A stretch of 64,000 nt of DNA, from assembly GCA_934533005.1 (NCBI GenBank), contig CAKTBC010000002.1, positions 3,702 through 67,701 of the forward strand, written 5' to 3'. Source of the stretch: an uncultured Oscillospiraceae bacterium (GTDB lineage: Bacteria > Bacillota > Clostridia > Oscillospirales > Oscillospiraceae). How positions within the stretch are numbered: position 1 is the stretch's first letter; each line of letters opens with the position of its first letter. Of this stretch, positions 1 to 64,000 are shown in pieces. Position numbers and translations under genes: made by a program. Under the pieces are notes generated by a model. The model searched no databases. It was given only the letters and a program-made list of their open reading frames with translations, and was not told the origin of the DNA.

Positions 1-528
1 CTTGGCAGTGCGAAGAAGGTCGTCGTCCTCGGCGGCGGCGCAGTCGGTATGGAGACCGCCTACTGGCTGAGTTATGAGCACGGCTGCAAGATCACCGTGA
101 TCGACATGCTCGGCAACTTCATGGACGGTGCCTGCACCGCCAATCGCGGCCACATCATCCACTATCTTGAGGATAACGGCGCAAAGCTCGTCAACTGCGC
201 GACGATCAAATCGTTCGAGCCGGGTAAGGTGCTCGTCAGCCGCAACATCTCCAAGGGCGCGCCCGACGTTTACTGCACCTGGACGCCCGTTCTGCCGAAG
301 AACGTCGTCAACCCGCTCGCGCCGAAGATGGGCCCCGAAACCATCGTTGAAGAGCACCACGCGGAGCTGTTCGTCAATGCGCTCGGCCGCCGCGCCGACG
401 AGGGGCAGTATCTCGAAGGTGTGAAGCAGCACGTCGCCAAGGAGATCTACAACATCGGCGACTCCTTCCAGGCCGGTCTCGTCTGGGGCGCTACCAAGGC
501 CGCCTACAACCTCGCGCAGTACATCTGA
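1..528 (+). CDS. C-terminal part of an FAD/NAD(P)-binding oxidoreductase (2,4-dienoyl-CoA reductase / NADH:flavin oxidoreductase-like); 5' end lies outside the window
   Basis: Frame 1 is open from base 1 (LGSAKKVVVLGGGAVGMETAYW...). It has a GxGxxG dinucleotide-binding motif, a stop at 526-528, and a hairpin terminator follows. Confidence 0.6.
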   Translation, partial: LGSAKKVVVLGGGAVGMETAYWLSYEHGCKITVIDMLGNFMDGACTANRGHIIHYLEDNGAKLVNCATIKSFEPGKVLVSRNISKGAPDVYCTWTPVLPKNVVNPLAPKMGPETIVEEHHAELFVNALGRRADEGQYLEGVKQHVAKEIYNIGDSFQAGLVWGATKAAYNLAQYI

Positions 529-557
529 TCACCGCATCATTACATAGCATAGCAAAG

Positions 558-597
558 CCCGCCGTATCCGGTACATCCGAATACGGCGGGTTTTTTT
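558..597 (+). terminator. Rho-independent terminator
   Basis: Stem cccgccgtat / atacggcggg followed by T7. Confidence 0.8.
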
Positions 598-609
598 GTA
601 TGGCGGCGG

Positions 610-2061
610 TCAGCCGCCGATCATCTCGATCTTTCCGTCATACACCCAGAATTGAAGCGCCTCCTGCGCAGTGATAAAAGCGTACGGCGTATCCCAGCCG
701 GAGGTCTTCCGCGCCTCTGCTGCGGTCTGCACCGGGTACTGGATGAGCGATCTCTGATGCGTGTAGTTGAGCCAGGAGTTGAGGAGATTGCCCTCTTCCC
801 ACGGCGACGCTTCATAAGAAACATATCCGCGCGCATTCGCGGCACGGTACGGGAAGGAGAACTCTGCGTAGAGTGCCCCGCCGTCATCCTCCGATATGGA
901 ATAATACGGCGCGCTCACCCTCTCCCCCTCTGCCGTGTCGTACAGCACGCGCCCGGAGACATCGCTGTTTACCGTCCAGCTTTGGCCGCCATAGGCCGCC
1001 GTCCAAAGCTGCACCGACTCCGTACCGCAGAATGTTCCCTCCGTCCAGCGGAAATGATGGAAGATACGCCACCGTTCGGGCGCGGCGGAGAGCTGCACGG
1101 CCACACTCGTAAAGTGCATTTCCTTCACATCGTAAGCGTGTGTCACATAGGTCGTATTGCCTTCGACGGTCGTTACCTCCCGTCCTTCATTCATCGGCTC
1201 GTCGTTTTCCCGCACGGCGATGCGTACCGCGCCGCGGCAGGAGAGCAGTTCCTCCTCCGTGAGATCGTCCAGCGCGTCCGCCGGATAACCGAGGGAGAGA
1301 AGCTCCGCCTTTACCGTTTGTGCCTCCGAGGAGAGCGTTTCGGTTGATTTCTCCCACGCCATGGGATAGCGTCCGAAAAAGCCGTAGCCGCAAAAGATCC
1401 CGACAGCGACGAGCGCGGCGATCCAGCGCGCAAGCGCGGTATCGGACAGCTTCACGCGCGCAGGTTCAAGCGAGTAGCCGCTCGCTTCCATTTCCCCGGC
1501 CAGCGAAAAAAGACTGCGCAGCACAAATATAAATGCCCCAAGCAGCGCGAGGCCGGAAATTATGCCGCCCGATCCGATCCGGCAAAGCCCCGTCAGAACA
1601 ACGTACCAGACAAACAGCATCTTTGCCGCATCCGCCGGCTCCCCGTGCCGCGCAGTCTTCACGGCGCGCCAGAAGCAGAGCACGAGCGCAAGCTGCAAAG
1701 AGAGCCCAATATACAATAGCCTCGCTCCGGCGGCAGCATAAAACGTCTCCTGCCAGATCGTCGCGTTCAGAATAAGCGCCGGAAGAAGGAGCGCGCCGCG
1801 CAGGAGCGACAGCACCCAGCACGCCGTAAACCACCGGTTTTCCCGGCGCAGCGAGCGAAAGCCGAGGATCTGCAGCACCGCACCGACGGCAGGCAGAAAG
1901 ATCTCCAGCCGGAGGATGCTCACCGTCACCGCGCCGAGAGCAAAGCCGATCAGGATCCGGTTCATCGCTCGCCGCCACGGCGTAACATCATGCGCCACAT
2001 CGTCGGGCGGAAGCTCGCTCGCGGAAGACTCCAGAAGGGCATCAAAATCGTGTTCATTCAT
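610..2061 (-). CDS. Polytopic membrane protein with a large extracytoplasmic C-terminal domain; putative anti-sigma partner of the upstream ECF sigma
   Basis: Start MNEHDF sits behind GGGAGGTG and overlaps the sigma-gene stop by 8 nt. Several hydrophobic helices are followed by a roughly 260 aa soluble domain. No recognisable zf-HC2 motif. Confidence 0.55.
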   Translation of the reverse strand: MNEHDFDALLESSASELPPDDVAHDVTPWRRAMNRILIGFALGAVTVSILRLEIFLPAVGAVLQILGFRSLRRENRWFTACWVLSLLRGALLLPALILNATIWQETFYAAAGARLLYIGLSLQLALVLCFWRAVKTARHGEPADAAKMLFVWYVVLTGLCRIGSGGIISGLALLGAFIFVLRSLFSLAGEMEASGYSLEPARVKLSDTALARWIAALVAVGIFCGYGFFGRYPMAWEKSTETLSSEAQTVKAELLSLGYPADALDDLTEEELLSCRGAVRIAVRENDEPMNEGREVTTVEGNTTYVTHAYDVKEMHFTSVAVQLSAAPERWRIFHHFRWTEGTFCGTESVQLWTAAYGGQSWTVNSDVSGRVLYDTAEGERVSAPYYSISEDDGGALYAEFSFPYRAANARGYVSYEASPWEEGNLLNSWLNYTHQRSLIQYPVQTAAEARKTSGWDTPYAFITAQEALQFWVYDGKIEMIGG

Positions 2062-2590
2062 GTCTGTCACCTCCCAGCTTTGCACGCAGCGATTTTTTGA
2101 GCCGGTAAAGCCGGCCCTCCACCGCCCGCTCTGTCATGCCGAGCTCGCGGGCGATCTGCGCGGTAGACTGCCGGTAATAGTACTTTCGGTAGAAAAGCAC
2201 ACGCTCGCCGTGCGGCAACGCGCTGAGCGCTTTTCGCAGCGTCTCCTCCCGCTCGCGCCGCAGAAGCGCTTCCTCCGGCGTAGCATCCGGCGACGGCAGC
2301 TCCTCGGAAAGCTTTTCGGGCGGCGCCGCCGTCTTTCGCGCCATATTAAGAGCGGTATTTCGCGCGAGCGCAGTGAGCCATGCCGTCCAGCCGCCGCGCG
2401 AGGGGTCAAAGGAATCGATCTTCTCCCATACCCGCGCCGCGATCTCGGAAATGCATTCCTCCGCATCGCGCCCATCCGGGAGGATAGGCGAAACGATATA
2501 GCGCATGAGCGGCGTGTACCGCCGCAAAAACTCTGCCGCGCCGCGCTCGTCCCGCTCGCGCAGCAGTGCCAGGATATCCTCTTCTTTCAC
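2054..2590 (-). CDS. ECF-type RNA polymerase sigma-70 factor
   Basis: Region 2 (AEFLRRYTPLMRYIV..., DAEECISEIAARVWEKI) and region 4 HTH (STAQIARELGMTERAVEGRLYRLKKSL). GTG start 7 nt after GAGGAGGG. Confidence 0.85.
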   Translation of the reverse strand: MKEEDILALLRERDERGAAEFLRRYTPLMRYIVSPILPDGRDAEECISEIAARVWEKIDSFDPSRGGWTAWLTALARNTALNMARKTAAPPEKLSEELPSPDATPEEALLRREREETLRKALSALPHGERVLFYRKYYYRQSTAQIARELGMTERAVEGRLYRLKKSLRAKLGGDRHE

Positions 2591-2656
2591 GCGCCGTCCC
2601 TCCTCTTCCGTTTGTGTCTGTTCTATATTACACGGCCCGACAGAAAACCCCACGCA

Positions 2657-2689
2657 CAAAAGATGCGGCGCGGAAAAATCCGCGCCGCA
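2657..2689 (-). terminator. Rho-independent terminator ending the ribU-pcrA-csoR-like-PT-protein transcription unit
   Basis: Minus-strand stem tgcggcgcgg/ccgcgccgca followed by a T-run (catctttt). Confidence 0.6.
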
Positions 2690-2698
2690 CAGTTCAGC

Positions 2699-3364
2699 TC
2701 AGCCGATATGGATCGTATCCGCCGCCGTAATAGCCGCGACATCCTTTCCGCTGTAGGTACCGTTAAAGTTCCAGGTGACGTTGACCGGCACATCCGTTCC
2801 GGGCGTGACCTCCACGCTTGAGCTGCCAAGGTAGGTCTCCTCGAGCGAAGTGTTGGTAAGATTCAGCGACTTTGTCGGAACATAGGACGTGTTGCCGCCG
2901 ATGTTGACAACAACAGCGCTGCTGCTCTCGCCGGTGACAAGCGCATAGGACGTCACATACACGTCGAGCTTGAGAGTCGGCGTTTCGCCGTCGGTCAGAT
3001 TCCACTTCACCAGAAGATTGAGGTATGTGCCGGAATCCGAGCGGATTTCGCCGCTCTTTGCATAATTGGGAACAGCGGTGGGAGCCATTGTGGGAACAGG
3101 TGTTTCGGTCGGAACCGCGGTCGGGGTCGGCGTCGGAGTGGGAGCCGCGGTCGATGCCGCTGTGGCGATGGGGGTAGGCGTGGGAGCCGTCGTAGGCTCC
3201 GCGGTCGGCTCGATCGTCGCGGTCGGTTCTGGCGTCGCGGTCGCCGAGGTGCCGGGGTTTTGCGTGTCCGGCGCTTCGTTTTTGGATATGCGGAACACGA
3301 CAAAAATGCCGACGGCGATCACAAGGAAAATAAGGAGCAAAGCGGGAGCCGCAGATTTTTTCAT
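2699..3364 (-). CDS. Membrane-anchored protein with a Pro/Thr-rich linker and a beta-rich C-terminal domain; function unknown
   Basis: N-terminal signal anchor MKKSAAPALLLIFLVIAVGIFVV, about 70 aa of TPEPTA-like low complexity, then a globular domain. Starts 17 nt after the csoR-like stop. Confidence 0.6.
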   Translation of the reverse strand: MKKSAAPALLLIFLVIAVGIFVVFRISKNEAPDTQNPGTSATATPEPTATIEPTAEPTTAPTPTPIATAASTAAPTPTPTPTAVPTETPVPTMAPTAVPNYAKSGEIRSDSGTYLNLLVKWNLTDGETPTLKLDVYVTSYALVTGESSSAVVVNIGGNTSYVPTKSLNLTNTSLEETYLGSSSVEVTPGTDVPVNVTWNFNGTYSGKDVAAITAADTIHIG

Positions 3365-3381
3365 GGAGGATCCTCCTATTC

Positions 3382-3741
3382 TTACTTCATCAGGAGATCG
3401 ATCGCCTTATCCAGTTCGGAAAGCGTTTCGGTATCCCCTTTTTGGACGGCGTCGATGACGCAATGGTTCATATGATCTCGCAAAATGATTTTGCAGATAT
3501 TGTTGATTGCGCTGCGCACGGCAGCGAGCTGGACGAGCACCTCGGCGCAGTCGCGCCCGTCGTCGATCATGCGTTCGACGGCGTGCAGATGCCCGATCAC
3601 CCGCGCCAGCCGGTTTTTCACGGTTTTGGTGTTCTGGTGCGTATGCGCATGGGAGTGCGTATGCACCGTGCCGTCGGCATGGACATGCACGTGCTCTTCC
3701 CCGTTATGCACAGATCCGGTATGTTCCATAGCTTCACTCAT
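3382..3741 (-). CDS. CsoR/RcnR-family (DUF156) metal-sensing transcriptional repressor with a His-rich N-terminal extension
   Basis: Core RLARVIGHLHAVERMIDDGRDCAEVLVQLAAVRSAINNICKIILRDHMNHC carries the x-C-H-C ligand pattern (C..DH...C). N-terminus HTGSVHNGEEHVHVHADGTVHTHSHAHTH. Confidence 0.8.
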   Translation of the reverse strand: MSEAMEHTGSVHNGEEHVHVHADGTVHTHSHAHTHQNTKTVKNRLARVIGHLHAVERMIDDGRDCAEVLVQLAAVRSAINNICKIILRDHMNHCVIDAVQKGDTETLSELDKAIDLLMK

Positions 3742-6220
3742 CCTTCGTCATGTGCTGCGCGGCAACGCGAAGCATCATTCGTTTTGTTTCGCCGGTATCA
3801 AACTTCACCTCAACCAGAGCGTCCCCGCCCATCGGCGTCATCTTTTCGATCATGCCCTTGCCGAACGCCTTATGCGCCACGCGGTCGCCTGTCTGAAAAC
3901 TGGGCGTCTTTGGCGCGGACAGAACGGTTTTCGGCTTTTCGGTGGCTACACGCTTCGGCGCGGCGGCGCGGCCGGTACGGGCGGCATAGCTCGTGCCAAA
4001 GCCCGCAGCGCGGCTGCCGGGCTTATATGACACGTATCCGGAGGAATGCCCGCCACCGCGGTAACCGCTCTCCGAAGAGCGGAAAGAGCCGTCATCGTCC
4101 CAGAGACTGGTGCACGCTTCTTTTTTCGCAAGTCCCTGCCGGTCAAGCAGCGCCGCGGGGATCTCCTCGGTGAAGCGCGACGGGAGATTGGCCGACGTGC
4201 GGCCGTAGAGCATGCGCTGCGCTGCGCAGGTAATGTAAAGCTTTTCCTTCGCGCGGGTGATCGCCACATAGCAGAGCCGGCGCTCCTCTTCCATCTCCTC
4301 GCTCTCACCGATGGAAAGCGAGCTCGGAAAAAGCCCCTCCTCCGCGCCGACGATGAAAACGACCGGAAATTCCAGTCCCTTGGCCGCATGCATCGTCATC
4401 ATGACGGCGGCGTCCTCAGCGCGGTCGTAATTATCCATATCCGTATAGAGCGCTACCTCGTCGAGATAGGAATAGAGATCGAGATCCGGGTTGGCCTCCA
4501 CGCTCTTCACGATGCTGGATTTGAGCTCGGCGATGTTTTCGAGCCGGGTGACGTTCTCGTCGCCGCCCTTCGTTTCCAGAGCGAGCGCATAGCCGGTACG
4601 CTCGACCACCGCGTCATAAAATTCGTCCAGCGGCAGCGCCGAAACGGCTTCCTGCAGTTCCGCGATCATGCGGCAGAACTCTTCCATTCTCTTTCCGGCG
4701 GAGATACCGGCTCTGTGGGACGCCGTGGACATTGCCTCAAAGAGCGAAATGCTCTCCGCCGCGGCGATCTCGCGGATCTTTTCAAGGCTCGTCGCCCCGA
4801 TGCCGCGCGGCGGCTCATTCACAATGCGCAGAAGGCGCGTTTCGTCCGTGGGGTTTGCGATCACGTTGAGGTACGCGAGAATGTCCTTGACCTCAGCGCG
4901 GTCAAAAAAGCGTGTGCCGCCGAAGATGCGGTACGGGATCGAGCGGCGCTTGAGTGCAAGTTCGATACTGCGAGACTGTGCGTTTGTCCGGTAGAGCACG
5001 GCAAAATCGCGCATCGGACGGCGCGTCGAGCGGATGGTGCGGGCAACAAAGTCTGCCTCGTCGTCCTCGTTGTGCGCCTCGTAGAGCGTGATGGGCTCGC
5101 CGCCAGACTGTGCTGTCCATAGCGTTTTCCCCTTACGCTCGTGGTTATTTGCGATGACGGCATTCGCCGCAGCGAGGATGTTCCCGGTCGAGCGGTAGTT
5201 CTGCTCAAGCCGGATGACGCGCGCATCCGGGTACTGTTTTTCAAAGGAGAGTATGTTCTCGATCGTGGCGCCGCGGAACTTATAGATGCTCTGATCGTCG
5301 TCGCCGACGACGCAGATGTTCCGGCTGCCGCTCGCCATGAGCGCGGCAAAGAGGTATTGCAGGTGGTTCGTATCCTGATACTCGTCGATGAGAACGTACC
5401 GGAACTTTCGCTGATAGTACGCGAGCACATCCGGATTATCCTGCAAAAGCCGGACGGTATAGTATATGAGATCGTCAAAGTCCATGGCCCCAGCGTCCCG
5501 CAGATGTTTGGCATATGCCGCGCAGATCTGCGCGGTGCGGATGCAGCGGATATCGCCGGTGCGCTCCTCGGCAGCCACGGCGTCCTCGGGCGCGACGAGC
5601 GCCCCTTTATACCGGCTCGCCGCGGCGAGCATGGCCTTCGGCGGGAACGCCTTATCGTCGATGTTTTTATCGCGCAGGATGCGCTTCATCACCGAAAGGC
5701 TGTCTGCCTGATCGTAGATCGTGAAGCTCTTCGGGAAGCCGAGACGGTCGGCATCGCGCCGCAGGATGCGCACGCAGGTACCATGAAACGTGAGCGCCCA
5801 CACATCGCGCCCGGTCTCGCCGAGCTTGGCTTCCAGGCGGCTCTTGAGTTCGTCCGCGGCCTTGTTCGTGAACGTGATCGCGAGCACCTGCCACGGAGCC
5901 GCCGGGTCAACGGCGCACATGCGGCGGATATTGTCCGTCATGCTCGTACGTCCGGCAGCGGCATCCTCCAGTACCAAGAGCATTTTCTCATCCGCGCCCG
6001 GCGGGAGCTCTCTCGTGTCTGCGCCGCGGCCAAAGCGGAGGATATTCTCCACGCGGTGGATCAAGACCGTTGTTTTCCCGCTGCCCGCGCCCGCGAGCAG
6101 AAGAAGCGGGCCTTCCGTCGTCAGAACGGCCTCGCGCTGCTCCGGGTTCAGATTGGCATATTCTTTTTCAATGATCCGCCGCCGTGCGGCGGCAAACCGG
6201 CGGGAAAAGTCCTCGGTCAT
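3734..6220 (-). CDS. pcrA: ATP-dependent DNA helicase PcrA (UvrD family)
   Basis: Walker A AGAGSGKTTVL, motif DEYQDTN, VGDDDQSIYKFRGA, QNYRST, and the C-terminal Tudor-like tail VAHKAFGKGMI. Confidence 0.92.
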   Translation of the reverse strand: MTEDFSRRFAAARRRIIEKEYANLNPEQREAVLTTEGPLLLLAGAGSGKTTVLIHRVENILRFGRGADTRELPPGADEKMLLVLEDAAAGRTSMTDNIRRMCAVDPAAPWQVLAITFTNKAADELKSRLEAKLGETGRDVWALTFHGTCVRILRRDADRLGFPKSFTIYDQADSLSVMKRILRDKNIDDKAFPPKAMLAAASRYKGALVAPEDAVAAEERTGDIRCIRTAQICAAYAKHLRDAGAMDFDDLIYYTVRLLQDNPDVLAYYQRKFRYVLIDEYQDTNHLQYLFAALMASGSRNICVVGDDDQSIYKFRGATIENILSFEKQYPDARVIRLEQNYRSTGNILAAANAVIANNHERKGKTLWTAQSGGEPITLYEAHNEDDEADFVARTIRSTRRPMRDFAVLYRTNAQSRSIELALKRRSIPYRIFGGTRFFDRAEVKDILAYLNVIANPTDETRLLRIVNEPPRGIGATSLEKIREIAAAESISLFEAMSTASHRAGISAGKRMEEFCRMIAELQEAVSALPLDEFYDAVVERTGYALALETKGGDENVTRLENIAELKSSIVKSVEANPDLDLYSYLDEVALYTDMDNYDRAEDAAVMMTMHAAKGLEFPVVFIVGAEEGLFPSSLSIGESEEMEEERRLCYVAITRAKEKLYITCAAQRMLYGRTSANLPSRFTEEIPAALLDRQGLAKKEACTSLWDDDGSFRSSESGYRGGGHSSGYVSYKPGSRAAGFGTSYAARTGRAAAPKRVATEKPKTVLSAPKTPSFQTGDRVAHKAFGKGMIEKMTPMGGDALVEVKFDTGETKRMMLRVAAQHMTKDE

Positions 6221-6247
6221 GGGGCAATATCCTCGGTTTCGTTATAT

Positions 6248-6796
6248 TTAATCTTTGAAGAACAGATGCTTGACGCGCTTATAAATAAAGAACGTGATCG
6301 CGCCGTTGACGCCTGCCTTGATAAGATTGAAGAGCAGAATGAACGGCATGAGCGAGAGCACGGCGGACACCGTGGCGTTGTTCACTGCACCCATCATAAA
6401 ATAGGGCGTGATGACAAGGTTTGCAAAGAACATGCACACGACCATCGTCAGCGTGCCGATGCCGATGGCGACCGCGGCCATTTTCTTCGTTTTGTGTTTC
6501 CGGTAGAAAAGGCTCGACGAGAGCACATACGCGCCCGTTGCGACAATGTGCATGATGATGCCGTAGATCCCGCTCTGGGCGCTCACGGTAAAGCCCTGAA
6601 TGAATGCGGCGATCAGTGTGACGATGAATCCCGCAGCCGGGCCAAACGCAAAGCCGCAGATCAGGATGGGAATGTCTGCCGGGTCGTATTCAAGGAATGC
6701 GACCGCCGGGAAGATCGGAAAGTGGATCAGCGCGACAAAGCAGACGGAGAGTGCCGTCAAAATCGCCATCGTCGTCAGTTTACGGGTGTTATTCAT
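6248..6796 (-). CDS. ribU: Riboflavin transporter, ECF S-component RibU/FmnP-like
   Basis: About 180 aa protein with 5-6 transmembrane helices (MNNTRKLTTMAILTALSV...). Sits directly downstream of an FMN riboswitch. Start chosen at M33 of the track ORF, behind GGGGG. Confidence 0.85.
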   Translation of the reverse strand: MNNTRKLTTMAILTALSVCFVALIHFPIFPAVAFLEYDPADIPILICGFAFGPAAGFIVTLIAAFIQGFTVSAQSGIYGIIMHIVATGAYVLSSSLFYRKHKTKKMAAVAIGIGTLTMVVCMFFANLVITPYFMMGAVNNATVSAVLSLMPFILLFNLIKAGVNGAITFFIYKRVKHLFFKD

Positions 6797-6810
6797 GGGA
6801 AAAGGCCCCC

Positions 6811-6992
6811 TTAAAAAAAATTCGTCCGAAGAAAACCATTCTCCGGGCGCAGCACAAGGATGTAAGGAGAGCCTTACCGCTTCTTCTTCCATCCAGACTA
6901 TACTGTCGGTTTCGGAGTTACACCGAATCTGCCTTACGGCTCGCGGACTTTACCGCCGGTCGGGAGTTTCACCCTGCCCTGAAGAACTGTTC
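6811..6992 (-). promoter_or_regulatory. FMN riboswitch (RFN element) with a T8 terminator expression platform
   Basis: The minus strand reads GTTCTTCAGGGCAGGGTGAAACTCCCGACCGGCGGTAAAGTCCGCGAGCC...GCAGATTCGGTGTAACTCCGAAACCGACAGTATAGTCTGGATGGAAGAAGAAG, a near-consensus RFN core. A T8 run lies 16 nt before the ribU ATG. Confidence 0.92.
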
Positions 6993-7009
6993 CATATTCA
7001 GATAGCCGT

Positions 7010-7037
7010 ATTATAGCACGCTCCGCAAAAAAATCAA
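7010..7037 (-). promoter_or_regulatory. Sigma-A-type promoter of the riboswitch-ribU unit
   Basis: TTGATT - 16 nt - TGcTATAAT on the minus strand. Confidence 0.55.
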
Positions 7038-7042
7038 GAGCT

Positions 7043-7071
7043 TTGACAATCCGCTCAAAAAACCTTACAAT
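7043..7071 (+). promoter_or_regulatory. Sigma-A-type promoter for the SLOG/GNAT genes
   Basis: TTGACA - 17 nt - TACAAT. Confidence 0.55.
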
Positions 7072-7085
7072 AGCGGCAAAAGGAT

Positions 7086-7598
7086 GTGATGCGCATGGGC
7101 GAGCCAACCTGCACCTTTACCGGCCACCGCGCCGAGAAGCTGCCGTGGGGCTATAACGAGAGCGATCCGCGCTGCCGGAGACTGAAACGGACGCTGTTCG
7201 ATACACTGGAAGCGGTATACGAATCCGGCTTTCACCGGTTCATCTGCGGCATGGCGGAGGGGTGCGATCTCTATTTCTGCGAGGCCGTCCTCGCGCTGCG
7301 CGAGGGTCATTCCGATATTACGCTCGAAGCCGCCGTCCCGTTTGCGGGACAGGCCGAGCATTGGGGCGCATCGCAGCGGCAGCGGTACGACTCGCTCATC
7401 GCGCGCTGCGACACCGTCACCGTATTGCAGGAGCATTACTCCCCCGGCTGCATGATGAAGCGCAACCGCTACATGGTCGACCACGCCGATCTCATCATCG
7501 CCTGCTACGACGGGAAATCCGGCGGCACGCTCAACACGCTGCGCTACGCCATCGGGCGAGACATCCAGATCGTGCATCTGCCGCTGGAAAGTGAATAG
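7086..7598 (+). CDS. SLOG-fold DUF1273 (YpsA-like) protein
   Basis: TFTGHRAEKLPWGYNE...FICGMAEGCDLYFCEAVL...GGTLNTLRYA pattern typical of DUF1273. Confidence 0.7.
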   Translation: MMRMGEPTCTFTGHRAEKLPWGYNESDPRCRRLKRTLFDTLEAVYESGFHRFICGMAEGCDLYFCEAVLALREGHSDITLEAAVPFAGQAEHWGASQRQRYDSLIARCDTVTVLQEHYSPGCMMKRNRYMVDHADLIIACYDGKSGGTLNTLRYAIGRDIQIVHLPLESE

Positions 7599-7608
7599 GA
7601 GAAAGAAA

Positions 7609-8061
7609 ATGGAATTTAAAAAGATCGATAAGACCAACTATCAGGAATGCATGGCATTGGAGGTCGACGAAAGCCAGAAGTACTTCGTCGCGGATAACAC
7701 GCGCTCTCTCGTCGAGGCCGCCTATGAGGACGGACTCTACACGCTGGGAATATATGACGGCGATACCATGGTTGGTTTCATCCTGTACGACTACGACGAT
7801 ACATATCCCGGCTGGTCAATGAGCCGGTTTATGATCGGCCGCCAGTTCCAGGGAAAAGGCTATGGAAAACGCGCCGTCCGGGAGTTTCTGGACTATTTTA
7901 AAGCCGAGCATAACGCCGATAAGATCTATATCAGCGTTTCTCTCGACAACACCATCGCTCGCAAAATGTACACGGATTTAGGCTTTCAGAAAATAAAGGA
8001 AATTGAATATACGTATTCCGGCCATCTGTATCGCGAGATGCAGATGGCAAAGGAGCTGTAA
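7609..8061 (+). CDS. GNAT-family N-acetyltransferase
   Basis: Acetyl-CoA motif A RQFQGKGYGKRAVREFLDY. ATG follows AGGAGAAAG. The DNA is visibly more AT-rich than its neighbours. Confidence 0.8.
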   Translation: MEFKKIDKTNYQECMALEVDESQKYFVADNTRSLVEAAYEDGLYTLGIYDGDTMVGFILYDYDDTYPGWSMSRFMIGRQFQGKGYGKRAVREFLDYFKAEHNADKIYISVSLDNTIARKMYTDLGFQKIKEIEYTYSGHLYREMQMAKEL

Positions 8062-8086
8062 CGTCTCCTGTATTACAGCTCGCAGT

Positions 8087-8120
8087 GAAAAACGGCGCGG
8101 ACAGGTTATCTGTCCGCGCC
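8087..8120. terminator. Bidirectional hairpin terminator between GNAT (+) and ybaB (-)
   Basis: Stem ggcgcggacag/ctgtccgcgcc. The T-run is on the minus-strand side and a weaker tttgt lies on the plus side. Confidence 0.65.
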
Positions 8121-8143
8121 GCGTTTGTACAAATATCAAATGC

Positions 8144-8503
8144 TCAGAAGCCGAAGTTCAGCCCGCCGGTGACCTTGGCCATACTCTCCTCGCGGGAGGT
8201 CTTTGCCGCCTTGAGCGCGGAGTTGACCGCCGCGATGACCATGTCCTGGAGCATTTCCACGTCATCGGGATCGACGGCCTCGGGGTCGATCGTGAGCGTG
8301 ATGAGCTCACGTTTGCCGTTGACCTCCGCCGTGACAACGCCGCCACCCGCCGAAGCGGAGTATGTCTTGGCGTCCAGCTCTTCCTGCATTTTCAGCATAT
8401 CCTGCTGCATCTTCTGCGCCTGCTTCATGAGATCGCTCTGTCTCATGCCTCCGCCCATGCTCATACCGCCGCCGAAGCTGCCGCCTCTGTATCCTTTTGC
8501 CAT
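8144..8503 (-). CDS. ybaB: Nucleoid-associated protein YbaB/EbfC
   Basis: MKQAQKMQQDMLKMQEEL...GGGVVTAEVNGKRELITLTIDPE motif, immediately downstream of dnaX. Confidence 0.9.
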   Translation of the reverse strand: MAKGYRGGSFGGGMSMGGGMRQSDLMKQAQKMQQDMLKMQEELDAKTYSASAGGGVVTAEVNGKRELITLTIDPEAVDPDDVEMLQDMVIAAVNSALKAAKTSREESMAKVTGGLNFGF

Positions 8504-8521
8504 AATATCGAATCTCCTTTT

Positions 8522-10156
8522 TTATTGGATGGTTACGTTTCCGAATTTGCCGAGAAAGTCGAGCTTATCCAGCCCCGGCGCGCCGCCGGTCTGCAATTCC
8601 TCCAGCCGAATCTGCATCGGCGCACCGCAGAGCGCGGACACCTTCTGCCGGATCTTGTTGAGCACATCCGGGACATTGACCGTATTTTTTGCAAAGCCCG
8701 GCAGCAGACGCAAAATGAGCTCGCCGCCGCGGATCTCGCCGGAGGACTGCGTAGCGTCCGTCAGAACGATGCGCACGCCGATGGGCAGTTCGTTTTCCAG
8801 CTGCGAGAGCGCGTATTCCCAACTGACGCCGCCTGCGGGCACACCGTCTGCCGCCGTTACAGTAGGGGCAGGAACGGACTCAGTAGCCGGAGGAACCGGT
8901 TTTGCCTCTTCCGCAGGAGCGGGTTCGCTCGCCGGAGCCGGAGGCTCATACTCGGGAGCGCTCTTCTCGGCAGTCGGCGCTTCACGCACCGGCGCTGCCG
9001 GAGGGGGCACATACGTACTCTGCGGCTTCGGCGCCGCCGGGGCAATGCTCGGAGCCGGAGGCGCCGTGCGCGGCGGCGCGATCTCTCCGCCGCCGGAGAG
9101 CTCTGCAAGACAAAGCTCCGTTTGAAGTCGCGGGTTGCCGGTTTCGCGCAGCAGCGCCTGATGTTTTTGGAGTGTGTTCAAAAGCCAGAGAAGGTTTCCG
9201 TCGCTCGCACGGATCGAACGGAGCGCTTCCTCTCCGTAGGCCCCGGAGATGAGCGTTCTCCCGCCTTTGGGGGCAAGACGCAGCAGCAGCGCATCGCGGA
9301 AAAGGCCGGAGAGCTCCCCGAGGAGCGCCGCAGGGTCTTTCCCCTCCTGCCAGAGCGATTCAAACTGCGTGAGAGCGTCCTCGGTATTTCCGGCGAGAAC
9401 GGCATCCGCAATGGACTGCGTGCGGAGCGTCCCGGCCAGTCCCATAGCGTTCAGCACCGCCGCGGTATCCACGGTTTCCGCCGCAGAGCACTGGTCAAGA
9501 AGCGAAAGACCATCGCGCATGCCGCCGTCGGCGAGACGTCCCAGAAGCTGCGCCGCGTCCGCCGTGAGGTTGATGCCCTCCTGCTCCGCAACATAGGCGA
9601 GACGCTTGGCGATCGTGTTACTGTCGAGCCGCCGGAAGCTGTGGCGCTGGCAGCGGGAGAGGATCGTGGGGAGGACTTTGTTGAGTTCCGTCGTTGCGAG
9701 GATAAACATGAGGTGCTGCGGCGGCTCTTCCAGAATTTTCAGCAGCGCGTTGAACGCCGGTTTGGAGAGCATGTGCACCTCATCGATGATGTACACGCGC
9801 TTGCGCACCGTGGTGGGAGAGAAAATCGCCTCATCGCGCAGCATACGCACATCGTCCACGCCGTTATTGGACGCCGCGTCCAGTTCAACAACGTCGAGAA
9901 TGGAGCCGTCCTCGATGCCGCGGCAGGCGTCGCACTCGTTGCAGGGGTTCCCGTCCACCGGGTGCTCGCAGTTGACCGCCTTGGCGAGAATACGCGCGCA
10001 GGTCGTTTTGCCCGTGCCGCGGGTGCCGATAAAAAGATAGGCGTGGCTAAGCCGTCCGGTACGCACCTGGGTCTTGAGCGTTTCGGTGATGAACGGCTGC
10101 CCCACCACATCGTCAAAGGTTTTCGGCCGGTATTTCCGGTACAGAGCTTCGTACAA
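8522..10156 (-). CDS. dnaX: DNA polymerase III subunit gamma/tau
   Basis: (M)YEALYRKYRPKTFDDVVGQ, Walker A GTRGTGKTTCARILAK, Zn module CNECDACRGI, DEVHML. Start reassigned to the TTG 6 nt after GGAGAG. The upstream part of the track ORF overlaps the SRP RNA. Confidence 0.9.
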   Translation of the reverse strand: MYEALYRKYRPKTFDDVVGQPFITETLKTQVRTGRLSHAYLFIGTRGTGKTTCARILAKAVNCEHPVDGNPCNECDACRGIEDGSILDVVELDAASNNGVDDVRMLRDEAIFSPTTVRKRVYIIDEVHMLSKPAFNALLKILEEPPQHLMFILATTELNKVLPTILSRCQRHSFRRLDSNTIAKRLAYVAEQEGINLTADAAQLLGRLADGGMRDGLSLLDQCSAAETVDTAAVLNAMGLAGTLRTQSIADAVLAGNTEDALTQFESLWQEGKDPAALLGELSGLFRDALLLRLAPKGGRTLISGAYGEEALRSIRASDGNLLWLLNTLQKHQALLRETGNPRLQTELCLAELSGGGEIAPPRTAPPAPSIAPAAPKPQSTYVPPPAAPVREAPTAEKSAPEYEPPAPASEPAPAEEAKPVPPATESVPAPTVTAADGVPAGGVSWEYALSQLENELPIGVRIVLTDATQSSGEIRGGELILRLLPGFAKNTVNVPDVLNKIRQKVSALCGAPMQIRLEELQTGGAPGLDKLDFLGKFGNVTIQ

Positions 10157-10192
10157 AATCCATCTCTCCGTTTTTGGGAAAATAGAAAGCGA

Positions 10193-10482
10193 TCCTTGGC
10201 AAGACTGCACACCTTTCCTTGAATGATGCGGTATGCCCGGTGCAACAGCAGCCGGCTCAGGTCCGGCACCCTCACGGCACACACAGCGATCCGCTTAATG
10301 CTGCTCGGTTCCCCGCCTGACATGGTTCACGGGGCTGTGTTGCGCGAGACCAGACCGTCAGCGCCACTTACTGCCGCCAGACGACACATCGCATACCCTC
10401 GGAGAGGAATTCATCCCTGCTGTAGCGGATTGCAGGCTACAGGGCACCGCTGGCTCCCCGACTAGTGCAGCCTTGCCAAAGA
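10193..10482 (-). ncRNA. ffs: Signal recognition particle RNA, large Bacillus type (scRNA/ffs)
   Basis: The minus strand reads ...CGGGGAGCCAGCGGTGCCCTGTAGCCTGCAATCCGCTACAGCAGGG... (Alu domain) and GAACCATGTCAGGCGGGGAACCGAGCAGCATTAAG (domain IV). It closely parallels B. subtilis scRNA as I recall it. The terminal helix is GGCAAGGCTGCAC/GTGCAGTCTTGCC. Classic position upstream of dnaX. Ends are approximate. Confidence 0.85.
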
Positions 10483-10586
10483 CCGCTTTTTTATTATATC
10501 GGATGCGTGAAAAAATATCAAGTGTCTTTTGCGTCGCGTTTTCGTTTTCCTGCATACCATAATAAATGGAAAGGGTGTGCATCGTT

Positions 10587-11648
10587 ATGGAACAAAAAAA
10601 TTCCCGGCAGTTTTTCCTCGGCGCAAACACCGGCGCGGGGTTCGTTTCGCTCTATCCGGAGTTTACCAATCCGGGTAAAGGCTCTTTTTTCTGGTACATC
10701 AAAGGCGGTCCCGGCAATGGGAAGTCCACGCTCATGCGCCGCGCCGCCGAGCGCGCAGAAAGCGCGGGGCTCACCGTTGAAACCATTCTATGCTCCGGCG
10801 ATCCCGATTCTCTCGACGGTATATACATTCCGGAGAAAAAGCTCGGGTATGTAGACGCCACCTCGCCGCACGTGCAGGAGCCCGCCGTTCCGGGCGCGAC
10901 GGGGAAATATCTCGATCTCAGCACGTTCTATCGTCCCATTCCCCCGGAAACAGCGGCGGAACTCGCGGCCTTTTTCCCCGCGTACCGGCAGGAGTACGCG
11001 CGCGCCTACAACATGCTGCACGCGGCGATGCTGGTCTCGCCCGGCGAAATTCCGGGCATCGTTACGGAGGAAAAAAAGGCTCACGTGCGAAAACGCGCTG
11101 AAGCGTTCGCGGAAAAGATTCTTCATCCGTCGGACACGGGCGGAGAAACGCGGCGCTTTCTCTCCGCCTATACCTGCCGTGGTGCGGTGCTGCTCTCGGA
11201 GACCGCCGCATCGTTCGGGCGGGTGTATACGCTCGATAACGAGCTCGGTCTCGCGGATGAATTTTTGCAGATCGTGCTCGCGCGCTCCCGCGCCGCCGGT
11301 ACCGGGCGCATCGTCTGCCCCGATCCGGTTGATCCGAAAAAGCTCGCCGCGCTCCTTCTTCCAGAGGAAGGGCTGTCTCTTGTTGCGATATCCGGCGATT
11401 TTCGTTTTGACGGCAAGGCCGCGCAGCACTTCCGGCTTGATGCAATGGCAGAGCTTTCCGAAGCGCAGCGAAAGGAAGTTCGCCGAGCCGCCGCGCTGCG
11501 CCGCTCGCTCACAACGGAAGCGTGCGCCGCGCTACGCCGGGCAAAGGAGCTTCACGACGCGCTCGAAGCGCGGTACCGTCCGTTTGTGGATTTCCGTGCG
11601 CTGACCCGCTTTGAGGAGAAGCATCTGGAAAAAGCGTTTTCGGCATAA
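10587..11648 (+). CDS. P-loop NTPase of unknown function
   Basis: Walker A GGPGNGKSTLM near the N-terminus. Start taken at MEQKNSRQFF. No further family assignment is possible by eye. Confidence 0.55.
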   Translation: MEQKNSRQFFLGANTGAGFVSLYPEFTNPGKGSFFWYIKGGPGNGKSTLMRRAAERAESAGLTVETILCSGDPDSLDGIYIPEKKLGYVDATSPHVQEPAVPGATGKYLDLSTFYRPIPPETAAELAAFFPAYRQEYARAYNMLHAAMLVSPGEIPGIVTEEKKAHVRKRAEAFAEKILHPSDTGGETRRFLSAYTCRGAVLLSETAASFGRVYTLDNELGLADEFLQIVLARSRAAGTGRIVCPDPVDPKKLAALLLPEEGLSLVAISGDFRFDGKAAQHFRLDAMAELSEAQRKEVRRAAALRRSLTTEACAALRRAKELHDALEARYRPFVDFRALTRFEEKHLEKAFSA

Positions 11649-11702
11649 GCACGGCGCGGGGCGCATATACTTTTCCCGGAGAAAAAACGGAGGTACGCTT
11701 TC

Positions 11703-12188
11703 ATGGATCGGAACCAGGAAAAGAAACGGGACATTATACGTTATACCGGACATATTGCCGGAACGCTCACGGTCGGCGGTCTTTCAGCGCTTCTCTCCCG
11801 CGGCGGCATGGAGGCATTCTCTCACCTGAAAAAGCCGCCGTTCGCTCCGCCGGACTGGGTATTCCCGGCGGCGTGGACGCTTCTCTATATCCTGATGGCC
11901 ATCAGCGCGGCAATGATCGCCGGAGAGGGAACGAAGCGATCGCGCGGCGCGCTTTTCACGTACTGGGCGCAGCTCTTCGTCAACTTCTGGTGGTCGATCC
12001 TTTTCTTTGCCTGGGGGCTGCGGCTCACAGCCTTTTTCTGGCTGCTTCTGCTGCTCGCACTGGCCGCGGCAATGGCGATCCGGTTCGGCAAGATCCGTCC
12101 TATCGCCGGGAAAATGAACATTCCCTATCTTCTGTGGCTTGTTTTCGCCGGAGTGTTGAATATTTCGGTATACATTTTAAACAAGTGA
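11703..12188 (+). CDS. tspO: TspO/MBR family tryptophan-rich sensory protein
   Basis: KPPFAPPDWVFPAAWTLLYILMAISA...FVNFWWSILFF...IPYLLWLVFAGVLN is the characteristic TspO signature, with 5 TM helices. Confidence 0.88.
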   Translation: MDRNQEKKRDIIRYTGHIAGTLTVGGLSALLSRGGMEAFSHLKKPPFAPPDWVFPAAWTLLYILMAISAAMIAGEGTKRSRGALFTYWAQLFVNFWWSILFFAWGLRLTAFFWLLLLLALAAAMAIRFGKIRPIAGKMNIPYLLWLVFAGVLNISVYILNK

Positions 12189-12202
12189 AACGTTTCCGAT
12201 TG

Positions 12203-12232
12203 GCCCGCAATTGATTTGCGGGCTAATTTTTT
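12203..12232 (+). terminator. Rho-independent terminator of tspO
   Basis: Stem ggcccgcaa/ttgcgggc(t) followed by T6. Confidence 0.75.
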
Positions 12233-12263
12233 GTTAAGAAATCGTTTTTGAAAAAAAACGGTA

Positions 12264-12292
12264 TTGAAAAATACTATTTCTTCCTGTAAACT
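12264..12292 (+). promoter_or_regulatory. Sigma-A-type promoter of hppA
   Basis: TTGAAA - 17 nt - TAAACT. Confidence 0.45.
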
Positions 12293-12341
12293 TAACACTT
12301 GCCCTGATCCCTAAGCAAAAAATTTTTGAGGAGTGAAGTAA

Positions 12342-14459
12342 TTGGACAAACTGTTTTGGATCGGCTTCGTCGGTGCTGTCGTTGCCGGTCTCTTTGCTGT
12401 TCTTCAGGCAAAGAAAGTCATGGGCTATTCCGAAGGCACCGAAAAGATGCAGAAGCTTGCCGCTTCCATTCGTGAGGGTGCCAACGCTTATCTGAAGCGT
12501 CAGTACACCACCGTTCTCAAGGTCTTCGCCATCGTGTTCGTGGTTCTGCTGGTGATTGCTTTTGCCTCCAACGGCAAAATGCTCTCCAAGTTTACCCCGT
12601 TCGCGTTCGTCACGGGCGGCATCTGGTCGATGCTCGCCGGTCTCGTCGGCATGAAGATCGCCACGAACTCCAACGCGCGTACCGCGCAGGCCGCCTCCGA
12701 GAGCCTGAACAAGGGTCTCCGCGTGGCGTTCTCCTCCGGTTCCGTTATGGGCTTCACCGTCGTCGGTCTCGGCATGCTGGATATCACCATCTGGTTTTTC
12801 CTGCTCCGCTATGCCTTCGGCATTGATGATCCCGTGCAGCTCGGCAACATCATGGTCATGAACGGCATGGGCGCTTCCTTCATGGCGCTCTTCGCCCGCG
12901 TCGGCGGCGGTATCTACACCAAGGCCGCGGACGTCGGCGCCGACCTTGTGGGCAAGGTCGAAGCCGGTATCCCCGAGGACGACCCGCGCAACCCCGCCAC
13001 CATCGCCGATAACGTCGGTGACAACGTCGGCGACGTTGCCGGTATGGGCGCTGACCTGTACGAGTCCTACGTCGGCTCCATTCTCGCTACCTTCGCGCTG
13101 AGCGCCGTCGGCGGCTACGGCTTTGCCGGCATGCTGCTGCCCATGGCTCTCGCCGTTGTCGGCATCATCTGCTCCATCATCGGCTCCTTCCTCGTCAAGA
13201 CGAAGGAAAATGCTTCCCAGCAGGCCCTGCTCAAGAGTCTCCGTACCGGCACCTACACCGCGGCCATTCTCGCCGCCGTGCTCGCCGCCCCCCTCTGCTT
13301 TCTCCTTCTCCGAAACGACGGCTGGGGCGTTTACGTTGCCATCCTCTGCGGTCTGATCGGCGGCTGCGCCATCGGCTACTTCACCGAGTATTACACCTCC
13401 GACACCTATAAGCCCACCCAGGAGCTCGCCGCGGCTTCCGAGACCGGCTCTGCCACGATCATCATCGGCGGCATCTCCCTCGGTCTCAAGTCCACGCTGA
13501 CCTCCATTCTGATCGTTGCTGCCGCCGTTCTCATCAGCTACTTTGCCGCGGGCGGCTCCAAGACGATCGTTGACGGCGCCGGTCACTTCACCGAGGCCTT
13601 CAACAAGGGTCTGTACGGCATCGGCATCGCCGGCGTCGGCATGCTCTCCACGCTCGGCATCACTCTCGCGACCGACGCTTACGGCCCCGTGGCCGACAAC
13701 GCCGGCGGCATCGCCGAGATGGCTGGTCTCCCCGAAGAAGTCCGCGAGCGCACCGACGCTCTTGACTCTCTCGGCAACACCACCGCCGCCACCGGCAAGG
13801 GCTTCGCAATCGGCTCCGCTTCTCTGACCGCTCTCGCGCTGCTCGTCTCCTACGTCAACATCGTGCAGGAAGGCACGGACGAGATCCTCAACTTCACGCT
13901 TACGAGCCCCACCGTTCTGGTTGGCCTCTTCATCGGCGCGATGCTCACGTTCGTATTCTCCGCGTTCACCATGAGCGCTGTGCAGCGCGCGGCGCAGTCC
14001 ATCGTTGTGGAAGTCCGCCGTCAGTTCAAGGAGATCCCCGGTATCATGGAATACAAGGCCGATCCCGACTACGCGCAGTGCGTCTCGCTCTGCACGCAGG
14101 GTGCTCTTCATGAGATGGTCGCTCCGGCTCTGCTCGCCATCATCGTGCCTTTGGCCACCGGCCTCATCCTCGGGCCCACCGGCGTTGTCGGTCTGCTCGG
14201 CGGTGTGTCCGTCACCGGCTTTGCGATGGCCGTGTTCATGTCCAACGCCGGCGGCGCCTGGGACAACGCGAAGAAGTATATCGAGGGCGGCCACCACGGC
14301 GGCAAGGGCAGCGAGCAGCACAAGGCTGCCGTTGTCGGCGACACCGTTGGCGACCCGTTCAAGGATACTTCTGGCCCGTCCCTGAACATTCTGATCAAGC
14401 TCTGCTCCACGGTTTCCATCGTGTTCTCCGGCCTGATCATCGCCTTCCACCTGATCTAA
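12342..14459 (+). CDS. hppA: Membrane-bound ion-translocating pyrophosphatase (V-PPase)
   Basis: 705 aa polytopic protein with GGGIYTKAADVGADLVGKVE, DNVGDNVGD and AAVVGDTVGDPFKDTSGPSLNILIK motifs. TTG start 8 nt after GAGGAG. Confidence 0.92.
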   Translation: MDKLFWIGFVGAVVAGLFAVLQAKKVMGYSEGTEKMQKLAASIREGANAYLKRQYTTVLKVFAIVFVVLLVIAFASNGKMLSKFTPFAFVTGGIWSMLAGLVGMKIATNSNARTAQAASESLNKGLRVAFSSGSVMGFTVVGLGMLDITIWFFLLRYAFGIDDPVQLGNIMVMNGMGASFMALFARVGGGIYTKAADVGADLVGKVEAGIPEDDPRNPATIADNVGDNVGDVAGMGADLYESYVGSILATFALSAVGGYGFAGMLLPMALAVVGIICSIIGSFLVKTKENASQQALLKSLRTGTYTAAILAAVLAAPLCFLLLRNDGWGVYVAILCGLIGGCAIGYFTEYYTSDTYKPTQELAAASETGSATIIIGGISLGLKSTLTSILIVAAAVLISYFAAGGSKTIVDGAGHFTEAFNKGLYGIGIAGVGMLSTLGITLATDAYGPVADNAGGIAEMAGLPEEVRERTDALDSLGNTTAATGKGFAIGSASLTALALLVSYVNIVQEGTDEILNFTLTSPTVLVGLFIGAMLTFVFSAFTMSAVQRAAQSIVVEVRRQFKEIPGIMEYKADPDYAQCVSLCTQGALHEMVAPALLAIIVPLATGLILGPTGVVGLLGGVSVTGFAMAVFMSNAGGAWDNAKKYIEGGHHGGKGSEQHKAAVVGDTVGDPFKDTSGPSLNILIKLCSTVSIVFSGLIIAFHLI

Positions 14460-14470
14460 GCTTCAACGGC

Positions 14471-14513
14471 AAAAGCCCCTGCATGGCTCAAAAGGTCATG
14501 CAGGGGCTTTCTT
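14471..14513. terminator. Bidirectional terminator between hppA (+) and the anti-sigma gene (-)
   Basis: 12 bp stem agcccctgcatg/catgcaggggct flanked by an A-run and a T-run. Confidence 0.8.
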
Positions 14514-14527
14514 ATATTCGATTCATT

Positions 14528-15490
14528 TCAGAGACCAAGCGTATACAGAAGCTTCTGAAGCTCGGAAGCGGAGACGGCGCAGGTTTTGATATCCTGTCCT
14601 GCCAGCTTTGAGGCATCCGCGGTCGTGACGGTGAACGTCTCCTTCCCTGCTTCGGTCTCATACTTCCATGTGACGGTGCCGAGGTTTTCAATCTCCGCGA
14701 GGAGCACACACGAGCATTTCTGCATCTCTTCTTTTATGCTCTTTTCCTTTTCCTGCGCGACGGGCTCCTCCAGAAGAAGTGTCCAGCCGTAGGGCTTGGC
14801 GTCCGTCTGCAGCTCGTTTGTGAAGCTGCCAACACGGTTTGAAACGCGGAGGAGCGAGGCAATATTGGCGTTCGCGCTCATATCACCAACATAGGGGTTC
14901 TTCGCCTCATACAGTCTTGCTGTGAGCCAATCAATGGATTCGCCGTTTTCCCAGAGGACGAGACCGTTGACGGAAACGCTCGTAACATCTCTCGTGGTCG
15001 GGTATTCCCAGGCAAAGTCTCCGCTGTGGGAGAATATTGCAGGCGCTGCGTAAATCAGCGCCTTCACGCCGCCGTCCTCGTTCTGCGTAATATTCGCCCG
15101 GCACACGCTCTGGGCGCTGTCGGTGAGCGTGCCGGTGAGGCGTACTGTACCGTCCCTTACGGTGACAGCAGTCGCAATCACGCGCGAATCTACAGGATAT
15201 CCAATATAAAAGAGCCGAACCATCGCCGCTATTGCGAGCAGCGCTACCGCCGCCAATATGGCCGTCACTTTGCGCGAGCTCCGGCGGCGTACCTTTTTGA
15301 GATAGTCGATCTCCTTTTCTTCCGTCGGCGCGGTCTCCTCCGGCTCTTTCATCCGGCGCAGCGTCTCTCGGCAGTCTGGACATTCTTCTATATGCCGCTC
15401 CACCGCGGCTTTTGATGCATCGCACACAACACCGTCAAGATACGAGGGCAGAAGATCGCGGACAATCTCACAGCTCAGATCATTTTTCAT
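14528..15490 (-). CDS. Anti-sigma factor with zf-HC2 domain, single TM helix and extracytoplasmic domain (DUF4825-like, tentative)
   Basis: N-terminus MKNDLSCEIVRDLLPSYLDGVV...HIEECPDCRETL (H-x3-C-x2-C) and TM helix KVTAILAAVALLAIAAMV. The ATG overlaps the sigma-gene stop (ATGAAAAATGA). Confidence 0.8.
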   Translation of the reverse strand: MKNDLSCEIVRDLLPSYLDGVVCDASKAAVERHIEECPDCRETLRRMKEPEETAPTEEKEIDYLKKVRRRSSRKVTAILAAVALLAIAAMVRLFYIGYPVDSRVIATAVTVRDGTVRLTGTLTDSAQSVCRANITQNEDGGVKALIYAAPAIFSHSGDFAWEYPTTRDVTSVSVNGLVLWENGESIDWLTARLYEAKNPYVGDMSANANIASLLRVSNRVGSFTNELQTDAKPYGWTLLLEEPVAQEKEKSIKEEMQKCSCVLLAEIENLGTVTWKYETEAGKETFTVTTADASKLAGQDIKTCAVSASELQKLLYTLGL

Positions 15491-15965
15491 TGTCTTTTTC
15501 CAGCTCCTTTCGCAGCGCTTCCCTGCCGCGGTAGTAGGTGACGCGCGCCCAGTTTTCCGTATGCGATAAAATTTCGCCGATATCCCGGAAGGAAAGCGCA
15601 CCAAAGATGCGAAGATACATCACCTCGCGCGCGTCGCTTCCGAGCATCTGCATTTTCCGCAGAAGCTCCAGCTGTGATTCCCGTGCGAGAAACGCTTCAT
15701 CCGGCGCTTCCGGTGCAGGTGCCGTTTCGTCCAGTTCCTCTTCCGGCGGATGGCGGCGCTGATATGTCCGCCAGACGTTCTTCGCGATGCCGCAAAGCCA
15801 CGTGGTGAGCTTTCCTTCGCCGCGATACTGCCCGGCGGTGCGCACGGCCTGATAAAACGTCTCCTGTGTCATCTCTTCCGCAAGATCGGCGCTGCGCGTC
15901 TGGGCAAGGAGATAGCGGTACACCGTCTGCGCGTGCTGCCGGTAGATTTCTTCCATGCTCTGCAT
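15480..15965 (-). CDS. ECF-type RNA polymerase sigma-70 factor
   Basis: MQSMEEIYRQHAQTVYRYLL...TQETFYQAV...WLCGIAKNVW, with region 4 FRDIGEILSHTENWARVTYYRGREALRKEL. ATG follows GGAGGG. Confidence 0.85.
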   Translation of the reverse strand: MQSMEEIYRQHAQTVYRYLLAQTRSADLAEEMTQETFYQAVRTAGQYRGEGKLTTWLCGIAKNVWRTYQRRHPPEEELDETAPAPEAPDEAFLARESQLELLRKMQMLGSDAREVMYLRIFGALSFRDIGEILSHTENWARVTYYRGREALRKELEKDNEK

Positions 15966-16024
15966 TCGTACCGCCCTCCTTTCCGTTTCGTCGTATATAA
16001 GTGCGCGTTTTATCCGTTTCGTTA

Positions 16025-16051
16025 CAAAAAATCCTGTGCCGGAGCACAGGA
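16025..16051 (-). terminator. Rho-independent terminator (distal terminator of ddl-murF)
   Basis: Minus-strand stem atcctgtgc/gcacaggat followed by T6. Confidence 0.75.
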
Positions 16052-16115
16052 TTTTGAGCTTGCCAATCTGGCAAGTTCTCAAACGAGACCCGCTACGCTG
16101 GGCTCCTCTCGTTTG

Positions 16116-16138
16116 AAAAAGCTGCGGCTCGCCGCAGC
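16116..16138 (-). terminator. Rho-independent terminator (proximal, within the murF 3' region)
   Basis: Minus-strand stem gctgcgg/ccgcagc followed by T5. Confidence 0.55.
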
Positions 16139-16257
16139 GCACTCGCTACGCTCGCACGTTTGCGAGCCGAGAAGTATTTTTGCCGACGCACATGTCGCCG
16201 GCAAAAATGTTTTAAATCTTTTTTGCTCCTGTGGAAGCAAACTCTGCGAGGCGTATT

Positions 16258-17607
16258 TTATACGGTGAGCTTCTTAACGGCTTCCGATATTTCCTCGAAA
16301 TGCGCGCCATGGGAGGCTTTGACGAGCACAGCATCGCCCGGCCGAATGAGCTCCGGCAGCTTGGAGAGCAGCTCGGCGCGATCCTGAAAACAGACGCCGG
16401 TCTCCCCCGCGCCTTCGGCAATGTGCTTTGCCAGCTCGCCCTGCGCGATCAGAAGATCGACGCCGTGACCCGCGGCGTATTCGCCAACCGAGCGGTGGAG
16501 CGCCGGGGCATTTTCACCCATTTCCAGCATGTCACCGAGGATGCACACACGCCGTCCGCCAAGCGAGGAAAGCGAGTCGATCGCCGCGCAATCGGACGTT
16601 GGGTTGGCGTTGTAGCAGTCGTCCACAAGTGTGCAGTATCCGGTTTTGACGACGCGGGAGCGGCGGCCGACCGTTTCATACCGGGCGAGGCCGCGCGTGA
16701 TCTCCTCGTCCGATAGGCCGAGCTCCAGCGATACCGCCGCCGCGGAGAGCACCGAGTAGATCATATATGTACCGTAGGCCGGGACGGTCACGGCAAAGTT
16801 ACGCCCCTCTGCCAGAATGCGGCAGGAAAGGCTCTCGCCGTTTTGCTGCACGTCCGCAGCGCGGACGGCGCAGTTTTTGCCGAGACCGAAAAGGACGGTC
16901 TTCCGCCCGAAGTCTGCTTTCGAGAGCAGCGCATCGTCGCCGTTGGCAAAGATGACGGCGTCATCCTTCATGCCCAATAAAATTTCTGATTTTGCCCGCA
17001 GGATGCCGGGGCGGTCGCCGAGCGCTTCGAGGTGCGCGTCGCCGATGTTTGTAAAGACCGCCATATCCGGGTGCACCATATTCGTAAGGCGCGTCATCTC
17101 CCCGAAGAGGGAGACGCCCATTTCAATCACGGCGACGTCATAGTCGCCATGGAGGCCGATGAGTGAAACGGGAATGCCGATCTGCCCGTTCATGCTGCCC
17201 GGCGTTTTGAATACCCCGTATTTTCCGGAGAGCGCGGCGGCAAGCATTTCCTTGGCCGTTGTCTTGCCGACGCTGCCGGTGACGCCGACAAACGGGATAT
17301 CCCAGCGCTTCCGGCTCGCCGCGGCGATCTGCTGCATGGCCGCAAGCGTATCCGGCACAACCATGCGCGGCTCGCCCGCCGTACCGCGCTCCTCGCACAG
17401 CACTGCGAGCGCACCTTTTTGCAGCACGTCGGGGATAAACTTATGTCCATCCGTCCGCTCGCCGCGCAGCGCGAGAAAGAGGCTTCCTTCCCCCGTCTGC
17501 CGGCTGTCGGTCACGATAGCGGTGGGCGCTTTGGAAAGCACCGCTTCCTTTCCCTGCCATTCGCCGCGGCAGGCGCGGAGCATTTCGCCGATCGTCATTC
17601 CGTTCAT
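16258..17607 (-). CDS. murF: UDP-N-acetylmuramoyl-tripeptide--D-alanyl-D-alanine ligase
   Basis: VTDSRQ...LFLALRGERTDGH, ATP loop GVTGSVGKTTAKEM. ATGA overlap with ddl. Confidence 0.9.
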   Translation of the reverse strand: MNGMTIGEMLRACRGEWQGKEAVLSKAPTAIVTDSRQTGEGSLFLALRGERTDGHKFIPDVLQKGALAVLCEERGTAGEPRMVVPDTLAAMQQIAAASRKRWDIPFVGVTGSVGKTTAKEMLAAALSGKYGVFKTPGSMNGQIGIPVSLIGLHGDYDVAVIEMGVSLFGEMTRLTNMVHPDMAVFTNIGDAHLEALGDRPGILRAKSEILLGMKDDAVIFANGDDALLSKADFGRKTVLFGLGKNCAVRAADVQQNGESLSCRILAEGRNFAVTVPAYGTYMIYSVLSAAAVSLELGLSDEEITRGLARYETVGRRSRVVKTGYCTLVDDCYNANPTSDCAAIDSLSSLGGRRVCILGDMLEMGENAPALHRSVGEYAAGHGVDLLIAQGELAKHIAEGAGETGVCFQDRAELLSKLPELIRPGDAVLVKASHGAHFEEISEAVKKLTV

Positions 17608-18638
17608 TTCTTATACTTCTTCAGAGATACTTCAATGATCTTTTCACACAGCTCGCCATAGTCCATGCCCTCGGCTGCCGCCATCTGCGGAATGAGGCTC
17701 GTCGGCGTCATGCCGGGGAGCGTGTTGGCCTCAAGGCAGTAAAGCTCGCCGTCCGCCTTGTCCATCAGGAAATCGACGCGGCCATAGGCATCGAGATGAA
17801 GCGCCTCGTATACGCGCTCGGCCAGACGCTGCACGCGCTCGGTGTCCTCCGCGCTGATCGGCGCGGGGCAAATCTCTTCGGTGAGTCCCGCCTGATATTT
17901 GTTCTTATAATCATAAAAGCCGGTTTTGGGAATGATCTCAATGACCGCCATGGCACGGCCGTCCATCACGCCGACGGTCAGCTCGCGGGCGCGGATATAC
18001 TTTTCCACCAGCACCGCGTTGTCACACGAAAAGGCCTCATCAAGCGCAGCAGAGAGCTTTTCCGGCTCGGTGACGATGCTCGTGCCGACCGACGAACCGC
18101 CCGAGCAGGGCTTCACGACGCACGGAAAGCCGATGCTCTCCGGTACCGCGTCACCGCGGCGAAGCGTGACGCCCGGCGGCGTGGGGATGCCGCTGTCGCG
18201 GAAGAGGATTTTGCTCAGTTCCTTATCCATGGCGAGCGCGCTGCCGAGATAGCCGCTGCCGGTATACGGCACGCCGTAAAGATCCAGGCAGGCCTGCAGC
18301 TTCCCGTTCTCGCCCTCCGCGCCGTGCAGCGCAAGGAACGCAATGTCCGCCGCGCGGCAGATCTCGATCACGCCGGGGCCGATCAGCCCATCGCCGCCGC
18401 GCTGGGCGCGAATTTTATCAAGATCGGGCTCGGTCTCCCGGACGGAGTAAACAGAGTCACCGGCGTCAGACGTAAAAGCGCCGCGGGGATTCTCTACCGC
18501 CGAGGGATTTCCGAGAAAGAGATCCACCAGCGCAACCTTATGTCCACGCGCCCGAAGCGCACGCGCCGCGCCCGTACCCGAGCTGATGGAAACATCTCGC
18601 TCGGCGCTCAATCCGCCGCAGATAACAGCTATGTACAT
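17604..18638 (-). CDS. ddl: D-alanine--D-alanine ligase
   Basis: MYIAVICGGLSAERDVSISSG..., ALHGAEGENGKLQ, ATP-grasp motifs PCVVKPCSGGSSVG and LEANTLPGMT. Confidence 0.9.
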   Translation of the reverse strand: MYIAVICGGLSAERDVSISSGTGAARALRARGHKVALVDLFLGNPSAVENPRGAFTSDAGDSVYSVRETEPDLDKIRAQRGGDGLIGPGVIEICRAADIAFLALHGAEGENGKLQACLDLYGVPYTGSGYLGSALAMDKELSKILFRDSGIPTPPGVTLRRGDAVPESIGFPCVVKPCSGGSSVGTSIVTEPEKLSAALDEAFSCDNAVLVEKYIRARELTVGVMDGRAMAVIEIIPKTGFYDYKNKYQAGLTEEICPAPISAEDTERVQRLAERVYEALHLDAYGRVDFLMDKADGELYCLEANTLPGMTPTSLIPQMAAAEGMDYGELCEKIIEVSLKKYKK

Positions 18639-18843
18639 GAGTCATGCCTCCCATGTTTGCAATTCGTTTTATTATACATCACTCACGGGAGATTGGAAAC
18701 ACAATATTTGCTTTTTGCTCTGCAAAAAATGTGTTCTGCACGGTTTGTCTGCCGCCGGAGATGATTTTTCCGGAAAAAGGGGATTGTTATTTCTCTGCTG
18801 CGTTGGTATAATGATTTGGTTATAAGAAAGGTCGGTAATCCGA

Positions 18844-19815
18844 ATGTCCTATATTGTCCTTGACCTGGAATGGAACCAGGCTATGAGCTCCAACGCGTCC
18901 GTCTTCAACCGTCTCCCCATCCATCTGAGCGGCGAGATCATCCAGATCGGCGCGGTGAAGCTCGACGATGATTTCTGCCCCGCGGAGGAATTTCAGTCCG
19001 ACGTGCGGCCGATCTACTTCCGCAGCATGCACTACAAAGTCAAAAAGCTGACCGGCATTGATAAGGAACGTCTCAGCCACGGCGACACCTTCCCCACCGT
19101 GTTCGAACGCTTCCGCGAGTGGTGCGGCGAGGATCCGGTGTTTGTCACCTGGGGGTACGATGACCGGCGGATCATGGAACAGAACATCATCATTCACGAT
19201 CTCGACTGGGACTGGATCGCTGACTGGATCAATCTTCAGCTCATCTACAACATCCAGACCGGCGGCGATAAAAACCAAAAGTCCCTTGCCACCGCGATGG
19301 AGCACTTTTCCATTGAGCAGACCCGCGTAGCGCACGACGCGCTTGGCGACGCCTACAACACGGCGCTCGTATGCTCGAAGCTCAACTTCGCCGAAGGGCT
19401 TGAGCAGTACGACAACGCCACCTCCCTTCTCGCCACACGCCTGCCGGAGGATAAGCACCACAACGACGAGCCCGATGCGTTGGAGCACCGCGCCTTCACC
19501 GGGTACAACTCCCGTTCCGAGGCGTTTCTGGACGCAGAGGTCACAAGTGCCGTCTGCCCGGACTGCGGCGAGCCGCTGGAGCTCACGCGCTGGGTCAACC
19601 AGGGCGACCGGCGGTATATGACGATCGGCACGTGCGAGGAGCACCGAAAGTTTCTCGTCCGGCTCAAGTTCCGCAAAACGGAAAACGACAGCTGGTCTGT
19701 AAACCGTATCGTTTACCGCGCCGACGACGAGATGGAGAAATTCTACCGCGACAAGGCGACGCAGAGCCGCCGCCGTGGCCGCGGACACCGCCGCCGCAGG
19801 AGCGAGAACACCTGA
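18844..19815 (+). CDS. DEDDh 3'-5' exonuclease (DnaQ/KapD-like) with a C-terminal zinc-ribbon-like domain and Arg-rich tail
   Basis: Exo motifs VLDLEWN, WGYDD and HDALGDAYNTA. C-terminal CPDCG...CEEH, then RRRGRGHRRRRS. Confidence 0.75.
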   Translation: MSYIVLDLEWNQAMSSNASVFNRLPIHLSGEIIQIGAVKLDDDFCPAEEFQSDVRPIYFRSMHYKVKKLTGIDKERLSHGDTFPTVFERFREWCGEDPVFVTWGYDDRRIMEQNIIIHDLDWDWIADWINLQLIYNIQTGGDKNQKSLATAMEHFSIEQTRVAHDALGDAYNTALVCSKLNFAEGLEQYDNATSLLATRLPEDKHHNDEPDALEHRAFTGYNSRSEAFLDAEVTSAVCPDCGEPLELTRWVNQGDRRYMTIGTCEEHRKFLVRLKFRKTENDSWSVNRIVYRADDEMEKFYRDKATQSRRRGRGHRRRRSENT

Positions 19816-19827
19816 ACCGTATAACGA

Positions 19828-19875
19828 AGCCCGGGGCCGCACAGCCGTCAAAGCCGTGCCGCCCCGGGCTTTTTT
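19828..19875. terminator. Hairpin terminator between convergent genes
   Basis: Stem agcccggggc/gccccgggct followed by T5 on the plus strand. Confidence 0.75.
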
Positions 19876-19881
19876 CACCCG

Positions 19882-20655
19882 TTAATCCAGCTCCTGCTGG
19901 CGGAGCCAGGTGTCCATCACCAGACTGTGCGGGAGGATCTTCACGCCGAGCGCCTGCAAGCGCGCTTTGAAGCCGCATTTGCTCATGTCCCTGCCTTTCT
20001 TTGCGTCCTTCCATGCCTGGGAGACGATCTCCTCCGGCTTATACATGGCGACGTATTTTTTGACGACCGGCTTTTCGCCGCTCGACACGGCGCGGTCAAA
20101 GAACTCGGTCTTCGTCCAGAACGGGCAAACCGCCATCACGCGCACGCCCTGTTTTCTGAGCTCGCGGTTGAGCGCGCGGCTGTAGTGCAGAACGAGCGCT
20201 TTCGTCGCGCCGTAAACGTTGATATACGGGATCGGCTGAAACGCCGCGACGGAGGCGATGTTGATGATCTGGCTGCCGGACGGCATATATGGCACCGTGA
20301 GCTGGCAGAGCGCCATGACTGCCTTGCAGTTGAGATCGACCATGTTGAGATTCACTTCGAGCGGCGTGTCCATCACGGCACGGAATTTTCCGAAGCCGCT
20401 CGCATTGATGAGAAGGCCGACCTCCGGCTGCTCCTCGCGCAGGAGCGAGGCATACACCTCATACGACGCCTCGTCGGAGAGATCGAGCGAAATGGCGCGC
20501 ACCGGGAACGCCGTATGGTTTTTCAGCTCTTCCAGCCGGTCGGCACGCCGGGCGATCGCCCATATCTCGTCAAACGTTCCGAATTCCTGCACCGTTTCTG
20601 CGAAGCGGCGGCCCATGCCGCTCGATGCGCCGGTAATGACAGCAATTTTCTTCAT
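19882..20655 (-). CDS. Short-chain dehydrogenase/reductase (SDR) family oxidoreductase
   Basis: TGASSGMG cofactor motif, NASG, catalytic YGATKALV. Confidence 0.85.
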   Translation of the reverse strand: MKKIAVITGASSGMGRRFAETVQEFGTFDEIWAIARRADRLEELKNHTAFPVRAISLDLSDEASYEVYASLLREEQPEVGLLINASGFGKFRAVMDTPLEVNLNMVDLNCKAVMALCQLTVPYMPSGSQIINIASVAAFQPIPYINVYGATKALVLHYSRALNRELRKQGVRVMAVCPFWTKTEFFDRAVSSGEKPVVKKYVAMYKPEEIVSQAWKDAKKGRDMSKCGFKARLQALGVKILPHSLVMDTWLRQQELD

Positions 20656-20725
20656 AGTATATTCGTCTCCTCTTTTACAGGAATACCGGCTGGTGTACGC
20701 CAGCCGGTATCAACTTTTTATGATT

Positions 20726-21421
20726 TTAAAACTCAAACGGCGGCTGCACTCTTGCCGTGCGGAGATTTTCGTAGAACACGGTCTCGGTGATGGAAACATA
20801 GGGCTTTACGAAAACGGAAACGCCCGGGATCGTCGCAAGGATCTGCCAGCCAATAAAGCTCAGCTGCAGAACGAAAAGCTCCCATTTGTGGCCGCGCATC
20901 ATGAGCCGGCTCTCCCGCATGCAGCGGATCGGCGACCAGTCGGGATGGTCGACCTGCAAATACGTTGCCATGCCGTAGGCATACGAGAGGATAAGACCGG
21001 GAATGAGCAGCGCCACCGACGCGACCATAACGAGCGCATCGATCAGAAGCGTCAGCGCGATACCGCGTCCGGCGATGCTAAATCCGTCCAGCAGGTTGCC
21101 GTAGCCGGAGACCTCGCCGCGCACAACATGGAGCGTGTAAGCGGTATATCCGTAGGAAAGAACGATGATGGCCAGCTGGAAAAGAACCAGGATCGCTGTC
21201 GGGACGAACTCCGCGTTGGAAAAGTCGATGCGGATCATGTTCTCGTAATCGAGCGCTTCCACCGCGTTCAGATCGATCAGGATCGGCTGCCCGCCGATCT
21301 TCTGCGCCAGATAGTTGAGAAGCCAGACGACCGCCAGCAGCGCCAGCGTCACAAGGCAGGGGTGCGGGCGGGTCGAATTGATCAGGCCGCGGGCGCGCAG
21401 CTTCATTTCTCCTCGCGTCAT
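20726..21421 (-). CDS. DUF975-family integral membrane protein
   Basis: N-terminal RGEMKLRARGLI..., multiple TM helices and a C-terminal FYENL motif. ATGA overlap with the murC stop. Confidence 0.6.
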   Translation of the reverse strand: MTRGEMKLRARGLINSTRPHPCLVTLALLAVVWLLNYLAQKIGGQPILIDLNAVEALDYENMIRIDFSNAEFVPTAILVLFQLAIIVLSYGYTAYTLHVVRGEVSGYGNLLDGFSIAGRGIALTLLIDALVMVASVALLIPGLILSYAYGMATYLQVDHPDWSPIRCMRESRLMMRGHKWELFVLQLSFIGWQILATIPGVSVFVKPYVSITETVFYENLRTARVQPPFEF

Positions 21422-22809
21422 GCTCTATCCTTTCCCTCAGCAACGAGACGCTCGCCGATCTTATATACATCGCCCGCGCCGACCGTAAGGATGATGTCGC
21501 CGGGGCTGGCCGTTGCGCGCAGCGTTTTTTCAAGCTCGGCGTTGTCCGCGAAGAAGATACCGTTCGGCAGCTCGCGCGCGATATCCGCGGACGAGATGCC
21601 GATGGTGTTCTTTTCCCGCGCAGCATAGATCTCCGCGAGATAACATACGTCGGGTCGGCGGAGCTGCTCGACAAAATCGCTGAAGAGCGCCTGCGTACGG
21701 GAGTATGTATGCGGCTGGAACACGACGATCGTGCGCTTGTACCCCAGCGACTCGATGGCGTCCAGCAGCGCTTTCAGCTCGCCCGGATGGTGAGCGTAAT
21801 CGTCGTAAACGTCTGCGCCGTTATACTTGCCCTTGAACTCAAACCGGCGGTTTGCGCCGGAGAATCCGGCGAGTCCGTAGCGGATGGCCGCGGGGCTGCA
21901 GCCGAGACAGATGGCCGCCGCAGAAGCGGCAAGCGCGTTTTTCACATTATGGATGCCGGGAACGCGAAGGCTCACGTGTGTGAATACCTCTTCGCAGTAA
22001 ATGACGTCAAATTCCGTCTCCGCGCCGTGCTGCACGATGTGGGCGGCATAGACGTCCGCGCCCTTGTTCAGACCAAACGTGAAGATATCGCGGCCAAGCG
22101 GCGCGAGCGCATCCATGGAGTTTTTGTCCTCGGCGTTTGCGATGATGTACCCGTTTTCCGGGACAAGCGAGGCAAACTTCCGGAACGACGCCTTCACATC
22201 CTCGAGATCCTTGAAGAAGTCGAGATGGTCGGCCTCGATATTCAGTATGACCGCCACGGTGGGCGAAAATGCGTGGAAGGAATTATAGTATTCGCACGCC
22301 TCCATCACGATCGTGTCGCCAGCGCCGACGCGGTGGCCGGCATGGAGAAGCGGAAGCGTACCGCCGATCATAACGGTCGGGTCGCGCTCGGCGGCCATGA
22401 GGATGTGCGTGCACATGGAGGTCGTCGTCGTTTTGCCGTGCGTACCGGCGATGCAGAGCGAATTGCGGTAATCCTTCATGATTGCGCCCCACGCCTGCGT
22501 ACGTTCAAACACCGGAAGGCCGCGGCGGTGCGCCTCAACGATCTCCGGGTTTTCATCATGCACGGCAGCGGTGCGGACAACAAATTCGGCGTCTGCCGGA
22601 ATGTTCTCCGCGCGGTGCCCAATAAACACAGGGATGCCAAGCGAGCGCAGATGCGCCACGTTCGCCCCCTCGTTCATATCTGAACCGGTGATCACAAGTC
22701 CCGCTTCCGCGAGGACTTCCGCCAAAGGCGACATGGATACGCCGCCGACGCCGATCAGATGGCCGCGGCGTCCCGCCCAGTAATATTCCGAAAACGATGG
22801 CATGGACAT
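21418..22809 (-). CDS. murC: UDP-N-acetylmuramate--L-alanine ligase
   Basis: HLIGVGGVSMSPLAEVL, GTHGKTTTTSM, typical Mur ligase middle and C-terminal domains. Confidence 0.92.
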   Translation of the reverse strand: MSMPSFSEYYWAGRRGHLIGVGGVSMSPLAEVLAEAGLVITGSDMNEGANVAHLRSLGIPVFIGHRAENIPADAEFVVRTAAVHDENPEIVEAHRRGLPVFERTQAWGAIMKDYRNSLCIAGTHGKTTTTSMCTHILMAAERDPTVMIGGTLPLLHAGHRVGAGDTIVMEACEYYNSFHAFSPTVAVILNIEADHLDFFKDLEDVKASFRKFASLVPENGYIIANAEDKNSMDALAPLGRDIFTFGLNKGADVYAAHIVQHGAETEFDVIYCEEVFTHVSLRVPGIHNVKNALAASAAAICLGCSPAAIRYGLAGFSGANRRFEFKGKYNGADVYDDYAHHPGELKALLDAIESLGYKRTIVVFQPHTYSRTQALFSDFVEQLRRPDVCYLAEIYAAREKNTIGISSADIARELPNGIFFADNAELEKTLRATASPGDIILTVGAGDVYKIGERLVAEGKDRA

Positions 22810-22874
22810 ACTCTCCTAACCAAGTTCAAATTGCCTGAAAAGGAATTATACTATATCTTCCGAAAAAAAACAAG

Positions 22875-24374
<1,500 letters not shown>

Positions 24375-24460
24375 GGGATAACCTCCTTGATTTTCGCTGG
24401 GAATTGTATATAATATACTCTATAATATAGGCATTATAGCACAAGAAAGGATCTTTGGCT

Positions 24461-25396
24461 ATGGCACGTATGTCGGAATTTACATTTTTATCTTCGGACG
24501 GACAGACGGCTCTCTCCGCGCGCGAATATCTCCCGGTGGGAGAGCCCGTCGGCATCGTTCAGATCGTACACGGCATTGCCGAGCACATTGCCCGGTATGA
24601 CGCCTTTGCCGCGTTTCTCACCGAGCATGGCTTCATCGTGGTGATGCACGACCAGCTTGGCCACGGAAAAAGCGCGCCGGACGAGGCACATCTCGGCTTT
24701 TTCAGCGAGGAGAACGGTTGGGAGAAGGCAGTGCAGGATATCCGCTCGCTGCACGACAAGACGGCGGCGAAGTATCCCGGCAAACCGTATTTCATTTTCG
24801 GCCACAGCATGGGTTCGTTCCTGACACGCACTTACCTCATACGCTTCCGCACGGGACTGGACGGCGCCGTCATCAGCGGCACCGGTCACCAGAGTCCCGC
24901 CCTCGTTTCCGCAGGCAAGGCGATGAGTGCGCTCGACATCCGCCGGAACGGCGCGATGCACAAGAGCGATTTCCTCAACAAAATGGCCTTTGGCAGCTAC
25001 AACGATAAGTTTGAAAATCCCCGCACCGCCAGTGACTGGCTCAGCCGCGACGAGGCCGCCGTTGATCTTTACAACGAGGACCCCCTCTGCGGCTTTATCC
25101 CGACGGCGGGACTGCTGCACGACATGATGAGCGGCATCGCGTTCATCACCAAGCAGAAGAACATCGCCCGGATGAAAAAGGATCTGCCGATCCTCTTCGT
25201 CTCCGGCGACTGCGACCCCGTCGGCGAGCAGGGCCGCGGCGTGATCCGCGCCTACAAGTGCTTCCTCAAGGCGGGCATGAAGGACGTCACCATGAAGCTC
25301 TACCACGGCGGACGGCACGAAATGCTCAACGAAACGAACCGCGCCGAAGTTTACGAGGACGTTCTGAGCTGGCTCAACAGCAAAGCAGGAAAATAA
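24461..25396 (+). CDS. Alpha/beta hydrolase (lysophospholipase / monoacylglycerol lipase-like)
   Basis: HGIAEH, nucleophile elbow GHSMGS, C-terminal GGRHEMLNE. ATG taken after GAAAGGA. Confidence 0.8.
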   Translation: MARMSEFTFLSSDGQTALSAREYLPVGEPVGIVQIVHGIAEHIARYDAFAAFLTEHGFIVVMHDQLGHGKSAPDEAHLGFFSEENGWEKAVQDIRSLHDKTAAKYPGKPYFIFGHSMGSFLTRTYLIRFRTGLDGAVISGTGHQSPALVSAGKAMSALDIRRNGAMHKSDFLNKMAFGSYNDKFENPRTASDWLSRDEAAVDLYNEDPLCGFIPTAGLLHDMMSGIAFITKQKNIARMKKDLPILFVSGDCDPVGEQGRGVIRAYKCFLKAGMKDVTMKLYHGGRHEMLNETNRAEVYEDVLSWLNSKAGK

Positions 25397-25470
25397 TGCC
25401 GGATTGTCCCGACACATAGGGACAATCCGCGCCGGAATACAATGAACCATCCGTTATGGGAGGTTTTTGT

Positions 25471-26160
25471 ATGCTGGCAAGTGCGTTTCTACTTCTGCTC
25501 AACGGCGCGTTTCTCTCGCTGCGTCTCGGCGCCGGTTCCGGCTCGTTTCCGCGGCCGCTGCCCGCCAGGGAGGAGCGGCGCTGTGTGGAGCGCTGGATGC
25601 AGGGGGATCTGGAAGCCCGGAACACGCTCATCGAACACAACCTGCGTCTTGTGGCACACATAATCAAAAAATACTATACGAGCGAAAGCGACCAGGACGA
25701 TCTCATCTCCATCGGAACGGTGGGTCTCATCAAGGGCGTATCCACATACCGCCCGGACAGGGGCGTGCGCCTTGCGACTTACGCTTCCCGATGCATTGAA
25801 AACGAGGTGCTCATGCATTTTCGCGGCAGCCGAAAAAGCGCGGGCGATCTTTCGCTTTCGGATTCCATCGACACCGACTCCGACGGCAATTCCCTTTCGC
25901 TGATGGACGTTCTGGCCGACGAGGAGGACATGTCCGAGCGCATCGTGCAGACCGATCTCTGCCGCTGCCTCTCGGACATGATCGACGATGTGCTCGACGA
26001 ACGCGAGGCCGAGATCGTTCGCCTTCGCTACGGGCTCTGCGGCGGCGCCGCGCTCACACAGCGCGAGACCGCCAAGCGCTGCGGTATTTCGCGCTCCTAC
26101 GTATCGCGCCTGGAGAAGAAGGCGCTCGAAAAGCTCAAAAGAAACATGGAAGAGGAATAA
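25471..26160 (+). CDS. sigK: Sporulation sigma factor SigK (pro-sigma-K), uninterrupted
   Basis: Hydrophobic pro-sequence MLASAFLLLLNGAFLSL..., then FPRPLPAREE...NTLIEHNLRLVAHIIKKY and ISRSYVSRLEKKALEKL, which parallels B. subtilis SigK. ATG follows GGGAGG. Confidence 0.85.
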   Translation: MLASAFLLLLNGAFLSLRLGAGSGSFPRPLPAREERRCVERWMQGDLEARNTLIEHNLRLVAHIIKKYYTSESDQDDLISIGTVGLIKGVSTYRPDRGVRLATYASRCIENEVLMHFRGSRKSAGDLSLSDSIDTDSDGNSLSLMDVLADEEDMSERIVQTDLCRCLSDMIDDVLDEREAEIVRLRYGLCGGAALTQRETAKRCGISRSYVSRLEKKALEKLKRNMEEE

Positions 26161-26161
26161 T

Positions 26162-27040
26162 ATGAACACGCGAAAGATAATCGGGATCATTGTCATGGTC
26201 CTTTTACTGCTTCTGTGCGCGGTGCTGATGGTTCTGCGTTTCAGCGCAGCCAAGGCGTCCGACGCCGCAGCGCTCCGGGAGTCCATGGCAACGCCCGTAC
26301 CGACCGCAACGCCGGATGTTACCCCGGAGCCGAGCGCTACGCCGGAACCCACGGCGACGCCGGAGCCGACCGCTACGCCCGAGCCGACGCCGGACCCGGA
26401 CTCCCCTGCCGGCCGCGCCGCGGCGCTCGGTCTGCCCGAGCCGCCGGACATTGATATCAACAGCTGGGAGTATATCCTCGCAAACGCCGATAACTCCATC
26501 GCCGAGTACGCCCCGCCGGAGCTTGTGACGCTCGAAGGGCAGCTCGTGGACAGCCGCATTGCCGATGCGCTCGCCGCGATGGCAGCGGACACCCGCGCGC
26601 AGGGTCTCTCCGTCTATCTCTCCTCCGGCTACCGGAGCTATGCAGATCAGGCCGCGAACTTCCTCCGCGTCTGCCGGAACAACGGCGTATCCGACGGCAA
26701 GGACAGTCAGGGCTACTATATCACCATGCCAGCCGGTCACAGCGAGCACCAGACCGGCCTTTGCTGCGATATCACGGATATCTATTATCCGACGAAAAAC
26801 CGCTCCATCGAGAACACCGCCATGTTCCAGTACATGAACGCGCATTGTCAGGAGTTTGGCTTCATCCTGCGCTTCCCCGACGGCATGGAGCCGATCACGG
26901 GCGTAATGTATGAGCCGTTCCACTTCCGCTATGTCGGCGTGGAGGCCGCGAAGTATATTACAGAGAACAATATCTGCTTTGAAACCTTCGTTTCGCTCTA
27001 CCGTGACATCGGCACCGCGGAAAATCCGCAGGAATCGTAA
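26162..27040 (+). CDS. VanY/M15B-family D-alanyl-D-alanine carboxypeptidase with signal anchor and Pro/Thr linker
   Basis: SGYRSYADQ, SEHQTGLCCD, EPFHFRYVG metal-binding and catalytic motifs. Starts 1 nt after the sigK stop. Confidence 0.85.
   Translation: MNTRKIIGIIVMVLLLLLCAVLMVLRFSAAKASDAAALRESMATPVPTATPDVTPEPSATPEPTATPEPTATPEPTPDPDSPAGRAAALGLPEPPDIDINSWEYILANADNSIAEYAPPELVTLEGQLVDSRIADALAAMAADTRAQGLSVYLSSGYRSYADQAANFLRVCRNNGVSDGKDSQGYYITMPAGHSEHQTGLCCDITDIYYPTKNRSIENTAMFQYMNAHCQEFGFILRFPDGMEPITGVMYEPFHFRYVGVEAAKYITENNICFETFVSLYRDIGTAENPQES
26321..26392 (+). repeat. Four tandem 18-nt units encoding (TPEP[ST]A)n inside the VanY-like gene
   Basis: accccggagccgagcgct / acgccggaacccacggcg / acgccggagccgaccgct / acgcccgagccgacgccg. 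Confidence 0.7.
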
Positions 27041-27048
27041 AAAAAGAC

Positions 27049-27077
27049 TTGCAATTGCTCACACCTTGTGGTAGTAT
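27049..27077 (+). promoter_or_regulatory. Promoter of the tRNA gene
   Basis: TTGCAA - 17 nt - (TGg)TAGTAT, about 18 nt upstream of the tRNA 5' end. Confidence 0.45.
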
Positions 27078-27095
27078 AACAAAGCTGTTAGAAAT

Positions 27096-27172
27096 CCGGG
27101 TGTGGCGAAGTTTGGTATCGCGCCTGAATGGGGTTCAGGAGGCCGCTGGTTCAAGTCCAGTCACTCGGACCA
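27096..27172 (+). tRNA. tRNA-Pro (anticodon GGG), CCA encoded
   Basis: Manual cloverleaf: acceptor CCGGGTG/CACTCGG, D-arm GCGA-AGTTTGGTA-TCGC, anticodon arm CCTGA-ATGGGGT-TCAGG (U33, GGG, G37), T-arm GCTGG-TTCAAGT-CCAGT, then ACCA. Confidence 0.8.
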
Positions 27173-27175
27173 CTT

Positions 27176-27218
27176 CGAGTGTTCTTAAGGGATTTTTCCT
27201 TGAGGACACTCGGTTTTT
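27176..27218 (+). terminator. Rho-independent terminator after the tRNA
   Basis: Stem cgagtgt/acactcg followed by gTTTTT. Confidence 0.6.
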
Positions 27219-27250
27219 ATTTGCAGAAAGCGCGGGCATCCTGCCCGTGC

Positions 27251-27850
27251 TTACCTGTTTTTTTTCCTGCCGAGATACCGGAACACGTGTTTTTTGTATT
27301 CCGTGTAGGGCTCGCCGAAGGCGGCGGTGAGATACCGCTCCTCCTGTAATATTTGCAGGCGCAGCATGATGACCGAGAAGAGCGTAAACACCGCCGTCAG
27401 CGGATTGAAGTACAGAAGAAGAACGCCGATGTACATAAGATCAAACCCGAGGAACGCCGGATTACGGCTGAAGCGGTAAACGCCGGTCGTGACGAGCTCC
27501 GTTTTGTCCGTATCCGGGATCCCCGCCCGCCAGCTGTCCTTCATGCAGACAACGGAGAGCAGGAAAATGAGATCGCCAAGCAGTCCCGTGCAGAAGCCGG
27601 TGAAGCGCGCTCCGGCAGGAAGCATGCTCCATCCAAACGCGACCGACAAAAGCTGTGCGATCACAACGCCAAGCGTTACCGCGCTCATCCAAAGCTCCAC
27701 CATATGGATCGTCTTTTCCTTCCGCCGCCCGATCTGCCGGGTCTGGATGCCGCGGCGGAGCACCTTTGTGAAATAAGTCCCGTAAAAGAGTGCCAGCACC
27801 ACAAGGCACAGCACGGCATACGGCATGTGTTCTTCCCATGAATTGTTCAT
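27251..27850 (-). CDS. Isoprenylcysteine carboxyl methyltransferase (ICMT)/phospholipid methyltransferase family membrane protein
   Basis: TTGVYRFSRNPAFLGFDLMYIG...EERYLTAAFGEPYTEYKK signature. ATG follows GAGGAAAG. Confidence 0.75.
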   Translation of the reverse strand: MNNSWEEHMPYAVLCLVVLALFYGTYFTKVLRRGIQTRQIGRRKEKTIHMVELWMSAVTLGVVIAQLLSVAFGWSMLPAGARFTGFCTGLLGDLIFLLSVVCMKDSWRAGIPDTDKTELVTTGVYRFSRNPAFLGFDLMYIGVLLLYFNPLTAVFTLFSVIMLRLQILQEERYLTAAFGEPYTEYKKHVFRYLGRKKNR

Positions 27851-27906
27851 TTCTTTCCTCTTTTCGAATAATATGCAATCATTTGCTGCCAAACGGTCGT
27901 TTGTAT

Positions 27907-27935
27907 AATATAGTCATATCCACGAAAGTTGTCAA
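27907..27935 (-). promoter_or_regulatory. Sigma-A-type promoter of the ICMT-family gene
   Basis: TTGACA - 17 nt - TATATT on the minus strand. Confidence 0.5.
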
Positions 27936-28058
27936 TCACGCCCCGGAATGTAACACCCGTGAAACATGATGCACTGTGTTACGCAAACATACAACATCCT
28001 GTTTTTTTCACAAAAGTAGAAAAAACCGAATCGCGAAGCACGTAAAAACGTTCGTTTG

Positions 28059-28094
28059 TTGACATACGTTACATATTACGGTAAACTATGTAAC
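28059..28094 (+). promoter_or_regulatory. Promoter of the RpiR-family gene with an overlapping inverted-repeat operator
   Basis: TTGACA - 17 nt - TAAACT. The inverted repeat GTTACAT-N13-ATGTAAC brackets the -10 box. Confidence 0.5.
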
Positions 28095-28118
28095 AAAGTG
28101 TGAAACAGGAGGCGTCGT

Positions 28119-28898
28119 ATGAACTTTTATGAGCAGACAAGCAGCTGCGTATCCCGCCTGTCCCCTACAGAGCAAAACCTGTTTAACTACATAATCAAAA
28201 ACCTGCATATCGTAAAGGACATGAGCATCCGCGACCTCTCCGAAAAGTGCTTTGTCTCCACGACATCGATCTTCCGTCTGGTGAAGAAGCTCGGCTATCA
28301 GGGCTACGCAGAGTTTTCTCAGGCGCTCCGCGATACAGAGGAGGAATCGCGGAAGATCCACATGCCCAGCATCGTCTCCGCCGACAATTACCGCGACAGC
28401 TATCTCAAAAACGTAATCGAGGCGGTGAAGGTCATCACGGACGAAAAGATCAACAAATTCAACGCCATCATGAACCGGAACCCCAATATATTCATTATTG
28501 CCGAGGGTTTGAGTCATGAGGTCGGACGATATCTTTACCGGCTGCTGACGATGATGGGCTTCAATGCCGAAATGCCGGACGAAGAGTTTGAGTTTGCCTC
28601 CGTCCTGCGCCGGATCAAGCGGGATGATGTTTTGCTTGTTCTCTCCTATACCGGAAACAACCGCAGCGTCATACAGAAGATCGAACGTATTTTCGCCATT
28701 GCCACACCGACGATCGTTTCGCTCACAAGAGCTGACAACAACACGATCCAGAACATGAGCGATCTGAATTTCTATGTTTTCGCCGACGAGATCGACTGTC
28801 AGGGCGCGGATGTTACGTCGCGATGCGGCATGATTGCCATAATGGAAACGCTCCTGTACAAGCGTCTTTCCGCTGATTCCAGTACAATTATTGTTTGA
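28119..28898 (+). CDS. MurR/RpiR-family transcriptional regulator (HTH_6 + SIS domain)
   Basis: N-terminal HTH MSIRDLSEKCFVSTTSIFRLVKKLGYQGY. SIS domain IFIIAEGLSHEVGRYL...LVLSYTGNN. GC content is lower than the flanks. Confidence 0.85.
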   Translation: MNFYEQTSSCVSRLSPTEQNLFNYIIKNLHIVKDMSIRDLSEKCFVSTTSIFRLVKKLGYQGYAEFSQALRDTEEESRKIHMPSIVSADNYRDSYLKNVIEAVKVITDEKINKFNAIMNRNPNIFIIAEGLSHEVGRYLYRLLTMMGFNAEMPDEEFEFASVLRRIKRDDVLLVLSYTGNNRSVIQKIERIFAIATPTIVSLTRADNNTIQNMSDLNFYVFADEIDCQGADVTSRCGMIAIMETLLYKRLSADSSTIIV

Positions 28899-28903
28899 TC
28901 TCC

Positions 28904-28944
28904 GTGCTGTGTTACGCAATTTGTAACACAGCACTTTTCTTTTT
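28904..28944 (+). terminator. Rho-independent terminator of the RpiR gene (the stem also carries the TGTTAC/GTAACA motif)
   Basis: 12 bp stem gtgctgtgttac/gtaacacagcac followed by ttttcttttt. Confidence 0.8.
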
Positions 28945-29076
28945 CCGGTGTTACATTCATCCAGCAAAATAGAGACATCCGAAAAAATCCATGGTACGAT
29001 GCAGGTGTAGCTTGTACAAGAAACAGCGATATTCTTCCGGCGAATTTGTGAATTATTCAGAAAGGAACGCAAAAAA

Positions 29077-30171
29077 ATGGCGAAGAGAATTGAAAGCACC
29101 CCGAAGGCTGACGGCTTCAGAATGCCCGGTGAGTTTGAGGAGCAGAAACAGATCTGGATGCTCTGGCCGGAACGTCCCGACAACTGGCGCAACGGTGCGA
29201 AGCCCGCGCAGAAGGTCTTTACCGAGGTTGCGAAGGCCATTGCTCAGTTTGAGCCGGTGACGATGTGCGTCAGCCCCGCGCAGTATCAGCATGCGCGCTA
29301 CATGCTTCCCGCCGAGGTCCGCGTTGTAGAAATGACGAGCAACGATTCCTGGATCCGTGACTGCGGCCCGACGTTCGTTATCAACGACAAGGGCGATGTC
29401 CGCGCCATTGACTGGGAATTCAATTCCTGGGGCGGTCTGGTCGACGGCCTGTATTTTCCGTGGGATCAGGACAATCTCGTTGCGCAGAAGGTCTGCGAGA
29501 TCGAGGGCGCCGACTCCTACCGTACCCCTGACTTCGTGCTCGAAGGCGGTTCCATCCATGTTGACGGCGAAGGCACTCTGCTCACGACCGAGATGTGCCT
29601 GCTCTCCGAAGGCCGCAACCCCGACATGAGCAAGGAAGAGATCGAGGCGAAGCTCAAGGAGTACCTCAATCTCGAAAAGATTATCTGGATCAAGGACGGT
29701 ATCGATCCTTACGAGACCAATGGCCACATCGACGATGTTGCCTGCTTCATCCGTCCGGGCGAGGTTGCATGCATCTGGACCGAGGATAATAATCATCCGT
29801 TCTACCAGCAGGCACAGGACGCTTACAAGACGCTCTGCGAGGCGACCGACGCCAAGGGCCGCAAGCTCAAGGTCCACAAGCTGTGCCTGACCAAGGAGCC
29901 CTGCTATCTCAAGGGCGCGGACACCATCGAGTGCATTGAGGGCACGATCCCGCGTGAAGAGGGCGAGGTCTCCATTGCTTCCTACATGAACTTTCTGATC
30001 GTCAACGGCGGCATCATCCTTCCGCAGTACGGCGACGAGAACGACGCGCTCGCCATTGAACAGGTCCAGGCCATGTTCCCGGAGCGCAAGGTCGTCGGCG
30101 TCCGCACCGAGGAAGTCGCCTACGGCGGCGGCAACATCCACTGCATCACCCAGCAGCAGCCCAAGGGCTGA
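29077..30171 (+). CDS. aguA: Agmatine deiminase
   Basis: MPGEFEEQKQIWMLWPERPDNWR, SNDSWIRDCGPTF, EGGSIHVDGEGT, NGHIDD, C-terminal GGGNIHCITQQQP (catalytic Cys). Confidence 0.92.
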   Translation: MAKRIESTPKADGFRMPGEFEEQKQIWMLWPERPDNWRNGAKPAQKVFTEVAKAIAQFEPVTMCVSPAQYQHARYMLPAEVRVVEMTSNDSWIRDCGPTFVINDKGDVRAIDWEFNSWGGLVDGLYFPWDQDNLVAQKVCEIEGADSYRTPDFVLEGGSIHVDGEGTLLTTEMCLLSEGRNPDMSKEEIEAKLKEYLNLEKIIWIKDGIDPYETNGHIDDVACFIRPGEVACIWTEDNNHPFYQQAQDAYKTLCEATDAKGRKLKVHKLCLTKEPCYLKGADTIECIEGTIPREEGEVSIASYMNFLIVNGGIILPQYGDENDALAIEQVQAMFPERKVVGVRTEEVAYGGGNIHCITQQQPKG

Positions 30172-30240
30172 AATCCGCTCGGCTGCCCCGCACCGTGCTG
30201 GGCAGCCGCCGGTGAAAATAAAATAAGAGGGAGAAATACT

Positions 30241-31593
30241 ATGGAAAACAGTAAAAAGGTAAGCCTTGTCGGTACGGTACTGTTTACCGTATGCAGCATT
30301 CTCGTGCTCGACTCGTTCGTCGCTCCGGCTATCATCGGCGTTTCCTCCATCACGGTATGGATCATCTCCGCGATCATCTTCTTTATCCCCTACGGTCTCC
30401 TGTCCGCTGAGCTCGGCAGCACCTACCCGGATGACGGCGGTATCGTCAGCTGGGTAGGCCGGGCTTTCGGCGAATTTCCCAGCGTCCTCGTCGGCTGGAT
30501 GTACTGGGTCAACGTGGCGTTCTGGATGCCCGCCGTTTTCACCGCGTTCTCCGGCTGGCTGAGTCTCGCTCTGTTCCCCGAAATGAGCATCATGCTTCAG
30601 GCGATCATCGCCGTCGCAATGTGCTGGGTCATCGTTTACATCGGCGTGAAGGGCATTGAGCTCTCCGTTCTCGTGTCGAACATCATGGCCGTCGTTAAGA
30701 TGGGCATCCTCGTGATTTTCGGCTTCATGGGCATTGCCTACGGCGTGAAAAACGGCTTTGCCAACGATTTCTCCATCGCCAACTGGGTGCCCACTATGGA
30801 CAACACGGTCACCTATATCGGTGCGATCGTCTACAACCTCCTCGGCTTTGAGCTGATCGGTTCCATCGGCTCCAAGATTGAGAATCCCAAGAAGACCGTT
30901 CCCAAGATGACGATCATTGCCGGCGCGGCCATCACGTTCCTTTACTGCTTCGGCACATTCGGCGTTCTCGCCGCGATCAACGCCGCCAATGTCGACGAGG
31001 TCGACGGCTTCGTCTACGCCCTGCAGGAGCTCTGCTCCGTCTTTGGCAGCGCGCAGATGCCCGTGTTCTACATCCTCATCGTTCTTGCCATCTCCACGCT
31101 GGTCGCCAACATGATCACTTGGTGCCTCGGCGCAAACGAGTCCTTCCAGGCCGCGGAGCTCGACAAGCGCTCCAAGTTCCTGGGCCACCGCAACGAGAAG
31201 TACGGCACATCCGACAATCTCTACTACCTCATGGGTGTCATCTCTTCCGTGCTTATCATTCTCAACTACTCGCTCAGCGGCAACGCGAACGAGGTTTTCT
31301 GGACGCTCTTCTCCTTCGCGTCGATCGTGTTCATGCTCAACTATCTCTTCATGTTCCCCGCGGCCATCAAGCTGAGATTCACCGACAATACGCCCCGCCA
31401 GTACGCCGTTCCGGGCGGGAAAGCCGGCATAGTCGTCTGCGGTGTTATCTGCTTCCTCTGCGTGGCGCTTGCGTGCTACTTCCTCATCGACTTTGACGTG
31501 ACCGGTTACGCCTTCTGGATGCAGCTCATCGGCGTACTGCTCACCGTCGCCGTCGGCTACTGGCTCTACCGCGCCGGAAAGAAAAAGAACTAA
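30241..31593 (+). CDS. APC-superfamily amino acid/polyamine permease, candidate agmatine:putrescine antiporter
   Basis: About 12 TM helices, N-terminal GTVLFTVCSILVLDSF...IPYGLLSAELGSTYPDDGG. Located between aguA and ptcA. Confidence 0.7.
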   Translation: MENSKKVSLVGTVLFTVCSILVLDSFVAPAIIGVSSITVWIISAIIFFIPYGLLSAELGSTYPDDGGIVSWVGRAFGEFPSVLVGWMYWVNVAFWMPAVFTAFSGWLSLALFPEMSIMLQAIIAVAMCWVIVYIGVKGIELSVLVSNIMAVVKMGILVIFGFMGIAYGVKNGFANDFSIANWVPTMDNTVTYIGAIVYNLLGFELIGSIGSKIENPKKTVPKMTIIAGAAITFLYCFGTFGVLAAINAANVDEVDGFVYALQELCSVFGSAQMPVFYILIVLAISTLVANMITWCLGANESFQAAELDKRSKFLGHRNEKYGTSDNLYYLMGVISSVLIILNYSLSGNANEVFWTLFSFASIVFMLNYLFMFPAAIKLRFTDNTPRQYAVPGGKAGIVVCGVICFLCVALACYFLIDFDVTGYAFWMQLIGVLLTVAVGYWLYRAGKKKN

Positions 31594-31632
31594 GGACAAA
31601 ACCGGCGGCTTTCGCTTCCGGAGGGATTGCGC

Positions 31633-33258
31633 ATGAAAACCAGAAAGATCGCCGCGGTGATGCTTTGCGTGCTTTCCGTGGTCGCCATTTTTTGCTTCCG
31701 GCTCATGTCGGCTCCGCTGACCGGCGCTGTTACCGCCGCGGAGCTGGGGAGCGCGCTCGGCGCGCTCTCCCTGCTCCCGACGGTGCTTGCCGTCGCTCTG
31801 GCGTTTCTGCTCGGCGATGTCGTAGTGTCGCTTCTCATCGGTCTGTCTGTCGGGGAGCTTATGCTTCTGCTCGTGACGGGTGAAAAGGGCGCAGCGCAAT
31901 TTTTGCAGATCGTTCCAAGCGTCATTGACGAACTGGTAGGCGTTGCCTCCGATACGGAAAACACCAAGGTGCTGATCCTGTGTGCGCTTGTCGGCGGACT
32001 GGTCGGCGTGCTGATGAAAACCGGCGGCTTTGAGGCCGCGGCAAAGCGGATCACAAAAAAAGTGAAAACGCCCCGCGGAGCCAATCTGCTCGGCCAGCTT
32101 TTCTGCGTACTGTTCTTCTTCGACGATTATGCAAACGCCCTGATCACCGGCCCCGTGCTCCGCCCGATCGCAGACAAAGTCGGGCTTTCCCGGGAACGGC
32201 TCGCGTACATCGTCGATTCAACGGCCGCGCCCGTGGCGGGTATCGCCGTGGTATCCAGTTGGGTCGCCGTGGAGTTGGCGGTCATCAGCAGCGGTCTGGA
32301 AACCGCCGGCATCGCAGATTCGGCTTTTCAGGTTTTCCTTCGCTCCATTCCCTATTGCTTTTACTGCATTTTTGCCCTTGTGTTTATGCTCATCACCAGT
32401 TTCACCGGCCGGGAGTTCGGCCCCATGCTCAAGGCGGAACGGCGTGCCAGAGCGTCCGCCGCTGCACTGTGCACACCGGCGGAGCTGGAGGAGGAAGCCG
32501 CTCATTCCAACCAAAAAAAGGAAATGGCCGGGATGCTTGTCGCCTTCGGCAGCATAGCGCTGCTCGTGCTGTACCTTGTTGTTTCGCTTCTCGCGAATCG
32601 CGGCGACACGATCACGCTTCTGCTGCGTTCAGCGTTCCTCAGCGGCATCGTCGCCATGGCCGCATCTGCGGCAGCGAAGCTCCTGCCCGCCGGAGAAGGC
32701 ATCAAAGCCTGGCTCGACGGCGTAGGGAACATTGTTCCCACGATCATCGTGCTGCTGCTTGCCTGGTCGCTTGCCGCGATCGTTGAAAAGCTCGGCACCG
32801 TGTATTTTGTCGTGGAGCTGATCGCATCGAAAGCCGCATGGCAGCTCGTTCCGGCCATCATCTTTGTATGCTGCTGTGCCGTCTCTTTCGCCGCAGGCAG
32901 TTATGGCTGCATGTTCATGGTCATGCCGATGGCGATCCCCATCGCCTGCGCCGTCATGGAAAACTCGCCCGGTATCGGCGCTCATTTTCTTCCGGTATGT
33001 GTGGCGTGTGTCCTCTCCGGCGGCATATTCGGCGACCACTGCTCCCCCATGACCGACTGCACGATCCTCGCAGCGCTCGGCAGCGGCTGCGATGTGATGG
33101 ATCATGCCGTCACGCAGATGCCATATGCTTTCACCGTTGCACTGGTCAGCATTTTCTGTATCATTTCCGCAACTCTCGGCTTCAGCGCCGTATATACGAT
33201 CGCGCTGGGGATACTGGTCCTCTCGGCCATCATTCTACTATTCGGAAAACAACCATGA
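31633..33258 (+). CDS. NhaC-family Na+/H+ antiporter-like membrane protein
   Basis: [44 protein letters not shown] and [19 protein letters not shown] motifs. ATG follows GGAGGG. Confidence 0.75.
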
Positions 33259-33271
33259 AAGGGTCGCAACA

Positions 33272-34285
33272 ATGAAAAAGGATTTTCTCACCGTAAACGA
33301 CTTTACCAAGGAAGAGCTGATGGACATCATCAATCTGTCCATCGCCATCAAAAAGTCCATCAGCTCCGGCTACAATCCCCCGCTCATGAAGGGCATGACG
33401 CTCGGCATGATCTTCCAGCAGTCCTCCACCCGTACCCGCTGCTCGTTTGAGACCGCCATGGAACAGCTCGGCGGCCACGCGCAGTATCTCGGGCCCGGCA
33501 TGATCCAGCTTGGCGGCCACGAGACGATCGAGGACACCGGCCGCGTTCTCTCCGGCCTGATGGATATCGTCATGGCTCGCGTTATTGAGCACAAGACCGT
33601 CGTCAGCCTGGCCAACGCCTGCACGATCCCGGTCATCAACGCCATGTCTGACTACACGCATCCCACCCAGGCGATCGCCGACGTAATCACTATGATGGAG
33701 CATCTGCCCGCCGGCAAAAAGTTTGAGGACTGCAAAGTTGTCTTTACCGGCGACGGCACGCAGGTCTGTGCTTCTCTCGGCTTCATCTGCAGCAAGCTCG
33801 GCGCGCACTTCGTCCATTACGGCCCCAAGACTGCCCAGCTCAATGAAGATCACAAGAAGATCCTCGAGGAGAACTGCAAGCTTTCCGGCGGCACGTGGGA
33901 AGTCACCGACGACCGCGACGCCGTCAAGGGCGCGGACTTTATCTACACCGATGTCTGGTACGGCCTTTACGAGAATGAAATGCCGAAGGAAGAGCGTGTG
34001 AAGCTCTTCGGCGACTATCAGGTCAACCGCGACATGATGCAGCTCGGCAATCTCGGCTGCAAGTTCCTGCATTGCCTGCCCTGCACCCGCGGCGAGGATG
34101 TCACGGACGAGGTCGCCGACTCTGCCGCTTCCCTGTGCTGGGAGGAAGCCTGGAACCGCCTCACCGCCATGCGCGGCCTTCTCGTGTACTTCACGCGGGA
34201 AAAGAAGCAGTTCTCCGAGCTCGCCAAGGCTGCTGCGAAGGCAGAGCTTGAATCCGTGCTCGACAGCATGGGCATTGTCTACTGA
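33272..34285 (+). CDS. ptcA: Putrescine carbamoyltransferase (ornithine carbamoyltransferase family)
   Basis: STRTR, HPTQ and HCLP motifs. DVWYGLY replaces the OTCase DxxxSMG loop. About 30 aa C-terminal extension. Agmatine deiminase pathway context. Confidence 0.8.
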
Positions 34286-34290
34286 GTGCC

Positions 34291-35229
34291 ATGGCGAGGA
34301 TCGTAATAGCGCTGGGCGGAAACGCCCTCGGCAATACGCCGGAAGAACAGAAGGCAAAGGTTGGCAATGCCGCCAAAACCATCGTCAAGCTTGTTGAGCA
34401 GGGTCATGAGCTGGTCATTGCCCACGGCAACGGCCCGCAGGTCGGCATGATCAATCTGGGTCTGAGCCACAGCGCAGCCGACGGCGTCATTAAAGCAGAG
34501 ATGCCGTTTCCCGAATGCGGCGCCATGAGCCAGGGCTATATCGGCTATCACCTCCAGAACGCCATTGCCCGCGAGCTTCATGCCAAGGGCATAGCGAAAA
34601 ACGTGGTGACGCTGGTCACGCAGGTGGAGGTTGACGCAGCAGATCCTGCTTTCAAAAATCCCACCAAGCCCATCGGCGCTTTCTACTCCGAAGCGGAAGC
34701 CAAAGAGAAGATGGCGGCAGATCCCACCTGTGTATTCAAGGAAGACGCGGGCCGCGGCTGGCGCAAGGTGGTCGCTTCCCCCATTCCGGTGGATGTGGTG
34801 GAAAAGGCGAGCATTTCCCATCTGGTCAATTCGGGTTTCCTCGTAATTGCCTGCGGCGGCGGCGGTATCCCCGTTGTGAAGCAGGGCGATGGCGACTATG
34901 TGGGCGTTCCCGCCGTGATCGACAAGGATTACGCCTCTGAGTGTCTTGCAGAGATCGTGGATGCAGAGTATCTCTACATTCTCACCGCGGTTGACAGAGT
35001 GTGCATCAACTTCAACAAGCCCGATCAGAAAGAGATCAAGGAAATGAGCTGCCAGGAGGCGGAAGAATATGCTCAGCAGGGTCAGTTTGCCCCCGGAAGC
35101 ATGCTTCCCAAGGTCAAGGCCAGCATGAAATTTGCCTCCTCCAAGTCCGGCAGAAAAGCGGTAATCTGTTCTCTGGAAAAAGCCGCGCTTGCCCTTTCCG
35201 GCGAGTCGGGAACGATCGTTAAAGAATAA
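34291..35229 (+). CDS. arcC: Carbamate kinase
   Basis: MARIVIALGGNAL...VIAHGNGPQVG...VIACGGGGIPV. Confidence 0.92.
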   Translation: MARIVIALGGNALGNTPEEQKAKVGNAAKTIVKLVEQGHELVIAHGNGPQVGMINLGLSHSAADGVIKAEMPFPECGAMSQGYIGYHLQNAIARELHAKGIAKNVVTLVTQVEVDAADPAFKNPTKPIGAFYSEAEAKEKMAADPTCVFKEDAGRGWRKVVASPIPVDVVEKASISHLVNSGFLVIACGGGGIPVVKQGDGDYVGVPAVIDKDYASECLAEIVDAEYLYILTAVDRVCINFNKPDQKEIKEMSCQEAEEYAQQGQFAPGSMLPKVKASMKFASSKSGRKAVICSLEKAALALSGESGTIVKE

Positions 35230-35399
35230 TTATTCGGCACAGCACCCGGTATATCGCCTCTCTTCGCGATATACCGGGTGTTGCCATGTTCCTATGGGAT
35301 TTTCCCGTAAGGACATTTTTTTGCTTTTGCTTCCTCCCCTTTTTCCGGTGAACGGGCTTGGCTTTTTTTGAAAAATCCTGCGCAAATTTTACAAAAGGA

Positions 35400-35428
35400 T
35401 TGCTATCTTCCGCTGGAATGACTAAAAT
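35400..35428 (+). promoter_or_regulatory. Sigma-A-type promoter of the kinase-nagA unit
   Basis: TTGCTA - 17 nt - TAAAAT. Confidence 0.45.
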
Positions 35429-35459
35429 AGACAGGAACAATTCACAGGGAGCATCTGTT

Positions 35460-36533
35460 ATGGATCAGGATAAATCGAACATTCTGCGTGCCTTCCGGCT
35501 GGACAGCGCGCCGGTCTCCTGCGAAGACTACGGCTGCGGGCACGTCAACGTCACCTTTCTCGTTGCGACCGAAACCGGGCGCCGGTATATTCTGCAAAAG
35601 ATCAACCATCACGCCTTCCGCAACGTGCAGGGTCTTTCGGAAAATATCGCTGCGGTAACGGAGTTTCTGCGCGCAAAGTCCGGCGATCCGCGCAGCGTCA
35701 TGGCGCTCATCCGTACAACGGACGGCGCGCCCCACATCTGCTATAAAGACGAATACTGGCGCGTATATGATTATGTGGACGGCACAATCTGTCTCCAGCA
35801 GCCGGAGACGGATGAGGACTTTTATCAGGCCGCCGTCGGCTTCGGCACGTTCGCGCAGCTTCTCTCCGACTTTCCGGCGGAAAAGCTGCATGAGACCATT
35901 CCGAATTTTCACAACACGCCCGACCGCTACCGCCTTTTCCGCAAAGCAATCGCGCGCGATGCTGCGCACCGCGCCGCAGCTGTACAGCCGGAGATCGACT
36001 TTGCTCTCGCGCGAGAGGCAGAGATGGCGACCATTCAAAACGCCCTTGCTGCCGGGGTAATCCCGCTTCGCGTTGCGCACAACGACACTAAGCTCAACAA
36101 CGTCCTTCTCGATGCCAAGACGCGAAAAGCGCTTTGCGTTGTCGATCTGGACACCGTGATGCCCGGCTCCAGTCTATACGACTTCGGCGATGCCATCCGC
36201 TACGGTGCTTCGACCGCAGCAGAGGACGAGCGCGAGCTCTCCAGGGTGGAGATGGATCTGGAGCTTTTCCGCGTTTTTACGCGCGGCTACGTCCGCGCCT
36301 GTCCGAATCTGACTCCCAGGGAGTTGGAGCTTCTGCCGCTGGGCGCAAAAACCATGACGATGGAGTGCGGCGTGCGGTTTCTCACCGACCATCTCGACGG
36401 CGATAAGTACTTCTCTGTTCACCGCGAAGGGCAAAATCTTGACCGCGCACGGACACAGTTCAAGCTCGCGGCGGATATGGAAAAAAAGTGGGACGATATG
36501 CAGCGCATCGTCGCCGAGGAAACGAAAGCGTAA
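35460..36533 (+). CDS. N-acetylhexosamine 1-kinase-like phosphotransferase (APH/NahK family)
   Basis: YGCGHVNVTF, YILQKIN, catalytic loop VAHNDTKLNNVLLD, DLDTVMPGSSLYDFGD. ATG follows AGGGAG. Confidence 0.7.
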   Translation: MDQDKSNILRAFRLDSAPVSCEDYGCGHVNVTFLVATETGRRYILQKINHHAFRNVQGLSENIAAVTEFLRAKSGDPRSVMALIRTTDGAPHICYKDEYWRVYDYVDGTICLQQPETDEDFYQAAVGFGTFAQLLSDFPAEKLHETIPNFHNTPDRYRLFRKAIARDAAHRAAAVQPEIDFALAREAEMATIQNALAAGVIPLRVAHNDTKLNNVLLDAKTRKALCVVDLDTVMPGSSLYDFGDAIRYGASTAAEDERELSRVEMDLELFRVFTRGYVRACPNLTPRELELLPLGAKTMTMECGVRFLTDHLDGDKYFSVHREGQNLDRARTQFKLAADMEKKWDDMQRIVAEETKA

Positions 36534-36578
36534 TTTCAACGGCTTGCCGGAAATTCAAGCATTGAGGAGGATATCATC

Positions 36579-37697
36579 ATGCTTTTTACCAATGCCAATC
36601 TGTTTGTTGACGGTCGCTTCCAGCGCGGCGCGTTTCGCGTGGAAAACGGCCGCTTCACAGCGATTACCCCCGATGCCGCCGGAGACGGGATCGACCTGCA
36701 CGGGCAGTATGTGATCCCTGGCCTGGTGGACATCCACAGCCACGGCAACTCCGGCGCGGATTTTTCCGACGGTGACTACGACGGGCTTGTCAAAATGGCA
36801 GCATATCTCGCAAAAAACGGCGTTACGAGCTTTGCACCCGCGTCCATGACGCTGCCGTATAACGTGCTCGAAACGGCCTACAGGACTGCCGCGGCATTCA
36901 AAAACGCCGCGCCCAAGGGCTGCTCGCGGCTCATGGGCATCAACATGGAGGGCCCCTTCTTCTCCGAAAAGAAGAAGGGCGCGCAGAACGCGAGCTATCT
37001 CCGGCTGCCGGACTATGCCGCGTTTGAGCTCCTGTACCACGCGTCCGAGGGCCTCCTCCGCGTCGCGGACGTTGCCGCAGAGCTGCCCGGCGCGGTGGAG
37101 TTCACAGAAAAGGCATCGAAGCTCTGCACCGTATCCATCGCGCACACAGACTGCACCTACGAGGAGGCCTGCGCCGTTTTTGACGCGGGAGCTTCCCATC
37201 TGACGCATCTTTATAATGCCATGCCCGGCATCCACCACCGCAAGCCCGGCCCCATCGGCGCGGGTTCGGAGCGCGATAACGTCGTCGCAGAGCTCATCTG
37301 CGACGGGTACCACATCCACCCCAGCGCCGTGCGGATGGCGTTCAAGCTTTTCCCCGGCCGCATCTGCCTTATCTCCGACGCGCTGCGCTGCTGCGGCATG
37401 CCGGACGGGCAGTATACGCTTGGCGGACAGGACGTTTTCCTCCAGGGCGGCGTTGCGAAGCTCGCCGACGGGACGATCGCCGGTTCCGCCGCCAACCTTT
37501 TCGAGTGCATGCAGCGCGCCATATCCTTCGGTATCCCGGCGGAACAGGCGATCTTGAGTGCAACGATCGTTCCGGCGCGCGAGATCGGGCGGGAGGCGGA
37601 GATCGGCTCCATCGCTGTCGGAAAGCTTGCCGACTTTGTGGTGTGCGATGCCACACTCAACCGGAGCGCCGTATATCTCGGAGGGGAGGCGCTATGA
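36579..37697 (+). CDS. nagA: N-acetylglucosamine-6-phosphate deacetylase
   Basis: PGLVDIHSHG, NMEGPF, IAHTD, THLYNAM, ELICDGYHIHP, SDA. Confidence 0.9.
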   Translation: MLFTNANLFVDGRFQRGAFRVENGRFTAITPDAAGDGIDLHGQYVIPGLVDIHSHGNSGADFSDGDYDGLVKMAAYLAKNGVTSFAPASMTLPYNVLETAYRTAAAFKNAAPKGCSRLMGINMEGPFFSEKKKGAQNASYLRLPDYAAFELLYHASEGLLRVADVAAELPGAVEFTEKASKLCTVSIAHTDCTYEEACAVFDAGASHLTHLYNAMPGIHHRKPGPIGAGSERDNVVAELICDGYHIHPSAVRMAFKLFPGRICLISDALRCCGMPDGQYTLGGQDVFLQGGVAKLADGTIAGSAANLFECMQRAISFGIPAEQAILSATIVPAREIGREAEIGSIAVGKLADFVVCDATLNRSAVYLGGEAL

Positions 37698-38293
37698 AGA
37701 GCTATGCAATCTCCCGGACGTCCGGCGCGCCCGACTGGGACGCGATAGCGCCGTTGCATGTAAACTGCGTGCTGTGGGAGCCGGACTGCGGCGTTCGCAT
37801 GGAGCAGAAGCTCTGCTATGACGATGCCGCGCTCTATGTTTTTCAACGCGCCTACGAATCTGACGTCCGCGCGGAATACACCGCTCCGCTCAGCCCTGTC
37901 CATGAGGACAGCTGCATGGAATTTTTCTTTTCACTCGCGAACGACGGACGTTATGCAAACTTCGAGATCAACCCAAACGCCTGCTTGGAGCTGAGCTTCG
38001 GGTCCGACCGGCACGAGCGCGTCCGGCTCTGCCACAAGGCGGAAGCGGAAACCTTCCGCCCGGTCTGTTCCCGGACACCGGACGGCTGGACGGCGGAATA
38101 CCGGATCCCACTCTCCTTTCTGCGCATCCTCTACCCGGAGTTTGCGCTGCGCTCCAGCATTTCCTTTCGCGCCAACTGCTATAAATGCGGCGATAAAACG
38201 GCACGGCCGCATTTTCTCGCATGGAATGCCGTGGAAACCCCGGCGCCCGATTTTCACCGCCCGGAGTTTTTCGGGGAAATGATTTTAGCCTGA
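37694..38293 (+). CDS. Carbohydrate-binding family 9-like (CBM9/DOMON-like) protein
   Basis: ATGA overlap with the nagA stop. EFFF...YANFEINPNA...FRANCYKCGD...PHFLAWN...PDFHRPEFFG resembles CBM9-like proteins. Assignment is from memory only. Confidence 0.5.
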   Translation: MKSYAISRTSGAPDWDAIAPLHVNCVLWEPDCGVRMEQKLCYDDAALYVFQRAYESDVRAEYTAPLSPVHEDSCMEFFFSLANDGRYANFEINPNACLELSFGSDRHERVRLCHKAEAETFRPVCSRTPDGWTAEYRIPLSFLRILYPEFALRSSISFRANCYKCGDKTARPHFLAWNAVETPAPDFHRPEFFGEMILA

Positions 38294-38307
38294 CAAAACA
38301 TAATGGC

Positions 38308-38348
38308 AGCGGACGGCACGTCTCCGTTTTGGAGACGTGCCGTCCGCT
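38308..38348. terminator. Bidirectional terminator
   Basis: 18 bp stem agcggacggcacgtctcc/ggagacgtgccgtccgct with a gttt loop, T-rich on the plus side. Confidence 0.8.
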
Positions 38349-38364
38349 GTTTGGATATAAAGAT

Positions 38365-39659
38365 TTATCCGCAAAGCATGACCTTGGCCGAGAAGATACC
38401 GTCCTCACAGGTGAATGTGCTGGCACCGCCGGTCTTTTCCGCGATATGGCGTACAGACTGGATACCGATGCCGTCTCCCTTTCGTTTGGAGGACTGGAAT
38501 ACGCCGTTTTTCTCCCGGACCGCCCCGTCAAAAGTGTTTTCGACCCAGAGCAGCAGGATCCGCTCTGCGTGCAGATACGCTGTCACTTTGACCTGCCGCC
38601 GGGCGTTTGCCGTGCGCAGGCTGGCTTCCAGAGCGTTTTCCAGAAGATTGGAAAGCACAAGGCACATATCGATCTCATCGACCGGAAGTTTTCCCGGCAG
38701 ATCGATCTGCGCACGGAACGGAATGTTCTCCCTTTTTGCCAGGGCGCAGTAATAGCCGATCACGCTGTCTGCCGCGCGGTTTTCGCAGAAGCTCATATCG
38801 AGCTCCGGGATCCGGGAAGCGGTTTTGGCAAGATAATCCTTCAGCGTTTCGATATCGCCGATTTCGGCAAGCGAGGAGATCTGGTTCAGATGATGACGCA
38901 TATCGTGCCGTGTCTGCCGCGCTTCCTCAATGGCGGCTTTCAGATTCTCATAGCGCTGCTGCTGCATGGATGGGAGTTGATTTTCCTGCTGCAGACGCGC
39001 GTTACGGTTTAGGCTTGCCGCCATCATCAGGAAGATCAGATTAAGCCAGAACAAAATACCCCTGCAGCACACGGCCGGTATATAGCGTGGTCTGGTAACG
39101 CGGAACCATGAAAACGTTCAGAGCAATAAAGACCAGCGGCAAAACCCAGAATACATACCATGTCTGCGCAAAGTTCTCATCCTCCACTATCGTCCGCACC
39201 GCATGCGTTGCCGGATAATACGCAGCGGCGGCTGCGAGATAACAGACGGCATTATAAGAAAACACCGGCCCACAGACAAAACCACAGATCCGTCGTCTGC
39301 GGCGTTTGTGTATGCATCAGGATGGCCGCGTTGAAAGCTCTGGACAGGCTGTTCATGCAGGCAAACACCGCGCACACGGAAAGCGCGATCGTTCCGGATT
39401 TCCAAAGGGATATCCGAAGCGTTTTTATATAGAGGATGGCCGCGGCAGCCGCGACAAGCGCAAGCGCCGGTACCGTGGAAACGTGGAAATGATAGCAGAG
39501 CACCCCGCCGATCACGCAGAGCGCCAGAATCAGCGGCGCAAGCCACGCGGCGAGCTTTATGGGCGGCTGCCGCATGTAGGACTTCACCGGAAAAAACGCA
39601 AGGAGCAGACCGGGCAGCACAACGGCAAGCTCCAGGATCTGGCGCAGAATCTCTGTCAT
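38365..39659 (-). pseudogene. AgrC/HPK10-type sensor histidine kinase disrupted by two frameshifts
   Basis: One roughly 431-codon gene is spread over three frames: 39659-39252 (TM region, MTEILRQILELAVVLPG...), 39265-39041 (more TM helices) and 39072-38365 (H-box RHDMRHHLNQI, N-box LSNLLENALEA, GDGIGIQSV). Frame changes occur near 39255 (T-run) and 39060 (GGGG/TTTT). Confidence 0.7.
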
Positions 39660-40387
39660 GATATACGTCCCCTTTGCAGAAGGCACTCCATAAACGTCTG
39701 CCGGGCGCTTTTCCAGAGCTCTCGATTGACGTAGACAAAGCTTCCATCCTTCATCCGGAAAGAGGAATCCTCAAAGCTCTCCGCATACTCAAGATTTACG
39801 ATCACACCGCGGCCGCAAACAAAAAAGCGCGGATCCTCCCTCAGCGGCGCGATAAAAGTCTTGAAAGGAAGGCGCGTGGCGAGCGTTGTTCCGGCGAGCG
39901 TACGGATATGGATCATATGCGTAAAATGCTCCGCGGAAACGATGTCCCGATAGCCGAGACGAACCATACTGCCGCTGACCTTGAGCTCCAGATATTTCTC
40001 CGGACGCGGGGCTCTCGCAAAAACCTCCTCCGTCAATGCATCGAGCTCCTGCTCGGTATACGGCTTTACCAGATAGTGCATCGCCCGCACCTGAAAGCCC
40101 TCCAGCGCATGGTCGGTCGAGGTGGTGGTAAAAACGAGCATACAGTCTGTATCGAGTTTCCGAAGCTCCCGCACCGTATCCACGCCGCTCATGCCAGTCA
40201 TATAAATATCCAGAAAAGCCACGGTGAACCGCCGCTCTCTTTCCGCCGCAAGAAAGGCTTCTCCGCTGTCATATTCGCAGAACACCGCCTGCACACCGCG
40301 GCTTTGCATTTGCCGCTCCAATCGCGAGCGAAGCAGCGCACGCTCTGCGGAAAGATCGTCGACGATGGCAATTCTCACATCTTCCAT
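39656..40387 (-). CDS. LytTR-family response regulator
   Basis: Receiver domain RIAIVDD...FLDIYMTGMSG...VKP plus a C-terminal LytTR domain. Its stop overlaps the kinase ATG (ATGA). The start could instead be the GTG 9 nt downstream. Confidence 0.85.
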   Translation of the reverse strand: MEDVRIAIVDDLSAERALLRSRLERQMQSRGVQAVFCEYDSGEAFLAAERERRFTVAFLDIYMTGMSGVDTVRELRKLDTDCMLVFTTTSTDHALEGFQVRAMHYLVKPYTEQELDALTEEVFARAPRPEKYLELKVSGSMVRLGYRDIVSAEHFTHMIHIRTLAGTTLATRLPFKTFIAPLREDPRFFVCGRGVIVNLEYAESFEDSSFRMKDGSFVYVNRELWKSARQTFMECLLQRGRIS

Positions 40388-40439
40388 CCCCCTTTGCGCG
40401 AAGAGCATTATATCGCACGGATGCAAGAGCCTCGACAGA

Positions 40440-41674
40440 GATGACCATGCCGAGGAAGCAAAGACTCTCGGCTATTTCTCCCCGAAGCAGCACGACGGCG
40501 GGGGCTATGTCATACAGAGCTCGTACACGTTCCTTGATTCCGAAAACCGCATCGTCTTCCCTACCAGCAACAACCACGTTCTAATGCTGCGTGCCACGGA
40601 TGAAGAAGGAAATCTCTGGTTTGCCACGGGCGGCTTCCGCATCTATCCCGAGTGTGAGCAGCAGGGCGTGATCGGGTATATTGCCAGCAGCGCCATCGAC
40701 GCCATTTTGAACGGCAAAGAAGCAAATCTCTCCGAGGCCGTATTCGTCCATGACCTGACCCCCGGCGAAGGCGCAGAAAACGGCACTGCCGCCTCCCGGG
40801 ACGGCGCCGTCATCCTGACTAACCAGAACTGCTATCTGCTGCGCGCGGCAAGCGGTGTGGACGTTGCATGGTGCACGCCGTATGAAAGTGCGCTCGCCAA
40901 GGTCAGCGGCGAGGGCGATAAGACGACCGGCGGCGGTCTCGCCTGGGGCAGCGGCTGCTCCCCCACGCTGACGCCGAATCTTGTCATGTTTACCGATAAT
41001 CAGGATCCGGTAAATCTCCTGGCGCTGGATATGAAGAACGGCAAGGTCATGGCAAGCGCTCTCGTTCTCGATGGTCTTCCCGAGGGCTATCAGGTAGCCG
41101 TGGAAAACTCGGCCATTGTTTATGACGACGGCGAAGGCACCGTGAGCACTATCGTGTGCCACTGGTTCGGCGCAGGAAACGCCGGGCTCGCCGATCCGAA
41201 CAGCGATTCCTCCATCCAGAGTTACGCCAACATCTACGACCAGAACTGGCTGAGGAAGGGGAATATTTCGTTTACCTGCCCAAAATGCCTTACCGTGAGG
41301 TCGATCTGGATCAGGCGGCGCGCAATGTGCTCTCGCAGAATTGGTTCACCGCGGACGGCGGTGAAGGGACCGCTGCAAGCTGGCGGAACACGGCCGCCGT
41401 GCGCAACGTGCATCCCAATACCACGCTCGCCTTCCGCATGAATAACCTCTCGGGAAGCGTTTCGGAACTGACGCTGTACGCTTACGGCGCGGACGGCACT
41501 CTGGCGCCGGTTGCCTCCGAGCTCAGGAAGATCACGGACGAAAATGGTCAGGCCGTGACGGAGCTCACCGGCGGAACGCTCTATGAGCTTCGCGTCACCG
41601 CCGCCGACGGCGGCGAGCTGGATCTGTGCAAAACGGAAAGAGAAATTCGTCTCTCCGTTGTGCTGGGAAAATAA
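40440..41674 (+). pseudogene. 5'-truncated and frameshifted remnant of a gene of unknown function
   Basis: Protein-like sequence (GYFSPKQHDGGGYVIQSSY...LAWGSGCSPTLTPN...) has no start codon or RBS. The frame changes near 41250 and continues in ORF 41156-41674 (EYFVYLPKMPYREVDLD...ELRVTAADGG). Confidence 0.55.
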
Positions 41675-41690
41675 TTTATATCTTATCTGC

Positions 41691-41725
41691 AAAAGTGGCG
41701 GCTCATTCGAACCGCCACTTTTATT
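41691..41725. terminator. Bidirectional terminator
   Basis: Stem aaaagtggcgg/ccgccactttt. Confidence 0.7.
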
Positions 41726-42620
41726 CCGCTTTGCAGAATTCGAGAGAAAAACAGTAGGCATAGTCGTTTATCGGCGATACATTGCCGTCCACGAACTCCT
41801 GAAGACTGCCGACTCGGAGGCCGCCGCCGCTGTAGTTCAGGACGAGAAGCGGCTGCTCTGCATCAAACGTTATGGGTGCTTCGTCCTCAATGGACACCCC
41901 GGCTCGGATGAAATGCTTTCGATTCTCCACGCCCTCCAGTATAGGAAAGTTCGTCGATAATTTTGACCCTCTACCGGCAAGGATGAGTTTCACCTGGAAG
42001 TTTTCAAAATCCGGAACAATGAGGATTGTCCCCTCCTCCGGCGAGCCGATATCCTCGTAGCCGACAACCGCCCAGCTCTCTTTGCTGACTTGTTTGCCGA
42101 AGTGGTACGTTGTCAAATACACATGCAGCGAGAGGAAGTCATCCGAGGCGGTGTATCGGTACATATAGGCTCCGTCCGGACCGGCGAGGAGCTTGATCGT
42201 CTGCATTTCCGTGCTCTCTTTTTCGACAGGCCGTATCATTTTCTCCGGCCGGTTTGCGCGGAGCAGATACACCCCGATGACAGAGAGCGCCGCGAGAGAA
42301 AGCACAAGCAGCGCGCCGACGATCCATAGGAGACACTTTCGCCGTCGCTTCCCGTCCGTCGCCGTCTGAAGGATGTTCTCCTCCGCCCGGCGCGGCAAAT
42401 CGTTTTCCGCGATATCTTCGCCCGAAATAAATTCGTTGATGCCGATACCGAGCGCCGCGCACAGCTCCGTATAAAGCGATACGTCCGGCAGGCATACGCC
42501 CCGTTCCCACTTGGAGACCGATTTGTCGCTCACGCCGAGCTTTTCGGCAAGCTGCTTTTGCGTAAGGCCGAGGGTCTTTCGCTTTCCCGCAATGTATTGT
42601 CCAATCTTGTTGAGGTCCAT
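41721..42620 (-). CDS. Membrane-anchored XRE-family HTH transcriptional regulator with an extracytoplasmic domain
   Basis: N-terminal HTH LTQKQLAEKLGVSDKSVSKWERG, TM helix LLWIVGALLVLSLAALSVIGVYLL, and a roughly 170 aa C-terminal domain. Confidence 0.8.
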   Translation of the reverse strand: MDLNKIGQYIAGKRKTLGLTQKQLAEKLGVSDKSVSKWERGVCLPDVSLYTELCAALGIGINEFISGEDIAENDLPRRAEENILQTATDGKRRRKCLLWIVGALLVLSLAALSVIGVYLLRANRPEKMIRPVEKESTEMQTIKLLAGPDGAYMYRYTASDDFLSLHVYLTTYHFGKQVSKESWAVVGYEDIGSPEEGTILIVPDFENFQVKLILAGRGSKLSTNFPILEGVENRKHFIRAGVSIEDEAPITFDAEQPLLVLNYSGGGLRVGSLQEFVDGNVSPINDYAYCFSLEFCKAE

Positions 42621-42757
42621 AAAACCGCGCTCCTTTGCATTGCTCGGTTTCTTTATAGCAGAATTGCGGGAAAAAGGACACCCCCTGAATGTAGAATCAA
42701 GGCTTTCGGAGAGGCAAAGCTGCGTCTATAGCCGCTTCGATGTGCTTGCCTCCGGCT

Positions 42758-43669
42758 TTAAAACGTTTCGGTTTCCGTGACACACTCGGTTTTAATGCGG
42801 CCGACGAGGTATTGCAGTGCATCAACCGTATGCGGGCGGATATCGCCGCCGATAAGGATGTACATGATGTCGTCGCCCACGGAGAGCTTGCCCTCATTGA
42901 GCCATGCGCGCACATAGTACACGCCCTCCAGCTTGTACGTATCGGCGATCGCGGCTTCGACCTTTTCGCGGTCATACGAAAACACCATGCCGGAGACCGG
43001 CGCTGCGGACGTATCACCCTCGCGTGCAAGCGCTCTCGCTGTGGCACGCACAACACCGTTGTGCGTCAGGTACATGCCGATCTTTTCTGCCGACGGGTCT
43101 TTTTTCGCCTCGCGCAGCCACTCGTCCATGGAGGGGGCTTTTTTCCCGTGGTGATGATGGTGCTCGTGCCCAATCGGCACGCCGCAGTCGGCCGAGCCGC
43201 TGCCAAGCAGCATCTGCACGCCGTGGGCGATGGGTTCGAGCACGGCCTCGAGGTTTTCCTTGGCCGCCTTCTCGCTGCCGGGGAGGTTGACGATGAGCGT
43301 CCGGCCGCGGATACCGGCTTCGGCGCGGGATAGGCAGCCTCTCGGCGTAATCTTGAAGCTCTCGGCGCGCATGGCCTCCGGAATGCCCGGCGTGCACCGT
43401 TCCACGATCTCCAGCGTGGCCTCGGGCGTGATGTCGCGTGGGGAGAAGCCCGTACCGCCGGTCGTGAGCACGAGAGAGAGCTTCAATTCATCGGCGCATT
43501 TGACAAGTTCGGCTTTGATCTGTTCCCGCTCGTCGGGGACGATGACGGTATAGCGCACGTCGTAGCCGTGCTCTTTCAGCATGAAGACGAGGCGCGGCCC
43601 GCTCGTATCGACGCGCTCGCCGCGCGCTCCCTTGTCGCTTACGGTGATGACTGCTGCGGTATAACCCAT
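42758..43669 (-). CDS. Fusion protein: MogA/MoaB molybdopterin-binding domain + His-rich linker + MoaE-like domain (tentative)
   Basis: N-terminal VITVSDKGARGERVDTSGP...LVLTTGGTGFSPRD...NLPGSEKA (MogA/MoaB). Linker GHEHHHHHGKK. The C-terminal roughly 130 aa resemble the MoaE layout (THNGVVR...VGDDIMYILIGGDIRPH...LVGRIKTE). Confidence 0.7.
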   Translation of the reverse strand: MGYTAAVITVSDKGARGERVDTSGPRLVFMLKEHGYDVRYTVIVPDEREQIKAELVKCADELKLSLVLTTGGTGFSPRDITPEATLEIVERCTPGIPEAMRAESFKITPRGCLSRAEAGIRGRTLIVNLPGSEKAAKENLEAVLEPIAHGVQMLLGSGSADCGVPIGHEHHHHHGKKAPSMDEWLREAKKDPSAEKIGMYLTHNGVVRATARALAREGDTSAAPVSGMVFSYDREKVEAAIADTYKLEGVYYVRAWLNEGKLSVGDDIMYILIGGDIRPHTVDALQYLVGRIKTECVTETETF

Positions 43670-43671
43670 AG

Positions 43672-44643
43672 TTACTCTTCCTTTCTTTCAAAATCTCCGT
43701 GGACGCCACCGCTCTTGCGCAGCAGGCGGATGTCGGAGATCACCATATCCTTTTGTACGGCCTTGCACATATCATACACGGTGAGCGCCGCCGTAGACGC
43801 CGCCGTAAGTGCTTCCATTTCTACCCCGGTGCGGCCATCGCACGATACCGTGGCCTCGATCTCCACGCTGCACCGGCTCTCGTCGAGCCGGAGGGAGAGA
43901 TCGATTCCGTCGAGCAGGATCGGGTGGCACATTGGGATGATATCGGGCGTGCGCTTGGCCCCCATAACGCCCGCGATCTGCGCCACGGTAAGCACATCGC
44001 CCTTTTTCATGCCGCCGGAGCGGATGAGATGAAATGTCGTCCGATTCACGAGCACGCGCGCTGCGGCGGTCGCGGTGCGGCGGCTCTCCGGCTTTTCGCC
44101 GACATTGACCATTTTGGCGCGGCCTTCGTCGTTGAAGTGCGTAAAATCCTTTGGTTTTTCCATGATCGTGTTCTCCAGTATGAAATCGGCAATGGCCGGA
44201 ATATCCTCATAGCCGAAGCGGGGCACGGGGCTTTCCACGTCCATGTCGGTGACGATGGCAAGGAAGTGCTCAAGCGGCGCGGTGAAGCCCTTGCCGTTTT
44301 CCTGCCGCGCCACACCGATCTTCGGCAGCTTTTCGTTTTTAAAGCCCTCGATCAAAATGAGATCGACATCGTGTATACCGCCGAGGAGCTGAGAGAGCGG
44401 ATGCTCGCCGAGCGCAACGCACGCTGTCTTATCCGCAGAGGTCACCACAGTAATGTCCGCGCCCGCGTGGGTAAACCGCCAGGAGTCCTTCCCCTCGTGG
44501 TCGATCTCAAACTGGTGGCCATCGTGCTTGATGATGGCCAGACGCATGCCGCGCGACTTGATCTCCCGGATGAGCTTTTCCAGCAGCGTTGTCTTGCCCG
44601 AGCCGGAGTACCCGGCAAGCGCCATAATGGGTATGTTTGTCAT
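43672..44643 (-). CDS. Fusion protein: MobB (P-loop) + MoaC cyclic pyranopterin monophosphate synthase
   Basis: N-terminal GYSGSGKTTLLEKLI...IKHDGH (MobB). C-terminal TVAQIAGVMGAKRTPDIIPMCHP...GVEMEALTAASTAALTVYDMCKA (MoaC). Confidence 0.88.
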   Translation of the reverse strand: MTNIPIMALAGYSGSGKTTLLEKLIREIKSRGMRLAIIKHDGHQFEIDHEGKDSWRFTHAGADITVVTSADKTACVALGEHPLSQLLGGIHDVDLILIEGFKNEKLPKIGVARQENGKGFTAPLEHFLAIVTDMDVESPVPRFGYEDIPAIADFILENTIMEKPKDFTHFNDEGRAKMVNVGEKPESRRTATAAARVLVNRTTFHLIRSGGMKKGDVLTVAQIAGVMGAKRTPDIIPMCHPILLDGIDLSLRLDESRCSVEIEATVSCDGRTGVEMEALTAASTAALTVYDMCKAVQKDMVISDIRLLRKSGGVHGDFERKEE

Positions 44644-44644
44644 T

Positions 44645-45598
44645 TCACCCTCCGATCTCGTTCATGCTGCGCCCGGCGTGGCTGCGTTCCGCGGCTGAGA
44701 GCGGGTCATGGCACGCGGGCTTTGCGAGAATGACCTCACGCATCACGCGACGCATGCCGTCTTCGTCGAGCCCCTTGATGGGATACTCCTGATCCGAGTG
44801 CAGGCACGGTTTGAGCTTTCCGTCCGATGTGAGCCGGATACGGTTGCAGGCGGCGCAGAAATGGCGGCTCACCGCACGGATGAGGCCGATGTTTCCCTGC
44901 GCACCGGGGAGCCGGTAGAGCTTTGCCACTCTGTCGTCCTGCACGGTTTCCGTGAGCTGCGGCAGCGCTTTGAGCACCGCGTCCCCGGAAACATAGGCGT
45001 TTGCACCGAACTCCTCGCTCTCCGTCATCGGCATGAGCTCAATGAAGCGCACGTCCATGGGATAGTACCGCGTCAGCTCTGCCAGCGCGGGGATCTCGTC
45101 ATCGTTGAAGCCGCCGATGAGCACGGCGTTAACCTTCAAATGCTCAAACCCGGCGTCATACGCCGATTGAATGCCGCGCAGCGCCGATTCGAGCGTGCCG
45201 CGGCGCGTGATATAGGCATACTTTTCGGCATTAAGCGTATCGAGACTGATGTTGAGCCGCTGCACGCCCGCCGCACGCAGAGGTTTGGCAAGTTCCGGGA
45301 GAAGGGTGCCGTTTGTCGTGACGCATACCTCACGGATGCCGGGCACGGCGGCGCATTTCTCACACAGGGAGAGGATGTTCTTTTTTACCAACGGCTCGCC
45401 GCCGGTGATGCGCAGCTTATCGATGCCGAGCGAGGCCGCGGCGCGCACCGCGCTCACCATTTCCTCCTCCGTCAACATTTCGTCATGGCGCTTTGGACAT
45501 ACGCCCTCCTCCGGCATGCAGTACCGGCAGCGCAGATTGCACTTATCCGTTACCGAAAGGCGGAGATAATGAATGTTTCTTCCATAGCTGTCGATCAT
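44645..45598 (-). CDS. moaA: GTP 3',8-cyclase (radical SAM)
   Basis: YLRLSVTDKCNLRCRYCMP radical-SAM cluster motif, ITGGEPL, and C-terminal cluster CAACNRIRLTSDGKLKPCL. Confidence 0.92.
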   Translation of the reverse strand: MIDSYGRNIHYLRLSVTDKCNLRCRYCMPEEGVCPKRHDEMLTEEEMVSAVRAAASLGIDKLRITGGEPLVKKNILSLCEKCAAVPGIREVCVTTNGTLLPELAKPLRAAGVQRLNISLDTLNAEKYAYITRRGTLESALRGIQSAYDAGFEHLKVNAVLIGGFNDDEIPALAELTRYYPMDVRFIELMPMTESEEFGANAYVSGDAVLKALPQLTETVQDDRVAKLYRLPGAQGNIGLIRAVSRHFCAACNRIRLTSDGKLKPCLHSDQEYPIKGLDEDGMRRVMREVILAKPACHDPLSAAERSHAGRSMNEIGG

Positions 45599-45599
45599 A

Positions 45600-46814
45600 T
45601 CAGAGAAGGAATCCTTTCAGCTTTGTTCCGGCGCTGACCGGACCGCTCCCGCCGGGAACGATCGCCATTACATCGCAGCCGACAGCGCTTGAGAGCACGA
45701 CGTTGCCCTGGTCGCCGCTGAGCTCGATAAACGCCTCACCGCCGCGGATGCGGAGCTTTCCGCGTAGAAAGCGCGTCACCGGGCTTCTCTTTTTAAAGTC
45801 ATCCGCGAGCGTCACGGTGATCTCCTCCGGCACACAGTCCGTAAGGCCGGCCATTTTTCGGAGCACCGGCACGACCACGCCGTAATACGTTGTGAGCGAG
45901 GAGACCGGGTTGCCGGAGAGCGAGAGAATGAGCTTTCCCTCCCGCACGGCCAGCGCTGACGCCATACCAGGCTTCATGGCAAGACCGCGTACAAGCACTT
46001 CCGCACCAAGGCTTTCGATGGCATCGGGCGTGAGATCGTAGTCGCCCGCCGAAACACCGCCGGTGGACACGATGGCATCGCACGTACTCAGTCCCTTCGC
46101 GATCGCCGCGGCGATGCCCTCCGTACCGTCCGGCACAATGCCGAGATATTCGGTATCGCAGCCGAGAGAGCGCATGGCGGCAATGAGCGTATAGGCGTTT
46201 GAGTTGCGGATCTTTCCCGCGCCGGGTGTCTCATCCGCCTCCACGAGCTCGGTGCCGGTAGAGAGAACGGCGATGCGGGGCTTTTTGTAAACGAGCGGCT
46301 CGGTCACGCCCTGCGCCGCGAGAGAACCGGCCAGTGCAGCGTCAATACGCTCTCCCGCCGAAACAAGCAGCGTGCCGGCCCGGATGTCCTCTCCGGCGCG
46401 GATGACGTTGTCGCCCAGGCGCACGGGCGCGAAAAGCGTGACGGATGTTTCGGTAAATTCCGTTTTTTCAAACATGATGACCGTGTCCGCTCCATCGGGA
46501 ATCGGCGCGCCGGTCATAACACGGCTGGCCGTTCCGGCGGTGACGGGCTGCGTTGGCGCGCTCCCGGCCGGGATCTCTTCGAGCACGCGCAGCGTTACGG
46601 GCGCTTCGCGCGAGGCGTCCTTCACATCTGCGGCACGAAGAGCATAGCCGTCGTAGGGTGAGCGGTCAAACGCCGGAACGTTCTCCGCGGCGTACAGCTC
46701 CTGCGCGAGGACGCGCCCGGCGCCCTCCTCGAGCGGCACACGCTCCGTCTCCCCAGGGCAGACAAGCGACAGCAGCAGGTCGCGCGCTTCTTCATATCTC
46801 GGTCGTTTCAGCAT
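45600..46814 (-). CDS. moeA: Molybdopterin molybdenumtransferase
   Basis: Four-domain MoeA layout: PAFDRSPYDGYA, VLSTGTELV, STGGVSAGDYD, and a C-terminal beta domain. Confidence 0.9.
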   Translation of the reverse strand: MLKRPRYEEARDLLLSLVCPGETERVPLEEGAGRVLAQELYAAENVPAFDRSPYDGYALRAADVKDASREAPVTLRVLEEIPAGSAPTQPVTAGTASRVMTGAPIPDGADTVIMFEKTEFTETSVTLFAPVRLGDNVIRAGEDIRAGTLLVSAGERIDAALAGSLAAQGVTEPLVYKKPRIAVLSTGTELVEADETPGAGKIRNSNAYTLIAAMRSLGCDTEYLGIVPDGTEGIAAAIAKGLSTCDAIVSTGGVSAGDYDLTPDAIESLGAEVLVRGLAMKPGMASALAVREGKLILSLSGNPVSSLTTYYGVVVPVLRKMAGLTDCVPEEITVTLADDFKKRSPVTRFLRGKLRIRGGEAFIELSGDQGNVVLSSAVGCDVMAIVPGGSGPVSAGTKLKGFLL

Positions 46815-46846
46815 AACTTCTTCCTCCAGTGAGAATAATACAATTC

Positions 46847-46872
46847 AAAAAAGCCGTCTCGAACGAGACGGC
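46847..46872 (-). terminator. Leader terminator (attenuator) between the structured leader RNA and moeA
   Basis: Minus-strand stem gccgtctc/gagacggc followed by T6, 30 nt upstream of the moeA RBS GGAGGAAG. Confidence 0.75.
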
Positions 46873-46884
46873 CTTAAAAAGCAA

Positions 46885-47043
46885 TATGCATACCACAGGG
46901 TCATGCGCGCGGCATGCCCCGAAAGTTCGTCGTCTCCTTCTCAAACACGGAAAGTCGTGCCGTTTCCGGCAGGGCTCTGTCCCGCTTGCGCGGGGACGGC
47001 CGCAGGCCATAGCTTTCGCCTTAGGCTGTACGGCTTGGAAACT
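46885..47043 (-). promoter_or_regulatory. Candidate molybdenum cofactor (Moco) riboswitch
   Basis: Minus-strand leader: TTCCAAGCC, then a hairpin carrying an 11-nt tetraloop-receptor motif (CCTAAG..GAAA..TATGG), a GCAA-capped hairpin, a GAAA-capped hairpin and GAGAAGGAG. It sits between a promoter and a terminator in front of moeA-moaA. Similarity to the Moco motif is recalled from memory, not computed. Confidence 0.5.
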
Positions 47044-47061
47044 TTTTGTTTTATGATATTT

Positions 47062-47090
47062 ATTATACAAGCCGTACCGGGCTCAGTCAA
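47062..47090 (-). promoter_or_regulatory. Sigma-A-type promoter of the Moco biosynthesis operon
   Basis: TTGACT - 17 nt - TATAAT on the minus strand. Confidence 0.65.
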
Positions 47091-47159
47091 GCTGTCCGCA
47101 TACGGATTAAGTTGCTATGGGGTAACACTTTTATCTCCATTATGCCCCCCATCCGGCAT

Positions 47160-47200
47160 AAAAAAGCCCCGGCAGCACGGGATTTCCGTGCATGCTGGGG
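47160..47200 (-). terminator. Rho-independent terminator ending the nine-gene molybdoenzyme operon
   Basis: Imperfect GC-rich stem ccccagcatgcacgg/ccgtgctgccgggg followed by T6 on the minus strand, 7 nt after the mobA stop. Confidence 0.7.
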
Positions 47201-47206
47201 TCTTTC

Positions 47207-47809
47207 TTATCTTTTCTCCTCGGAGGGATCGCCGAGCGCTTCCTGTTCAAGAAAGCGCGCATACGCCTCCGGCGTATTGAGGTTGGCAAGGATAACGTTC
47301 AGATCCCATTCTTTCAGGTCATCCTCGCTGAAATAGTGGACGTTCATCCGCTCAAACACGCTGCGGAAGGAGCGGCACTCGCTCTCGAGCGCTGCCTTCA
47401 CCTGCGGCAGACACCGCCGGTGGAACACACCGAACATCGGCTCGAGCCGCCCGTCAGCACGCCGGATGATGCTCGCGTCGTATTCCCCCAGCCCGTAATA
47501 CAGGGCGCGGGCCAGTTCGGGATCGCCGTTCGGCATATCGGTGGCGGTGAAAAACGCGGCATTCTCGTCTGTCTGGGTGAACGCGGAGTAGAGGCCGTTG
47601 AGCGGCCCCTTTCCCGGATACGCATCCGGGAGTTCCAGATAGCCGCCGCAGTCAAACCGCCCGGGACGATCCACGGAAAACGCCACAGGGCCGAGGCAGG
47701 CATAGCACTTTGCCAGCTTCAGACTCATCGTTTCGTTCCCCACCGGCAGAAGCGCCTTGTCGCGCCCCATGCGCCGGCTCTGTCCTCCGGTCAGAATGAC
47801 GGTCAGCAT
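47207..47809 (-). CDS. mobA: Molybdenum cofactor guanylyltransferase
   Basis: LTGGQSRRMGRDKALL N-terminal motif, GPLNGLYSA, and TDMP. ATG is 3 nt after the upstream stop. Confidence 0.88.
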   Translation of the reverse strand: MLTVILTGGQSRRMGRDKALLPVGNETMSLKLAKCYACLGPVAFSVDRPGRFDCGGYLELPDAYPGKGPLNGLYSAFTQTDENAAFFTATDMPNGDPELARALYYGLGEYDASIIRRADGRLEPMFGVFHRRCLPQVKAALESECRSFRSVFERMNVHYFSEDDLKEWDLNVILANLNTPEAYARFLEQEALGDPSEEKR

Positions 47810-47812
47810 TGC

Positions 47813-48799
47813 TTATCCCTCCATGACGAATCTCTGTCCGATACCCTTTTCGAGCGCGCGGCGGTACACAATCTCCGCGCAGTTCACGTCATGCGCGCCC
47901 ATGCCCATATGCGTGGAAACGATGATCTCGCTCTCCGACTCGCGGCCGGGGACCTTCCCGGTGAGAAGTTCCGTCATATCACCGAACACATAGTCGTTCT
48001 TCACGAATCCCGTGGGGTTCAGGTGCGGGCTGTTGATGATGTCCTGATCCGGGCGGCGGTAGCCGAGATACCACTTGTCTGCCGTCTTGCAGAGCGCCGG
48101 CTCGATATCCCGGAAGCCCTCGATACCAATGACGGTCGTGCCGGGCTTGACCATGTCGACCTTGAGCAGCGGCTCATGCGCGCCGGAGGCCATGAGGATC
48201 AGGCGGCTGTCTTCCACGGCCTGCGCGGGCGTATCGCAGATCACGACCTCGGCACGGCCTTCATATTGCTTGCGCACTTCCTCCATCGGCGCACGGCTGC
48301 GGTTATAGAGCCGCACCTGCCGGATGGACGGGAACTGCGTCAGGAAGCCGCGGATGCCGGCTCTCGCCTGCAGGCCGCATCCCATAACAGTGAGCACCTC
48401 GGGGTCGGGGTTCGTAAGGTGCTTTGCCTGCACGACGCCGTGCCCGCCTGCGGTGCGCATGGCGGTGATGCTCGTCCCACCGACCAGGGCGATCGGCGAG
48501 CCGGTGGTGGTGTCGCTCAGGAGAATGCTCGTGCCGTGGCAGAACGTATACCCCGGCAGCGGCGCGGAAAACGTGCTGATCCATTTCACACCGGCCACAT
48601 GCTTGAAGTGCAGCACCGCAGGCATGGAGTGGAAGTTATTCTTTCTTGTCTCGTCCGTGAACATCAGCGACATATTGCCGACGGTGATATCGCCGGTGCC
48701 GATGCGGTAAAAGGTCTCCTCCGCCGCGGCAATGGCGTCCTCCACCGAGAGGAGTTCCCGGACATTTTCTTCGCTCAGGAGCAGAAGCTCTTCATGCAT
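47813..48799 (-). CDS. Ornithine cyclodeaminase / mu-crystallin family protein
   Basis: Family layout: TAMRTAGGHGVVQAKHL, Rossmann VMGCGLQARAGI, and MVKPGTTVIGIEGF. Confidence 0.8.
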   Translation of the reverse strand: MHEELLLLSEENVRELLSVEDAIAAAEETFYRIGTGDITVGNMSLMFTDETRKNNFHSMPAVLHFKHVAGVKWISTFSAPLPGYTFCHGTSILLSDTTTGSPIALVGGTSITAMRTAGGHGVVQAKHLTNPDPEVLTVMGCGLQARAGIRGFLTQFPSIRQVRLYNRSRAPMEEVRKQYEGRAEVVICDTPAQAVEDSRLILMASGAHEPLLKVDMVKPGTTVIGIEGFRDIEPALCKTADKWYLGYRRPDQDIINSPHLNPTGFVKNDYVFGDMTELLTGKVPGRESESEIIVSTHMGMGAHDVNCAEIVYRRALEKGIGQRFVMEG

Positions 48800-48903
48800 G
48801 TTTTGTTCCTCCGATCCGAATGGGGATGGTGTGCTCTCTCCCCGAGGGGAGAGAGCACGGGGGTAAGAAGAAAGAGAGAGGATAGCTGACTATGTAAATT
48901 TTA

Positions 48904-49431
48904 TCAGCGCTTTTTGCGGAGATTAAGCTTATCGATCAGCACGTTGCAGGCTTTATCGCTGCCGCTGGCGATATATTCTTCCTCCGTTACGCAGTCCAGC
49001 GCGCCGAAGGAGCACGCACGAACACATGCGGGCTTCAGCCCGGCCTTTACGCGCTCGTTGCACCCATCGCACTTTTCCATTTTTCCGTCGGACTTGCGGT
49101 AGCGCGGCGCGCCGAACGGGCACGCCATCGCGCAGCTCTTGCAGCCGATGCAGTTGGTGTTGTCGTACACAGTGAAGCCCGTCTCCGGGTCCTTGCTGAT
49201 GCAGCCCACCGGGCATGCCGGGATGCAGGGCGCATCCACGCAGTGCATGCATGCCGTGGAGAGATACGCAAAATACGTGCTGCCGTCCGCAAGAGGTACT
49301 TCCGTGTCGAACGTCTGGCGGAAGCAGAGATCCCCGGCTTCGATGTCCGTGTCGTTCTGGTCGAGGCAGCCCATCATGCAGGCCGAGCAGGCGGAGCACT
49401 TGTTCTCGTCAAATACAAAAATGTGTTTCAT
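48904..49431 (-). CDS. 4Fe-4S dicluster-domain electron-transfer subunit (DmsB/PsrB/NrfC-like, four Cys groups)
   Basis: CSACSACMMGC, CMHCVDAPCIPACP, CIGCKSCAMACP, CDGCNERV...CVRAC. ATG is 1 nt after the catalytic-subunit stop. Confidence 0.88.
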   Translation of the reverse strand: MKHIFVFDENKCSACSACMMGCLDQNDTDIEAGDLCFRQTFDTEVPLADGSTYFAYLSTACMHCVDAPCIPACPVGCISKDPETGFTVYDNTNCIGCKSCAMACPFGAPRYRKSDGKMEKCDGCNERVKAGLKPACVRACSFGALDCVTEEEYIASGSDKACNVLIDKLNLRKKR

Positions 49432-49432
49432 A

Positions 49433-51583
49433 TCACTTGCCCTCCACTTTGCGGATGTTGCAGCGTAGGCCCTTGAACCCGGGGAAGCCGGAGTACGGGT
49501 CAACGTGGTTCTCGCCGACGAGCTCGTTGACGTTCGCCTCGGTGTAGCCATGGATGGCCAGCAGCACACCGGGCTTCGCAAGGGCGCTCACCTTGACGCG
49601 CATGCGGATCTCGCCGTGCGGACTGGACATGGCGACCCAGTCGCCGTTCTTAAGACCGAGACGCTTGGCATCCTCGTTGTGCACCTCCACGGTCGGGTCG
49701 GGCTGCAGCGAGCGCAGCCATGGCACCTCATGCGTGCGGGAGTGGAGCGCATGTGGGCGGCGCGCGCCGGTGCAGAGATAGAACGGGTATTTGGCTTTCG
49801 TTTCGGGATCGTTCTCATCGGAGAGCGGATCGGTATAGCTCGGCAGCGGATCGAGCCGCGGGTCGATCTGCGCGATGGTGTTCGAGTAGAATTCAAACTT
49901 GCCGGACGGGGTATTGAAGCCGTTGGCAAGCACTTTGCCCGCCTGCGCCGGCCACTTGGCGGTGGGCACCTTCACGGGCAGAGAGCTCTTCTTGAGGTCT
50001 GCCACGGTAAGGCCGCAGCCGTCGATGATCCAGTCGCAGCAGGCCTCGTAGCCCTGCTGCAGCAGATCGTCGTCGAGATTGAGAGCTTTTATCATGCCGT
50101 ACATGATATCGGTATCGGACTTGGAATCATACAGCGGCTCAATGACCGGCTGTGTGAACGTGAGGAAGCCGCCCTGATACGCCTTCATCTCCCCGCGCTC
50201 GAGCGACGAGCACGCGGGCAGGACAAGATCGGCGTACTTGGCCGACCATGTCATGAACATATCCGTGTCGACATAGAAGTCCAGGTTATCTGCCATAGCC
50301 TTGAGCAGGTGTTCCGACTGCGGCAGCATCTTGGCGTTCAGGCCGAAGGCAACCATGCCCTTGAGCGGATACGGCGTGCCTTCTTCGAGCTGACGAATGA
50401 GATCGACAGCCTGGAACTCATCATAGAGTGCGTTCCACAGCGGGAACTTCTCCGCACCGATGCGTTCGGGAGCGTCCTTCGGGTAGCGGTCCGAGCGGAA
50501 CTGATGCTCGCGCGTCGGGAATCCGGCGGGCTTGTGGATGTACGAGGCCGGGTTTGGCACGTTGCCGCCGGCGCGGTCAAAGTTGCCGGTCAGCGCTGAC
50601 AGGCACACGATGGCGCGGTGGGTGTTGAAGCCGTTGATGTGGTGCACGAGCGCAGACGAGGAGTGGTTCGTGCACGCCGGGCCGTTCGTGGCATAAAGCT
50701 TCGTGGCTTCGAAAATGAGATCCGGATCGAGACCGGTGATCTCCGCGACTTTTTCGAGCGGATACTGGTCGACGAGCTCTTTGTATTTATCAAAGCCGAA
50801 CGTGTACTTCTCGACGTACTCCTTATCCATCCAGCCGTTGTCGATGATAAGCTTGCCCATGCCGAGCGCGAGAGCGCCGTCCGTGCCGGGGTTGATCTTG
50901 AGGAAAATGTCTGCAAGGTTCTTCGTGGCAGGCGTATCGCGGATGTCGATGATGATGACCTTGCCGCCGCGCTTTTTGAGCGCCTGCACGCCGCCGACGG
51001 ACAGGTGGTTGGAGTAGTAGCCGTCATAGTTCCAGCCAAGGTATGTGCTGGCGTGCCCCATATCCGGGCCGGCGCTGGTACCGGCGGTCGTCTTATTGGC
51101 GAGCATCATGGACGTCATGCAGGTGCTGTCGTCAGTGGCAAAGTTCACGCTGCCGAACACGTGCGCCATGCGGTGCAGGATCGGGCGGTACCACTTGGCG
51201 TAGCCGCTGAAGAACATGACGGAGCTCGCGCCGTACTTTTCGCGGATCTTCAGCAGGTTCTCCGCGATCATGTCGAATGCTTCGTCCCAGCTGATGGGCT
51301 CAAACTTGCCCTCTCCGCGCTCGCCGACGCGCTTGAGCGGCGTCTTGAGGCGGTCGGCACGATACACGTAGTTTCGCAGCGCCGAGCCCTTCGTGCAGAG
51401 CTTGCCGCGGTTGAACGGATGCTCCGGCGTTCCTTCGATGCGGATGATCTTTCCGTCCTTTACATAGCAGTCCACGCCGCAGTGCAGGCCGGGGCTGCAG
51501 ATCGCGCACAGAGAGCGCTTTATTTCGATGCCGGTGTCCTCGCCCGGGATCTTGGCTTTTATTTTCTTTTCCAGTTCAGTCAA
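49433..51583 (-). CDS. Molybdopterin (bis-MGD) oxidoreductase catalytic subunit, DMSO-reductase superfamily, cytoplasmic
   Basis: 716 aa. N-terminal Fe-S Cys cluster CAICSPGLHCGVDC...KLCTKG, followed by MGD-binding domains and a C-terminal beta-barrel domain (VEVHNEDAKRLGLKNGDWV). No twin-arginine signal. TTG start 7 nt after AGGAGGG. Confidence 0.85.
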   Translation of the reverse strand: MTELEKKIKAKIPGEDTGIEIKRSLCAICSPGLHCGVDCYVKDGKIIRIEGTPEHPFNRGKLCTKGSALRNYVYRADRLKTPLKRVGERGEGKFEPISWDEAFDMIAENLLKIREKYGASSVMFFSGYAKWYRPILHRMAHVFGSVNFATDDSTCMTSMMLANKTTAGTSAGPDMGHASTYLGWNYDGYYSNHLSVGGVQALKKRGGKVIIIDIRDTPATKNLADIFLKINPGTDGALALGMGKLIIDNGWMDKEYVEKYTFGFDKYKELVDQYPLEKVAEITGLDPDLIFEATKLYATNGPACTNHSSSALVHHINGFNTHRAIVCLSALTGNFDRAGGNVPNPASYIHKPAGFPTREHQFRSDRYPKDAPERIGAEKFPLWNALYDEFQAVDLIRQLEEGTPYPLKGMVAFGLNAKMLPQSEHLLKAMADNLDFYVDTDMFMTWSAKYADLVLPACSSLERGEMKAYQGGFLTFTQPVIEPLYDSKSDTDIMYGMIKALNLDDDLLQQGYEACCDWIIDGCGLTVADLKKSSLPVKVPTAKWPAQAGKVLANGFNTPSGKFEFYSNTIAQIDPRLDPLPSYTDPLSDENDPETKAKYPFYLCTGARRPHALHSRTHEVPWLRSLQPDPTVEVHNEDAKRLGLKNGDWVAMSSPHGEIRMRVKVSALAKPGVLLAIHGYTEANVNELVGENHVDPYSGFPGFKGLRCNIRKVEGK

Positions 51584-52853
51584 GGTTCAGCCCTCCTAAG
51601 AATTTAATGAAGCTGTCTGGGAAGCCCCTCCACTTGAGATAGCAGACGGACTTGAGATCCAGACCCGCGTCCTTATTCTCTATCGCCTTTATAAACGCGC
51701 TTTTCAGTATGCCGTTGCTCTCGGCCGAGCCGATCACGTTCAGGCACTTGATCGCGTCCGCATCCCGGACGCCGCGGATATACAGGTGCTCATCCTCATA
51801 CTCATAGAGCTCATCCGTATCCTTACAGATGCTCACGTCGCCGATGCTGAAGAAATCGTAGTGCAGGTAATGCGCGAGACTCAGCGACACATTCGCGCCG
51901 AAGCGCGCATCGCCGCCGGTCATGCAGTTGCCCGCCACGCGCCCCTGCTGCATCGAGTTGAGCCAGAGCGCCAGATTCTTCACGGTGCGGTTTTGCGTTT
52001 CAAAGGCATCGCAGCAGTCGCCCGCGCCATAAATGCCGGGGTAATTCGACTCCATGTGCTCGTTGACGGTCACGCCCTTGCCGACAGCAATGTCCGTTCC
52101 CTTCAGGAACGCAAGATTTGGCCGCACGCCGCTCGTGACGGCGATAAGATCGGCCGTATACCGCTCGCCGGTGTTCGCCACCGCGACAAGCCGCCCGTCC
52201 TCCGAGCGCTCGATATGGTCGAGCGTCCGGCCGAACGCGAGATGCACGCCTTTCTTTTCGAGATCGGCCTGCACGCGCTCCGCCGTCTGCGGGAAGAGCG
52301 CTTTGGAGAATGCCTGACGGCTGCGGTTCATAAGAGTGCAGTCCACGCCCGCCTCCACGAAATCCTCCACGACCTTGATGCCGCTCCACGACGCGCCAAA
52401 CACGAGACCCGCGTGTACCTTTCCACTCGAGAGCGCTTCCTTGAGCTGCACGGCATCGTCCACGGTGCGCATGGTGAATACGCCCGGCAGCTCTGCCCCC
52501 TCGAGCTGCGGCTTTACCGCCGATGCGCCGGTGCTGATGAGAATGGCGTCGTACTGCGCCTCGCTCCCGTCCGACAGACGCACCGTCTTCGCCGCGGGGT
52601 CAAGTCCCGTGACCGGCGTGTGCGGATGTACGATCAGGTTCAGCTCATTTTTTACTTCCTCCAGAGAGCCGAACGGGAACAGGGCGTCATACGGGATCGT
52701 TCCCTTGACGTAATATGTTGTCAGCATCGGGTTGTACGGGCCGAAATCCGTGTCTGAATACACATGGATCTCCGCCTCTGCATCCCGCTGCCGGGCTTCC
52801 TTTGCCGCGCTGTACCCAGCGCCGCCGAAGCCGATGATAGCGATCTTCTTCAT
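51576..52853 (-). CDS. FAD-dependent pyridine nucleotide-disulfide-family oxidoreductase (no redox-active Cys seen)
   Basis: MKKIAIIGFGGAGYSAA (FAD GxGxxG), a second dinucleotide fold LVFGASWSGIKV, and YGAGDCC. The 3' end overlaps the Mo-subunit start by 8 nt. Confidence 0.85.
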   Translation of the reverse strand: MKKIAIIGFGGAGYSAAKEARQRDAEAEIHVYSDTDFGPYNPMLTTYYVKGTIPYDALFPFGSLEEVKNELNLIVHPHTPVTGLDPAAKTVRLSDGSEAQYDAILISTGASAVKPQLEGAELPGVFTMRTVDDAVQLKEALSSGKVHAGLVFGASWSGIKVVEDFVEAGVDCTLMNRSRQAFSKALFPQTAERVQADLEKKGVHLAFGRTLDHIERSEDGRLVAVANTGERYTADLIAVTSGVRPNLAFLKGTDIAVGKGVTVNEHMESNYPGIYGAGDCCDAFETQNRTVKNLALWLNSMQQGRVAGNCMTGGDARFGANVSLSLAHYLHYDFFSIGDVSICKDTDELYEYEDEHLYIRGVRDADAIKCLNVIGSAESNGILKSAFIKAIENKDAGLDLKSVCYLKWRGFPDSFIKFLGGLNLD

Positions 52854-52972
52854 ATTATCCTTAAATCCTCCCGTTGTAAAGGCCGGACAGACGATGCTTG
52901 CCGCGCCCGTCCGGGTCGTACCGAAAGCCAGGGATAAAGCAAATGCTGTATCCCTGGCTGCCGTATTTTGCG

Positions 52973-54445
52973 TTAGGAAAGCAGACTGCCGAGCGCGGCG
53001 ATGTCCTCGCAATTTTCAATGTTGCAGAGAACTTCGATCGCCTTCTCCAGCTTTTCGCCCTGCAGGACCGGTGCGGCCTGCACGCGGAACCGCTCCACAA
53101 ACTGCTCGCGCGTCATCATGTTCTTCGGATGACCCGGGTGAGCGTCCATAGACTTCTGGAACACTTCCCCGTTCTTCAGCTTGATCGTGACGGTCTTCAT
53201 CGGGTAGGAGCCGGTGCGGAACTGCTTGAAGCCGGTCAGCGGGGAATCCGTAGGAGACTCGCCGCCGTGGATGCGCTGCGCCAGAGCAAGCACCTTGGGG
53301 TTGACCATGTTTTCCTTCGTGAACCACTGCGCGCCCGGGTTGGGATCGTACAGCATGGCGGCCACGACGAACGGAATGGAGAACTGAGCGTGGGTCACGG
53401 AGGTGAAGCCCTCGGCAGGCGCCCACATACGCTCGGCGACCGGCGGATCAACGACGATCTCTTCCACGTCCTCGGGCCCGAAGCCATGCTCCTTGCGCAG
53501 ATCGGCGACGATCTCCGCGGTGGTCTGCACCCACATGTTGGCAGGCCAGTGCTTCATCAGGGTCTCCATCGTGAGATAGCGCGTGCCGAGATCCTTGGTG
53601 AGCCAGGAGATATCGGCCTCGCCGGAGACGACTCTCGTCTCGCCGCTGCCGTTGTTCGCGTCGTCACCGCAGATGACGCCGGTGTAGCAGCGGGGCTCGT
53701 CGAGCGCGTCGAGCTGGTTGTGGATGCCCTTCTCCACGGCCTTCGCGATCATGAAGCCGTCACGGGCGCGGTAGCCGTGCTCGTAGTGGTAGAAGTCGGA
53801 CATGGTGGTAGCGTGGTACGCCGTGGGCAGCGTGCTGCTCTCGCAGCCGACGCCGATGGCCTGGTTGACCTTGCGCGCATCGAAGCCGTAGAGCTTCGCA
53901 ATGGGGATGATGCAGCCGAAGATCTGCCAGCTCGTCAGGCCCCAGCCCTTCGTCTTCCAGCGAAGATCGGACGGCTGCACGGCCATCGCGATGCGCTGAT
54001 AGACCTCATAACCGGCGACGATGGCAGTGAGCAGGTCCTTGCCGCTCTTGTGCTTCTCTTCGGAAGCCAGCCACGCGCAGGGGATGATACCCGCGGAGGG
54101 GTGGCCCGTCCAGGAGCAATCTTCCCAGTCGAGGGAGTCGGACATGGTGCCGAGCGCGAGCGCGGCGTTCACGGGAGCGAGCTTCTCGCCCGTGCCCCAA
54201 ACGGTCGTCGGGCCGCCGATACCGCCGTTGGCCTCGCGGGACATTTCGCGCACCTTCTCGCTGATGGGGGTGTTGCGCGCAGCCAGCGTGACGCCGATGG
54301 TCTGGAGCATGATCATCTTGGCGCGCTCGATAACTTCGGCGGGGATATCCTCATACTTCAGGTTGACCGTATACTCGCTCAGTTCCTGCGTGTAGGTAGT
54401 CGGAGTGAGAAAATTATTATCCTTATGGAAACGATTGTATCGCAT
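52973..54445 (-). CDS. MmgE/PrpD-family protein, paralog 1
   Basis: YEDIPAEVIERAKMIMLQTIGVTLAA, LDWEDCSWTGHPSAGIIP, AIVAGYEVYQRIA. ATG follows AGGAGG. Confidence 0.8.
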   Translation of the reverse strand: MRYNRFHKDNNFLTPTTYTQELSEYTVNLKYEDIPAEVIERAKMIMLQTIGVTLAARNTPISEKVREMSREANGGIGGPTTVWGTGEKLAPVNAALALGTMSDSLDWEDCSWTGHPSAGIIPCAWLASEEKHKSGKDLLTAIVAGYEVYQRIAMAVQPSDLRWKTKGWGLTSWQIFGCIIPIAKLYGFDARKVNQAIGVGCESSTLPTAYHATTMSDFYHYEHGYRARDGFMIAKAVEKGIHNQLDALDEPRCYTGVICGDDANNGSGETRVVSGEADISWLTKDLGTRYLTMETLMKHWPANMWVQTTAEIVADLRKEHGFGPEDVEEIVVDPPVAERMWAPAEGFTSVTHAQFSIPFVVAAMLYDPNPGAQWFTKENMVNPKVLALAQRIHGGESPTDSPLTGFKQFRTGSYPMKTVTIKLKNGEVFQKSMDAHPGHPKNMMTREQFVERFRVQAAPVLQGEKLEKAIEVLCNIENCEDIAALGSLLS

Positions 54446-54501
54446 TTTGTACCTCCTACTTCATGATGTCATTCTGAACTCTTGTGCCTATGCACGCGAG
54501 A

Positions 54502-55881
54502 TCAATAGAAATACTGCGGCAGACCGGACACATCGTCATACTCGTCGAGATGGCAGATGGTCTCAATGGCGCCTTCGATCTTCTTCGGAGTCAGGACATA
54601 GCGCGTGAGCATACGGAAGTCATCCTTGAACTCGTCACGGGTGAGCATGTAGCTCGGGTGGCCGGGATGCGTGAAGAGACTCTCGGTGTACTCGGTGCCG
54701 TCCTTCAGGCGCACGGTCATGAACTTCTCGGGGTGCTTGCCCTCGATGAGGTCCTTGATGAACTTGTTGCCGCCCATCTTCACGAAGCCGTCGGCCTTGA
54801 CCTTGTTCATCAGCGCAACGATCTTCGGATCGACCATCGTTTCGGGCTGATACCAGATCGCGCCCGGCTCGGGATGATACATGGCGCACGCGGTGCAGTA
54901 CGGGATGGAGAACTGCGCCTGGGTGACGGACTTGTAGCCCCAATCGGAGTACCAGTGACGGAAGGCAACGGACGGACGGATGATGATCTCCTCGACGTCG
55001 TCGGGGTTGAACTTGTACTTATTGATGAGATTGCGGGCGAGCTCGGCATAGGTCTGCACGAACACGTTCGCCGGGCTGTGCTTGACGAGGATCATGTTCA
55101 TGAGGAACCACTCGGTGCCGAGATCCTTCGTGAGCCAGGTGATGTCGGGCTCGACGGTGTGGTTGAAGTAAGCGGTGCCGTCGTCAAAGGCGTCTTCCAT
55201 GTTCTCGATGCCGAGCATGGCGGTCTTGATCATGGTGACGGTGGACTCGTTCTTGAAGCCGTAGAGGTAGTTGAGCGAGTCGGACATGGTCGCCTCATGG
55301 ACGTTGCAGGAGATGATGGAGCAGGCGGTGCCGATGCCGAAGGCGCGGTTCATCTTTTCCTCGGACAGGTCAAGGAGCTTCATGAGCACCGTGAGGTTGC
55401 CGAAGATGTTGTAGCTGACGATGTTGGTGCGGCCGGCGAGCGCGATACGCTGGTAGACCTCATAGCCGGCGACGATGGCGGTGAGCACATCCTTGCCGCT
55501 CTTCTTGAGCACCTCGCCCGCCACAACGGCGGTGGTGATGATGCCGGCCGAGGGGTGGCCGGTCACGGAGCAGTCTTCCCAGTCGAGCATGTCGCCCATC
55601 GTGCCGGCGACAAACGTGGCCGCTTCCCAGCTGACCTTTTTGCCGTCTGCCCAGATGGTGGCAATCTCTTCGCCGCCGGGGGACATTTCCTTGGCGATTT
55701 CGATGGCGTCCTTGATTTCCTGCAGTTCGGAGCTGCAAAGGCAGACACCGACGGTGTGCAGAACCATCATCTTGGCACGCTCGATAACCACGGGCGGGAT
55801 GTCCTCATATTTCAGTTCCTTAACAAAATGGACGATCTGCTTGGTGTTATCGGTGGTAATTCCGTGATAATTGAATCCCAT
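54502..55881 (-). CDS. MmgE/PrpD-family protein, paralog 2
   Basis: YEDIPPVVIERAKMMVLHTVGVCLCS, LDWEDCSVTGHPSAGIIT, AIVAGYEVYQRIA. ATG follows AAGGAGG. Confidence 0.8.
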   Translation of the reverse strand: MGFNYHGITTDNTKQIVHFVKELKYEDIPPVVIERAKMMVLHTVGVCLCSSELQEIKDAIEIAKEMSPGGEEIATIWADGKKVSWEAATFVAGTMGDMLDWEDCSVTGHPSAGIITTAVVAGEVLKKSGKDVLTAIVAGYEVYQRIALAGRTNIVSYNIFGNLTVLMKLLDLSEEKMNRAFGIGTACSIISCNVHEATMSDSLNYLYGFKNESTVTMIKTAMLGIENMEDAFDDGTAYFNHTVEPDITWLTKDLGTEWFLMNMILVKHSPANVFVQTYAELARNLINKYKFNPDDVEEIIIRPSVAFRHWYSDWGYKSVTQAQFSIPYCTACAMYHPEPGAIWYQPETMVDPKIVALMNKVKADGFVKMGGNKFIKDLIEGKHPEKFMTVRLKDGTEYTESLFTHPGHPSYMLTRDEFKDDFRMLTRYVLTPKKIEGAIETICHLDEYDDVSGLPQYFY

Positions 55882-55923
55882 TATATTTCCTCCTTGCAGT
55901 TTTCAGTCGCCGCATGGCGATTT

Positions 55924-56640
55924 TCAAATGGTAAAGAGTTTCCCGAGATTGGGAAGCTTGTCGTTTACGCCGGAGTGGCGCAGGCACGCCCAGAGGCTGG
56001 CTTGATGGCTCGTGATGACCGGCATGCCGAGATCGTCCTCGAGCGCCGGGATGAGCTCCATCGTGCCGAGACCCATGCAGCTGAGGAAGAACACCTCCGC
56101 GCCGGTCGTATCCAGCTTCATCGCGTTGCGGTAAAGGTGCCGCTTGCTCGCGTGGCCGAACTCGCCGACCTTGTTGAAGCCGATGCCGGTGATGGACGTT
56201 ACCTCGATGCCGTTGTCCTCGAGGAACTTCTTCTCCGCCTGGTTCGTGTCCTCCGGGTACGGCGTCATGACGACGGTCTTCTTGAGACCGAGCGCTTCAA
56301 AGGCCTCGAGCACCGCAGTGCTCGTCGTAAGGCCGGGACAGCCGCTCGCCCGCTCGATGCGCTCGATGCATTCCTTGTCAAAGCCGTAGCCCTTGATGCA
56401 GCTGCCGGACGTGCAGCCGAAGAGAATGACGTCGTGCGGGCTCTTGCGGTACATCTTCGCCGCTTCCTCGAGCTGATCCGAGAGAAACACCAGTCCCTCC
56501 GGCGTCGGGCCGGGGAACCAGAGGCGGGTGCTGTCGAAGGACACGCCCTCCGGGGCGTATTTGTTGAAAGCATATTCGACCTTGTCGTCGATCGGCGCGA
56601 TCACGCCGATCCTTGCTCTCCAACCGTAGTAGTTTTCCAT
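55924..56640 (-). CDS. Asp/Glu/hydantoin racemase superfamily protein (maleate isomerase / arylmalonate decarboxylase-like), paralog 1
   Basis: YGWRARIGVIAP, a two-Cys pattern FGCTSGS and FLSCMGL, and PVITSHQA. Confidence 0.75.
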   Translation of the reverse strand: MENYYGWRARIGVIAPIDDKVEYAFNKYAPEGVSFDSTRLWFPGPTPEGLVFLSDQLEEAAKMYRKSPHDVILFGCTSGSCIKGYGFDKECIERIERASGCPGLTTSTAVLEAFEALGLKKTVVMTPYPEDTNQAEKKFLEDNGIEVTSITGIGFNKVGEFGHASKRHLYRNAMKLDTTGAEVFFLSCMGLGTMELIPALEDDLGMPVITSHQASLWACLRHSGVNDKLPNLGKLFTI

Positions 56641-56667
56641 GTTATCGACCCTTTCCTTTCGTGAAGT

Positions 56668-57390
56668 TTACAGGGTGAACAGCTTGCCGAGCTTCGGCAT
56701 CTTCGTGCCGATCCGGCAGTGCCGCAGCGCACTCCAGAGCGTCGCCTGATGACTGGTGATCACGGGGATGCCCATGTTCTTTTCCAGATCATCGATGATC
56801 TCCATCGTGGTCAGACCCATGCAGCTCAGGAAAAAGGTATCCGCACCCTTCAGATCCATGCGAGTGGCGTTCCGATACAGGAAAACCTCGTCCGCATCCT
56901 CAAAGCTCAGTCCGTCGGCGCGGCTGAACGGGCTCATGTCCATGCCGACGATGTTCGTCACTTCAAAGCCATTGTCCTCAAGGAATTTCTTCTCGGCCTC
57001 GTTCGTCGCCTCAGGATAGGGCGTGAGGACGGCCACCTTTTTGGTGCCCAGCGCACGGAGGCCTTCCAGCACGGCGGTGCTCGTCGTGAGGCCGGGGATA
57101 CCGGAGGCGCGCTCGATCTGGTTGATGCACTCCTGATCCCAGCCGACACCCTTGATGCAGCTGCCGGACGTGCAGCCAAACACCACGAGCTGGTACGGCA
57201 TGCCCTTATATTTGGCCGCCGTCTCTTCGAGCTGGTCGGTAAGAATGGTCAGTCCCTCGGGCGTCGGGCCGGGAAAGTTGATCTTCATGGATGCAAAGGA
57301 TACGCCTTCCGGCGCATAGAGGTGAAACGCGTGCTCGGCATTCTCGCTCATGGGAGTGATCAGGCCGATCTTTGCTCTCCAACCATACAT
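56668..57390 (-). CDS. Asp/Glu/hydantoin racemase superfamily protein (maleate isomerase-like), paralog 2
   Basis: YGWRAKIGLITP, FGCTSGS, FLSCMGL, PVITSHQA. Roughly 60% identical by eye to paralog 1. Confidence 0.75.
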   Translation of the reverse strand: MYGWRAKIGLITPMSENAEHAFHLYAPEGVSFASMKINFPGPTPEGLTILTDQLEETAAKYKGMPYQLVVFGCTSGSCIKGVGWDQECINQIERASGIPGLTTSTAVLEGLRALGTKKVAVLTPYPEATNEAEKKFLEDNGFEVTNIVGMDMSPFSRADGLSFEDADEVFLYRNATRMDLKGADTFFLSCMGLTTMEIIDDLEKNMGIPVITSHQATLWSALRHCRIGTKMPKLGKLFTL

Positions 57391-57844
57391 AAGCTTTGTT
57401 TCCTTTCTGGCGCATCGGTTTGCTTTTCGCAGCGCAATTAATAAAGGTGTAAGCGGCTTGCCGCGCGCCGGTCATTTTCGGATAGTGCAGGGGATATCTC
57501 CACCGCACATACCGCTCTCTTCGTCTCCTATTTTCGTCAAAGGACGGCGTAATGTCAAAGCGTAATGCTCCGTATCCCATATTTCGACGCTTCTGATATC
57601 CCATACCAAAAAACCTAATAGCCAAAGCGGTTGATTCCGGGGGACATCTGTTTTATGATGACGGCGGAATCCGGTAATCGGCCGCGCCGCTGTCCGGCGG
57701 CAGATCAGCAGGTTTCCGAACTTCTCCATTTGTCCGCAAGCCGTGCGTACCGCTCTCTTCAAATCCGCAGTCCACGACTTGACGGCAGAGAGGATAAAGG
57801 AGCTTCCCCGCAACAGGCTCCGCTCTGCATCCTGAGAAAAGAAA

Positions 57845-59350
57845 ATGAAAGGGATGTTCACTCAAATGGAAAAGATTTCTGCTTCCGTTCCCGCGAAGAG
57901 AAAGGGCTACACGCCCATGCAGTGGGTCCACATGGTCATCACGCTGGCGCTCATGTTCCTCTTCGGCTACCTTCCCCCGTTCGCGACCGTCACCCCGCTC
58001 GGCATGAAGCTGCTCGGCGTCTTCATCGGCGTCATTTACGGCTACTCCGCCTGCGGCGACATCATCTGGCCGTCTCTGTTCGCGATCATCGCGTTCGGCA
58101 TCAGCGGCTACTCCAGCATGGCGCAGGTCATCACCAACGGCCTCGGCCATAACGTCGTGTTCCAGAGCATCGTCGGCTTCGTGGCCGCCGGTTCCCTCTC
58201 CTACTACGGCTTCGGCAAGTGGTTCGTCCGCTGGTCTCTCTCCAAGCCCATCTTCAAGAAGAGCCCGATGCTCTATGTCTGGGCCTTCTTCGTGATCTTC
58301 GGTCTGTCCTGCGTCGTCGTCAACCAGATCGTCCTCTCCCTGATCCTCTACGGCATCTGGAACGACATCGCCGACAACTGCGGCTACGATGAGAAGAGCG
58401 GCTTCCGCTACGTCGGCTTCGGCGGCGTTATGCTCAGCACCGTGCTCGGCGGCGGCATGATCCCCTACCAGAGCTGGATGCTCGGCCTGGCGAACAATTG
58501 GTCCGCCTCTACCGGTACACAGCTGAACATGGGCGTCATGGCCTGCATCACTATCCCCACGACCGTCCTCATCATCACGGCTTACGTTTTCACCTCCAAG
58601 TGGCTATTCAAGATCGACTACAGCAAGATGCAGCGCTTCGATGAGACCAAGCTCGGCGAGGACAGCAAGGTCATGCGTCCCCGCGTCAAGCGCATCCTCA
58701 TCGTCTACTGCCTGACCGTTATCATCTGCATCCTCGGCAACACCCTCATCGGCTCCAAGCTCGCCACGCTCGTCAACCAGACCATCACGGTCGCCGGCTG
58801 CTACTGCATCTGCGCCGCCATCCTGCTCGTCCTTCCGAGCGGCGAAGGCGACGGACAGCCCTGCATCGTATTCAAGGAAGTCAAGAACACCGCCATCAGC
58901 TGGGAAGTCATTCTCATGTGCGCCGTGACGCTGCCGCTCTCGAGCGCCGTTACGAGCGAGGGCACCGGCGTTGTTCCCTGGATCAGCGGCGTGTTCGCCC
59001 CGATCTTCGCCGGAAAGGGTCCCGGCTTCATTCTTGTGTTCACGATCATCGTTTCCATGATCCTCACCAACCTCGGCTCGAACATCGCGTTCGGCTCGGC
59101 TCTGATCCCCATTATTGCTCCGTTCACCGTTGCCGCCGGCATGAACCCGACGCTCGCGGGCGCCGCTCTGATCTACATGGTCAACGTCGGCCTGATCCTC
59201 CCCGGCGCTTCCGCTCCTGCGGCCATCTTCCACTCCCAGCCGACGCTGCCCAACGGCGGCATGCGCATCAAGACGGCCTCGGTCGGCGCACTCTCTGTTC
59301 TTATTGTCGGCATCCCGGTGTTCCTGCTCATCAACCTGCTCGTCCACTGA
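57845..59350 (+). CDS. Ion-transporter-superfamily permease (CitMHS/DASS/ArsB-like anion transporter), substrate unknown
   Basis: 501 aa, about 12-14 TM segments with two-fold internal organisation. Divergent from the nine-gene operon. The exact start is uncertain (alternatives at 57854 and 57866). Confidence 0.6.
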   Translation: MKGMFTQMEKISASVPAKRKGYTPMQWVHMVITLALMFLFGYLPPFATVTPLGMKLLGVFIGVIYGYSACGDIIWPSLFAIIAFGISGYSSMAQVITNGLGHNVVFQSIVGFVAAGSLSYYGFGKWFVRWSLSKPIFKKSPMLYVWAFFVIFGLSCVVVNQIVLSLILYGIWNDIADNCGYDEKSGFRYVGFGGVMLSTVLGGGMIPYQSWMLGLANNWSASTGTQLNMGVMACITIPTTVLIITAYVFTSKWLFKIDYSKMQRFDETKLGEDSKVMRPRVKRILIVYCLTVIICILGNTLIGSKLATLVNQTITVAGCYCICAAILLVLPSGEGDGQPCIVFKEVKNTAISWEVILMCAVTLPLSSAVTSEGTGVVPWISGVFAPIFAGKGPGFILVFTIIVSMILTNLGSNIAFGSALIPIIAPFTVAAGMNPTLAGAALIYMVNVGLILPGASAPAAIFHSQPTLPNGGMRIKTASVGALSVLIVGIPVFLLINLLVH

Positions 59351-59429
59351 GTTTTTCGTATAGTCTCTAAACTCGTATAGTCACACAGTATCCCTCTCTT
59401 CCCTTCCTGCGCTGCCCAACTCCTGGCGA

Positions 59430-59472
59430 GGGGCTGAAAAAAACGGATCAAAACCCGGTTTCAGCCCCTTTC
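59430..59472 (+). terminator. Hairpin terminator after the permease gene
   Basis: Stem ggggctgaaa/tttcagcccc followed by ttt. Confidence 0.6.
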
Positions 59473-59514
59473 CGGCAGCAATGGATCGTGCTATAATGTA
59501 AAGGAGAATGTATT

Positions 59515-60585
59515 ATGGTTCGTAAAATTACCGTTATCGGCGCCGGTTCCACCGGCCACGCCGTTGCTTCCGTTATGTCCCAGCGCGGCTTTGAAGTCAC
59601 CTTCCACGACGACGAGCGCTTCGCTTCCCGCTTCCAGGATATTGAAGAGCTCGGCGGCATCACGCTGCGCGGCGGCATGCACGGCACGGGCAAGCCCGTG
59701 TGCATGACCACCGACCCCGAAAAGGCTGTCCGCGGAGCGGAAGTCATTTTCGTCCACGTCATGGCCGACCGCCACGAGGAGATTGCCCGCCGCATCGCCC
59801 CTTATGTGGAAGACGGCCAGCACATCCTCATCATCCCCGGCAACCTCGCCTCCTTCGTGTTCCGCAAGGTTTTCGACGAGATGGGCGTTACCGCCAAGGT
59901 CACCCTGACCGAGAAGGAAGGCAACTTCTGCCCCTGCCGTCTGACCGGCAAGGCCGAAGTCACGACCGGCATGCCTCTGAATCTCAAGGGCAAGGTTGCT
60001 TCCCTCCCCACCTCCGATACCGCGCGCGTGCTCAAGGATCTTGAGGGCGTCGTGGAATACACCGCCAACCGCAACGTCTTTGAAGGCGTCATCAACGCAG
60101 GCAACGTCATCAACCACATCGCGAGCACCGTTCTCTCCGCCGCGGAGATCGACCACAAGGGTCATGACTACTCCCTCTTCCAGTATGCCTTCACGCCGCG
60201 CGTTGTGCACTGCGTCGGCAAGATCCGCGAGGAGCGCAAGGCCGTTATCGAGGCCATGGGCATGACCGAGCACGGCAACCCGATGGGCATGATCGAAAAG
60301 GTGCAGCATCTCGACGAGCATCCCGAAGTTCACATCTTCTACAAGTACATGGACGGCCCCTTCGCGCTTGACCACCGCTATCTCCACGAGGACTGCGGCT
60401 GCGGCGGCGCGTTCGCCCTGTCCGTTGCGGAGCACCTCGGCATGGATATGCCGGTGCTGCGCTCCTTCCTCGGCGTAGCCGGAGCGATCAACGACCGCGA
60501 TTATATCCACGGCGGCCGCACGCTGGAGAATCTCGGCTTCCCGAAGGACATGCCGCTCGAAGAGATCTACAAGGCTATTGAATGA
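59515..60585 (+). CDS. NAD(P)-dependent octopine/nopaline (opine) dehydrogenase-family oxidoreductase
   Basis: N-terminal Rossmann KITVIGAGSTGHAVASVM. The central and C-terminal helical domain has NVINHIAS and DHRYLHEDCGCG motifs typical of the family. Own TGcTATAAT -10 box at about 59490. Confidence 0.7.
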   Translation: MVRKITVIGAGSTGHAVASVMSQRGFEVTFHDDERFASRFQDIEELGGITLRGGMHGTGKPVCMTTDPEKAVRGAEVIFVHVMADRHEEIARRIAPYVEDGQHILIIPGNLASFVFRKVFDEMGVTAKVTLTEKEGNFCPCRLTGKAEVTTGMPLNLKGKVASLPTSDTARVLKDLEGVVEYTANRNVFEGVINAGNVINHIASTVLSAAEIDHKGHDYSLFQYAFTPRVVHCVGKIREERKAVIEAMGMTEHGNPMGMIEKVQHLDEHPEVHIFYKYMDGPFALDHRYLHEDCGCGGAFALSVAEHLGMDMPVLRSFLGVAGAINDRDYIHGGRTLENLGFPKDMPLEEIYKAIE

Positions 60586-60645
60586 TCTTTAACAAAAGCT
60601 TTACGAAAAACCGCATATTTTCCCGAATTCCCGGTTAGAAGCACT

Positions 60646-60677
60646 ACAGGAGGAGTCGATTTTTCGACCCCTCCTGT
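60646..60677 (+). terminator. Hairpin terminator after the opine-dehydrogenase-like gene
   Basis: Stem acaggaggagtcga/tcgacccctcctgt (one mismatch). The T tract is weak. Confidence 0.5.
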
Positions 60678-60739
60678 TCGGCTATTTGAACGTAATCATT
60701 CTCATCGGAGAATAATAGAAAGAAAAGAGTGTGACGCTC

Positions 60740-61705
60740 ATGCAGTTGGAGTACTTCCCCTACATTCTGGAGATCGGCCGGCAGAAATCCGTTTCTGCCG
60801 CGGCGAAGGCTTTAAACCTTCGCCAGACGACGCTTAGCTCCATTCTCAGCTCGGTGGAAGAGGAGGTCGGCTTTTCCATTTTCTGCCGCACTCCGAACGG
60901 CATGGTGCCCACGATCCTCGGCGAGCAGTTTCTCGATGCGCTGCGCGACATCAACGTGCAGGCGGAGCTGCTCTACAGCCTTACGACACACGAGAGCGTT
61001 CATGCGCAGCCGGTGCATATCGTCGTCACGCCGGCGACCGGCGCGGGCGTTGCGCTCGAGCTTACACAGCGTTTTCACGCTTACGAGCTCAAATGCGATC
61101 TCTTTTTCGAGGAGCAGCCGCGTCCGGCGGCGCTGCCGATGATATTGCAGGGCAACGCAAATATCTGTCTTTTCTATGTCTCCGACAGTGAGATCAACGA
61201 GCTTCGGCAGGAGCTGGAGGAAAAGGGTCTGCATATCACGCCGCTGCTCGCTACGGAGTTCTGCGGCATCGTAACGCGCGACCATCCGCTCGCTAAGCTT
61301 GATGTGCTGCAAAAGGAGAATCTTTCCGCCTCCCCCATCATCACCGCCACCGGCTTTTTCTCCGGCGGCGCGCGCTTTGCCCGCTGGGCCTCGCAGCATT
61401 GCCAGATCACATCCGTTCCGAATTTCTATCTTCTCCGGTCGGTCATGGAGCAGGAAAACATGCTCGGCATCGGCACAGCTTTTACGTTTGCCGCCGCAAA
61501 GATCTACGATCCGGCGCGCCACAAGCTGCTTCACTTCTCCGAAGACCTTTTCTCTCCGCAGATGCACTATTGTCTTATACAGCGTGATGAATCCTATCTC
61601 CGATATCCGGAGAAGATCATGACCAACGAGATCCTGGACTATTTCCGCACGTTTTCCGCCGAGGAATACGGCGGACAGTTCATCGGCAAGGGGGAGGGCG
61701 CATGA
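60740..61705 (+). CDS. LysR-family transcriptional regulator 1
   Basis: MQLEYFPYILEIGRQKSVSAAAKALNLRQTTLSSILSSVEEEVG HTH plus a substrate-binding domain. A GTG at 60731 is an alternative start. Confidence 0.85.
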   Translation: MQLEYFPYILEIGRQKSVSAAAKALNLRQTTLSSILSSVEEEVGFSIFCRTPNGMVPTILGEQFLDALRDINVQAELLYSLTTHESVHAQPVHIVVTPATGAGVALELTQRFHAYELKCDLFFEEQPRPAALPMILQGNANICLFYVSDSEINELRQELEEKGLHITPLLATEFCGIVTRDHPLAKLDVLQKENLSASPIITATGFFSGGARFARWASQHCQITSVPNFYLLRSVMEQENMLGIGTAFTFAAAKIYDPARHKLLHFSEDLFSPQMHYCLIQRDESYLRYPEKIMTNEILDYFRTFSAEEYGGQFIGKGEGA

Positions 61706-62652
61706 GGCTCGAACATCTGCATTATCTGCTGTGCGTAGCACAGCATCACTCGATCTCCGCCGCCGCGCGCGAGCTTTTCATCAGCCAGACGGCTCTCTCC
61801 GCCATTGTGAACAAAACCGAGGACGAGCTCGGCTTCCCCGTTTTCGAGCGCGTGCGCGACGGTGTTGTCCCCACGGAGGAGGGCAAGGAGGTTCTCTCCA
61901 ATGCCTGGGACATTCTCTCGCGCTGGCAGGATGTCATTGCGCTGGGGACCGACGCCGAGAAGCGCCTGCTCCCGGTCAGCATTCTTGCCTCGCCGAGCGT
62001 TATGTGCGGTCTTACACTGCCGCTCACGCACTGGTATCAGGAAAAGGTGCCGCGCGGACAGCTCCGCTTTCACGAGGTCGTCGGCATGAAGGTCGGCTCG
62101 GAGATCGTACAGAGCAACTATAATATTGGCCTCACCTATTTCTCGCCGGACGGACTCGACGATTTTTCCTCCATGGCACAGAAATACCAGGTGCAGATCA
62201 CGCCGGTATACGACGATAAGCTCTATCTTATCGCGCGGCGCGATCACCCCATCTACCGGCAGAAAACCGTTGATATAATGTCGCTCACAAACGAGCGGTT
62301 CGCGATACTGCCGCAGTTTCTCTACAGCTACAGCCGCATCTTCTATTCGCAGAACATGGATCCGAGCAATCGCATCACGGTATACCCCAACGTCCCGCTT
62401 GTCAAAACGGCCGTGCTCCGCTGGAACGTCCTCGGCGTTATGAGCGGCTATGCCGCCACGCAGGATCACAGCGTGGAAAACGATGAGTTTTCGCTCGTAC
62501 CGCTTCCCGGTCAGGCGCGGGAAAATGGTCTGAAGCTCTATCTCATCCACCAGCGCCTCTCCAATCTGCACCAGAGCGAGAAAATCGCGCTCGAGTGCAT
62601 TCAGGAGTATTTCTCCTCCCTCCCCCCGCTCTCCGAGATCCTTCCGCAGTAG
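61702..62652 (+). CDS. LysR-family transcriptional regulator 2
   Basis: MRLEHLHYLLCVAQHHSISAAARELFISQTALSAIVNKTEDELG. ATGA overlap with the upstream LysR gene. Confidence 0.85.
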   Translation: MRLEHLHYLLCVAQHHSISAAARELFISQTALSAIVNKTEDELGFPVFERVRDGVVPTEEGKEVLSNAWDILSRWQDVIALGTDAEKRLLPVSILASPSVMCGLTLPLTHWYQEKVPRGQLRFHEVVGMKVGSEIVQSNYNIGLTYFSPDGLDDFSSMAQKYQVQITPVYDDKLYLIARRDHPIYRQKTVDIMSLTNERFAILPQFLYSYSRIFYSQNMDPSNRITVYPNVPLVKTAVLRWNVLGVMSGYAATQDHSVENDEFSLVPLPGQARENGLKLYLIHQRLSNLHQSEKIALECIQEYFSSLPPLSEILPQ

Positions 62653-62772
62653 ATCCCGGAGGAAGTCTGGTCAACCATAGCGTGCGCGTTCGGTTTTTCT
62701 TTACGCCCCGCAGGGACAATGCTATACTGCTTTCGTCGAGACATCTGCATTCGGAAACGAAGGGAGATTTTT

Positions 62773-63207
62773 ATGAGAAATTACGCGATAGAGCGGGAAA
62801 TGTACCGCCGGGCAGTAGAACTGATAGAAAAACGCTATCCCTCCGGCTGGGGCGGCGCGGGCGTCGTTCATACGTCCAACGGCAACTATTATACAAGCGT
62901 CAGCATCGAGACCGCCAACGCCTCCGCCACTTTATGCATTGAAACCGGCGCGATACTGGAAGCGCATAAATTCAATGAAAAAGTGACCCATTGCCTGTGT
63001 CTTGTCCGGGAGGATGAAACCTCCCCCTATCGGGTGTTATCCCCTTGCGGCATTTGTCAGGAGCGCCTGAGATACTGGGGCGAGGATGTACAGGTAGCAG
63101 TCACTACGGACGAAGAAGAGATCAAATTTGTGGAACTGCGGGAATTGCAGCCGTATCATTGGACAAAAGTCTACCCCGCGGAAGAGCTGGAGCATTGGGA
63201 AGCGTGA
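62773..63207 (+). CDS. Cytidine/blasticidin-S deaminase-fold protein
   Basis: Zn/catalytic motifs C-I-E (LCIETGAI) and SPCGICQERL. ATG follows AGGGAGA. Confidence 0.55.
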   Translation: MRNYAIEREMYRRAVELIEKRYPSGWGGAGVVHTSNGNYYTSVSIETANASATLCIETGAILEAHKFNEKVTHCLCLVREDETSPYRVLSPCGICQERLRYWGEDVQVAVTTDEEEIKFVELRELQPYHWTKVYPAEELEHWEA

Positions 63208-63327
63208 TTTAATCGAGGATTTCCTCCGCCGTGCAATACGAACGAGCTTTGGCTTTACAGGCCAGCAGAAAAGAGGTATATTGAAATCATACCACGGCAA
63301 AAACAGTATAAAAGGATGGAGAAAAAG

Positions 63328-64000
63328 ATGATCAAAAAACTATCTCTGGTACTGCTTATCGCCGCTCTTATGCTTACTGTGACCGGCTGCAGCGCCACCG
63401 ACTACAAAACCGCAACAGAACTCATGGATAATGGGAATCCAGCAGCAGCCTCTGAAATGTTCAAGGCTCTCGGCGACTATAAGGACAGCGCCTCCCTGGC
63501 AACGGCATGCGACTATGCGGTCGCAAAAAGCACTTATGATGCCGGAAACTTTGAACAGGCTGCCGCGCTTTTCACTGCTCTCGGCAGCTATGACGACAGC
63601 GAGGCGATGGCTTCTCAGGCCAGCGATAAAGCTTTGGCAAAAAAACTTGTCGGAAACTGGGTATCCAACGAGTTGGATGTAACAGCTATTTTCACACAGG
63701 CTCTATACACCGCCATTGACGACGATGAATCCTCCAAGGCGCTCCTGGATTGCATGGATTTGGGTGCTCTCACGTTGAAATATTCGCTTGAGTTCACCGA
63801 CAAGGGCACGTTCGTCATGTCGGCAGAAAACGGATCCGCTGCCGCATTGATCGATGCGTTCTATACCGCATTTACCGACGGGCTCGTCATATATCTGGAA
63901 AAAGAGATCCAGCAGGGCGCGGACATCAACGGTTATTCGGTCGAGGAGCTTTTGCAGGCATATGGATGCACGACGACACGCGAGCTCATTGAAGCCATGC
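63328..64000 (+). CDS. Lipoprotein, 3' end outside the window
   Basis: Not in the ORF track because no stop is reached. My own translation of frame 1 from the ATG at 63328 gives MIKKLSLVLLIAALMLTVTGCSATDYK... with lipobox LTVTGC and repeated LGDYKDS / LGSYDDS motifs. Open to base 64000. RBS AAAGGATGGAG. Confidence 0.7.
   Translation, partial: MIKKLSLVLLIAALMLTVTGCSATDYKTATELMDNGNPAAASEMFKALGDYKDSASLATACDYAVAKSTYDAGNFEQAAALFTALGSYDDSEAMASQASDKALAKKLVGNWVSNELDVTAIFTQALYTAIDDDESSKALLDCMDLGALTLKYSLEFTDKGTFVMSAENGSAAALIDAFYTAFTDGLVIYLEKEIQQGADINGYSVEELLQAYGCTTTRELIEAM

Follow-up and report, generated by a model that had tools for sequence, protein, structure and literature searches.

Among the closest described relatives of the enzyme considered here are the polysulfide and thiosulfate reductases PsrA and PhsA, whose bis-MGD subunit is Cys-ligated, carries an FS0 cluster and works with a four-cluster ferredoxin-like partner (PsrB). 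The same features are found in a flavoprotein, Mo and Fe-S subunit trio encoded in a 64,000-nucleotide stretch of DNA (the window) from a gut Oscillospiraceae bacterium, one of the gut Clostridia. The trio, however, lacks a Tat signal and a PsrC/NrfD anchor, has a soluble NAD(P)H flavoprotein in place of quinol and sits in an organic-acid operon, and its PhsA score is far below the cut-off. Acetylene hydratase of Pelobacter acetylenicus is similar in size, is also cytoplasmic and has an aligned Cys ligand, but it is a non-redox monomer, whereas the Mo subunit here has dedicated Fe-S and FAD partners. Its catalytic Asp13, beside the second FS0 cysteine, is Ser30 in the Mo subunit. NasC/NasB and the NAD-linked formate dehydrogenases are likewise cytoplasmic bis-MGD enzymes wired to a pyridine-nucleotide flavoprotein; the trio differs in that the partners are a DmsB-like four-cluster protein and a 425-aa Pyr_redox_2 protein. 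The Sec/Cys-His pair of formate dehydrogenase is missing, and the scores for NasC and Fdh-alpha both fall below cut-off. The Dadh-type catechol dehydroxylases of Eggerthella and Gordonibacter are also gut-microbial, paralogously expanded bis-MGD reductases that act on organic molecules from diet or host. They are Tat-exported, membrane-associated and respiratory, whereas the trio is soluble, NAD(P)H-linked and clostridial (Dadh being compared by description); Eggerthellaceae homologues are about 31-33% identical.

Two further systems resemble the carboxylate genes that accompany the trio. The four activities characterised in the PrpD family all have 2-substituted succinates as substrates; two are epimerisations, with the epimerases serving a stereospecific downstream enzyme (PMC12290011). 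PrpD-family genes are shared with iminodisuccinate (IDS) catabolism and with the methylsuccinate isomerase of an itaconate cluster (PDB 2hp0 matches; PMC12290011), but at low identity (E 1e-9 to 1e-13), and those pathways have no molybdoenzyme, opine dehydrogenase or two-Cys racemase-like proteins. The yxe/scm operon of Bacillus subtilis is similarly transporter-linked and acts on a succinate conjugate, S-(2-succino)cysteine (PMC9706529), and one sister-clade trio locus (L015) shares its ABC transporter and GNAT features. That pathway, however, relies on either an O2-dependent monooxygenase or a class I lyase, with no Mo enzyme, and the similarity of the window PrpDs to it is weak (7bra, 1e-10 at best).

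Organisation and conservation of the locus

Open reading frame calls and Pfam and NCBIfam profile searches place nine genes in a minus-strand operon running from 57390 to 47207, with four more on the divergent plus-strand arm (Table 1). All 13 have the positions, families, gaps and overlaps given in a preliminary description of this DNA, including the claim that no gap in the operon exceeds 119 nt (27, 42, 56, 119, -8, 1, 104 and 3 nt in order, the negative value being an overlap), and the permease, opine dehydrogenase and two LysR genes were located as described. The 8-nt overlap, in which the flavoprotein stop overlaps the Mo-subunit start, and the 1-nt gap indicate translational coupling. 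The operon had also been called terminator-bounded. A hairpin is indeed present behind mobA, but it is weak, and because a scan gave 12 terminator-like sites against 13.5 expected from shuffles, with no enrichment, it is no strong evidence of a terminator. The repeat in the divergent control region, TATCCCATA, occurs nowhere else in the window (chance expectation 0.08 matches).

Table 1. Features of the molybdoenzyme locus and the adjoining Moco operon (window positions).
Feature	Position	Strand	Details
MoeA-MoaA-MobB/MoaC operon behind riboswitch	42758-46814	-	
Terminator-like site of Moco leader	46850-46875		
Moco riboswitch aptamer	46918-47052	-	Rfam RF01055
Promoter-like site of Moco leader	47062-47090		
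Weak terminator-like hairpin 3' of mobA	47167-47182	-	5-bp stem then T run
MobA-like molybdenum cofactor guanylyltransferase	47207-47809	-	200 aa, PF12804
Ornithine cyclodeaminase (OCD)/mu-crystallin family protein	47813-48799	-	328 aa, PF02423 151 bits
Four-cluster [4Fe-4S] electron-transfer subunit, DmsB/PsrB-like	48904-49431	-	175 aa, PF13247
Catalytic bis-MGD molybdo(tungsto)pterin subunit	49433-51583	-	716 aa, TTG start, three Pfam domains
FAD/NAD(P)H flavoprotein, Pyr_redox_2, ferredoxin-reductase-like	51576-52853	-	425 aa, PF07992 154 bits
MmgE/PrpD protein b	52973-54445	-	490 aa
MmgE/PrpD protein a	54502-55881	-	459 aa, PF03972 + PF19305
Amdase/Asp-Glu-racemase-superfamily protein b, two-cysteine type	55924-56640	-	238 aa
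Amdase/Asp-Glu-racemase-superfamily protein a, two-cysteine type	56668-57390	-	240 aa, PF17645 118 bits
Divergent control region	57391-57844	.	454 nt, promoter-like sites in both directions
Promoter-like site, minus-facing, divergent region	57530-57558	-	
Repeat TATCCCATA, divergent region	57573-57581, 57597-57605		two copies
Promoter-like site, plus-facing, divergent region	57631-57659	+	
Ion-transporter-superfamily permease, SLC13/CitMHS-like, divergent	57845-59350	+	about 494-501 aa
Opine dehydrogenase family enzyme, CENDH-like	59515-60585	+	356 aa, PF02317
LysR-type regulator 1	60731-61705	+	324 aa
LysR-type regulator 2	61702-62652	+	316 aa; 4-nt overlap with regulator 1

The same gene set, in identical arrangement, accompanies the trio in all six gut metagenome contigs with an identical Mo protein among the matches listed, and it is found in Flavonifractor, Pseudoflavonifractor, Lacrimispora and one of the rumen Lachnospiraceae with Mo identities down to 54%. 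Flavonifractor has the full set (Mo subunit 72% identical), its parts are present in Pseudoflavonifractor sp. 524-17 and a goat-omasum Lachnospiraceae genome, and Lacrimispora (55%) has the same parts in a shuffled order, which means that the linkage is functional and goes beyond inherited synteny. Relatives come from rumen, chicken and human gut samples, and the LysR pair recurs in three related loci (L009, L011 and L042). Recurrence across contigs and genera means that the cluster is no chance juxtaposition, and the claim of a coherent unit is borne out, with PrpD, isomerase-like and opine-dehydrogenase genes as conserved neighbours. Enterocloster asparagiformis has a reduced core of regulator (a CdaR-type 'sugar diacid' protein), PrpD, opine dehydrogenase, permease, FAD, Mo and Fe-S genes, with identities to the window proteins of 68% for Mo, 52% for the permease, 37% for PrpD and 30% for opine dehydrogenase. 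That the permease and Mo subunit are best conserved suggests that the Mo enzyme sees the imported compound. Opine dehydrogenase belongs to the universal core. The OCD, MobA and Amdase-like genes lie outside it and are missing from some versions (OCD is limited to those of Oscillospiraceae), which means that the core reaction cannot depend on them.

Proteins encoded by the cluster

The Mo subunit has Cys155 as metal ligand and the FS0 cysteines C26, C29, C35 and C63, all invariant in the family alignment. It reached no curated NCBIfam cut-off in the profile search (PhsA 275 of 694 bits, NasC 204 of 1100, Fdh-alpha 302 of 666) and is placed outside all curated clades (formate dehydrogenase, NasC, Phs/Psr, DMSO reductase). 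The closest PDB match is acetylene hydratase (2e7z, 1e-70; profile 349 bits), and PsrA is the second-best solved relative (2vpw, 4e-64, single-sequence search). Since a search for a twin-arginine leader found none and the locus has no membrane-anchor gene, the subunit is, judged from its sequence, cytoplasmic. The 16 Cys of the Fe-S subunit fall into four groups of the ferredoxin type, and the protein scores 125 bits against TIGR02951 (cut-off 214). The flavoprotein, whose length is that called in metagenomes, has PadH as top NCBIfam match (171 bits, cut-off 475) and carries GFGGAG with no Cys near position 43; lacking the CoADR/Nox redox cysteine, it is probably an electron-transfer reductase. 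Read from their motifs, the flavoprotein, four-[4Fe-4S] and Mo subunits make up a soluble, NAD(P)H-linked trio with an uncharacterised Mo enzyme, and this architecture is consistent with the NAD(P)H coupling suggested before.

The two Amdase-like proteins are paralogues (63% identical). Protein a has both cysteines (FGC-TSGS and LSC-MGL) and matches the AMDase G74C variant best in the PDB, with maleate isomerase next; protein b gave NCBIfam EutA and AMDase matches, both under cut-off. Cis-aconitate decarboxylase (CAD) is the top PDB match for both PrpD proteins, followed for PrpD a by IDS epimerase, and the single E. asparagiformis PrpD is closer to PrpD b (37%) than to PrpD a (31%). Relative to CAD, PrpD b retains the Asp93 and His103 equivalents, has Cys for Thr97 and has lost His159; as some CAD-conserved residues are missing from the paralogues, family precedents may not transfer. 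The opine dehydrogenase aligns to 1bg6 (8.5e-31) with the catalytic His and the RY..ED Arg/Asp motif retained. The OCD-family protein, closest in the PDB to Pyr2C reductase (6t3e) and SbnB (4m54), is predicted to be an NAD(P)-dependent imine reductase or dehydrogenase. For the permease the Pfam evidence is a weak DctM match; only 138 homologues were found, some with PF03600, and NCBI names such as 'SLC13 family permease' or 'Di- and tricarboxylate transporter' annotate it as a di/tricarboxylate carrier type.

Candidate reactions and substrates

We give about even credence to the reading of this cluster as a LysR-controlled catabolic locus that gut Clostridia induce in response to its substrate and that centres on a soluble molybdoenzyme with three subunits, from an uncharacterised family. 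The permease would take up a di- or tricarboxylate. Electrons would pass from NAD(P)H through the FAD subunit, the four [4Fe-4S] clusters and FS0 to the Cys-ligated Mo-bis-MGD, where a two-electron reduction would take an O or S atom off the compound taken up or off an intermediate formed early; the direction of flow is one that we infer, because bis-MGD enzymes may also work oxidatively. The two PrpD and two two-cysteine proteins might then act on a 2-substituted succinate skeleton by enolate chemistry, whether epimerisation, beta-elimination or decarboxylation, and the opine dehydrogenase and OCD-type enzyme would use NAD(P) to convert secondary amine and imine into one another, making C-N cleavage feasible. 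The substrate would most likely be an N- or S-linked polycarboxylate of the 2-substituted succinate type. The order of steps is equally one that we infer. The imino/amino or unsaturated polycarboxylate proposed in the preliminary description is singled out by no result and rests on family precedents. A literature search for a description of the cluster found no paper, in keeping with the earlier claim that it maps onto no characterised pathway. Thus, with the Mo subunit outside the curated clades, its neighbours conserved and no published pathway found, the locus stands as real and uncharacterised; it points to an as yet undescribed route by which a polycarboxylic acid from diet or host would be degraded, and merits experimental follow-up.

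Another way to view the locus is through its trio, a portable module that recurs with other partners at 41-50% identity, most commonly a PatB C-S lyase and an amino-acid transporter. In sister clades (41-47%) a trio neighbour scored above the PatB cut-off at all three tested loci (391-465 bits against 340), the neighbour cluster concerned is present at seven loci, a Rhodanese-TusA-DsrE fusion follows one Mo gene (L045) and MetK lies near another (L031). These lyases and sulfur carriers led us to add an organosulfur reading, in which the substrate would be an S-linked succinate conjugate or S-oxide, for example an S-(2-succino)cysteine-type Michael adduct of fumarate, the Mo step a sulfoxide reduction or reductive S-S or C-S cleavage, and the PrpD and two-Cys proteins would epimerise or eliminate succinyl stereoisomers. 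The nearest reductase relatives of the Mo subunit, the polysulfide and thiosulfate reductases, favour it, as does YxeQ of B. subtilis, which we take to be a PrpD-family protein. YxeQ is encoded in the S-(2-succino)cysteine operon and has no role assigned there (PMC9706529). The sulfur amino-acid chemistry suggested by the sister clades also weighs against our main reading, though the window accessory genes do not obviously reflect it. We nevertheless regard the organosulfur route as unlikely: the window cluster lacks any gene for a C-S lyase, a sulfurtransferase or sulfite/sulfide handling, its opine dehydrogenase and OCD indicate nitrogen rather than sulfur chemistry, and substrates may differ between paralogues at 45% identity. 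A tricarboxylate route, which we rank below it as improbable, would have plant trans-aconitate isomerised by the maleate-isomerase-like proteins, converted to itaconate by a CAD-like PrpD and then reduced, with the second PrpD epimerising methylsuccinate. A PrpD-family methylsuccinate isomerase exists (PMC12290011), and the CAD matches, the similarity of the two-Cys proteins to maleate isomerase, the permease type and the rumen, chicken and human gut relatives would all fit. The loss of CAD His159 does not, and the universal-core opine dehydrogenase and OCD are left unaccounted for. Moreover, we know of no bis-MGD enzyme that reduces a C=C bond, a reaction that flavoenzymes carry out.

The electron path is in principle reversible, and the Mo enzyme might instead be a water-dependent hydroxylase or dehydrogenase passing electrons via Fe-S and FAD to NAD(P)+. 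Its substrate would be low-potential, such as a dipicolinate/quinolinate-type N-heterocyclic dicarboxylate, with the OCD and opine dehydrogenase processing a cyclic imine. Cyclic 2-carboxy imines are OCD-family substrates, piperidine-2,6-dicarboxylate shares the opine motif HOOC-CH-NH-CH-COOH, and the sole dipicolinate pathway found in the literature search needs O2 (PMC11472048). We hold this to be quite doubtful, as the argument is by analogy, the cluster has no ring-cleaving amidohydrolase and the N-heterocycle hydroxylases known so far are xanthine dehydrogenase (MCD) family members and not bis-MGD enzymes. The trio resembles Psr/Phs, formate dehydrogenase and Nas in sequence and has many different neighbour sets, which could also point to a reductase for an inorganic acceptor (sulfur, polysulfide, thiosulfate, selenate or nitrate) that serves as NAD(P)H sink and is loosely tied to the carboxylate genes. 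This is very improbable: no curated cut-off is reached, the accessory genes stay linked across genera despite rearrangement, the operon is translationally coupled, and the presence in one genome of at least three divergent paralogues of the trio, each paired with a separate transporter, speaks for different organic substrates.

Cofactor supply

Under the catabolic reading, cofactor would be supplied by the operon's MobA, whose top NCBIfam matches are all MobA and all under cut-off, and by the adjoining riboswitch-controlled Moco operon. The leader of that operon, earlier described as riboswitch-like, is a genuine Moco riboswitch, matching RF01055 at 63.6 bits (gathering score 36, E 2e-13).

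Gene content and cofactor supply of the locus

An ORF map and profile searches agreed exactly with the gene list of the preliminary description. In order, the minus-strand operon encodes two proteins of the Amdase/Asp-Glu-racemase superfamily (Amdase-like), two MmgE/PrpD proteins, a Pyr_redox_2 flavoprotein (FAD), a 716-aa molybdenum subunit (Mo), a ferredoxin-like subunit (FeS), an OCD/mu-crystallin protein and a MobA-like nucleotidyltransferase. The divergent plus-strand arm encodes a permease, recognised through a sub-threshold DctM match only, an Octopine_DH-family enzyme and two overlapping LysR genes. Spacing within the operon is 27, 42, 56 and 119 nt over the first four junctions; FAD overlaps Mo by 8 nt, Mo and FeS are 1 nt apart, and the last two gaps are 104 and 3 nt. 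The least secure element of the earlier description is that the operon is bounded by terminators: a hairpin does follow mobA, though a weak one, and the region has no excess of terminator-like sites.

The sequence TATCCCATA occurs twice between the divergent promoter-like sites, with starts 24 nt apart, and nowhere else in the 64-kb window, where 0.08 occurrences are expected. The copies are kept in contigs of the same species (L001-L003 and L005) and not in other genera, and the pair is a candidate operator of one of the LysR regulators. No convincing inverted repeats were found in the divergent promoter region.

The riboswitch-like leader noted for the MoeA-MoaA-MobB/MoaC operon is a Moco riboswitch (RF01055), matched over its full length directly upstream of moeA, with 63.6 bits against an Rfam gathering threshold of 36. 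From the MobA-like gene in the operon and the riboswitch-controlled Moco operon adjoining it, the Mo subunit is predicted to bind Mo (or W) as the bis-MGD form. Flavonifractor has a gene each for MobB and MoaC, and its mobA ends the Moco operon, outside the catabolic operon.

Coordinates of features in the window and in homologous loci
Feature	Sequence	Positions	Strand	Remarks
Operon, Amdase-like to MobA-like	window	57390 to 47207	-	
Divergent arm, permease to second LysR gene	window	to 62652	+	
TATCCCATA, copy 1	window	57573-57581	+	
TATCCCATA, copy 2	window	57597-57605	+	
Moco riboswitch RF01055	window	46918-47052	-	
Part of Moco operon	window	42758-44643	-	MobB-MoaC fusion (323 aa) and MoCF_biosynth protein (303 aa), the latter with only a faint MoaE match in its C-terminal half (metagenome gene calls)
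Cytidine/deoxycytidylate-deaminase-family gene	window	62719-63207	+	162 aa, just past second LysR gene; probably unrelated to the cluster
Separate gene run	window	31627-37697	+	Na+/H+-antiporter-family permease, aspartate/ornithine-carbamoyltransferase-like protein, carbamate-kinase-like amino-acid kinase, APH-family phosphotransferase, amidohydrolase
Rhodanese-TusA-DsrE sulfur-carrier fusion	L045	7213-8265	+	three domains
834-aa fused flavoprotein	L025	7483-9987	+	C-terminal half is the trio flavoprotein; N-terminal part of ~400 aa unassigned
Plasmid relative (Cytobacillus firmus)	L098, plasmid p1 NZ_CP107028.1	289792-293950		CdaR-type 'sugar diacid recognition' regulator, sodium:solute symporter, opine-dehydrogenase-family gene

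The molybdenum subunit and its electron supply

The Mo subunit exceeds the Pfam thresholds for PF00384 (Molybdopterin, 116 bits), PF01568 (Molydop_binding, 87.7 bits) and PF04879 (N-terminal Fe4S4 domain, 55 bits). C26, C29, C35 and C63, which make up the FS0 site, are invariant across 12 family members, as is Cys155, which in the alignment corresponds to Cys141, the metal ligand of acetylene hydratase, and to the Sec of formate dehydrogenase. On these domains and cysteines the subunit is assigned to the DMSO reductase (bis-MGD) superfamily. Its N-terminus, which starts MTELEKKIKAKIPGEDTG, contains no twin-arginine (RR) motif, no version of the locus carries an NrfD/PsrC-like membrane-anchor gene, and the enzyme is cytoplasmic.

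Placement of the subunit by profile searches, as proposed earlier, left it outside the known clades, with no curated NCBIfam cut-off reached. The scores were 302 bits for Fdh-alpha (TIGR01591; cut-off 666), 275 for PhsA (694), 255 for DmsA/YnfE (778) and 204 for NasC (1100). Among solved structures the subunit comes closest to acetylene hydratase (1e-70), followed by polysulfide/thiosulfate reductase (4e-64). Against a profile of the family itself, acetylene hydratase, the F420- and H2-dependent formate dehydrogenases and PsrA all fall at 312-349 bits, so the family is roughly equidistant from all of them. Several specific identities were rejected. Acetylene hydratase has a catalytic Asp13 right after the second FS0 cysteine, where the Mo subunit has Ser30, and is a stand-alone non-redox enzyme, whereas the Mo gene is translationally coupled to the Fe-S and FAD genes. 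A formate dehydrogenase would have a histidine after the ligand, where Cys155 is followed by Met or Phe, and would exceed the TIGR01591 cut-off. Against a Psr/Phs enzyme stand the lack of a Tat signal and of an anchor gene and the low PhsA score, and the curated equivalog for the assimilatory nitrate reductase NasC scores far too low.

The FeS subunit has 16 cysteines in four ferredoxin-type groups. The flavoprotein carries an N-terminal GFGGAG and lacks the redox cysteine of its CoA-disulfide reductase/NADH oxidase relatives. Its top curated match, below cut-off, is PadH, the NAD-reducing subunit of phenylglyoxylate dehydrogenase, and its second dinucleotide fold terminates in ...TLMNRSR without an acidic residue, which hints at NADPH as the donor. 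The simplest reading of these motifs would be a soluble chain from NAD(P)H through FAD, four [4Fe-4S] clusters and FS0 to Mo. Such an enzyme would work like a cytoplasmic, pyridine-nucleotide-linked relative of the Psr/Phs-type reductases, though it is not a member of that group, and its wiring is like that of NasBC and the NAD-linked formate dehydrogenases, from which its profile scores exclude it. The gut actinobacterial catechol dehydroxylases are an ecological analogue that differs in location and electron donor, the likeness being only ~31-33% identity as measured through uncharacterised Eggerthellaceae homologues. The Enterocloster urolithin dehydroxylases are unrelated, being members of the xanthine dehydrogenase family.

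The folds and cofactors themselves are familiar; what is new is the combination of subunits, the pathway context and the substrate. The earlier caution that the set could not be mapped onto any characterised pathway was justified. Our literature search found no description of the trio (FAD, Mo and FeS) or of the cluster. A search of a 2024 review on gut Mo and Fe-S enzymes gave no match for the terms 'acetylene hydratase' and 'cytoplasmic' and no account of an enzyme of this kind.

Conserved linkage and a portable trio

The identical Mo protein is present on 17 read contigs from gut metagenomes, with the same gene order in all six shown. At E <= 1e-30 there are 2,978 database proteins. The best 120 of them bear only generic names, and each has 66% identity or more to the window's Mo subunit (the reference for Mo identities throughout). 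Named sources among these 120 are Oscillibacter sp. PC13, Dysosmobacter, Flavonifractor spp. An306 and An135, Pseudoflavonifractor phocaeensis and Enterocloster asparagiformis. Several 90%-identity clusters hold hundreds of member sequences or contigs, and therefore the locus is common in gut samples. Moco biosynthesis genes separate a Flavonifractor group of An4, An10, An82 and An306 from F. plautii (PMC7710108), a difference that fits an accessory island.

It had been suggested that conservation of the gene neighbourhood be examined, and across genera the PrpD, isomerase-like and opine-dehydrogenase genes do remain linked to Mo, with their order shuffled in places. Flavonifractor (Mo 72%) has the entire set, with both LysR genes present and Moco genes coming after it. 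In a cluster with 55%-identical Mo, to which Lacrimispora sp. 210928-DFI.3.58 belongs, these parts are arranged in another order and orientation: permease; two Amdase-like and two PrpD genes; two LysR genes and the opine dehydrogenase; Mo, FeS and FAD. In a tblastn matrix over 97 loci, judged where the Mo homologue is at least 54% identical and the contig long enough, PrpD and opine-dehydrogenase homologues lie beside every such Mo homologue, among them those of Pseudoflavonifractor sp. 524-17 and a goat-omasum Lachnospiraceae, and Amdase-like genes beside most. Judged by these neighbourhoods, the linkage of the cluster genes is real.

Enterocloster asparagiformis has a reduced version, consisting of a CdaR-type regulator, one PrpD, the opine dehydrogenase, the permease, FAD, Mo and FeS. 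The Amdase-like genes are missing from it, and OCD and MobA are found in the Oscillospiraceae versions only. Its identity to the window is 68% for Mo and 52% for the permease, compared with 37% for PrpD and 30% for the opine dehydrogenase. Because Mo and the permease are so much better kept, we read the transporter and the Mo enzyme as handling the same or a very similar molecule, while the tailoring steps would have drifted.

Another way to view the locus is through the trio by itself. Across 1.8 billion cluster representatives, all of them searched, Mo identities fall steeply (55, 47, 47, 45, 43, 44, 44, 42, 42 and 41%) before passing into a continuum near 35%. With one genome taken per species, the FAD and FeS genes adjoin Mo down to ~41% identity and are mostly lost below it. 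The partners of the trio differ in the 41-50% zone. The commonest, found in Lacrimispora, Anaerotruncus, Pseudoflavonifractor and others, are a GntR/FCD regulator, a class I/II 'aminotransferase', an APC amino-acid permease and an EamA exporter. Other sets include enolase-superfamily (galactonate-dehydratase-like) proteins, D-2-hydroxyacid dehydrogenases, TRAP or DASS carboxylate transporters, and polar-amino-acid or OpuAC-type ABC systems. PrpD recurs beside two further trio sub-clades (L030 and L034), and Pseudoflavonifractor phocaeensis has at least three paralogous trios (Mo 72, 48 and 47%) in differing contexts (loci L026 and L030, proteins P0081/P0087). From these contexts, the trio behaves like a reductase module recruited to different uptake-and-tailoring operons.

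In each of three loci examined, the 'aminotransferase' scored above the curated threshold of the PatB-family C-S lyases (391-465 bits, threshold 340). A PatB-type neighbour occurs in seven loci with Mo identities of 43-48% (L013, L015, L023, L028, L029, L033 and L037), which also carry amino-acid transporters by the Mo gene, and this combination of lyase and transporter was found neither in the window nor in any locus with at least 54% Mo identity. These sister clades constitute a separate system, likewise uncharacterised, whose substrates are probably cysteine S-conjugates, their oxides or persulfides. Additionally, a sulfur-carrier fusion directly follows a 41%-identical Mo gene in L045, and MetK lies near the trio in another locus. 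The trio family is clearly associated with carboxylates and amino acids, and several of its clades with the chemistry of sulfur.

Some variants of the trio and its surroundings were also observed. L045, from a sheep-rumen Oscillospiraceae, encodes an amino-acid ABC transporter as well as a protein of the enolase superfamily, and L030 carries its own PrpD, Amdase-like and opine-dehydrogenase genes. The flavoprotein of L025 is fused to a second part, and the Mo subunits P0123 and P0126 (857 and 841 aa) have a C-terminal extension of ~150 aa past the query match. A search for annotated relatives on plasmids gave just homologues of 23-29% identity in uninformative contexts, the one of note being in Cytobacillus firmus, where the CdaR-type regulator echoes that of the Enterocloster asparagiformis version.

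Accessory enzymes and possible pathways

The two Amdase-like paralogues are 63% identical and share FGC76TSGS and LSC188MGL. Their best PDB match is an engineered G74C racemase variant, followed by maleate isomerases. Arylmalonate decarboxylase has a single catalytic Cys188 and carries Gly74 where racemases have the second cysteine. Since both paralogues have cysteine at both positions, and score 111-117 bits against a decarboxylase cut-off of 225, they are not decarboxylases but two-cysteine, two-base enzymes of racemase/isomerase type in the Asp/Glu-racemase superfamily, with the reaction itself putative.

Each PrpD paralogue exceeds both the N- and C-terminal PrpD Pfam models, and the closest match is cis-aconitate decarboxylase (CAD; E 5e-23, low identity), with iminodisuccinate epimerase next. 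Taking the CAD active site to be Asp93, Thr97, His103 and His159 (human numbering), both paralogues keep the equivalents of Asp93 and His103, have Cys for Thr97, and align Gly/Trp with His159. According to a 2025 study (PMC12290011), every MmgE/PrpD member characterised so far converts a 2-substituted succinate by way of an enolate, and epimerisations make up two of four known activities. The opine dehydrogenase (PF02317, 69 bits) resembles N-(1-D-carboxyethyl)-L-norvaline dehydrogenase (8.5e-31), and its His201, Arg288 and Asp293 correspond in the alignment to the His and RYFFED motif of 1bg6 and to RYLTED in octopine dehydrogenase, a match in presumably catalytic residues that places it in the CENDH/octopine dehydrogenase family. 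The OCD protein (family domain 151 bits) is closest, among PDB entries, to a pyrroline-2-carboxylate reductase and SbnB, and the equivalogs SbnB, archaeal AlaDH, BhcD, EutC and LhpI all fall far below cut-off (at best SbnB, 140 bits against 327). The family of the permease is very small, with 138 homologues detectable. Some of these match CitMHS and are designated SLC13 or di/tricarboxylate transporters at NCBI. Two known pathways were rejected: ectoine utilisation, as EutA/EutC-like scores are far under cut-off and EutB/D/E genes are absent, and opine-type metallophore biosynthesis, as there is no nicotianamine-synthase-like gene and the permease and LysR layout is typical of catabolism.

In the pathway that we propose, a di- or tricarboxylate with a 2-substituted succinate skeleton and an N- (or S-) linked substituent would be imported. 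The Mo enzyme would carry out an NAD(P)H-fed two-electron reduction, serving as an electron sink for fermenters, PrpD and the two-cysteine proteins would interconvert or eliminate stereoisomers, and the opine dehydrogenase (core), with OCD (accessory), would oxidise or reduce the C-N bond to give ordinary amino and oxo acids. We would put the chances of this general picture at about even and those of any named substrate at much less; the substrate is a guess. More tentatively, the trio may represent an unrecognised family of soluble NAD(P)H-driven Mo-bis-MGD reductases, diversified in gut and rumen Clostridia, each paralogue with its own transporter and tailoring enzymes, as a cytoplasmic counterpart of the respiratory arsenals of Eggerthellaceae. 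The window's member would then provide an anaerobic, O2-independent route for N- or S-linked succinate conjugates (succinated amino acids, opine- or iminodisuccinate-like, from gut fumarate), and its sisters would act on cysteine S-conjugate oxides or persulfides before the PatB lyase. Taken jointly, this whole proposal is rather unlikely to hold.

Several other explanations compete with this pathway. An aconitate, itaconate or methylsuccinate route would agree with what is known of PrpD proteins and isomerases. It has no role for the opine dehydrogenase, however, and requires a C=C reduction, a reaction not known from any bis-MGD enzyme. The contexts of the sister clades suggest instead a route for organosulfur conjugates, as does the otherwise unexplained YxeQ gene of the B. 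subtilis succinocysteine operon (PMC9706529), though the window itself lacks sulfur-handling genes. Alternatively, the enzyme could be an oxidative hydroxylase of an N-heterocyclic dicarboxylate such as dipicolinate; the sole dipicolinate pathway that we found in the literature requires O2 (PMC11472048). Finally, the Mo enzyme could be a reductase of an inorganic acceptor that is merely co-located with the other genes, but the linkage is conserved even where the genes are rearranged, and the transporters are specific to each paralogue.

Gut bacterial Mo enzymes alter drugs, neurotransmitters and dietary polyphenols, and to our knowledge those characterised are almost entirely membrane-linked respiratory enzymes of Actinobacteria and Proteobacteria. 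The significance of the present locus is that abundant gut Clostridia (Oscillibacter, Dysosmobacter, Flavonifractor, Pseudoflavonifractor, Enterocloster and Lacrimispora) appear to use a different design, in which a soluble NAD(P)H-fed bis-MGD enzyme sits inside catabolic operons, with several paralogues per genome. Beyond the preliminary description, the analysis contributes the gut origin of the locus, the definition of its conserved core, the recognition of a portable reductase module that has many paralogues, and a lead towards sulfur chemistry. Identifying the substrate would reveal a new gut metabolic activity and electron sink for fermenters, give functions to orphan branches of the PrpD, two-cysteine Amdase-like, bacterial opine dehydrogenase and OCD families, and supply a first annotation anchor for proteins now labelled only 'molybdopterin-containing oxidoreductase family protein'.

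Elsewhere in the window, the separate gene run with the antiporter-family permease resembles a catabolic cluster that would gain ATP through carbamoyl transfer, with a ureido or carbamoyl compound as substrate.

Follow-up and report, generated by a model that had tools for sequence, protein, structure and literature searches.

What enzyme is made by three adjoining genes that encode an FAD protein, a bis-MGD subunit and a four-cluster Fe-S protein, and in which direction do electrons run through it? The question is raised by a locus in a 64,000-nucleotide stretch of DNA from an uncultured Oscillospiraceae bacterium (the window), for which the initial annotation had proposed a cytoplasmic path from NAD(P)H through FAD and Fe-S clusters to molybdenum, or the reverse.

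The trio and its catabolic operon

The trio proved to be translationally coupled as initially described. The FAD gene runs from an ATG at 52853 to a TGA at 51578-51576 and shares 8 nt (TTGACTGA) with the catalytic-subunit (Mo) gene, which starts with a TTG at 51583 and has AGGAGG 8 nt 5' of this start; the identical overlap occurs in homologues of Enterocloster and Flavonifractor. One nucleotide separates the Mo gene stop (49435-49433) from the ATG of the Fe-S gene (49431), ahead of which lies GGAGG. The three genes are part of a nine-gene catabolic operon that also comprises two racemase-like and two PrpD-like genes, an OCD-family dehydrogenase gene and mobA, the last two of which had been missed (Table 1). 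A long plus-strand ORF at 47192-48889 was rejected as a gene, being a shadow ORF opposite these two.

Table 1. Features of the trio locus (positions in the window)
Feature	Coordinates	Strand	Assignment	Basis
Moco biosynthesis operon	42758..46814	-	moeA, moaA, mobB-moaC fusion, mogA/moaB-like	Pfam
Moco (Mo/W cofactor) riboswitch	46918..47052	-	5' of moeA	Rfam RF01055, 63.6 bits, E 2.2e-13
mobA	47207..47809	-	molybdenum cofactor guanylyltransferase; last gene of operon	NCBIfam MobA models, 77-100 bits, all below curated cut-offs
OCD/mu-crystallin family gene	47813..48799	-	NAD(P) enzyme (SbnB/AlaDH/EutC-like); trio operon	Pfam OCD_Mu_crystall 3.6e-44
Fe-S subunit gene	48904..49431	-	175 aa; four [4Fe-4S] binding motifs, DmsB/AorA type	Pfam, PDB match
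Catalytic bis-MGD Mo/W subunit gene	49433..51583	-	716 aa; TTG start; no leader	Pfam, PDB match
FAD subunit gene	51576..52853	-	425 aa; AorC-like, predicted NAD(P)H:Fe-S oxidoreductase without redox-active Cys	Pfam, PDB match
MmgE/PrpD-family protein 2	52973..54445	-	490 aa	Pfam MmgE_PrpD_N/C
MmgE/PrpD-family protein 1	54502..55881	-	459 aa	Pfam MmgE_PrpD_N/C
Asp/Glu-racemase-superfamily protein 2	55924..56640	-	AMDase/maleate-isomerase/EutA-like; two Cys	Pfam Amdase 5.4e-34
Asp/Glu-racemase-superfamily protein 1	56668..57390	-	first gene of operon	Pfam Amdase 5.9e-34
Permease	57845..59350	+	~12 transmembrane segments; divergent	weak DctM similarity (ion-transporter superfamily)
Opine-dehydrogenase-family gene	59515..60585	+	NAD(P) enzyme	Pfam Octopine_DH 4.4e-19
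Two LysR-type regulator genes	60731..62652 (60731-61705, 61702-62652)	+	overlapping	Pfam HTH_1 + LysR_substrate

The presence of mobA in the operon supports an MGD-type cofactor. Adjoining the operon is a Moco biosynthesis operon (MoeA_N/C, Radical_SAM + Mob_synth_C, MobB + MoaC and MoCF_biosynth domains) controlled by a riboswitch that exceeds the RF01055 gathering score of 36 and lies between a promoter-like site (47090-47062) and a terminator-like hairpin (46875-46850). ModA was not found in the incomplete (83%) genome.

The remaining neighbours bear on the substrate. Racemase-like protein 1 matches AMDase and maleate isomerase in the PDB and has Cys73 and Cys190; protein 2 carries the motifs FGCTSGS and LSCMG and scores 116 bits, below cut-off, against NCBIfam EutA. 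PrpD2, closest in the PDB to cis-aconitate decarboxylase (4.9e-23) and IDS epimerase (4.6e-13), stands beside PrpD1, an arrangement kept in type-A loci. The OCD product reaches 140 bits against the SbnB family (below cut-off), and many homologous loci likewise have an OCD gene directly 3' of the one for the Fe-S protein. A divergent unit encodes the permease, the opine-dehydrogenase-like enzyme and the two LysR regulators. The permease has twelve hydrophobic segments and a subthreshold Pfam DctM match (1.8e-4), and its gene accompanies the trio in both locus types; the opine-dehydrogenase-like gene is also conserved together with the trio, and its product best matches N-(1-D-carboxyethyl)-L-norvaline dehydrogenase (1bg6, 8.5e-31). 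The organic-acid context first noted for the locus thus holds in narrower form, pointing to opine- or imino-acid-like polycarboxylates and not to organic acids in general. It is not obvious why the two imine-type dehydrogenases and the racemase-like and PrpD-like proteins, as accessory enzymes, should need a Mo-catalysed step, a point against the explanation that we favour below.

A soluble enzyme of a distinct clostridial family

The trio enzyme is cytoplasmic and soluble. None of its three proteins has an RR (Tat) motif or a hydrophobic/transmembrane segment, and the 83%-complete genome yielded no TatC, NrfD or DmsC, in line with the earlier view that the locus lacks both a twin-arginine leader and a PsrC/DmsC/NrfD-type membrane subunit. 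A longer leader on the catalytic subunit is excluded because the TTG is the earliest possible ATG/GTG/TTG start past an in-frame stop and because the homologues, all ~717 aa, share its N-terminus. The conserved neighbour clusters that were annotated likewise revealed no conserved membrane anchor.

The enzyme family to which the trio belongs is large, uncharacterised and found in Clostridia of the gut and rumen; a literature search found no biochemically characterised member. Of 75 related loci, 70 keep the trio together, with an FAD gene no more than 6 kb away. The Fe-S gene is adjacent in 66 of the 75 and lies 3' of the FAD gene in most others. The five loci without a nearby FAD gene suggest that some members may use another donor. 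Natural fusions of the Mo and Fe-S proteins also occur (P0123, P0126). Phylogenetically, the family forms its own clade (SH-aLRT 100%), separate from PsrA and acetylene hydratase, and its subclades match catabolic gene neighbourhoods. In the window clade, which spans many genera and gene orders, the trio sits among genes for carbon-skeleton enzymes (racemase-like, PrpD-like, OCD and opine-dehydrogenase-like) and shows translational coupling with them. The sister clade is found with a PatB C-S lyase, an amino-acid (APC) permease and RidA, a setting that suits an enzyme reducing an S-substituted cysteine derivative ahead of beta-lysis.

Subunits and proposed electron path

The catalytic subunit (Molybdop_Fe4S4, Molybdopterin and Molydop_binding domains) is the only PF00384 protein, and the only bis-MGD enzyme, seen in the 83%-complete genome. 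Within the N-terminal motif originally singled out (CAICSPGLHCGVDC), C26, C29 and C35 are conserved and C39 is not; C63 is conserved too, and the ligands of the FS0 cluster are Cys26, 29, 35 and 63. Cys155 is the metal ligand, aligned with the ligand Cys of acetylene hydratase and PsrA; from sequence, the metal would be Mo or W. The closest PDB entry is the acetylene hydratase of Pelobacter acetylenicus (2e7z, 1.1e-70), and the predicted model (pLDDT 91.4) superimposes on it with TM 0.86/0.85 and an rmsd of 2.9 A at 27% identity. Like the catalytic subunit, this enzyme is cytoplasmic, leaderless and ~720 aa long, carries a [4Fe-4S] cluster near its N-terminus and holds its metal by a Cys at the aligned position. 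It is, however, a stand-alone, non-redox tungsten hydratase, whereas in the trio family the N-terminus is extended by 20 conserved residues and the subunit has FAD and Fe-S partners of its own. The catalytic subunit also lacks the hydratase's catalytic Asp13, the place of which is taken in the alignment by Ser30 (Ser30-Pro-Gly-Leu-His).

The FAD protein has the two dinucleotide folds attributed to it (Pyr_redox_2, 4.9e-45, and Pyr_redox) and indeed lacks the redox Cys of Nox/CoADR enzymes, at whose position PYNPMLTTYY is conserved in 71 homologues. Its second dinucleotide motif, GASxxG in the same 71 homologues, departs from the canonical GxGxxG, which counts against the explanation favoured below. 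In support of that explanation, most homologues keep an acidic residue where the second Rossmann beta-strand ends; the window protein has N-R-S-R in place of the family's Asp, so the nicotinamide partner could be NADH or NADPH. The Fe-S protein contains four Cys groups (three CxxCxxCxxxC and one CxxC...CxxxC), matches Fer4_11 (2.2e-23) and scores 126 bits, below cut-off, against the DmsB model; its PDB matches are ArrB, FdnH, PsrB and AorA (8c0z_C, 3.5e-14).

The initial annotation likened this arrangement to NasBC. NasBC of Bacillus subtilis and, reportedly, NarABC of Clostridium perfringens are NADH-dependent nitrate reductases of the cytoplasm that combine a soluble FAD protein and Fe-S centres with a bis-MGD subunit lacking a leader, and their genes have Moco genes close by. 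The likeness holds for this component logic, but the trio's catalytic subunit falls outside the Nas/Nap lineage. The better analogue of the electron module is AorABC, an aldehyde oxidoreductase from Aromatoleum aromaticum that contains tungsten and is NAD-linked. AorC (424 aa; 8c0z_E, 2.8e-34) is the best PDB match of the FAD subunit, in which Met43 aligns with AorC Met42, the Met that contacts FAD and cluster, and AorA, like the Fe-S subunit, is a four-cluster ferredoxin-like protein. The solved complex (8C0Z) forms a chain FAD - FS4..FS1 - FS0 - W-pterin, with NAD as acceptor. The catalytic subunits differ, AorB being a member of the AOR (tungsten bis-pyranopterin) family and the trio's subunit one of the DMSO reductase/bis-MGD family. 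AorAB forms filaments. AorABC is physiologically oxidative, a point against reading the trio as a reductase.

The cytoplasmic path first proposed is supported by the lack of leaders, transmembrane segments, Tat and anchor, the conservation of the trio, the Mo-FeS fusions and the AorC and AorA matches. In this path, an AorC-like flavoprotein would exchange hydride with NAD(P)H, and electrons would then pass singly through the small subunit's four [4Fe-4S] clusters and on through FS0 to the Cys155-ligated Mo- or W-bis-MGD centre.

Reaction direction and substrate

We think it probable, with real room for doubt, that the trio forms a heterotrimeric NAD(P)H-FAD-Fe-S-Mo/W oxidoreductase that reductively deoxygenates an imino- or poly-carboxylic acid taken up by the cell. 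The likeliest direction would be reductive, with NAD(P)H driving removal of an O atom from an S-oxide, N-oxide or C-OH group.

The main competitor, which we regard as possible though considerably less likely, is that the same complex works oxidatively, as a water-dependent hydroxylase or dehydrogenase: the imported compound would be oxidised at the Mo/W centre, and NAD(P)+ would receive the electrons by way of the Fe-S and FAD proteins. AorABC, the closest solved electron module, reduces NAD+ while oxidising its substrate; acetylene hydratase, the nearest catalytic relative, adds water to carbon; and Mo/W enzymes such as ethylbenzene dehydrogenase and resorcinol hydroxylase hydroxylate without oxygen in anaerobes. 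On the other hand, what fermenters of this group usually lack is a sink for electrons and not a further source of NAD(P)H, the residue replaced by Ser30 is the water-activating Asp of acetylene hydratase, and the C-S lyase context of the sister clade better fits a reductive pre-treatment.

Reduction of inorganic or simple sulfur species (polysulfide, persulfide, thiosulfate) by a cytoplasmic NAD(P)H-dependent, Psr/Phs-related enzyme only loosely tied to its neighbours is unlikely. PsrA is the second-best PDB sequence match (3.8e-64; TM 0.83), PsrABC and PhsABC likewise bind their metal through a Cys and have a PsrB-type partner with four clusters, and the sister clade is accompanied by a PatB C-S lyase, which can make persulfides from cystine. 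Nevertheless, the PhsA model gives 275 bits against a cut-off of 694, the family clade is apart from PsrA, the window-clade trio is coupled to carbon-skeleton enzymes, and the locus in the window has no sulfur-metabolism gene. Psr and Phs are, moreover, exported by Tat and held at the membrane by an NrfD-type subunit that oxidises quinol, where the trio's donor would be a flavoprotein.

Slightly less plausible still is a non-redox hydratase whose FAD and Fe-S proteins only keep the metal reduced. Among solved structures acetylene hydratase is the closest relative, and its activity needs a strong reductant, but its Asp13 is not conserved here and it functions without partner subunits; a four-cluster wire and flavoprotein that are conserved, translationally coupled and sometimes fused would be a large investment for activation alone. 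We reject a NasBC/NarABC-type nitrate reductase (assimilatory or fermentative) or NAD-linked formate dehydrogenase as highly improbable despite the shared three-component logic and a top NCBIfam match to Fdh-alpha. This match reaches 302 bits against a cut-off of 666 and NasC 204 against 1100, and no known NAD(P)H-dependent Mo enzyme emerged as an orthologue. Both acetylene hydratase and PsrA are closer in sequence and fold than NapA and FdhH are, Met follows Cys155 where formate dehydrogenases have His, and genes for a nitrite reductase, a nitrate transporter or formate-related functions are absent from the locus.

Among diet-directed enzymes, the trio family resembles the catechol dehydroxylases of gut Eggerthellaceae (Dadh, Cadh, Hcdh), which are likewise Mo enzymes of gut anaerobes with many paralogues. 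The Eggerthellaceae dehydroxylases are typically Tat-exported and respiration-linked, and the Eggerthellaceae relatives, at ~30% identity, fall outside the trio family clade. Ucdh of Enterocloster is closer in logic, a cytoplasmic NADH/FAD/Fe-S/Mo dehydroxylase, but it belongs to the xanthine oxidase (MCD) family and has a different fold. If the reductive deoxygenation that we favour is correct, the trio would provide an electron sink for a fermenter without a respiratory chain, and would render the imported compound digestible by the accessory enzymes.

A predicted three-subunit enzyme without leader or membrane anchor

The three genes encode an FAD protein, a molybdopterin catalytic subunit (the Mo subunit) and a small Fe-S protein, a composition with neither leader nor anchor that is held together by conserved gene coupling and, in some relatives, by fusion. 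Reading of the junction DNA bore out the coupling claimed in the initial annotation: the FAD and Mo genes overlap by 8 nt (TTGACTGA), with AGGAGG 8 nt 5' of the Mo TTG, and a single base separates the Mo stop from the Fe-S ATG, with GGAGG ahead of the latter. The identical 8-nt overlap is present in Enterocloster and Flavonifractor loci. The claims that the Mo subunit has no twin-arginine leader and that no membrane anchor is encoded nearby stood as well. Its TTG is the most upstream ATG, GTG or TTG downstream of an in-frame stop, and its length and N-terminus match those of more than 100 homologues, which together rule out a hidden longer leader. RR motifs and hydrophobic segments are absent from all three proteins, and the sole membrane protein of the locus is a permease with about 12 transmembrane segments. 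A search for NrfD, DmsC and TatC, in which control genomes responded as expected, found none of them in the 83%-complete assembly; this absence agrees with the sequence evidence, an incomplete genome being no proof.

In the position of a Tat leader, without the RR, the Mo subunit carries a family-specific N-terminal extension, M..E..KAKIPGE(D/E)TGIE.K (residues 1-22), before the domain of its own [4Fe-4S] cluster, FS0. K11, I12, P13, G18 and I19 of this extension are nearly invariant; it is predicted to form a helix and a strand (pLDDT about 90) and may help the partner subunits to dock. Upstream of the trio, a hairpin without a T-run (CAGCCAGGGATA...TATCCCTGGCT) lies between the stop codon of the second PrpD gene and the FAD ribosome-binding site, and a promoter-like hexamer pair overlaps the FAD start.

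Close homologues of the Mo subunit (66-96% identity) are common in metagenomes, the named ones belonging to Oscillibacter, Dysosmobacter, Flavonifractor, Pseudoflavonifractor and Enterocloster. With one genome taken per species, a profile-guided scan found 80 loci at 47-96% identity, in Oscillospiraceae, Lachnospiraceae and a few termite-gut and other anaerobes, with several paralogues per genome (three in Enterocloster aldenensis, for example). When 300 genomes of the same order were sampled, matches at E<=1e-150 occurred in 7 of the 18 from the window's family and in none from the other families sampled. The Fe-S gene lies directly 3' of the Mo gene in 66 of the 75 loci with enough flanking sequence, most of the rest being ordered Mo-FAD-FeS, and a FAD homologue lies within 6 kb in 70 of the 75. 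The Fe-S protein even forms the C-terminus of the Mo protein in two natural fusions at 43-47% identity, P0123 (857 aa) and P0126 (841 aa); the fused region corresponds to columns 745-910 of the Mo-subunit alignment A1. From gene coupling, co-occurrence and fusions, we infer that the three proteins form a physical complex with NAD(P)H turnover.

Features of the locus and its surroundings, in window coordinates
Feature	Position	Strand	Length	Remarks
FAD protein	ATG 52853 to TGA 51576	minus	425 aa	
Mo subunit	TTG 51583 to TGA 49433	minus	716 aa	
Fe-S protein	ATG 49431 to TGA 48904	minus	175 aa	
N-terminal extension of Mo subunit	51520-51583	minus		
Hairpin without T-run	52926-52960	minus		
Promoter-like hexamer pair	52880-52852			
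Two Asp/Glu-racemase-superfamily genes		minus		trio operon; AMDase/maleate-isomerase/EutA-like; both catalytic-type Cys in each
Two MmgE/PrpD genes		minus		trio operon; nearest are cis-aconitate decarboxylase and iminodisuccinate epimerase
OCD/mu-crystallin gene		minus		3' of trio in operon; SbnB/AlaDH/EutC-like
mobA		minus		end of trio operon, after OCD gene
Terminator-like hairpin	47182-47167			after mobA
Near-consensus promoter	47090-47062			flanks riboswitch
Moco riboswitch RF01055	46918-47052	minus		63.6 bits; 5' of moeA
Terminator-like hairpin	46875-46850			flanks riboswitch
moeA, moaA, mobB-moaC, mogA-like				Moco biosynthesis genes after riboswitch
Permease, opine-dehydrogenase-family gene, two LysR genes				divergent unit; best PDB match of the dehydrogenase is CENDH 1BG6 (8.5e-31)
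Shadow ORF	47192-48889	plus	565 codons	no family match
Agmatine deiminase-type cluster	29077-35229	plus		PAD_porph agmatine deiminase, amino-acid permease, Na+/H+ antiporter-family, carbamoyltransferase and carbamate-kinase-family genes

The catalytic subunit and its probable electron-transfer partners

The Mo subunit carries Molybdop_Fe4S4, Molybdopterin and Molydop_binding domains, all above Pfam cut-offs and together the set of the DMSO reductase (bis-MGD) superfamily; none of the trio proteins reaches a curated NCBIfam equivalog. Its nearest solved protein by sequence is acetylene hydratase (AH; PDB 2E7Z, 1.1e-70), and the PDB search also returned PsrA (2VPW, 3.8e-64), formate dehydrogenases (1e-53 and weaker), NapA (1e-37) and DMSO reductases (1e-33). 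All top-50 Foldseek matches of an AlphaFold model built on 31 sequences (pLDDT 91.4, pTM 0.91) are members of the superfamily, the best being AH (TM 0.86/0.85, rmsd 2.9 A, 27% identity), followed by PsrA, ArrA, Fdh and Nap. The predicted metal-coordinating residue, for which the initial annotation had proposed an alignment, is Cys155: it aligns with the metal-ligand Cys of AH and PsrA in a HMMER alignment. That annotation's Cys motif from residue 26 held in part. In 31 sequences from the family and outgroups, C35, C63 and C155 never vary and C26 and C29 hardly do; C39 is not conserved. Phylogenetic placement gave a separate family clade of 56 members with 100% SH-aLRT support in a 63-sequence maximum-likelihood tree, apart from AH, PsrA and relatives from Eggerthellaceae and Sporomusa; since this was a quick search with long outgroup branches flagged, family monophyly alone is taken from it.

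The activity of the nearest relative, an AH-type hydratase, is rejected on the missing Asp and the conserved redox partners. AH has its catalytic Asp directly after the second FS0 Cys (CxxCD), whereas its CQSCD aligns here with CAICS(PGLH) and Asp13 is absent; AH is also a monomer without electron-transfer partners, in contrast to the coupled, conserved FAD and Fe-S genes and natural fusions described here. The subunit is one with an AH-like catalytic fold and a Cys ligand that lacks the hydratase Asp. In Psr and Phs enzymes, the catalytic subunit bears a Tat leader and has an NrfD-type membrane anchor, neither of which is seen here (no RR, no upstream start, no NrfD/DmsC/TatC found), and the PhsA model gives 275 bits against a cut-off of 694. 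For the Dadh-type catechol dehydroxylases, the comparison drew on Eggerthellaceae relatives (L024 and L029), which are 30-32% identical to the Mo subunit and fall outside the clade; Dadh-family gut catechol dehydroxylases are typically extracytoplasmic and respiration-linked, whereas the enzyme here is cytoplasmic. Nitrate reductase and formate dehydrogenase are rejected on model scores (Fdh-alpha TIGR01591, 302 bits, cut-off 666; NasC NF047855, 204 bits, cut-off 1100; NapA models, 145 bits, cut-offs 904-930), on context and on the ligand motif, which is Sec/Cys-His in formate dehydrogenases (FdhF/Fds) and Cys155-Met156 here. Selenocysteine can be dismissed: neither the window's Mo protein nor the homologues examined have an in-frame TGA, the one flagged in two relatives sits 5' of the start codon on the DNA, and in-frame stops in aligned homologues are genuine stop codons.

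As for the partners, the FAD protein matches Pyr_redox_2 and Pyr_redox, and the Fe-S protein matches Fer4_11 and has four Cys groups, that is, four [4Fe-4S] motifs. The FAD protein had been described as lacking the redox-active Cys of the Nox/CoADR branch, and indeed PYNPMLTTYY occupies that position and is kept in 71 homologues. Its top PDB match is AorC (8c0z_E, 2.8e-34; residues 4-326 of 425 against 3-323 of 424) of AorABC, the NAD-linked tungsten aldehyde oxidoreductase of Aromatoleum aromaticum, and the Fe-S subunit matches AorA (8c0z_C, 3.5e-14) alongside ArrB, FdnH and PsrB. In the AorABC structure, NAD-binding AorC (FAD) touches four-cluster AorA, which connects in turn to FS0 and to AorB's tungsten cofactor, every distance being <15 A, and AorC Met42 contacts both FAD and cluster cysteines (bioRxiv 10.1101/2023.01.23.525143). 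The family-conserved Met43 of the FAD subunit aligns with Met42. Taken with the two PDB matches, this points to what looks like an AorA/AorC-type module joined to a catalytic subunit of the DMSO reductase family, whereas AorB belongs to the AOR family. Three-component logic of this kind has precedents in NasBC and clostridial NarABC, as well as in AorABC and the xanthine-oxidase-type Ucdh of Enterocloster. A full-text literature search found no characterised member of the Mo-subunit family, and the literature found describes neither this Mo lineage, nor its pairing with an AorA/AorC-type module, nor its conserved catabolic neighbourhoods.

The second dinucleotide fold of the FAD protein reads GASxxG...TL(A/V)D in most homologues, the TL(A/V)D looking NADH-like. 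The glycine motif GASxxG is family-wide, and the window's protein has TLMNRSR (residues about 150-180) against mostly TL(A/V)D in 70 homologues. This may be a switch from NADH to NADPH.

Gene neighbourhoods and cofactor supply

By neighbourhood, the homologous loci fall into type A, with the gene set of the window, and type B (E. asparagiformis, E. lavalensis, E. hominis and Pseudoflavonifractor), with one PrpD, the opine dehydrogenase, the permease and the trio, in some cases a single racemase-like gene, and CdaR as regulator. The trio is 51-76% identical between the types, whereas PrpD and opine dehydrogenase are only 30-37% identical, as would be expected of a shared Mo step with accessory steps adapted to different side groups. 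Other gene orders, with the accessory families unchanged, occur in clades at 53-62% identity. A 20-member sister clade (47-50% identity; loci L083-L118, e.g. L089:2000-11600 and L105:5489-6667) keeps the FAD-Mo-FeS trio beside a GntR regulator, a PatB-family C-S lyase (385 bits, above cut-off), an APC amino-acid permease, an EamA transporter and RidA, which suggests that the substrate of its pathway is an S-substituted cysteine derivative, perhaps a sulfoxide. Two other features of the window deserve mention. The plus-strand ORF overlapping the minus-strand OCD and mobA genes is a shadow ORF, as is typical of high-GC DNA, and the agmatine deiminase-type cluster is unrelated to the Mo locus.

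The enzyme comes with a dedicated cofactor supply as well as its AorC/AorA-like partner pair. Its operon includes mobA, which lies 5' of the Moco riboswitch and outside the biosynthesis operon that follows. This mobA, the adjacent Moco operon and the riboswitch are indirect support for bis-MGD with Mo (or W) as the probable cofactor; the RF01055 family does not discriminate Mo from W, and ModA (TIGR01256) was not found in the 83%-complete assembly. The Mo subunit is the only PF00384 protein of that 2.1-Mb assembly, and the riboswitch-controlled pathway of this genome seems to supply just one bis-MGD enzyme. An entire Moco pathway for one enzyme argues for real physiological weight.

Reaction direction, substrate class and significance

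Homology of the flavoprotein to AorC, NorW, PadH and rubredoxin reductases suggests that NAD(P)H is its redox partner, and electrons would travel along a path of FAD, the four [4Fe-4S] clusters of the small subunit, FS0 and Mo/W. We favour a reductive reaction. As fermenters in which no genes for Tat or a quinol anchor were found, the hosts would benefit from a step that consumes NAD(P)H. The PatB, RidA and amino-acid permease of the sister clade fit reduction of an S-substituted cysteine derivative followed by its cleavage, and S-oxides are the substrates of metabolic bis-MGD reductases of the cytoplasm, such as BisC. Alternatively, the enzyme may act oxidatively, through a water-dependent hydroxylation feeding NAD(P)+, which is the direction of AorABC.

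The accessory set offers a lead, rather than a result, on the substrate: two imine-/opine-type dehydrogenases, IDS-epimerase/CAD-like proteins and two-Cys racemase/isomerase-like proteins point to a secondary-amine or unsaturated polycarboxylate. Candidates considered from context, none of them claimed, include opines, iminodisuccinate-like acids, nicotianamine, dipicolinate and aconitate/tricarballylate, along with hydroxyectoine-like rings, cysteine sulfoxides and cyclic sulfoxide imino acids. Our broadest interpretation, whose chances we regard as evenly balanced, is that these proteins form a large family, so far undescribed, of bis-MGD enzymes that are cytoplasmic and coupled to NAD(P)H, often with several paralogues in a genome, and through which gut and rumen Clostridia would dispose of fermentation electrons on oxidised compounds from the diet. 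According to this interpretation, the window's clade, with its opine-dehydrogenase-, PrpD- and racemase-like enzymes, would belong to a new catabolic pathway for imino-/poly-carboxylic acids, and the family would be a non-respiratory Firmicute counterpart of the Eggerthella reductase arsenal.

Gut bis-MGD enzymes known for dietary or host compounds are mostly exported and respiration-linked, and come from Actinobacteria and Proteobacteria. The family described here is a distinct, well-conserved solution in strictly fermentative Clostridia, among them Oscillibacter, Flavonifractor, Enterocloster, Anaerotruncus, Lawsonibacter, Mediterraneibacter and Faecalibacterium, where an AorA/AorC-type wire would link an AH-like Mo/W subunit to the NAD(P)H pool. 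Clades with differing neighbourhoods, cultured carriers and adjacent regulator genes make substrate discovery testable. Success could reveal pathways not yet known for sulfur or imino-acid compounds from the diet, and it would give Mo/W enzymology a new pairing of a catalytic with an electron-transfer module.
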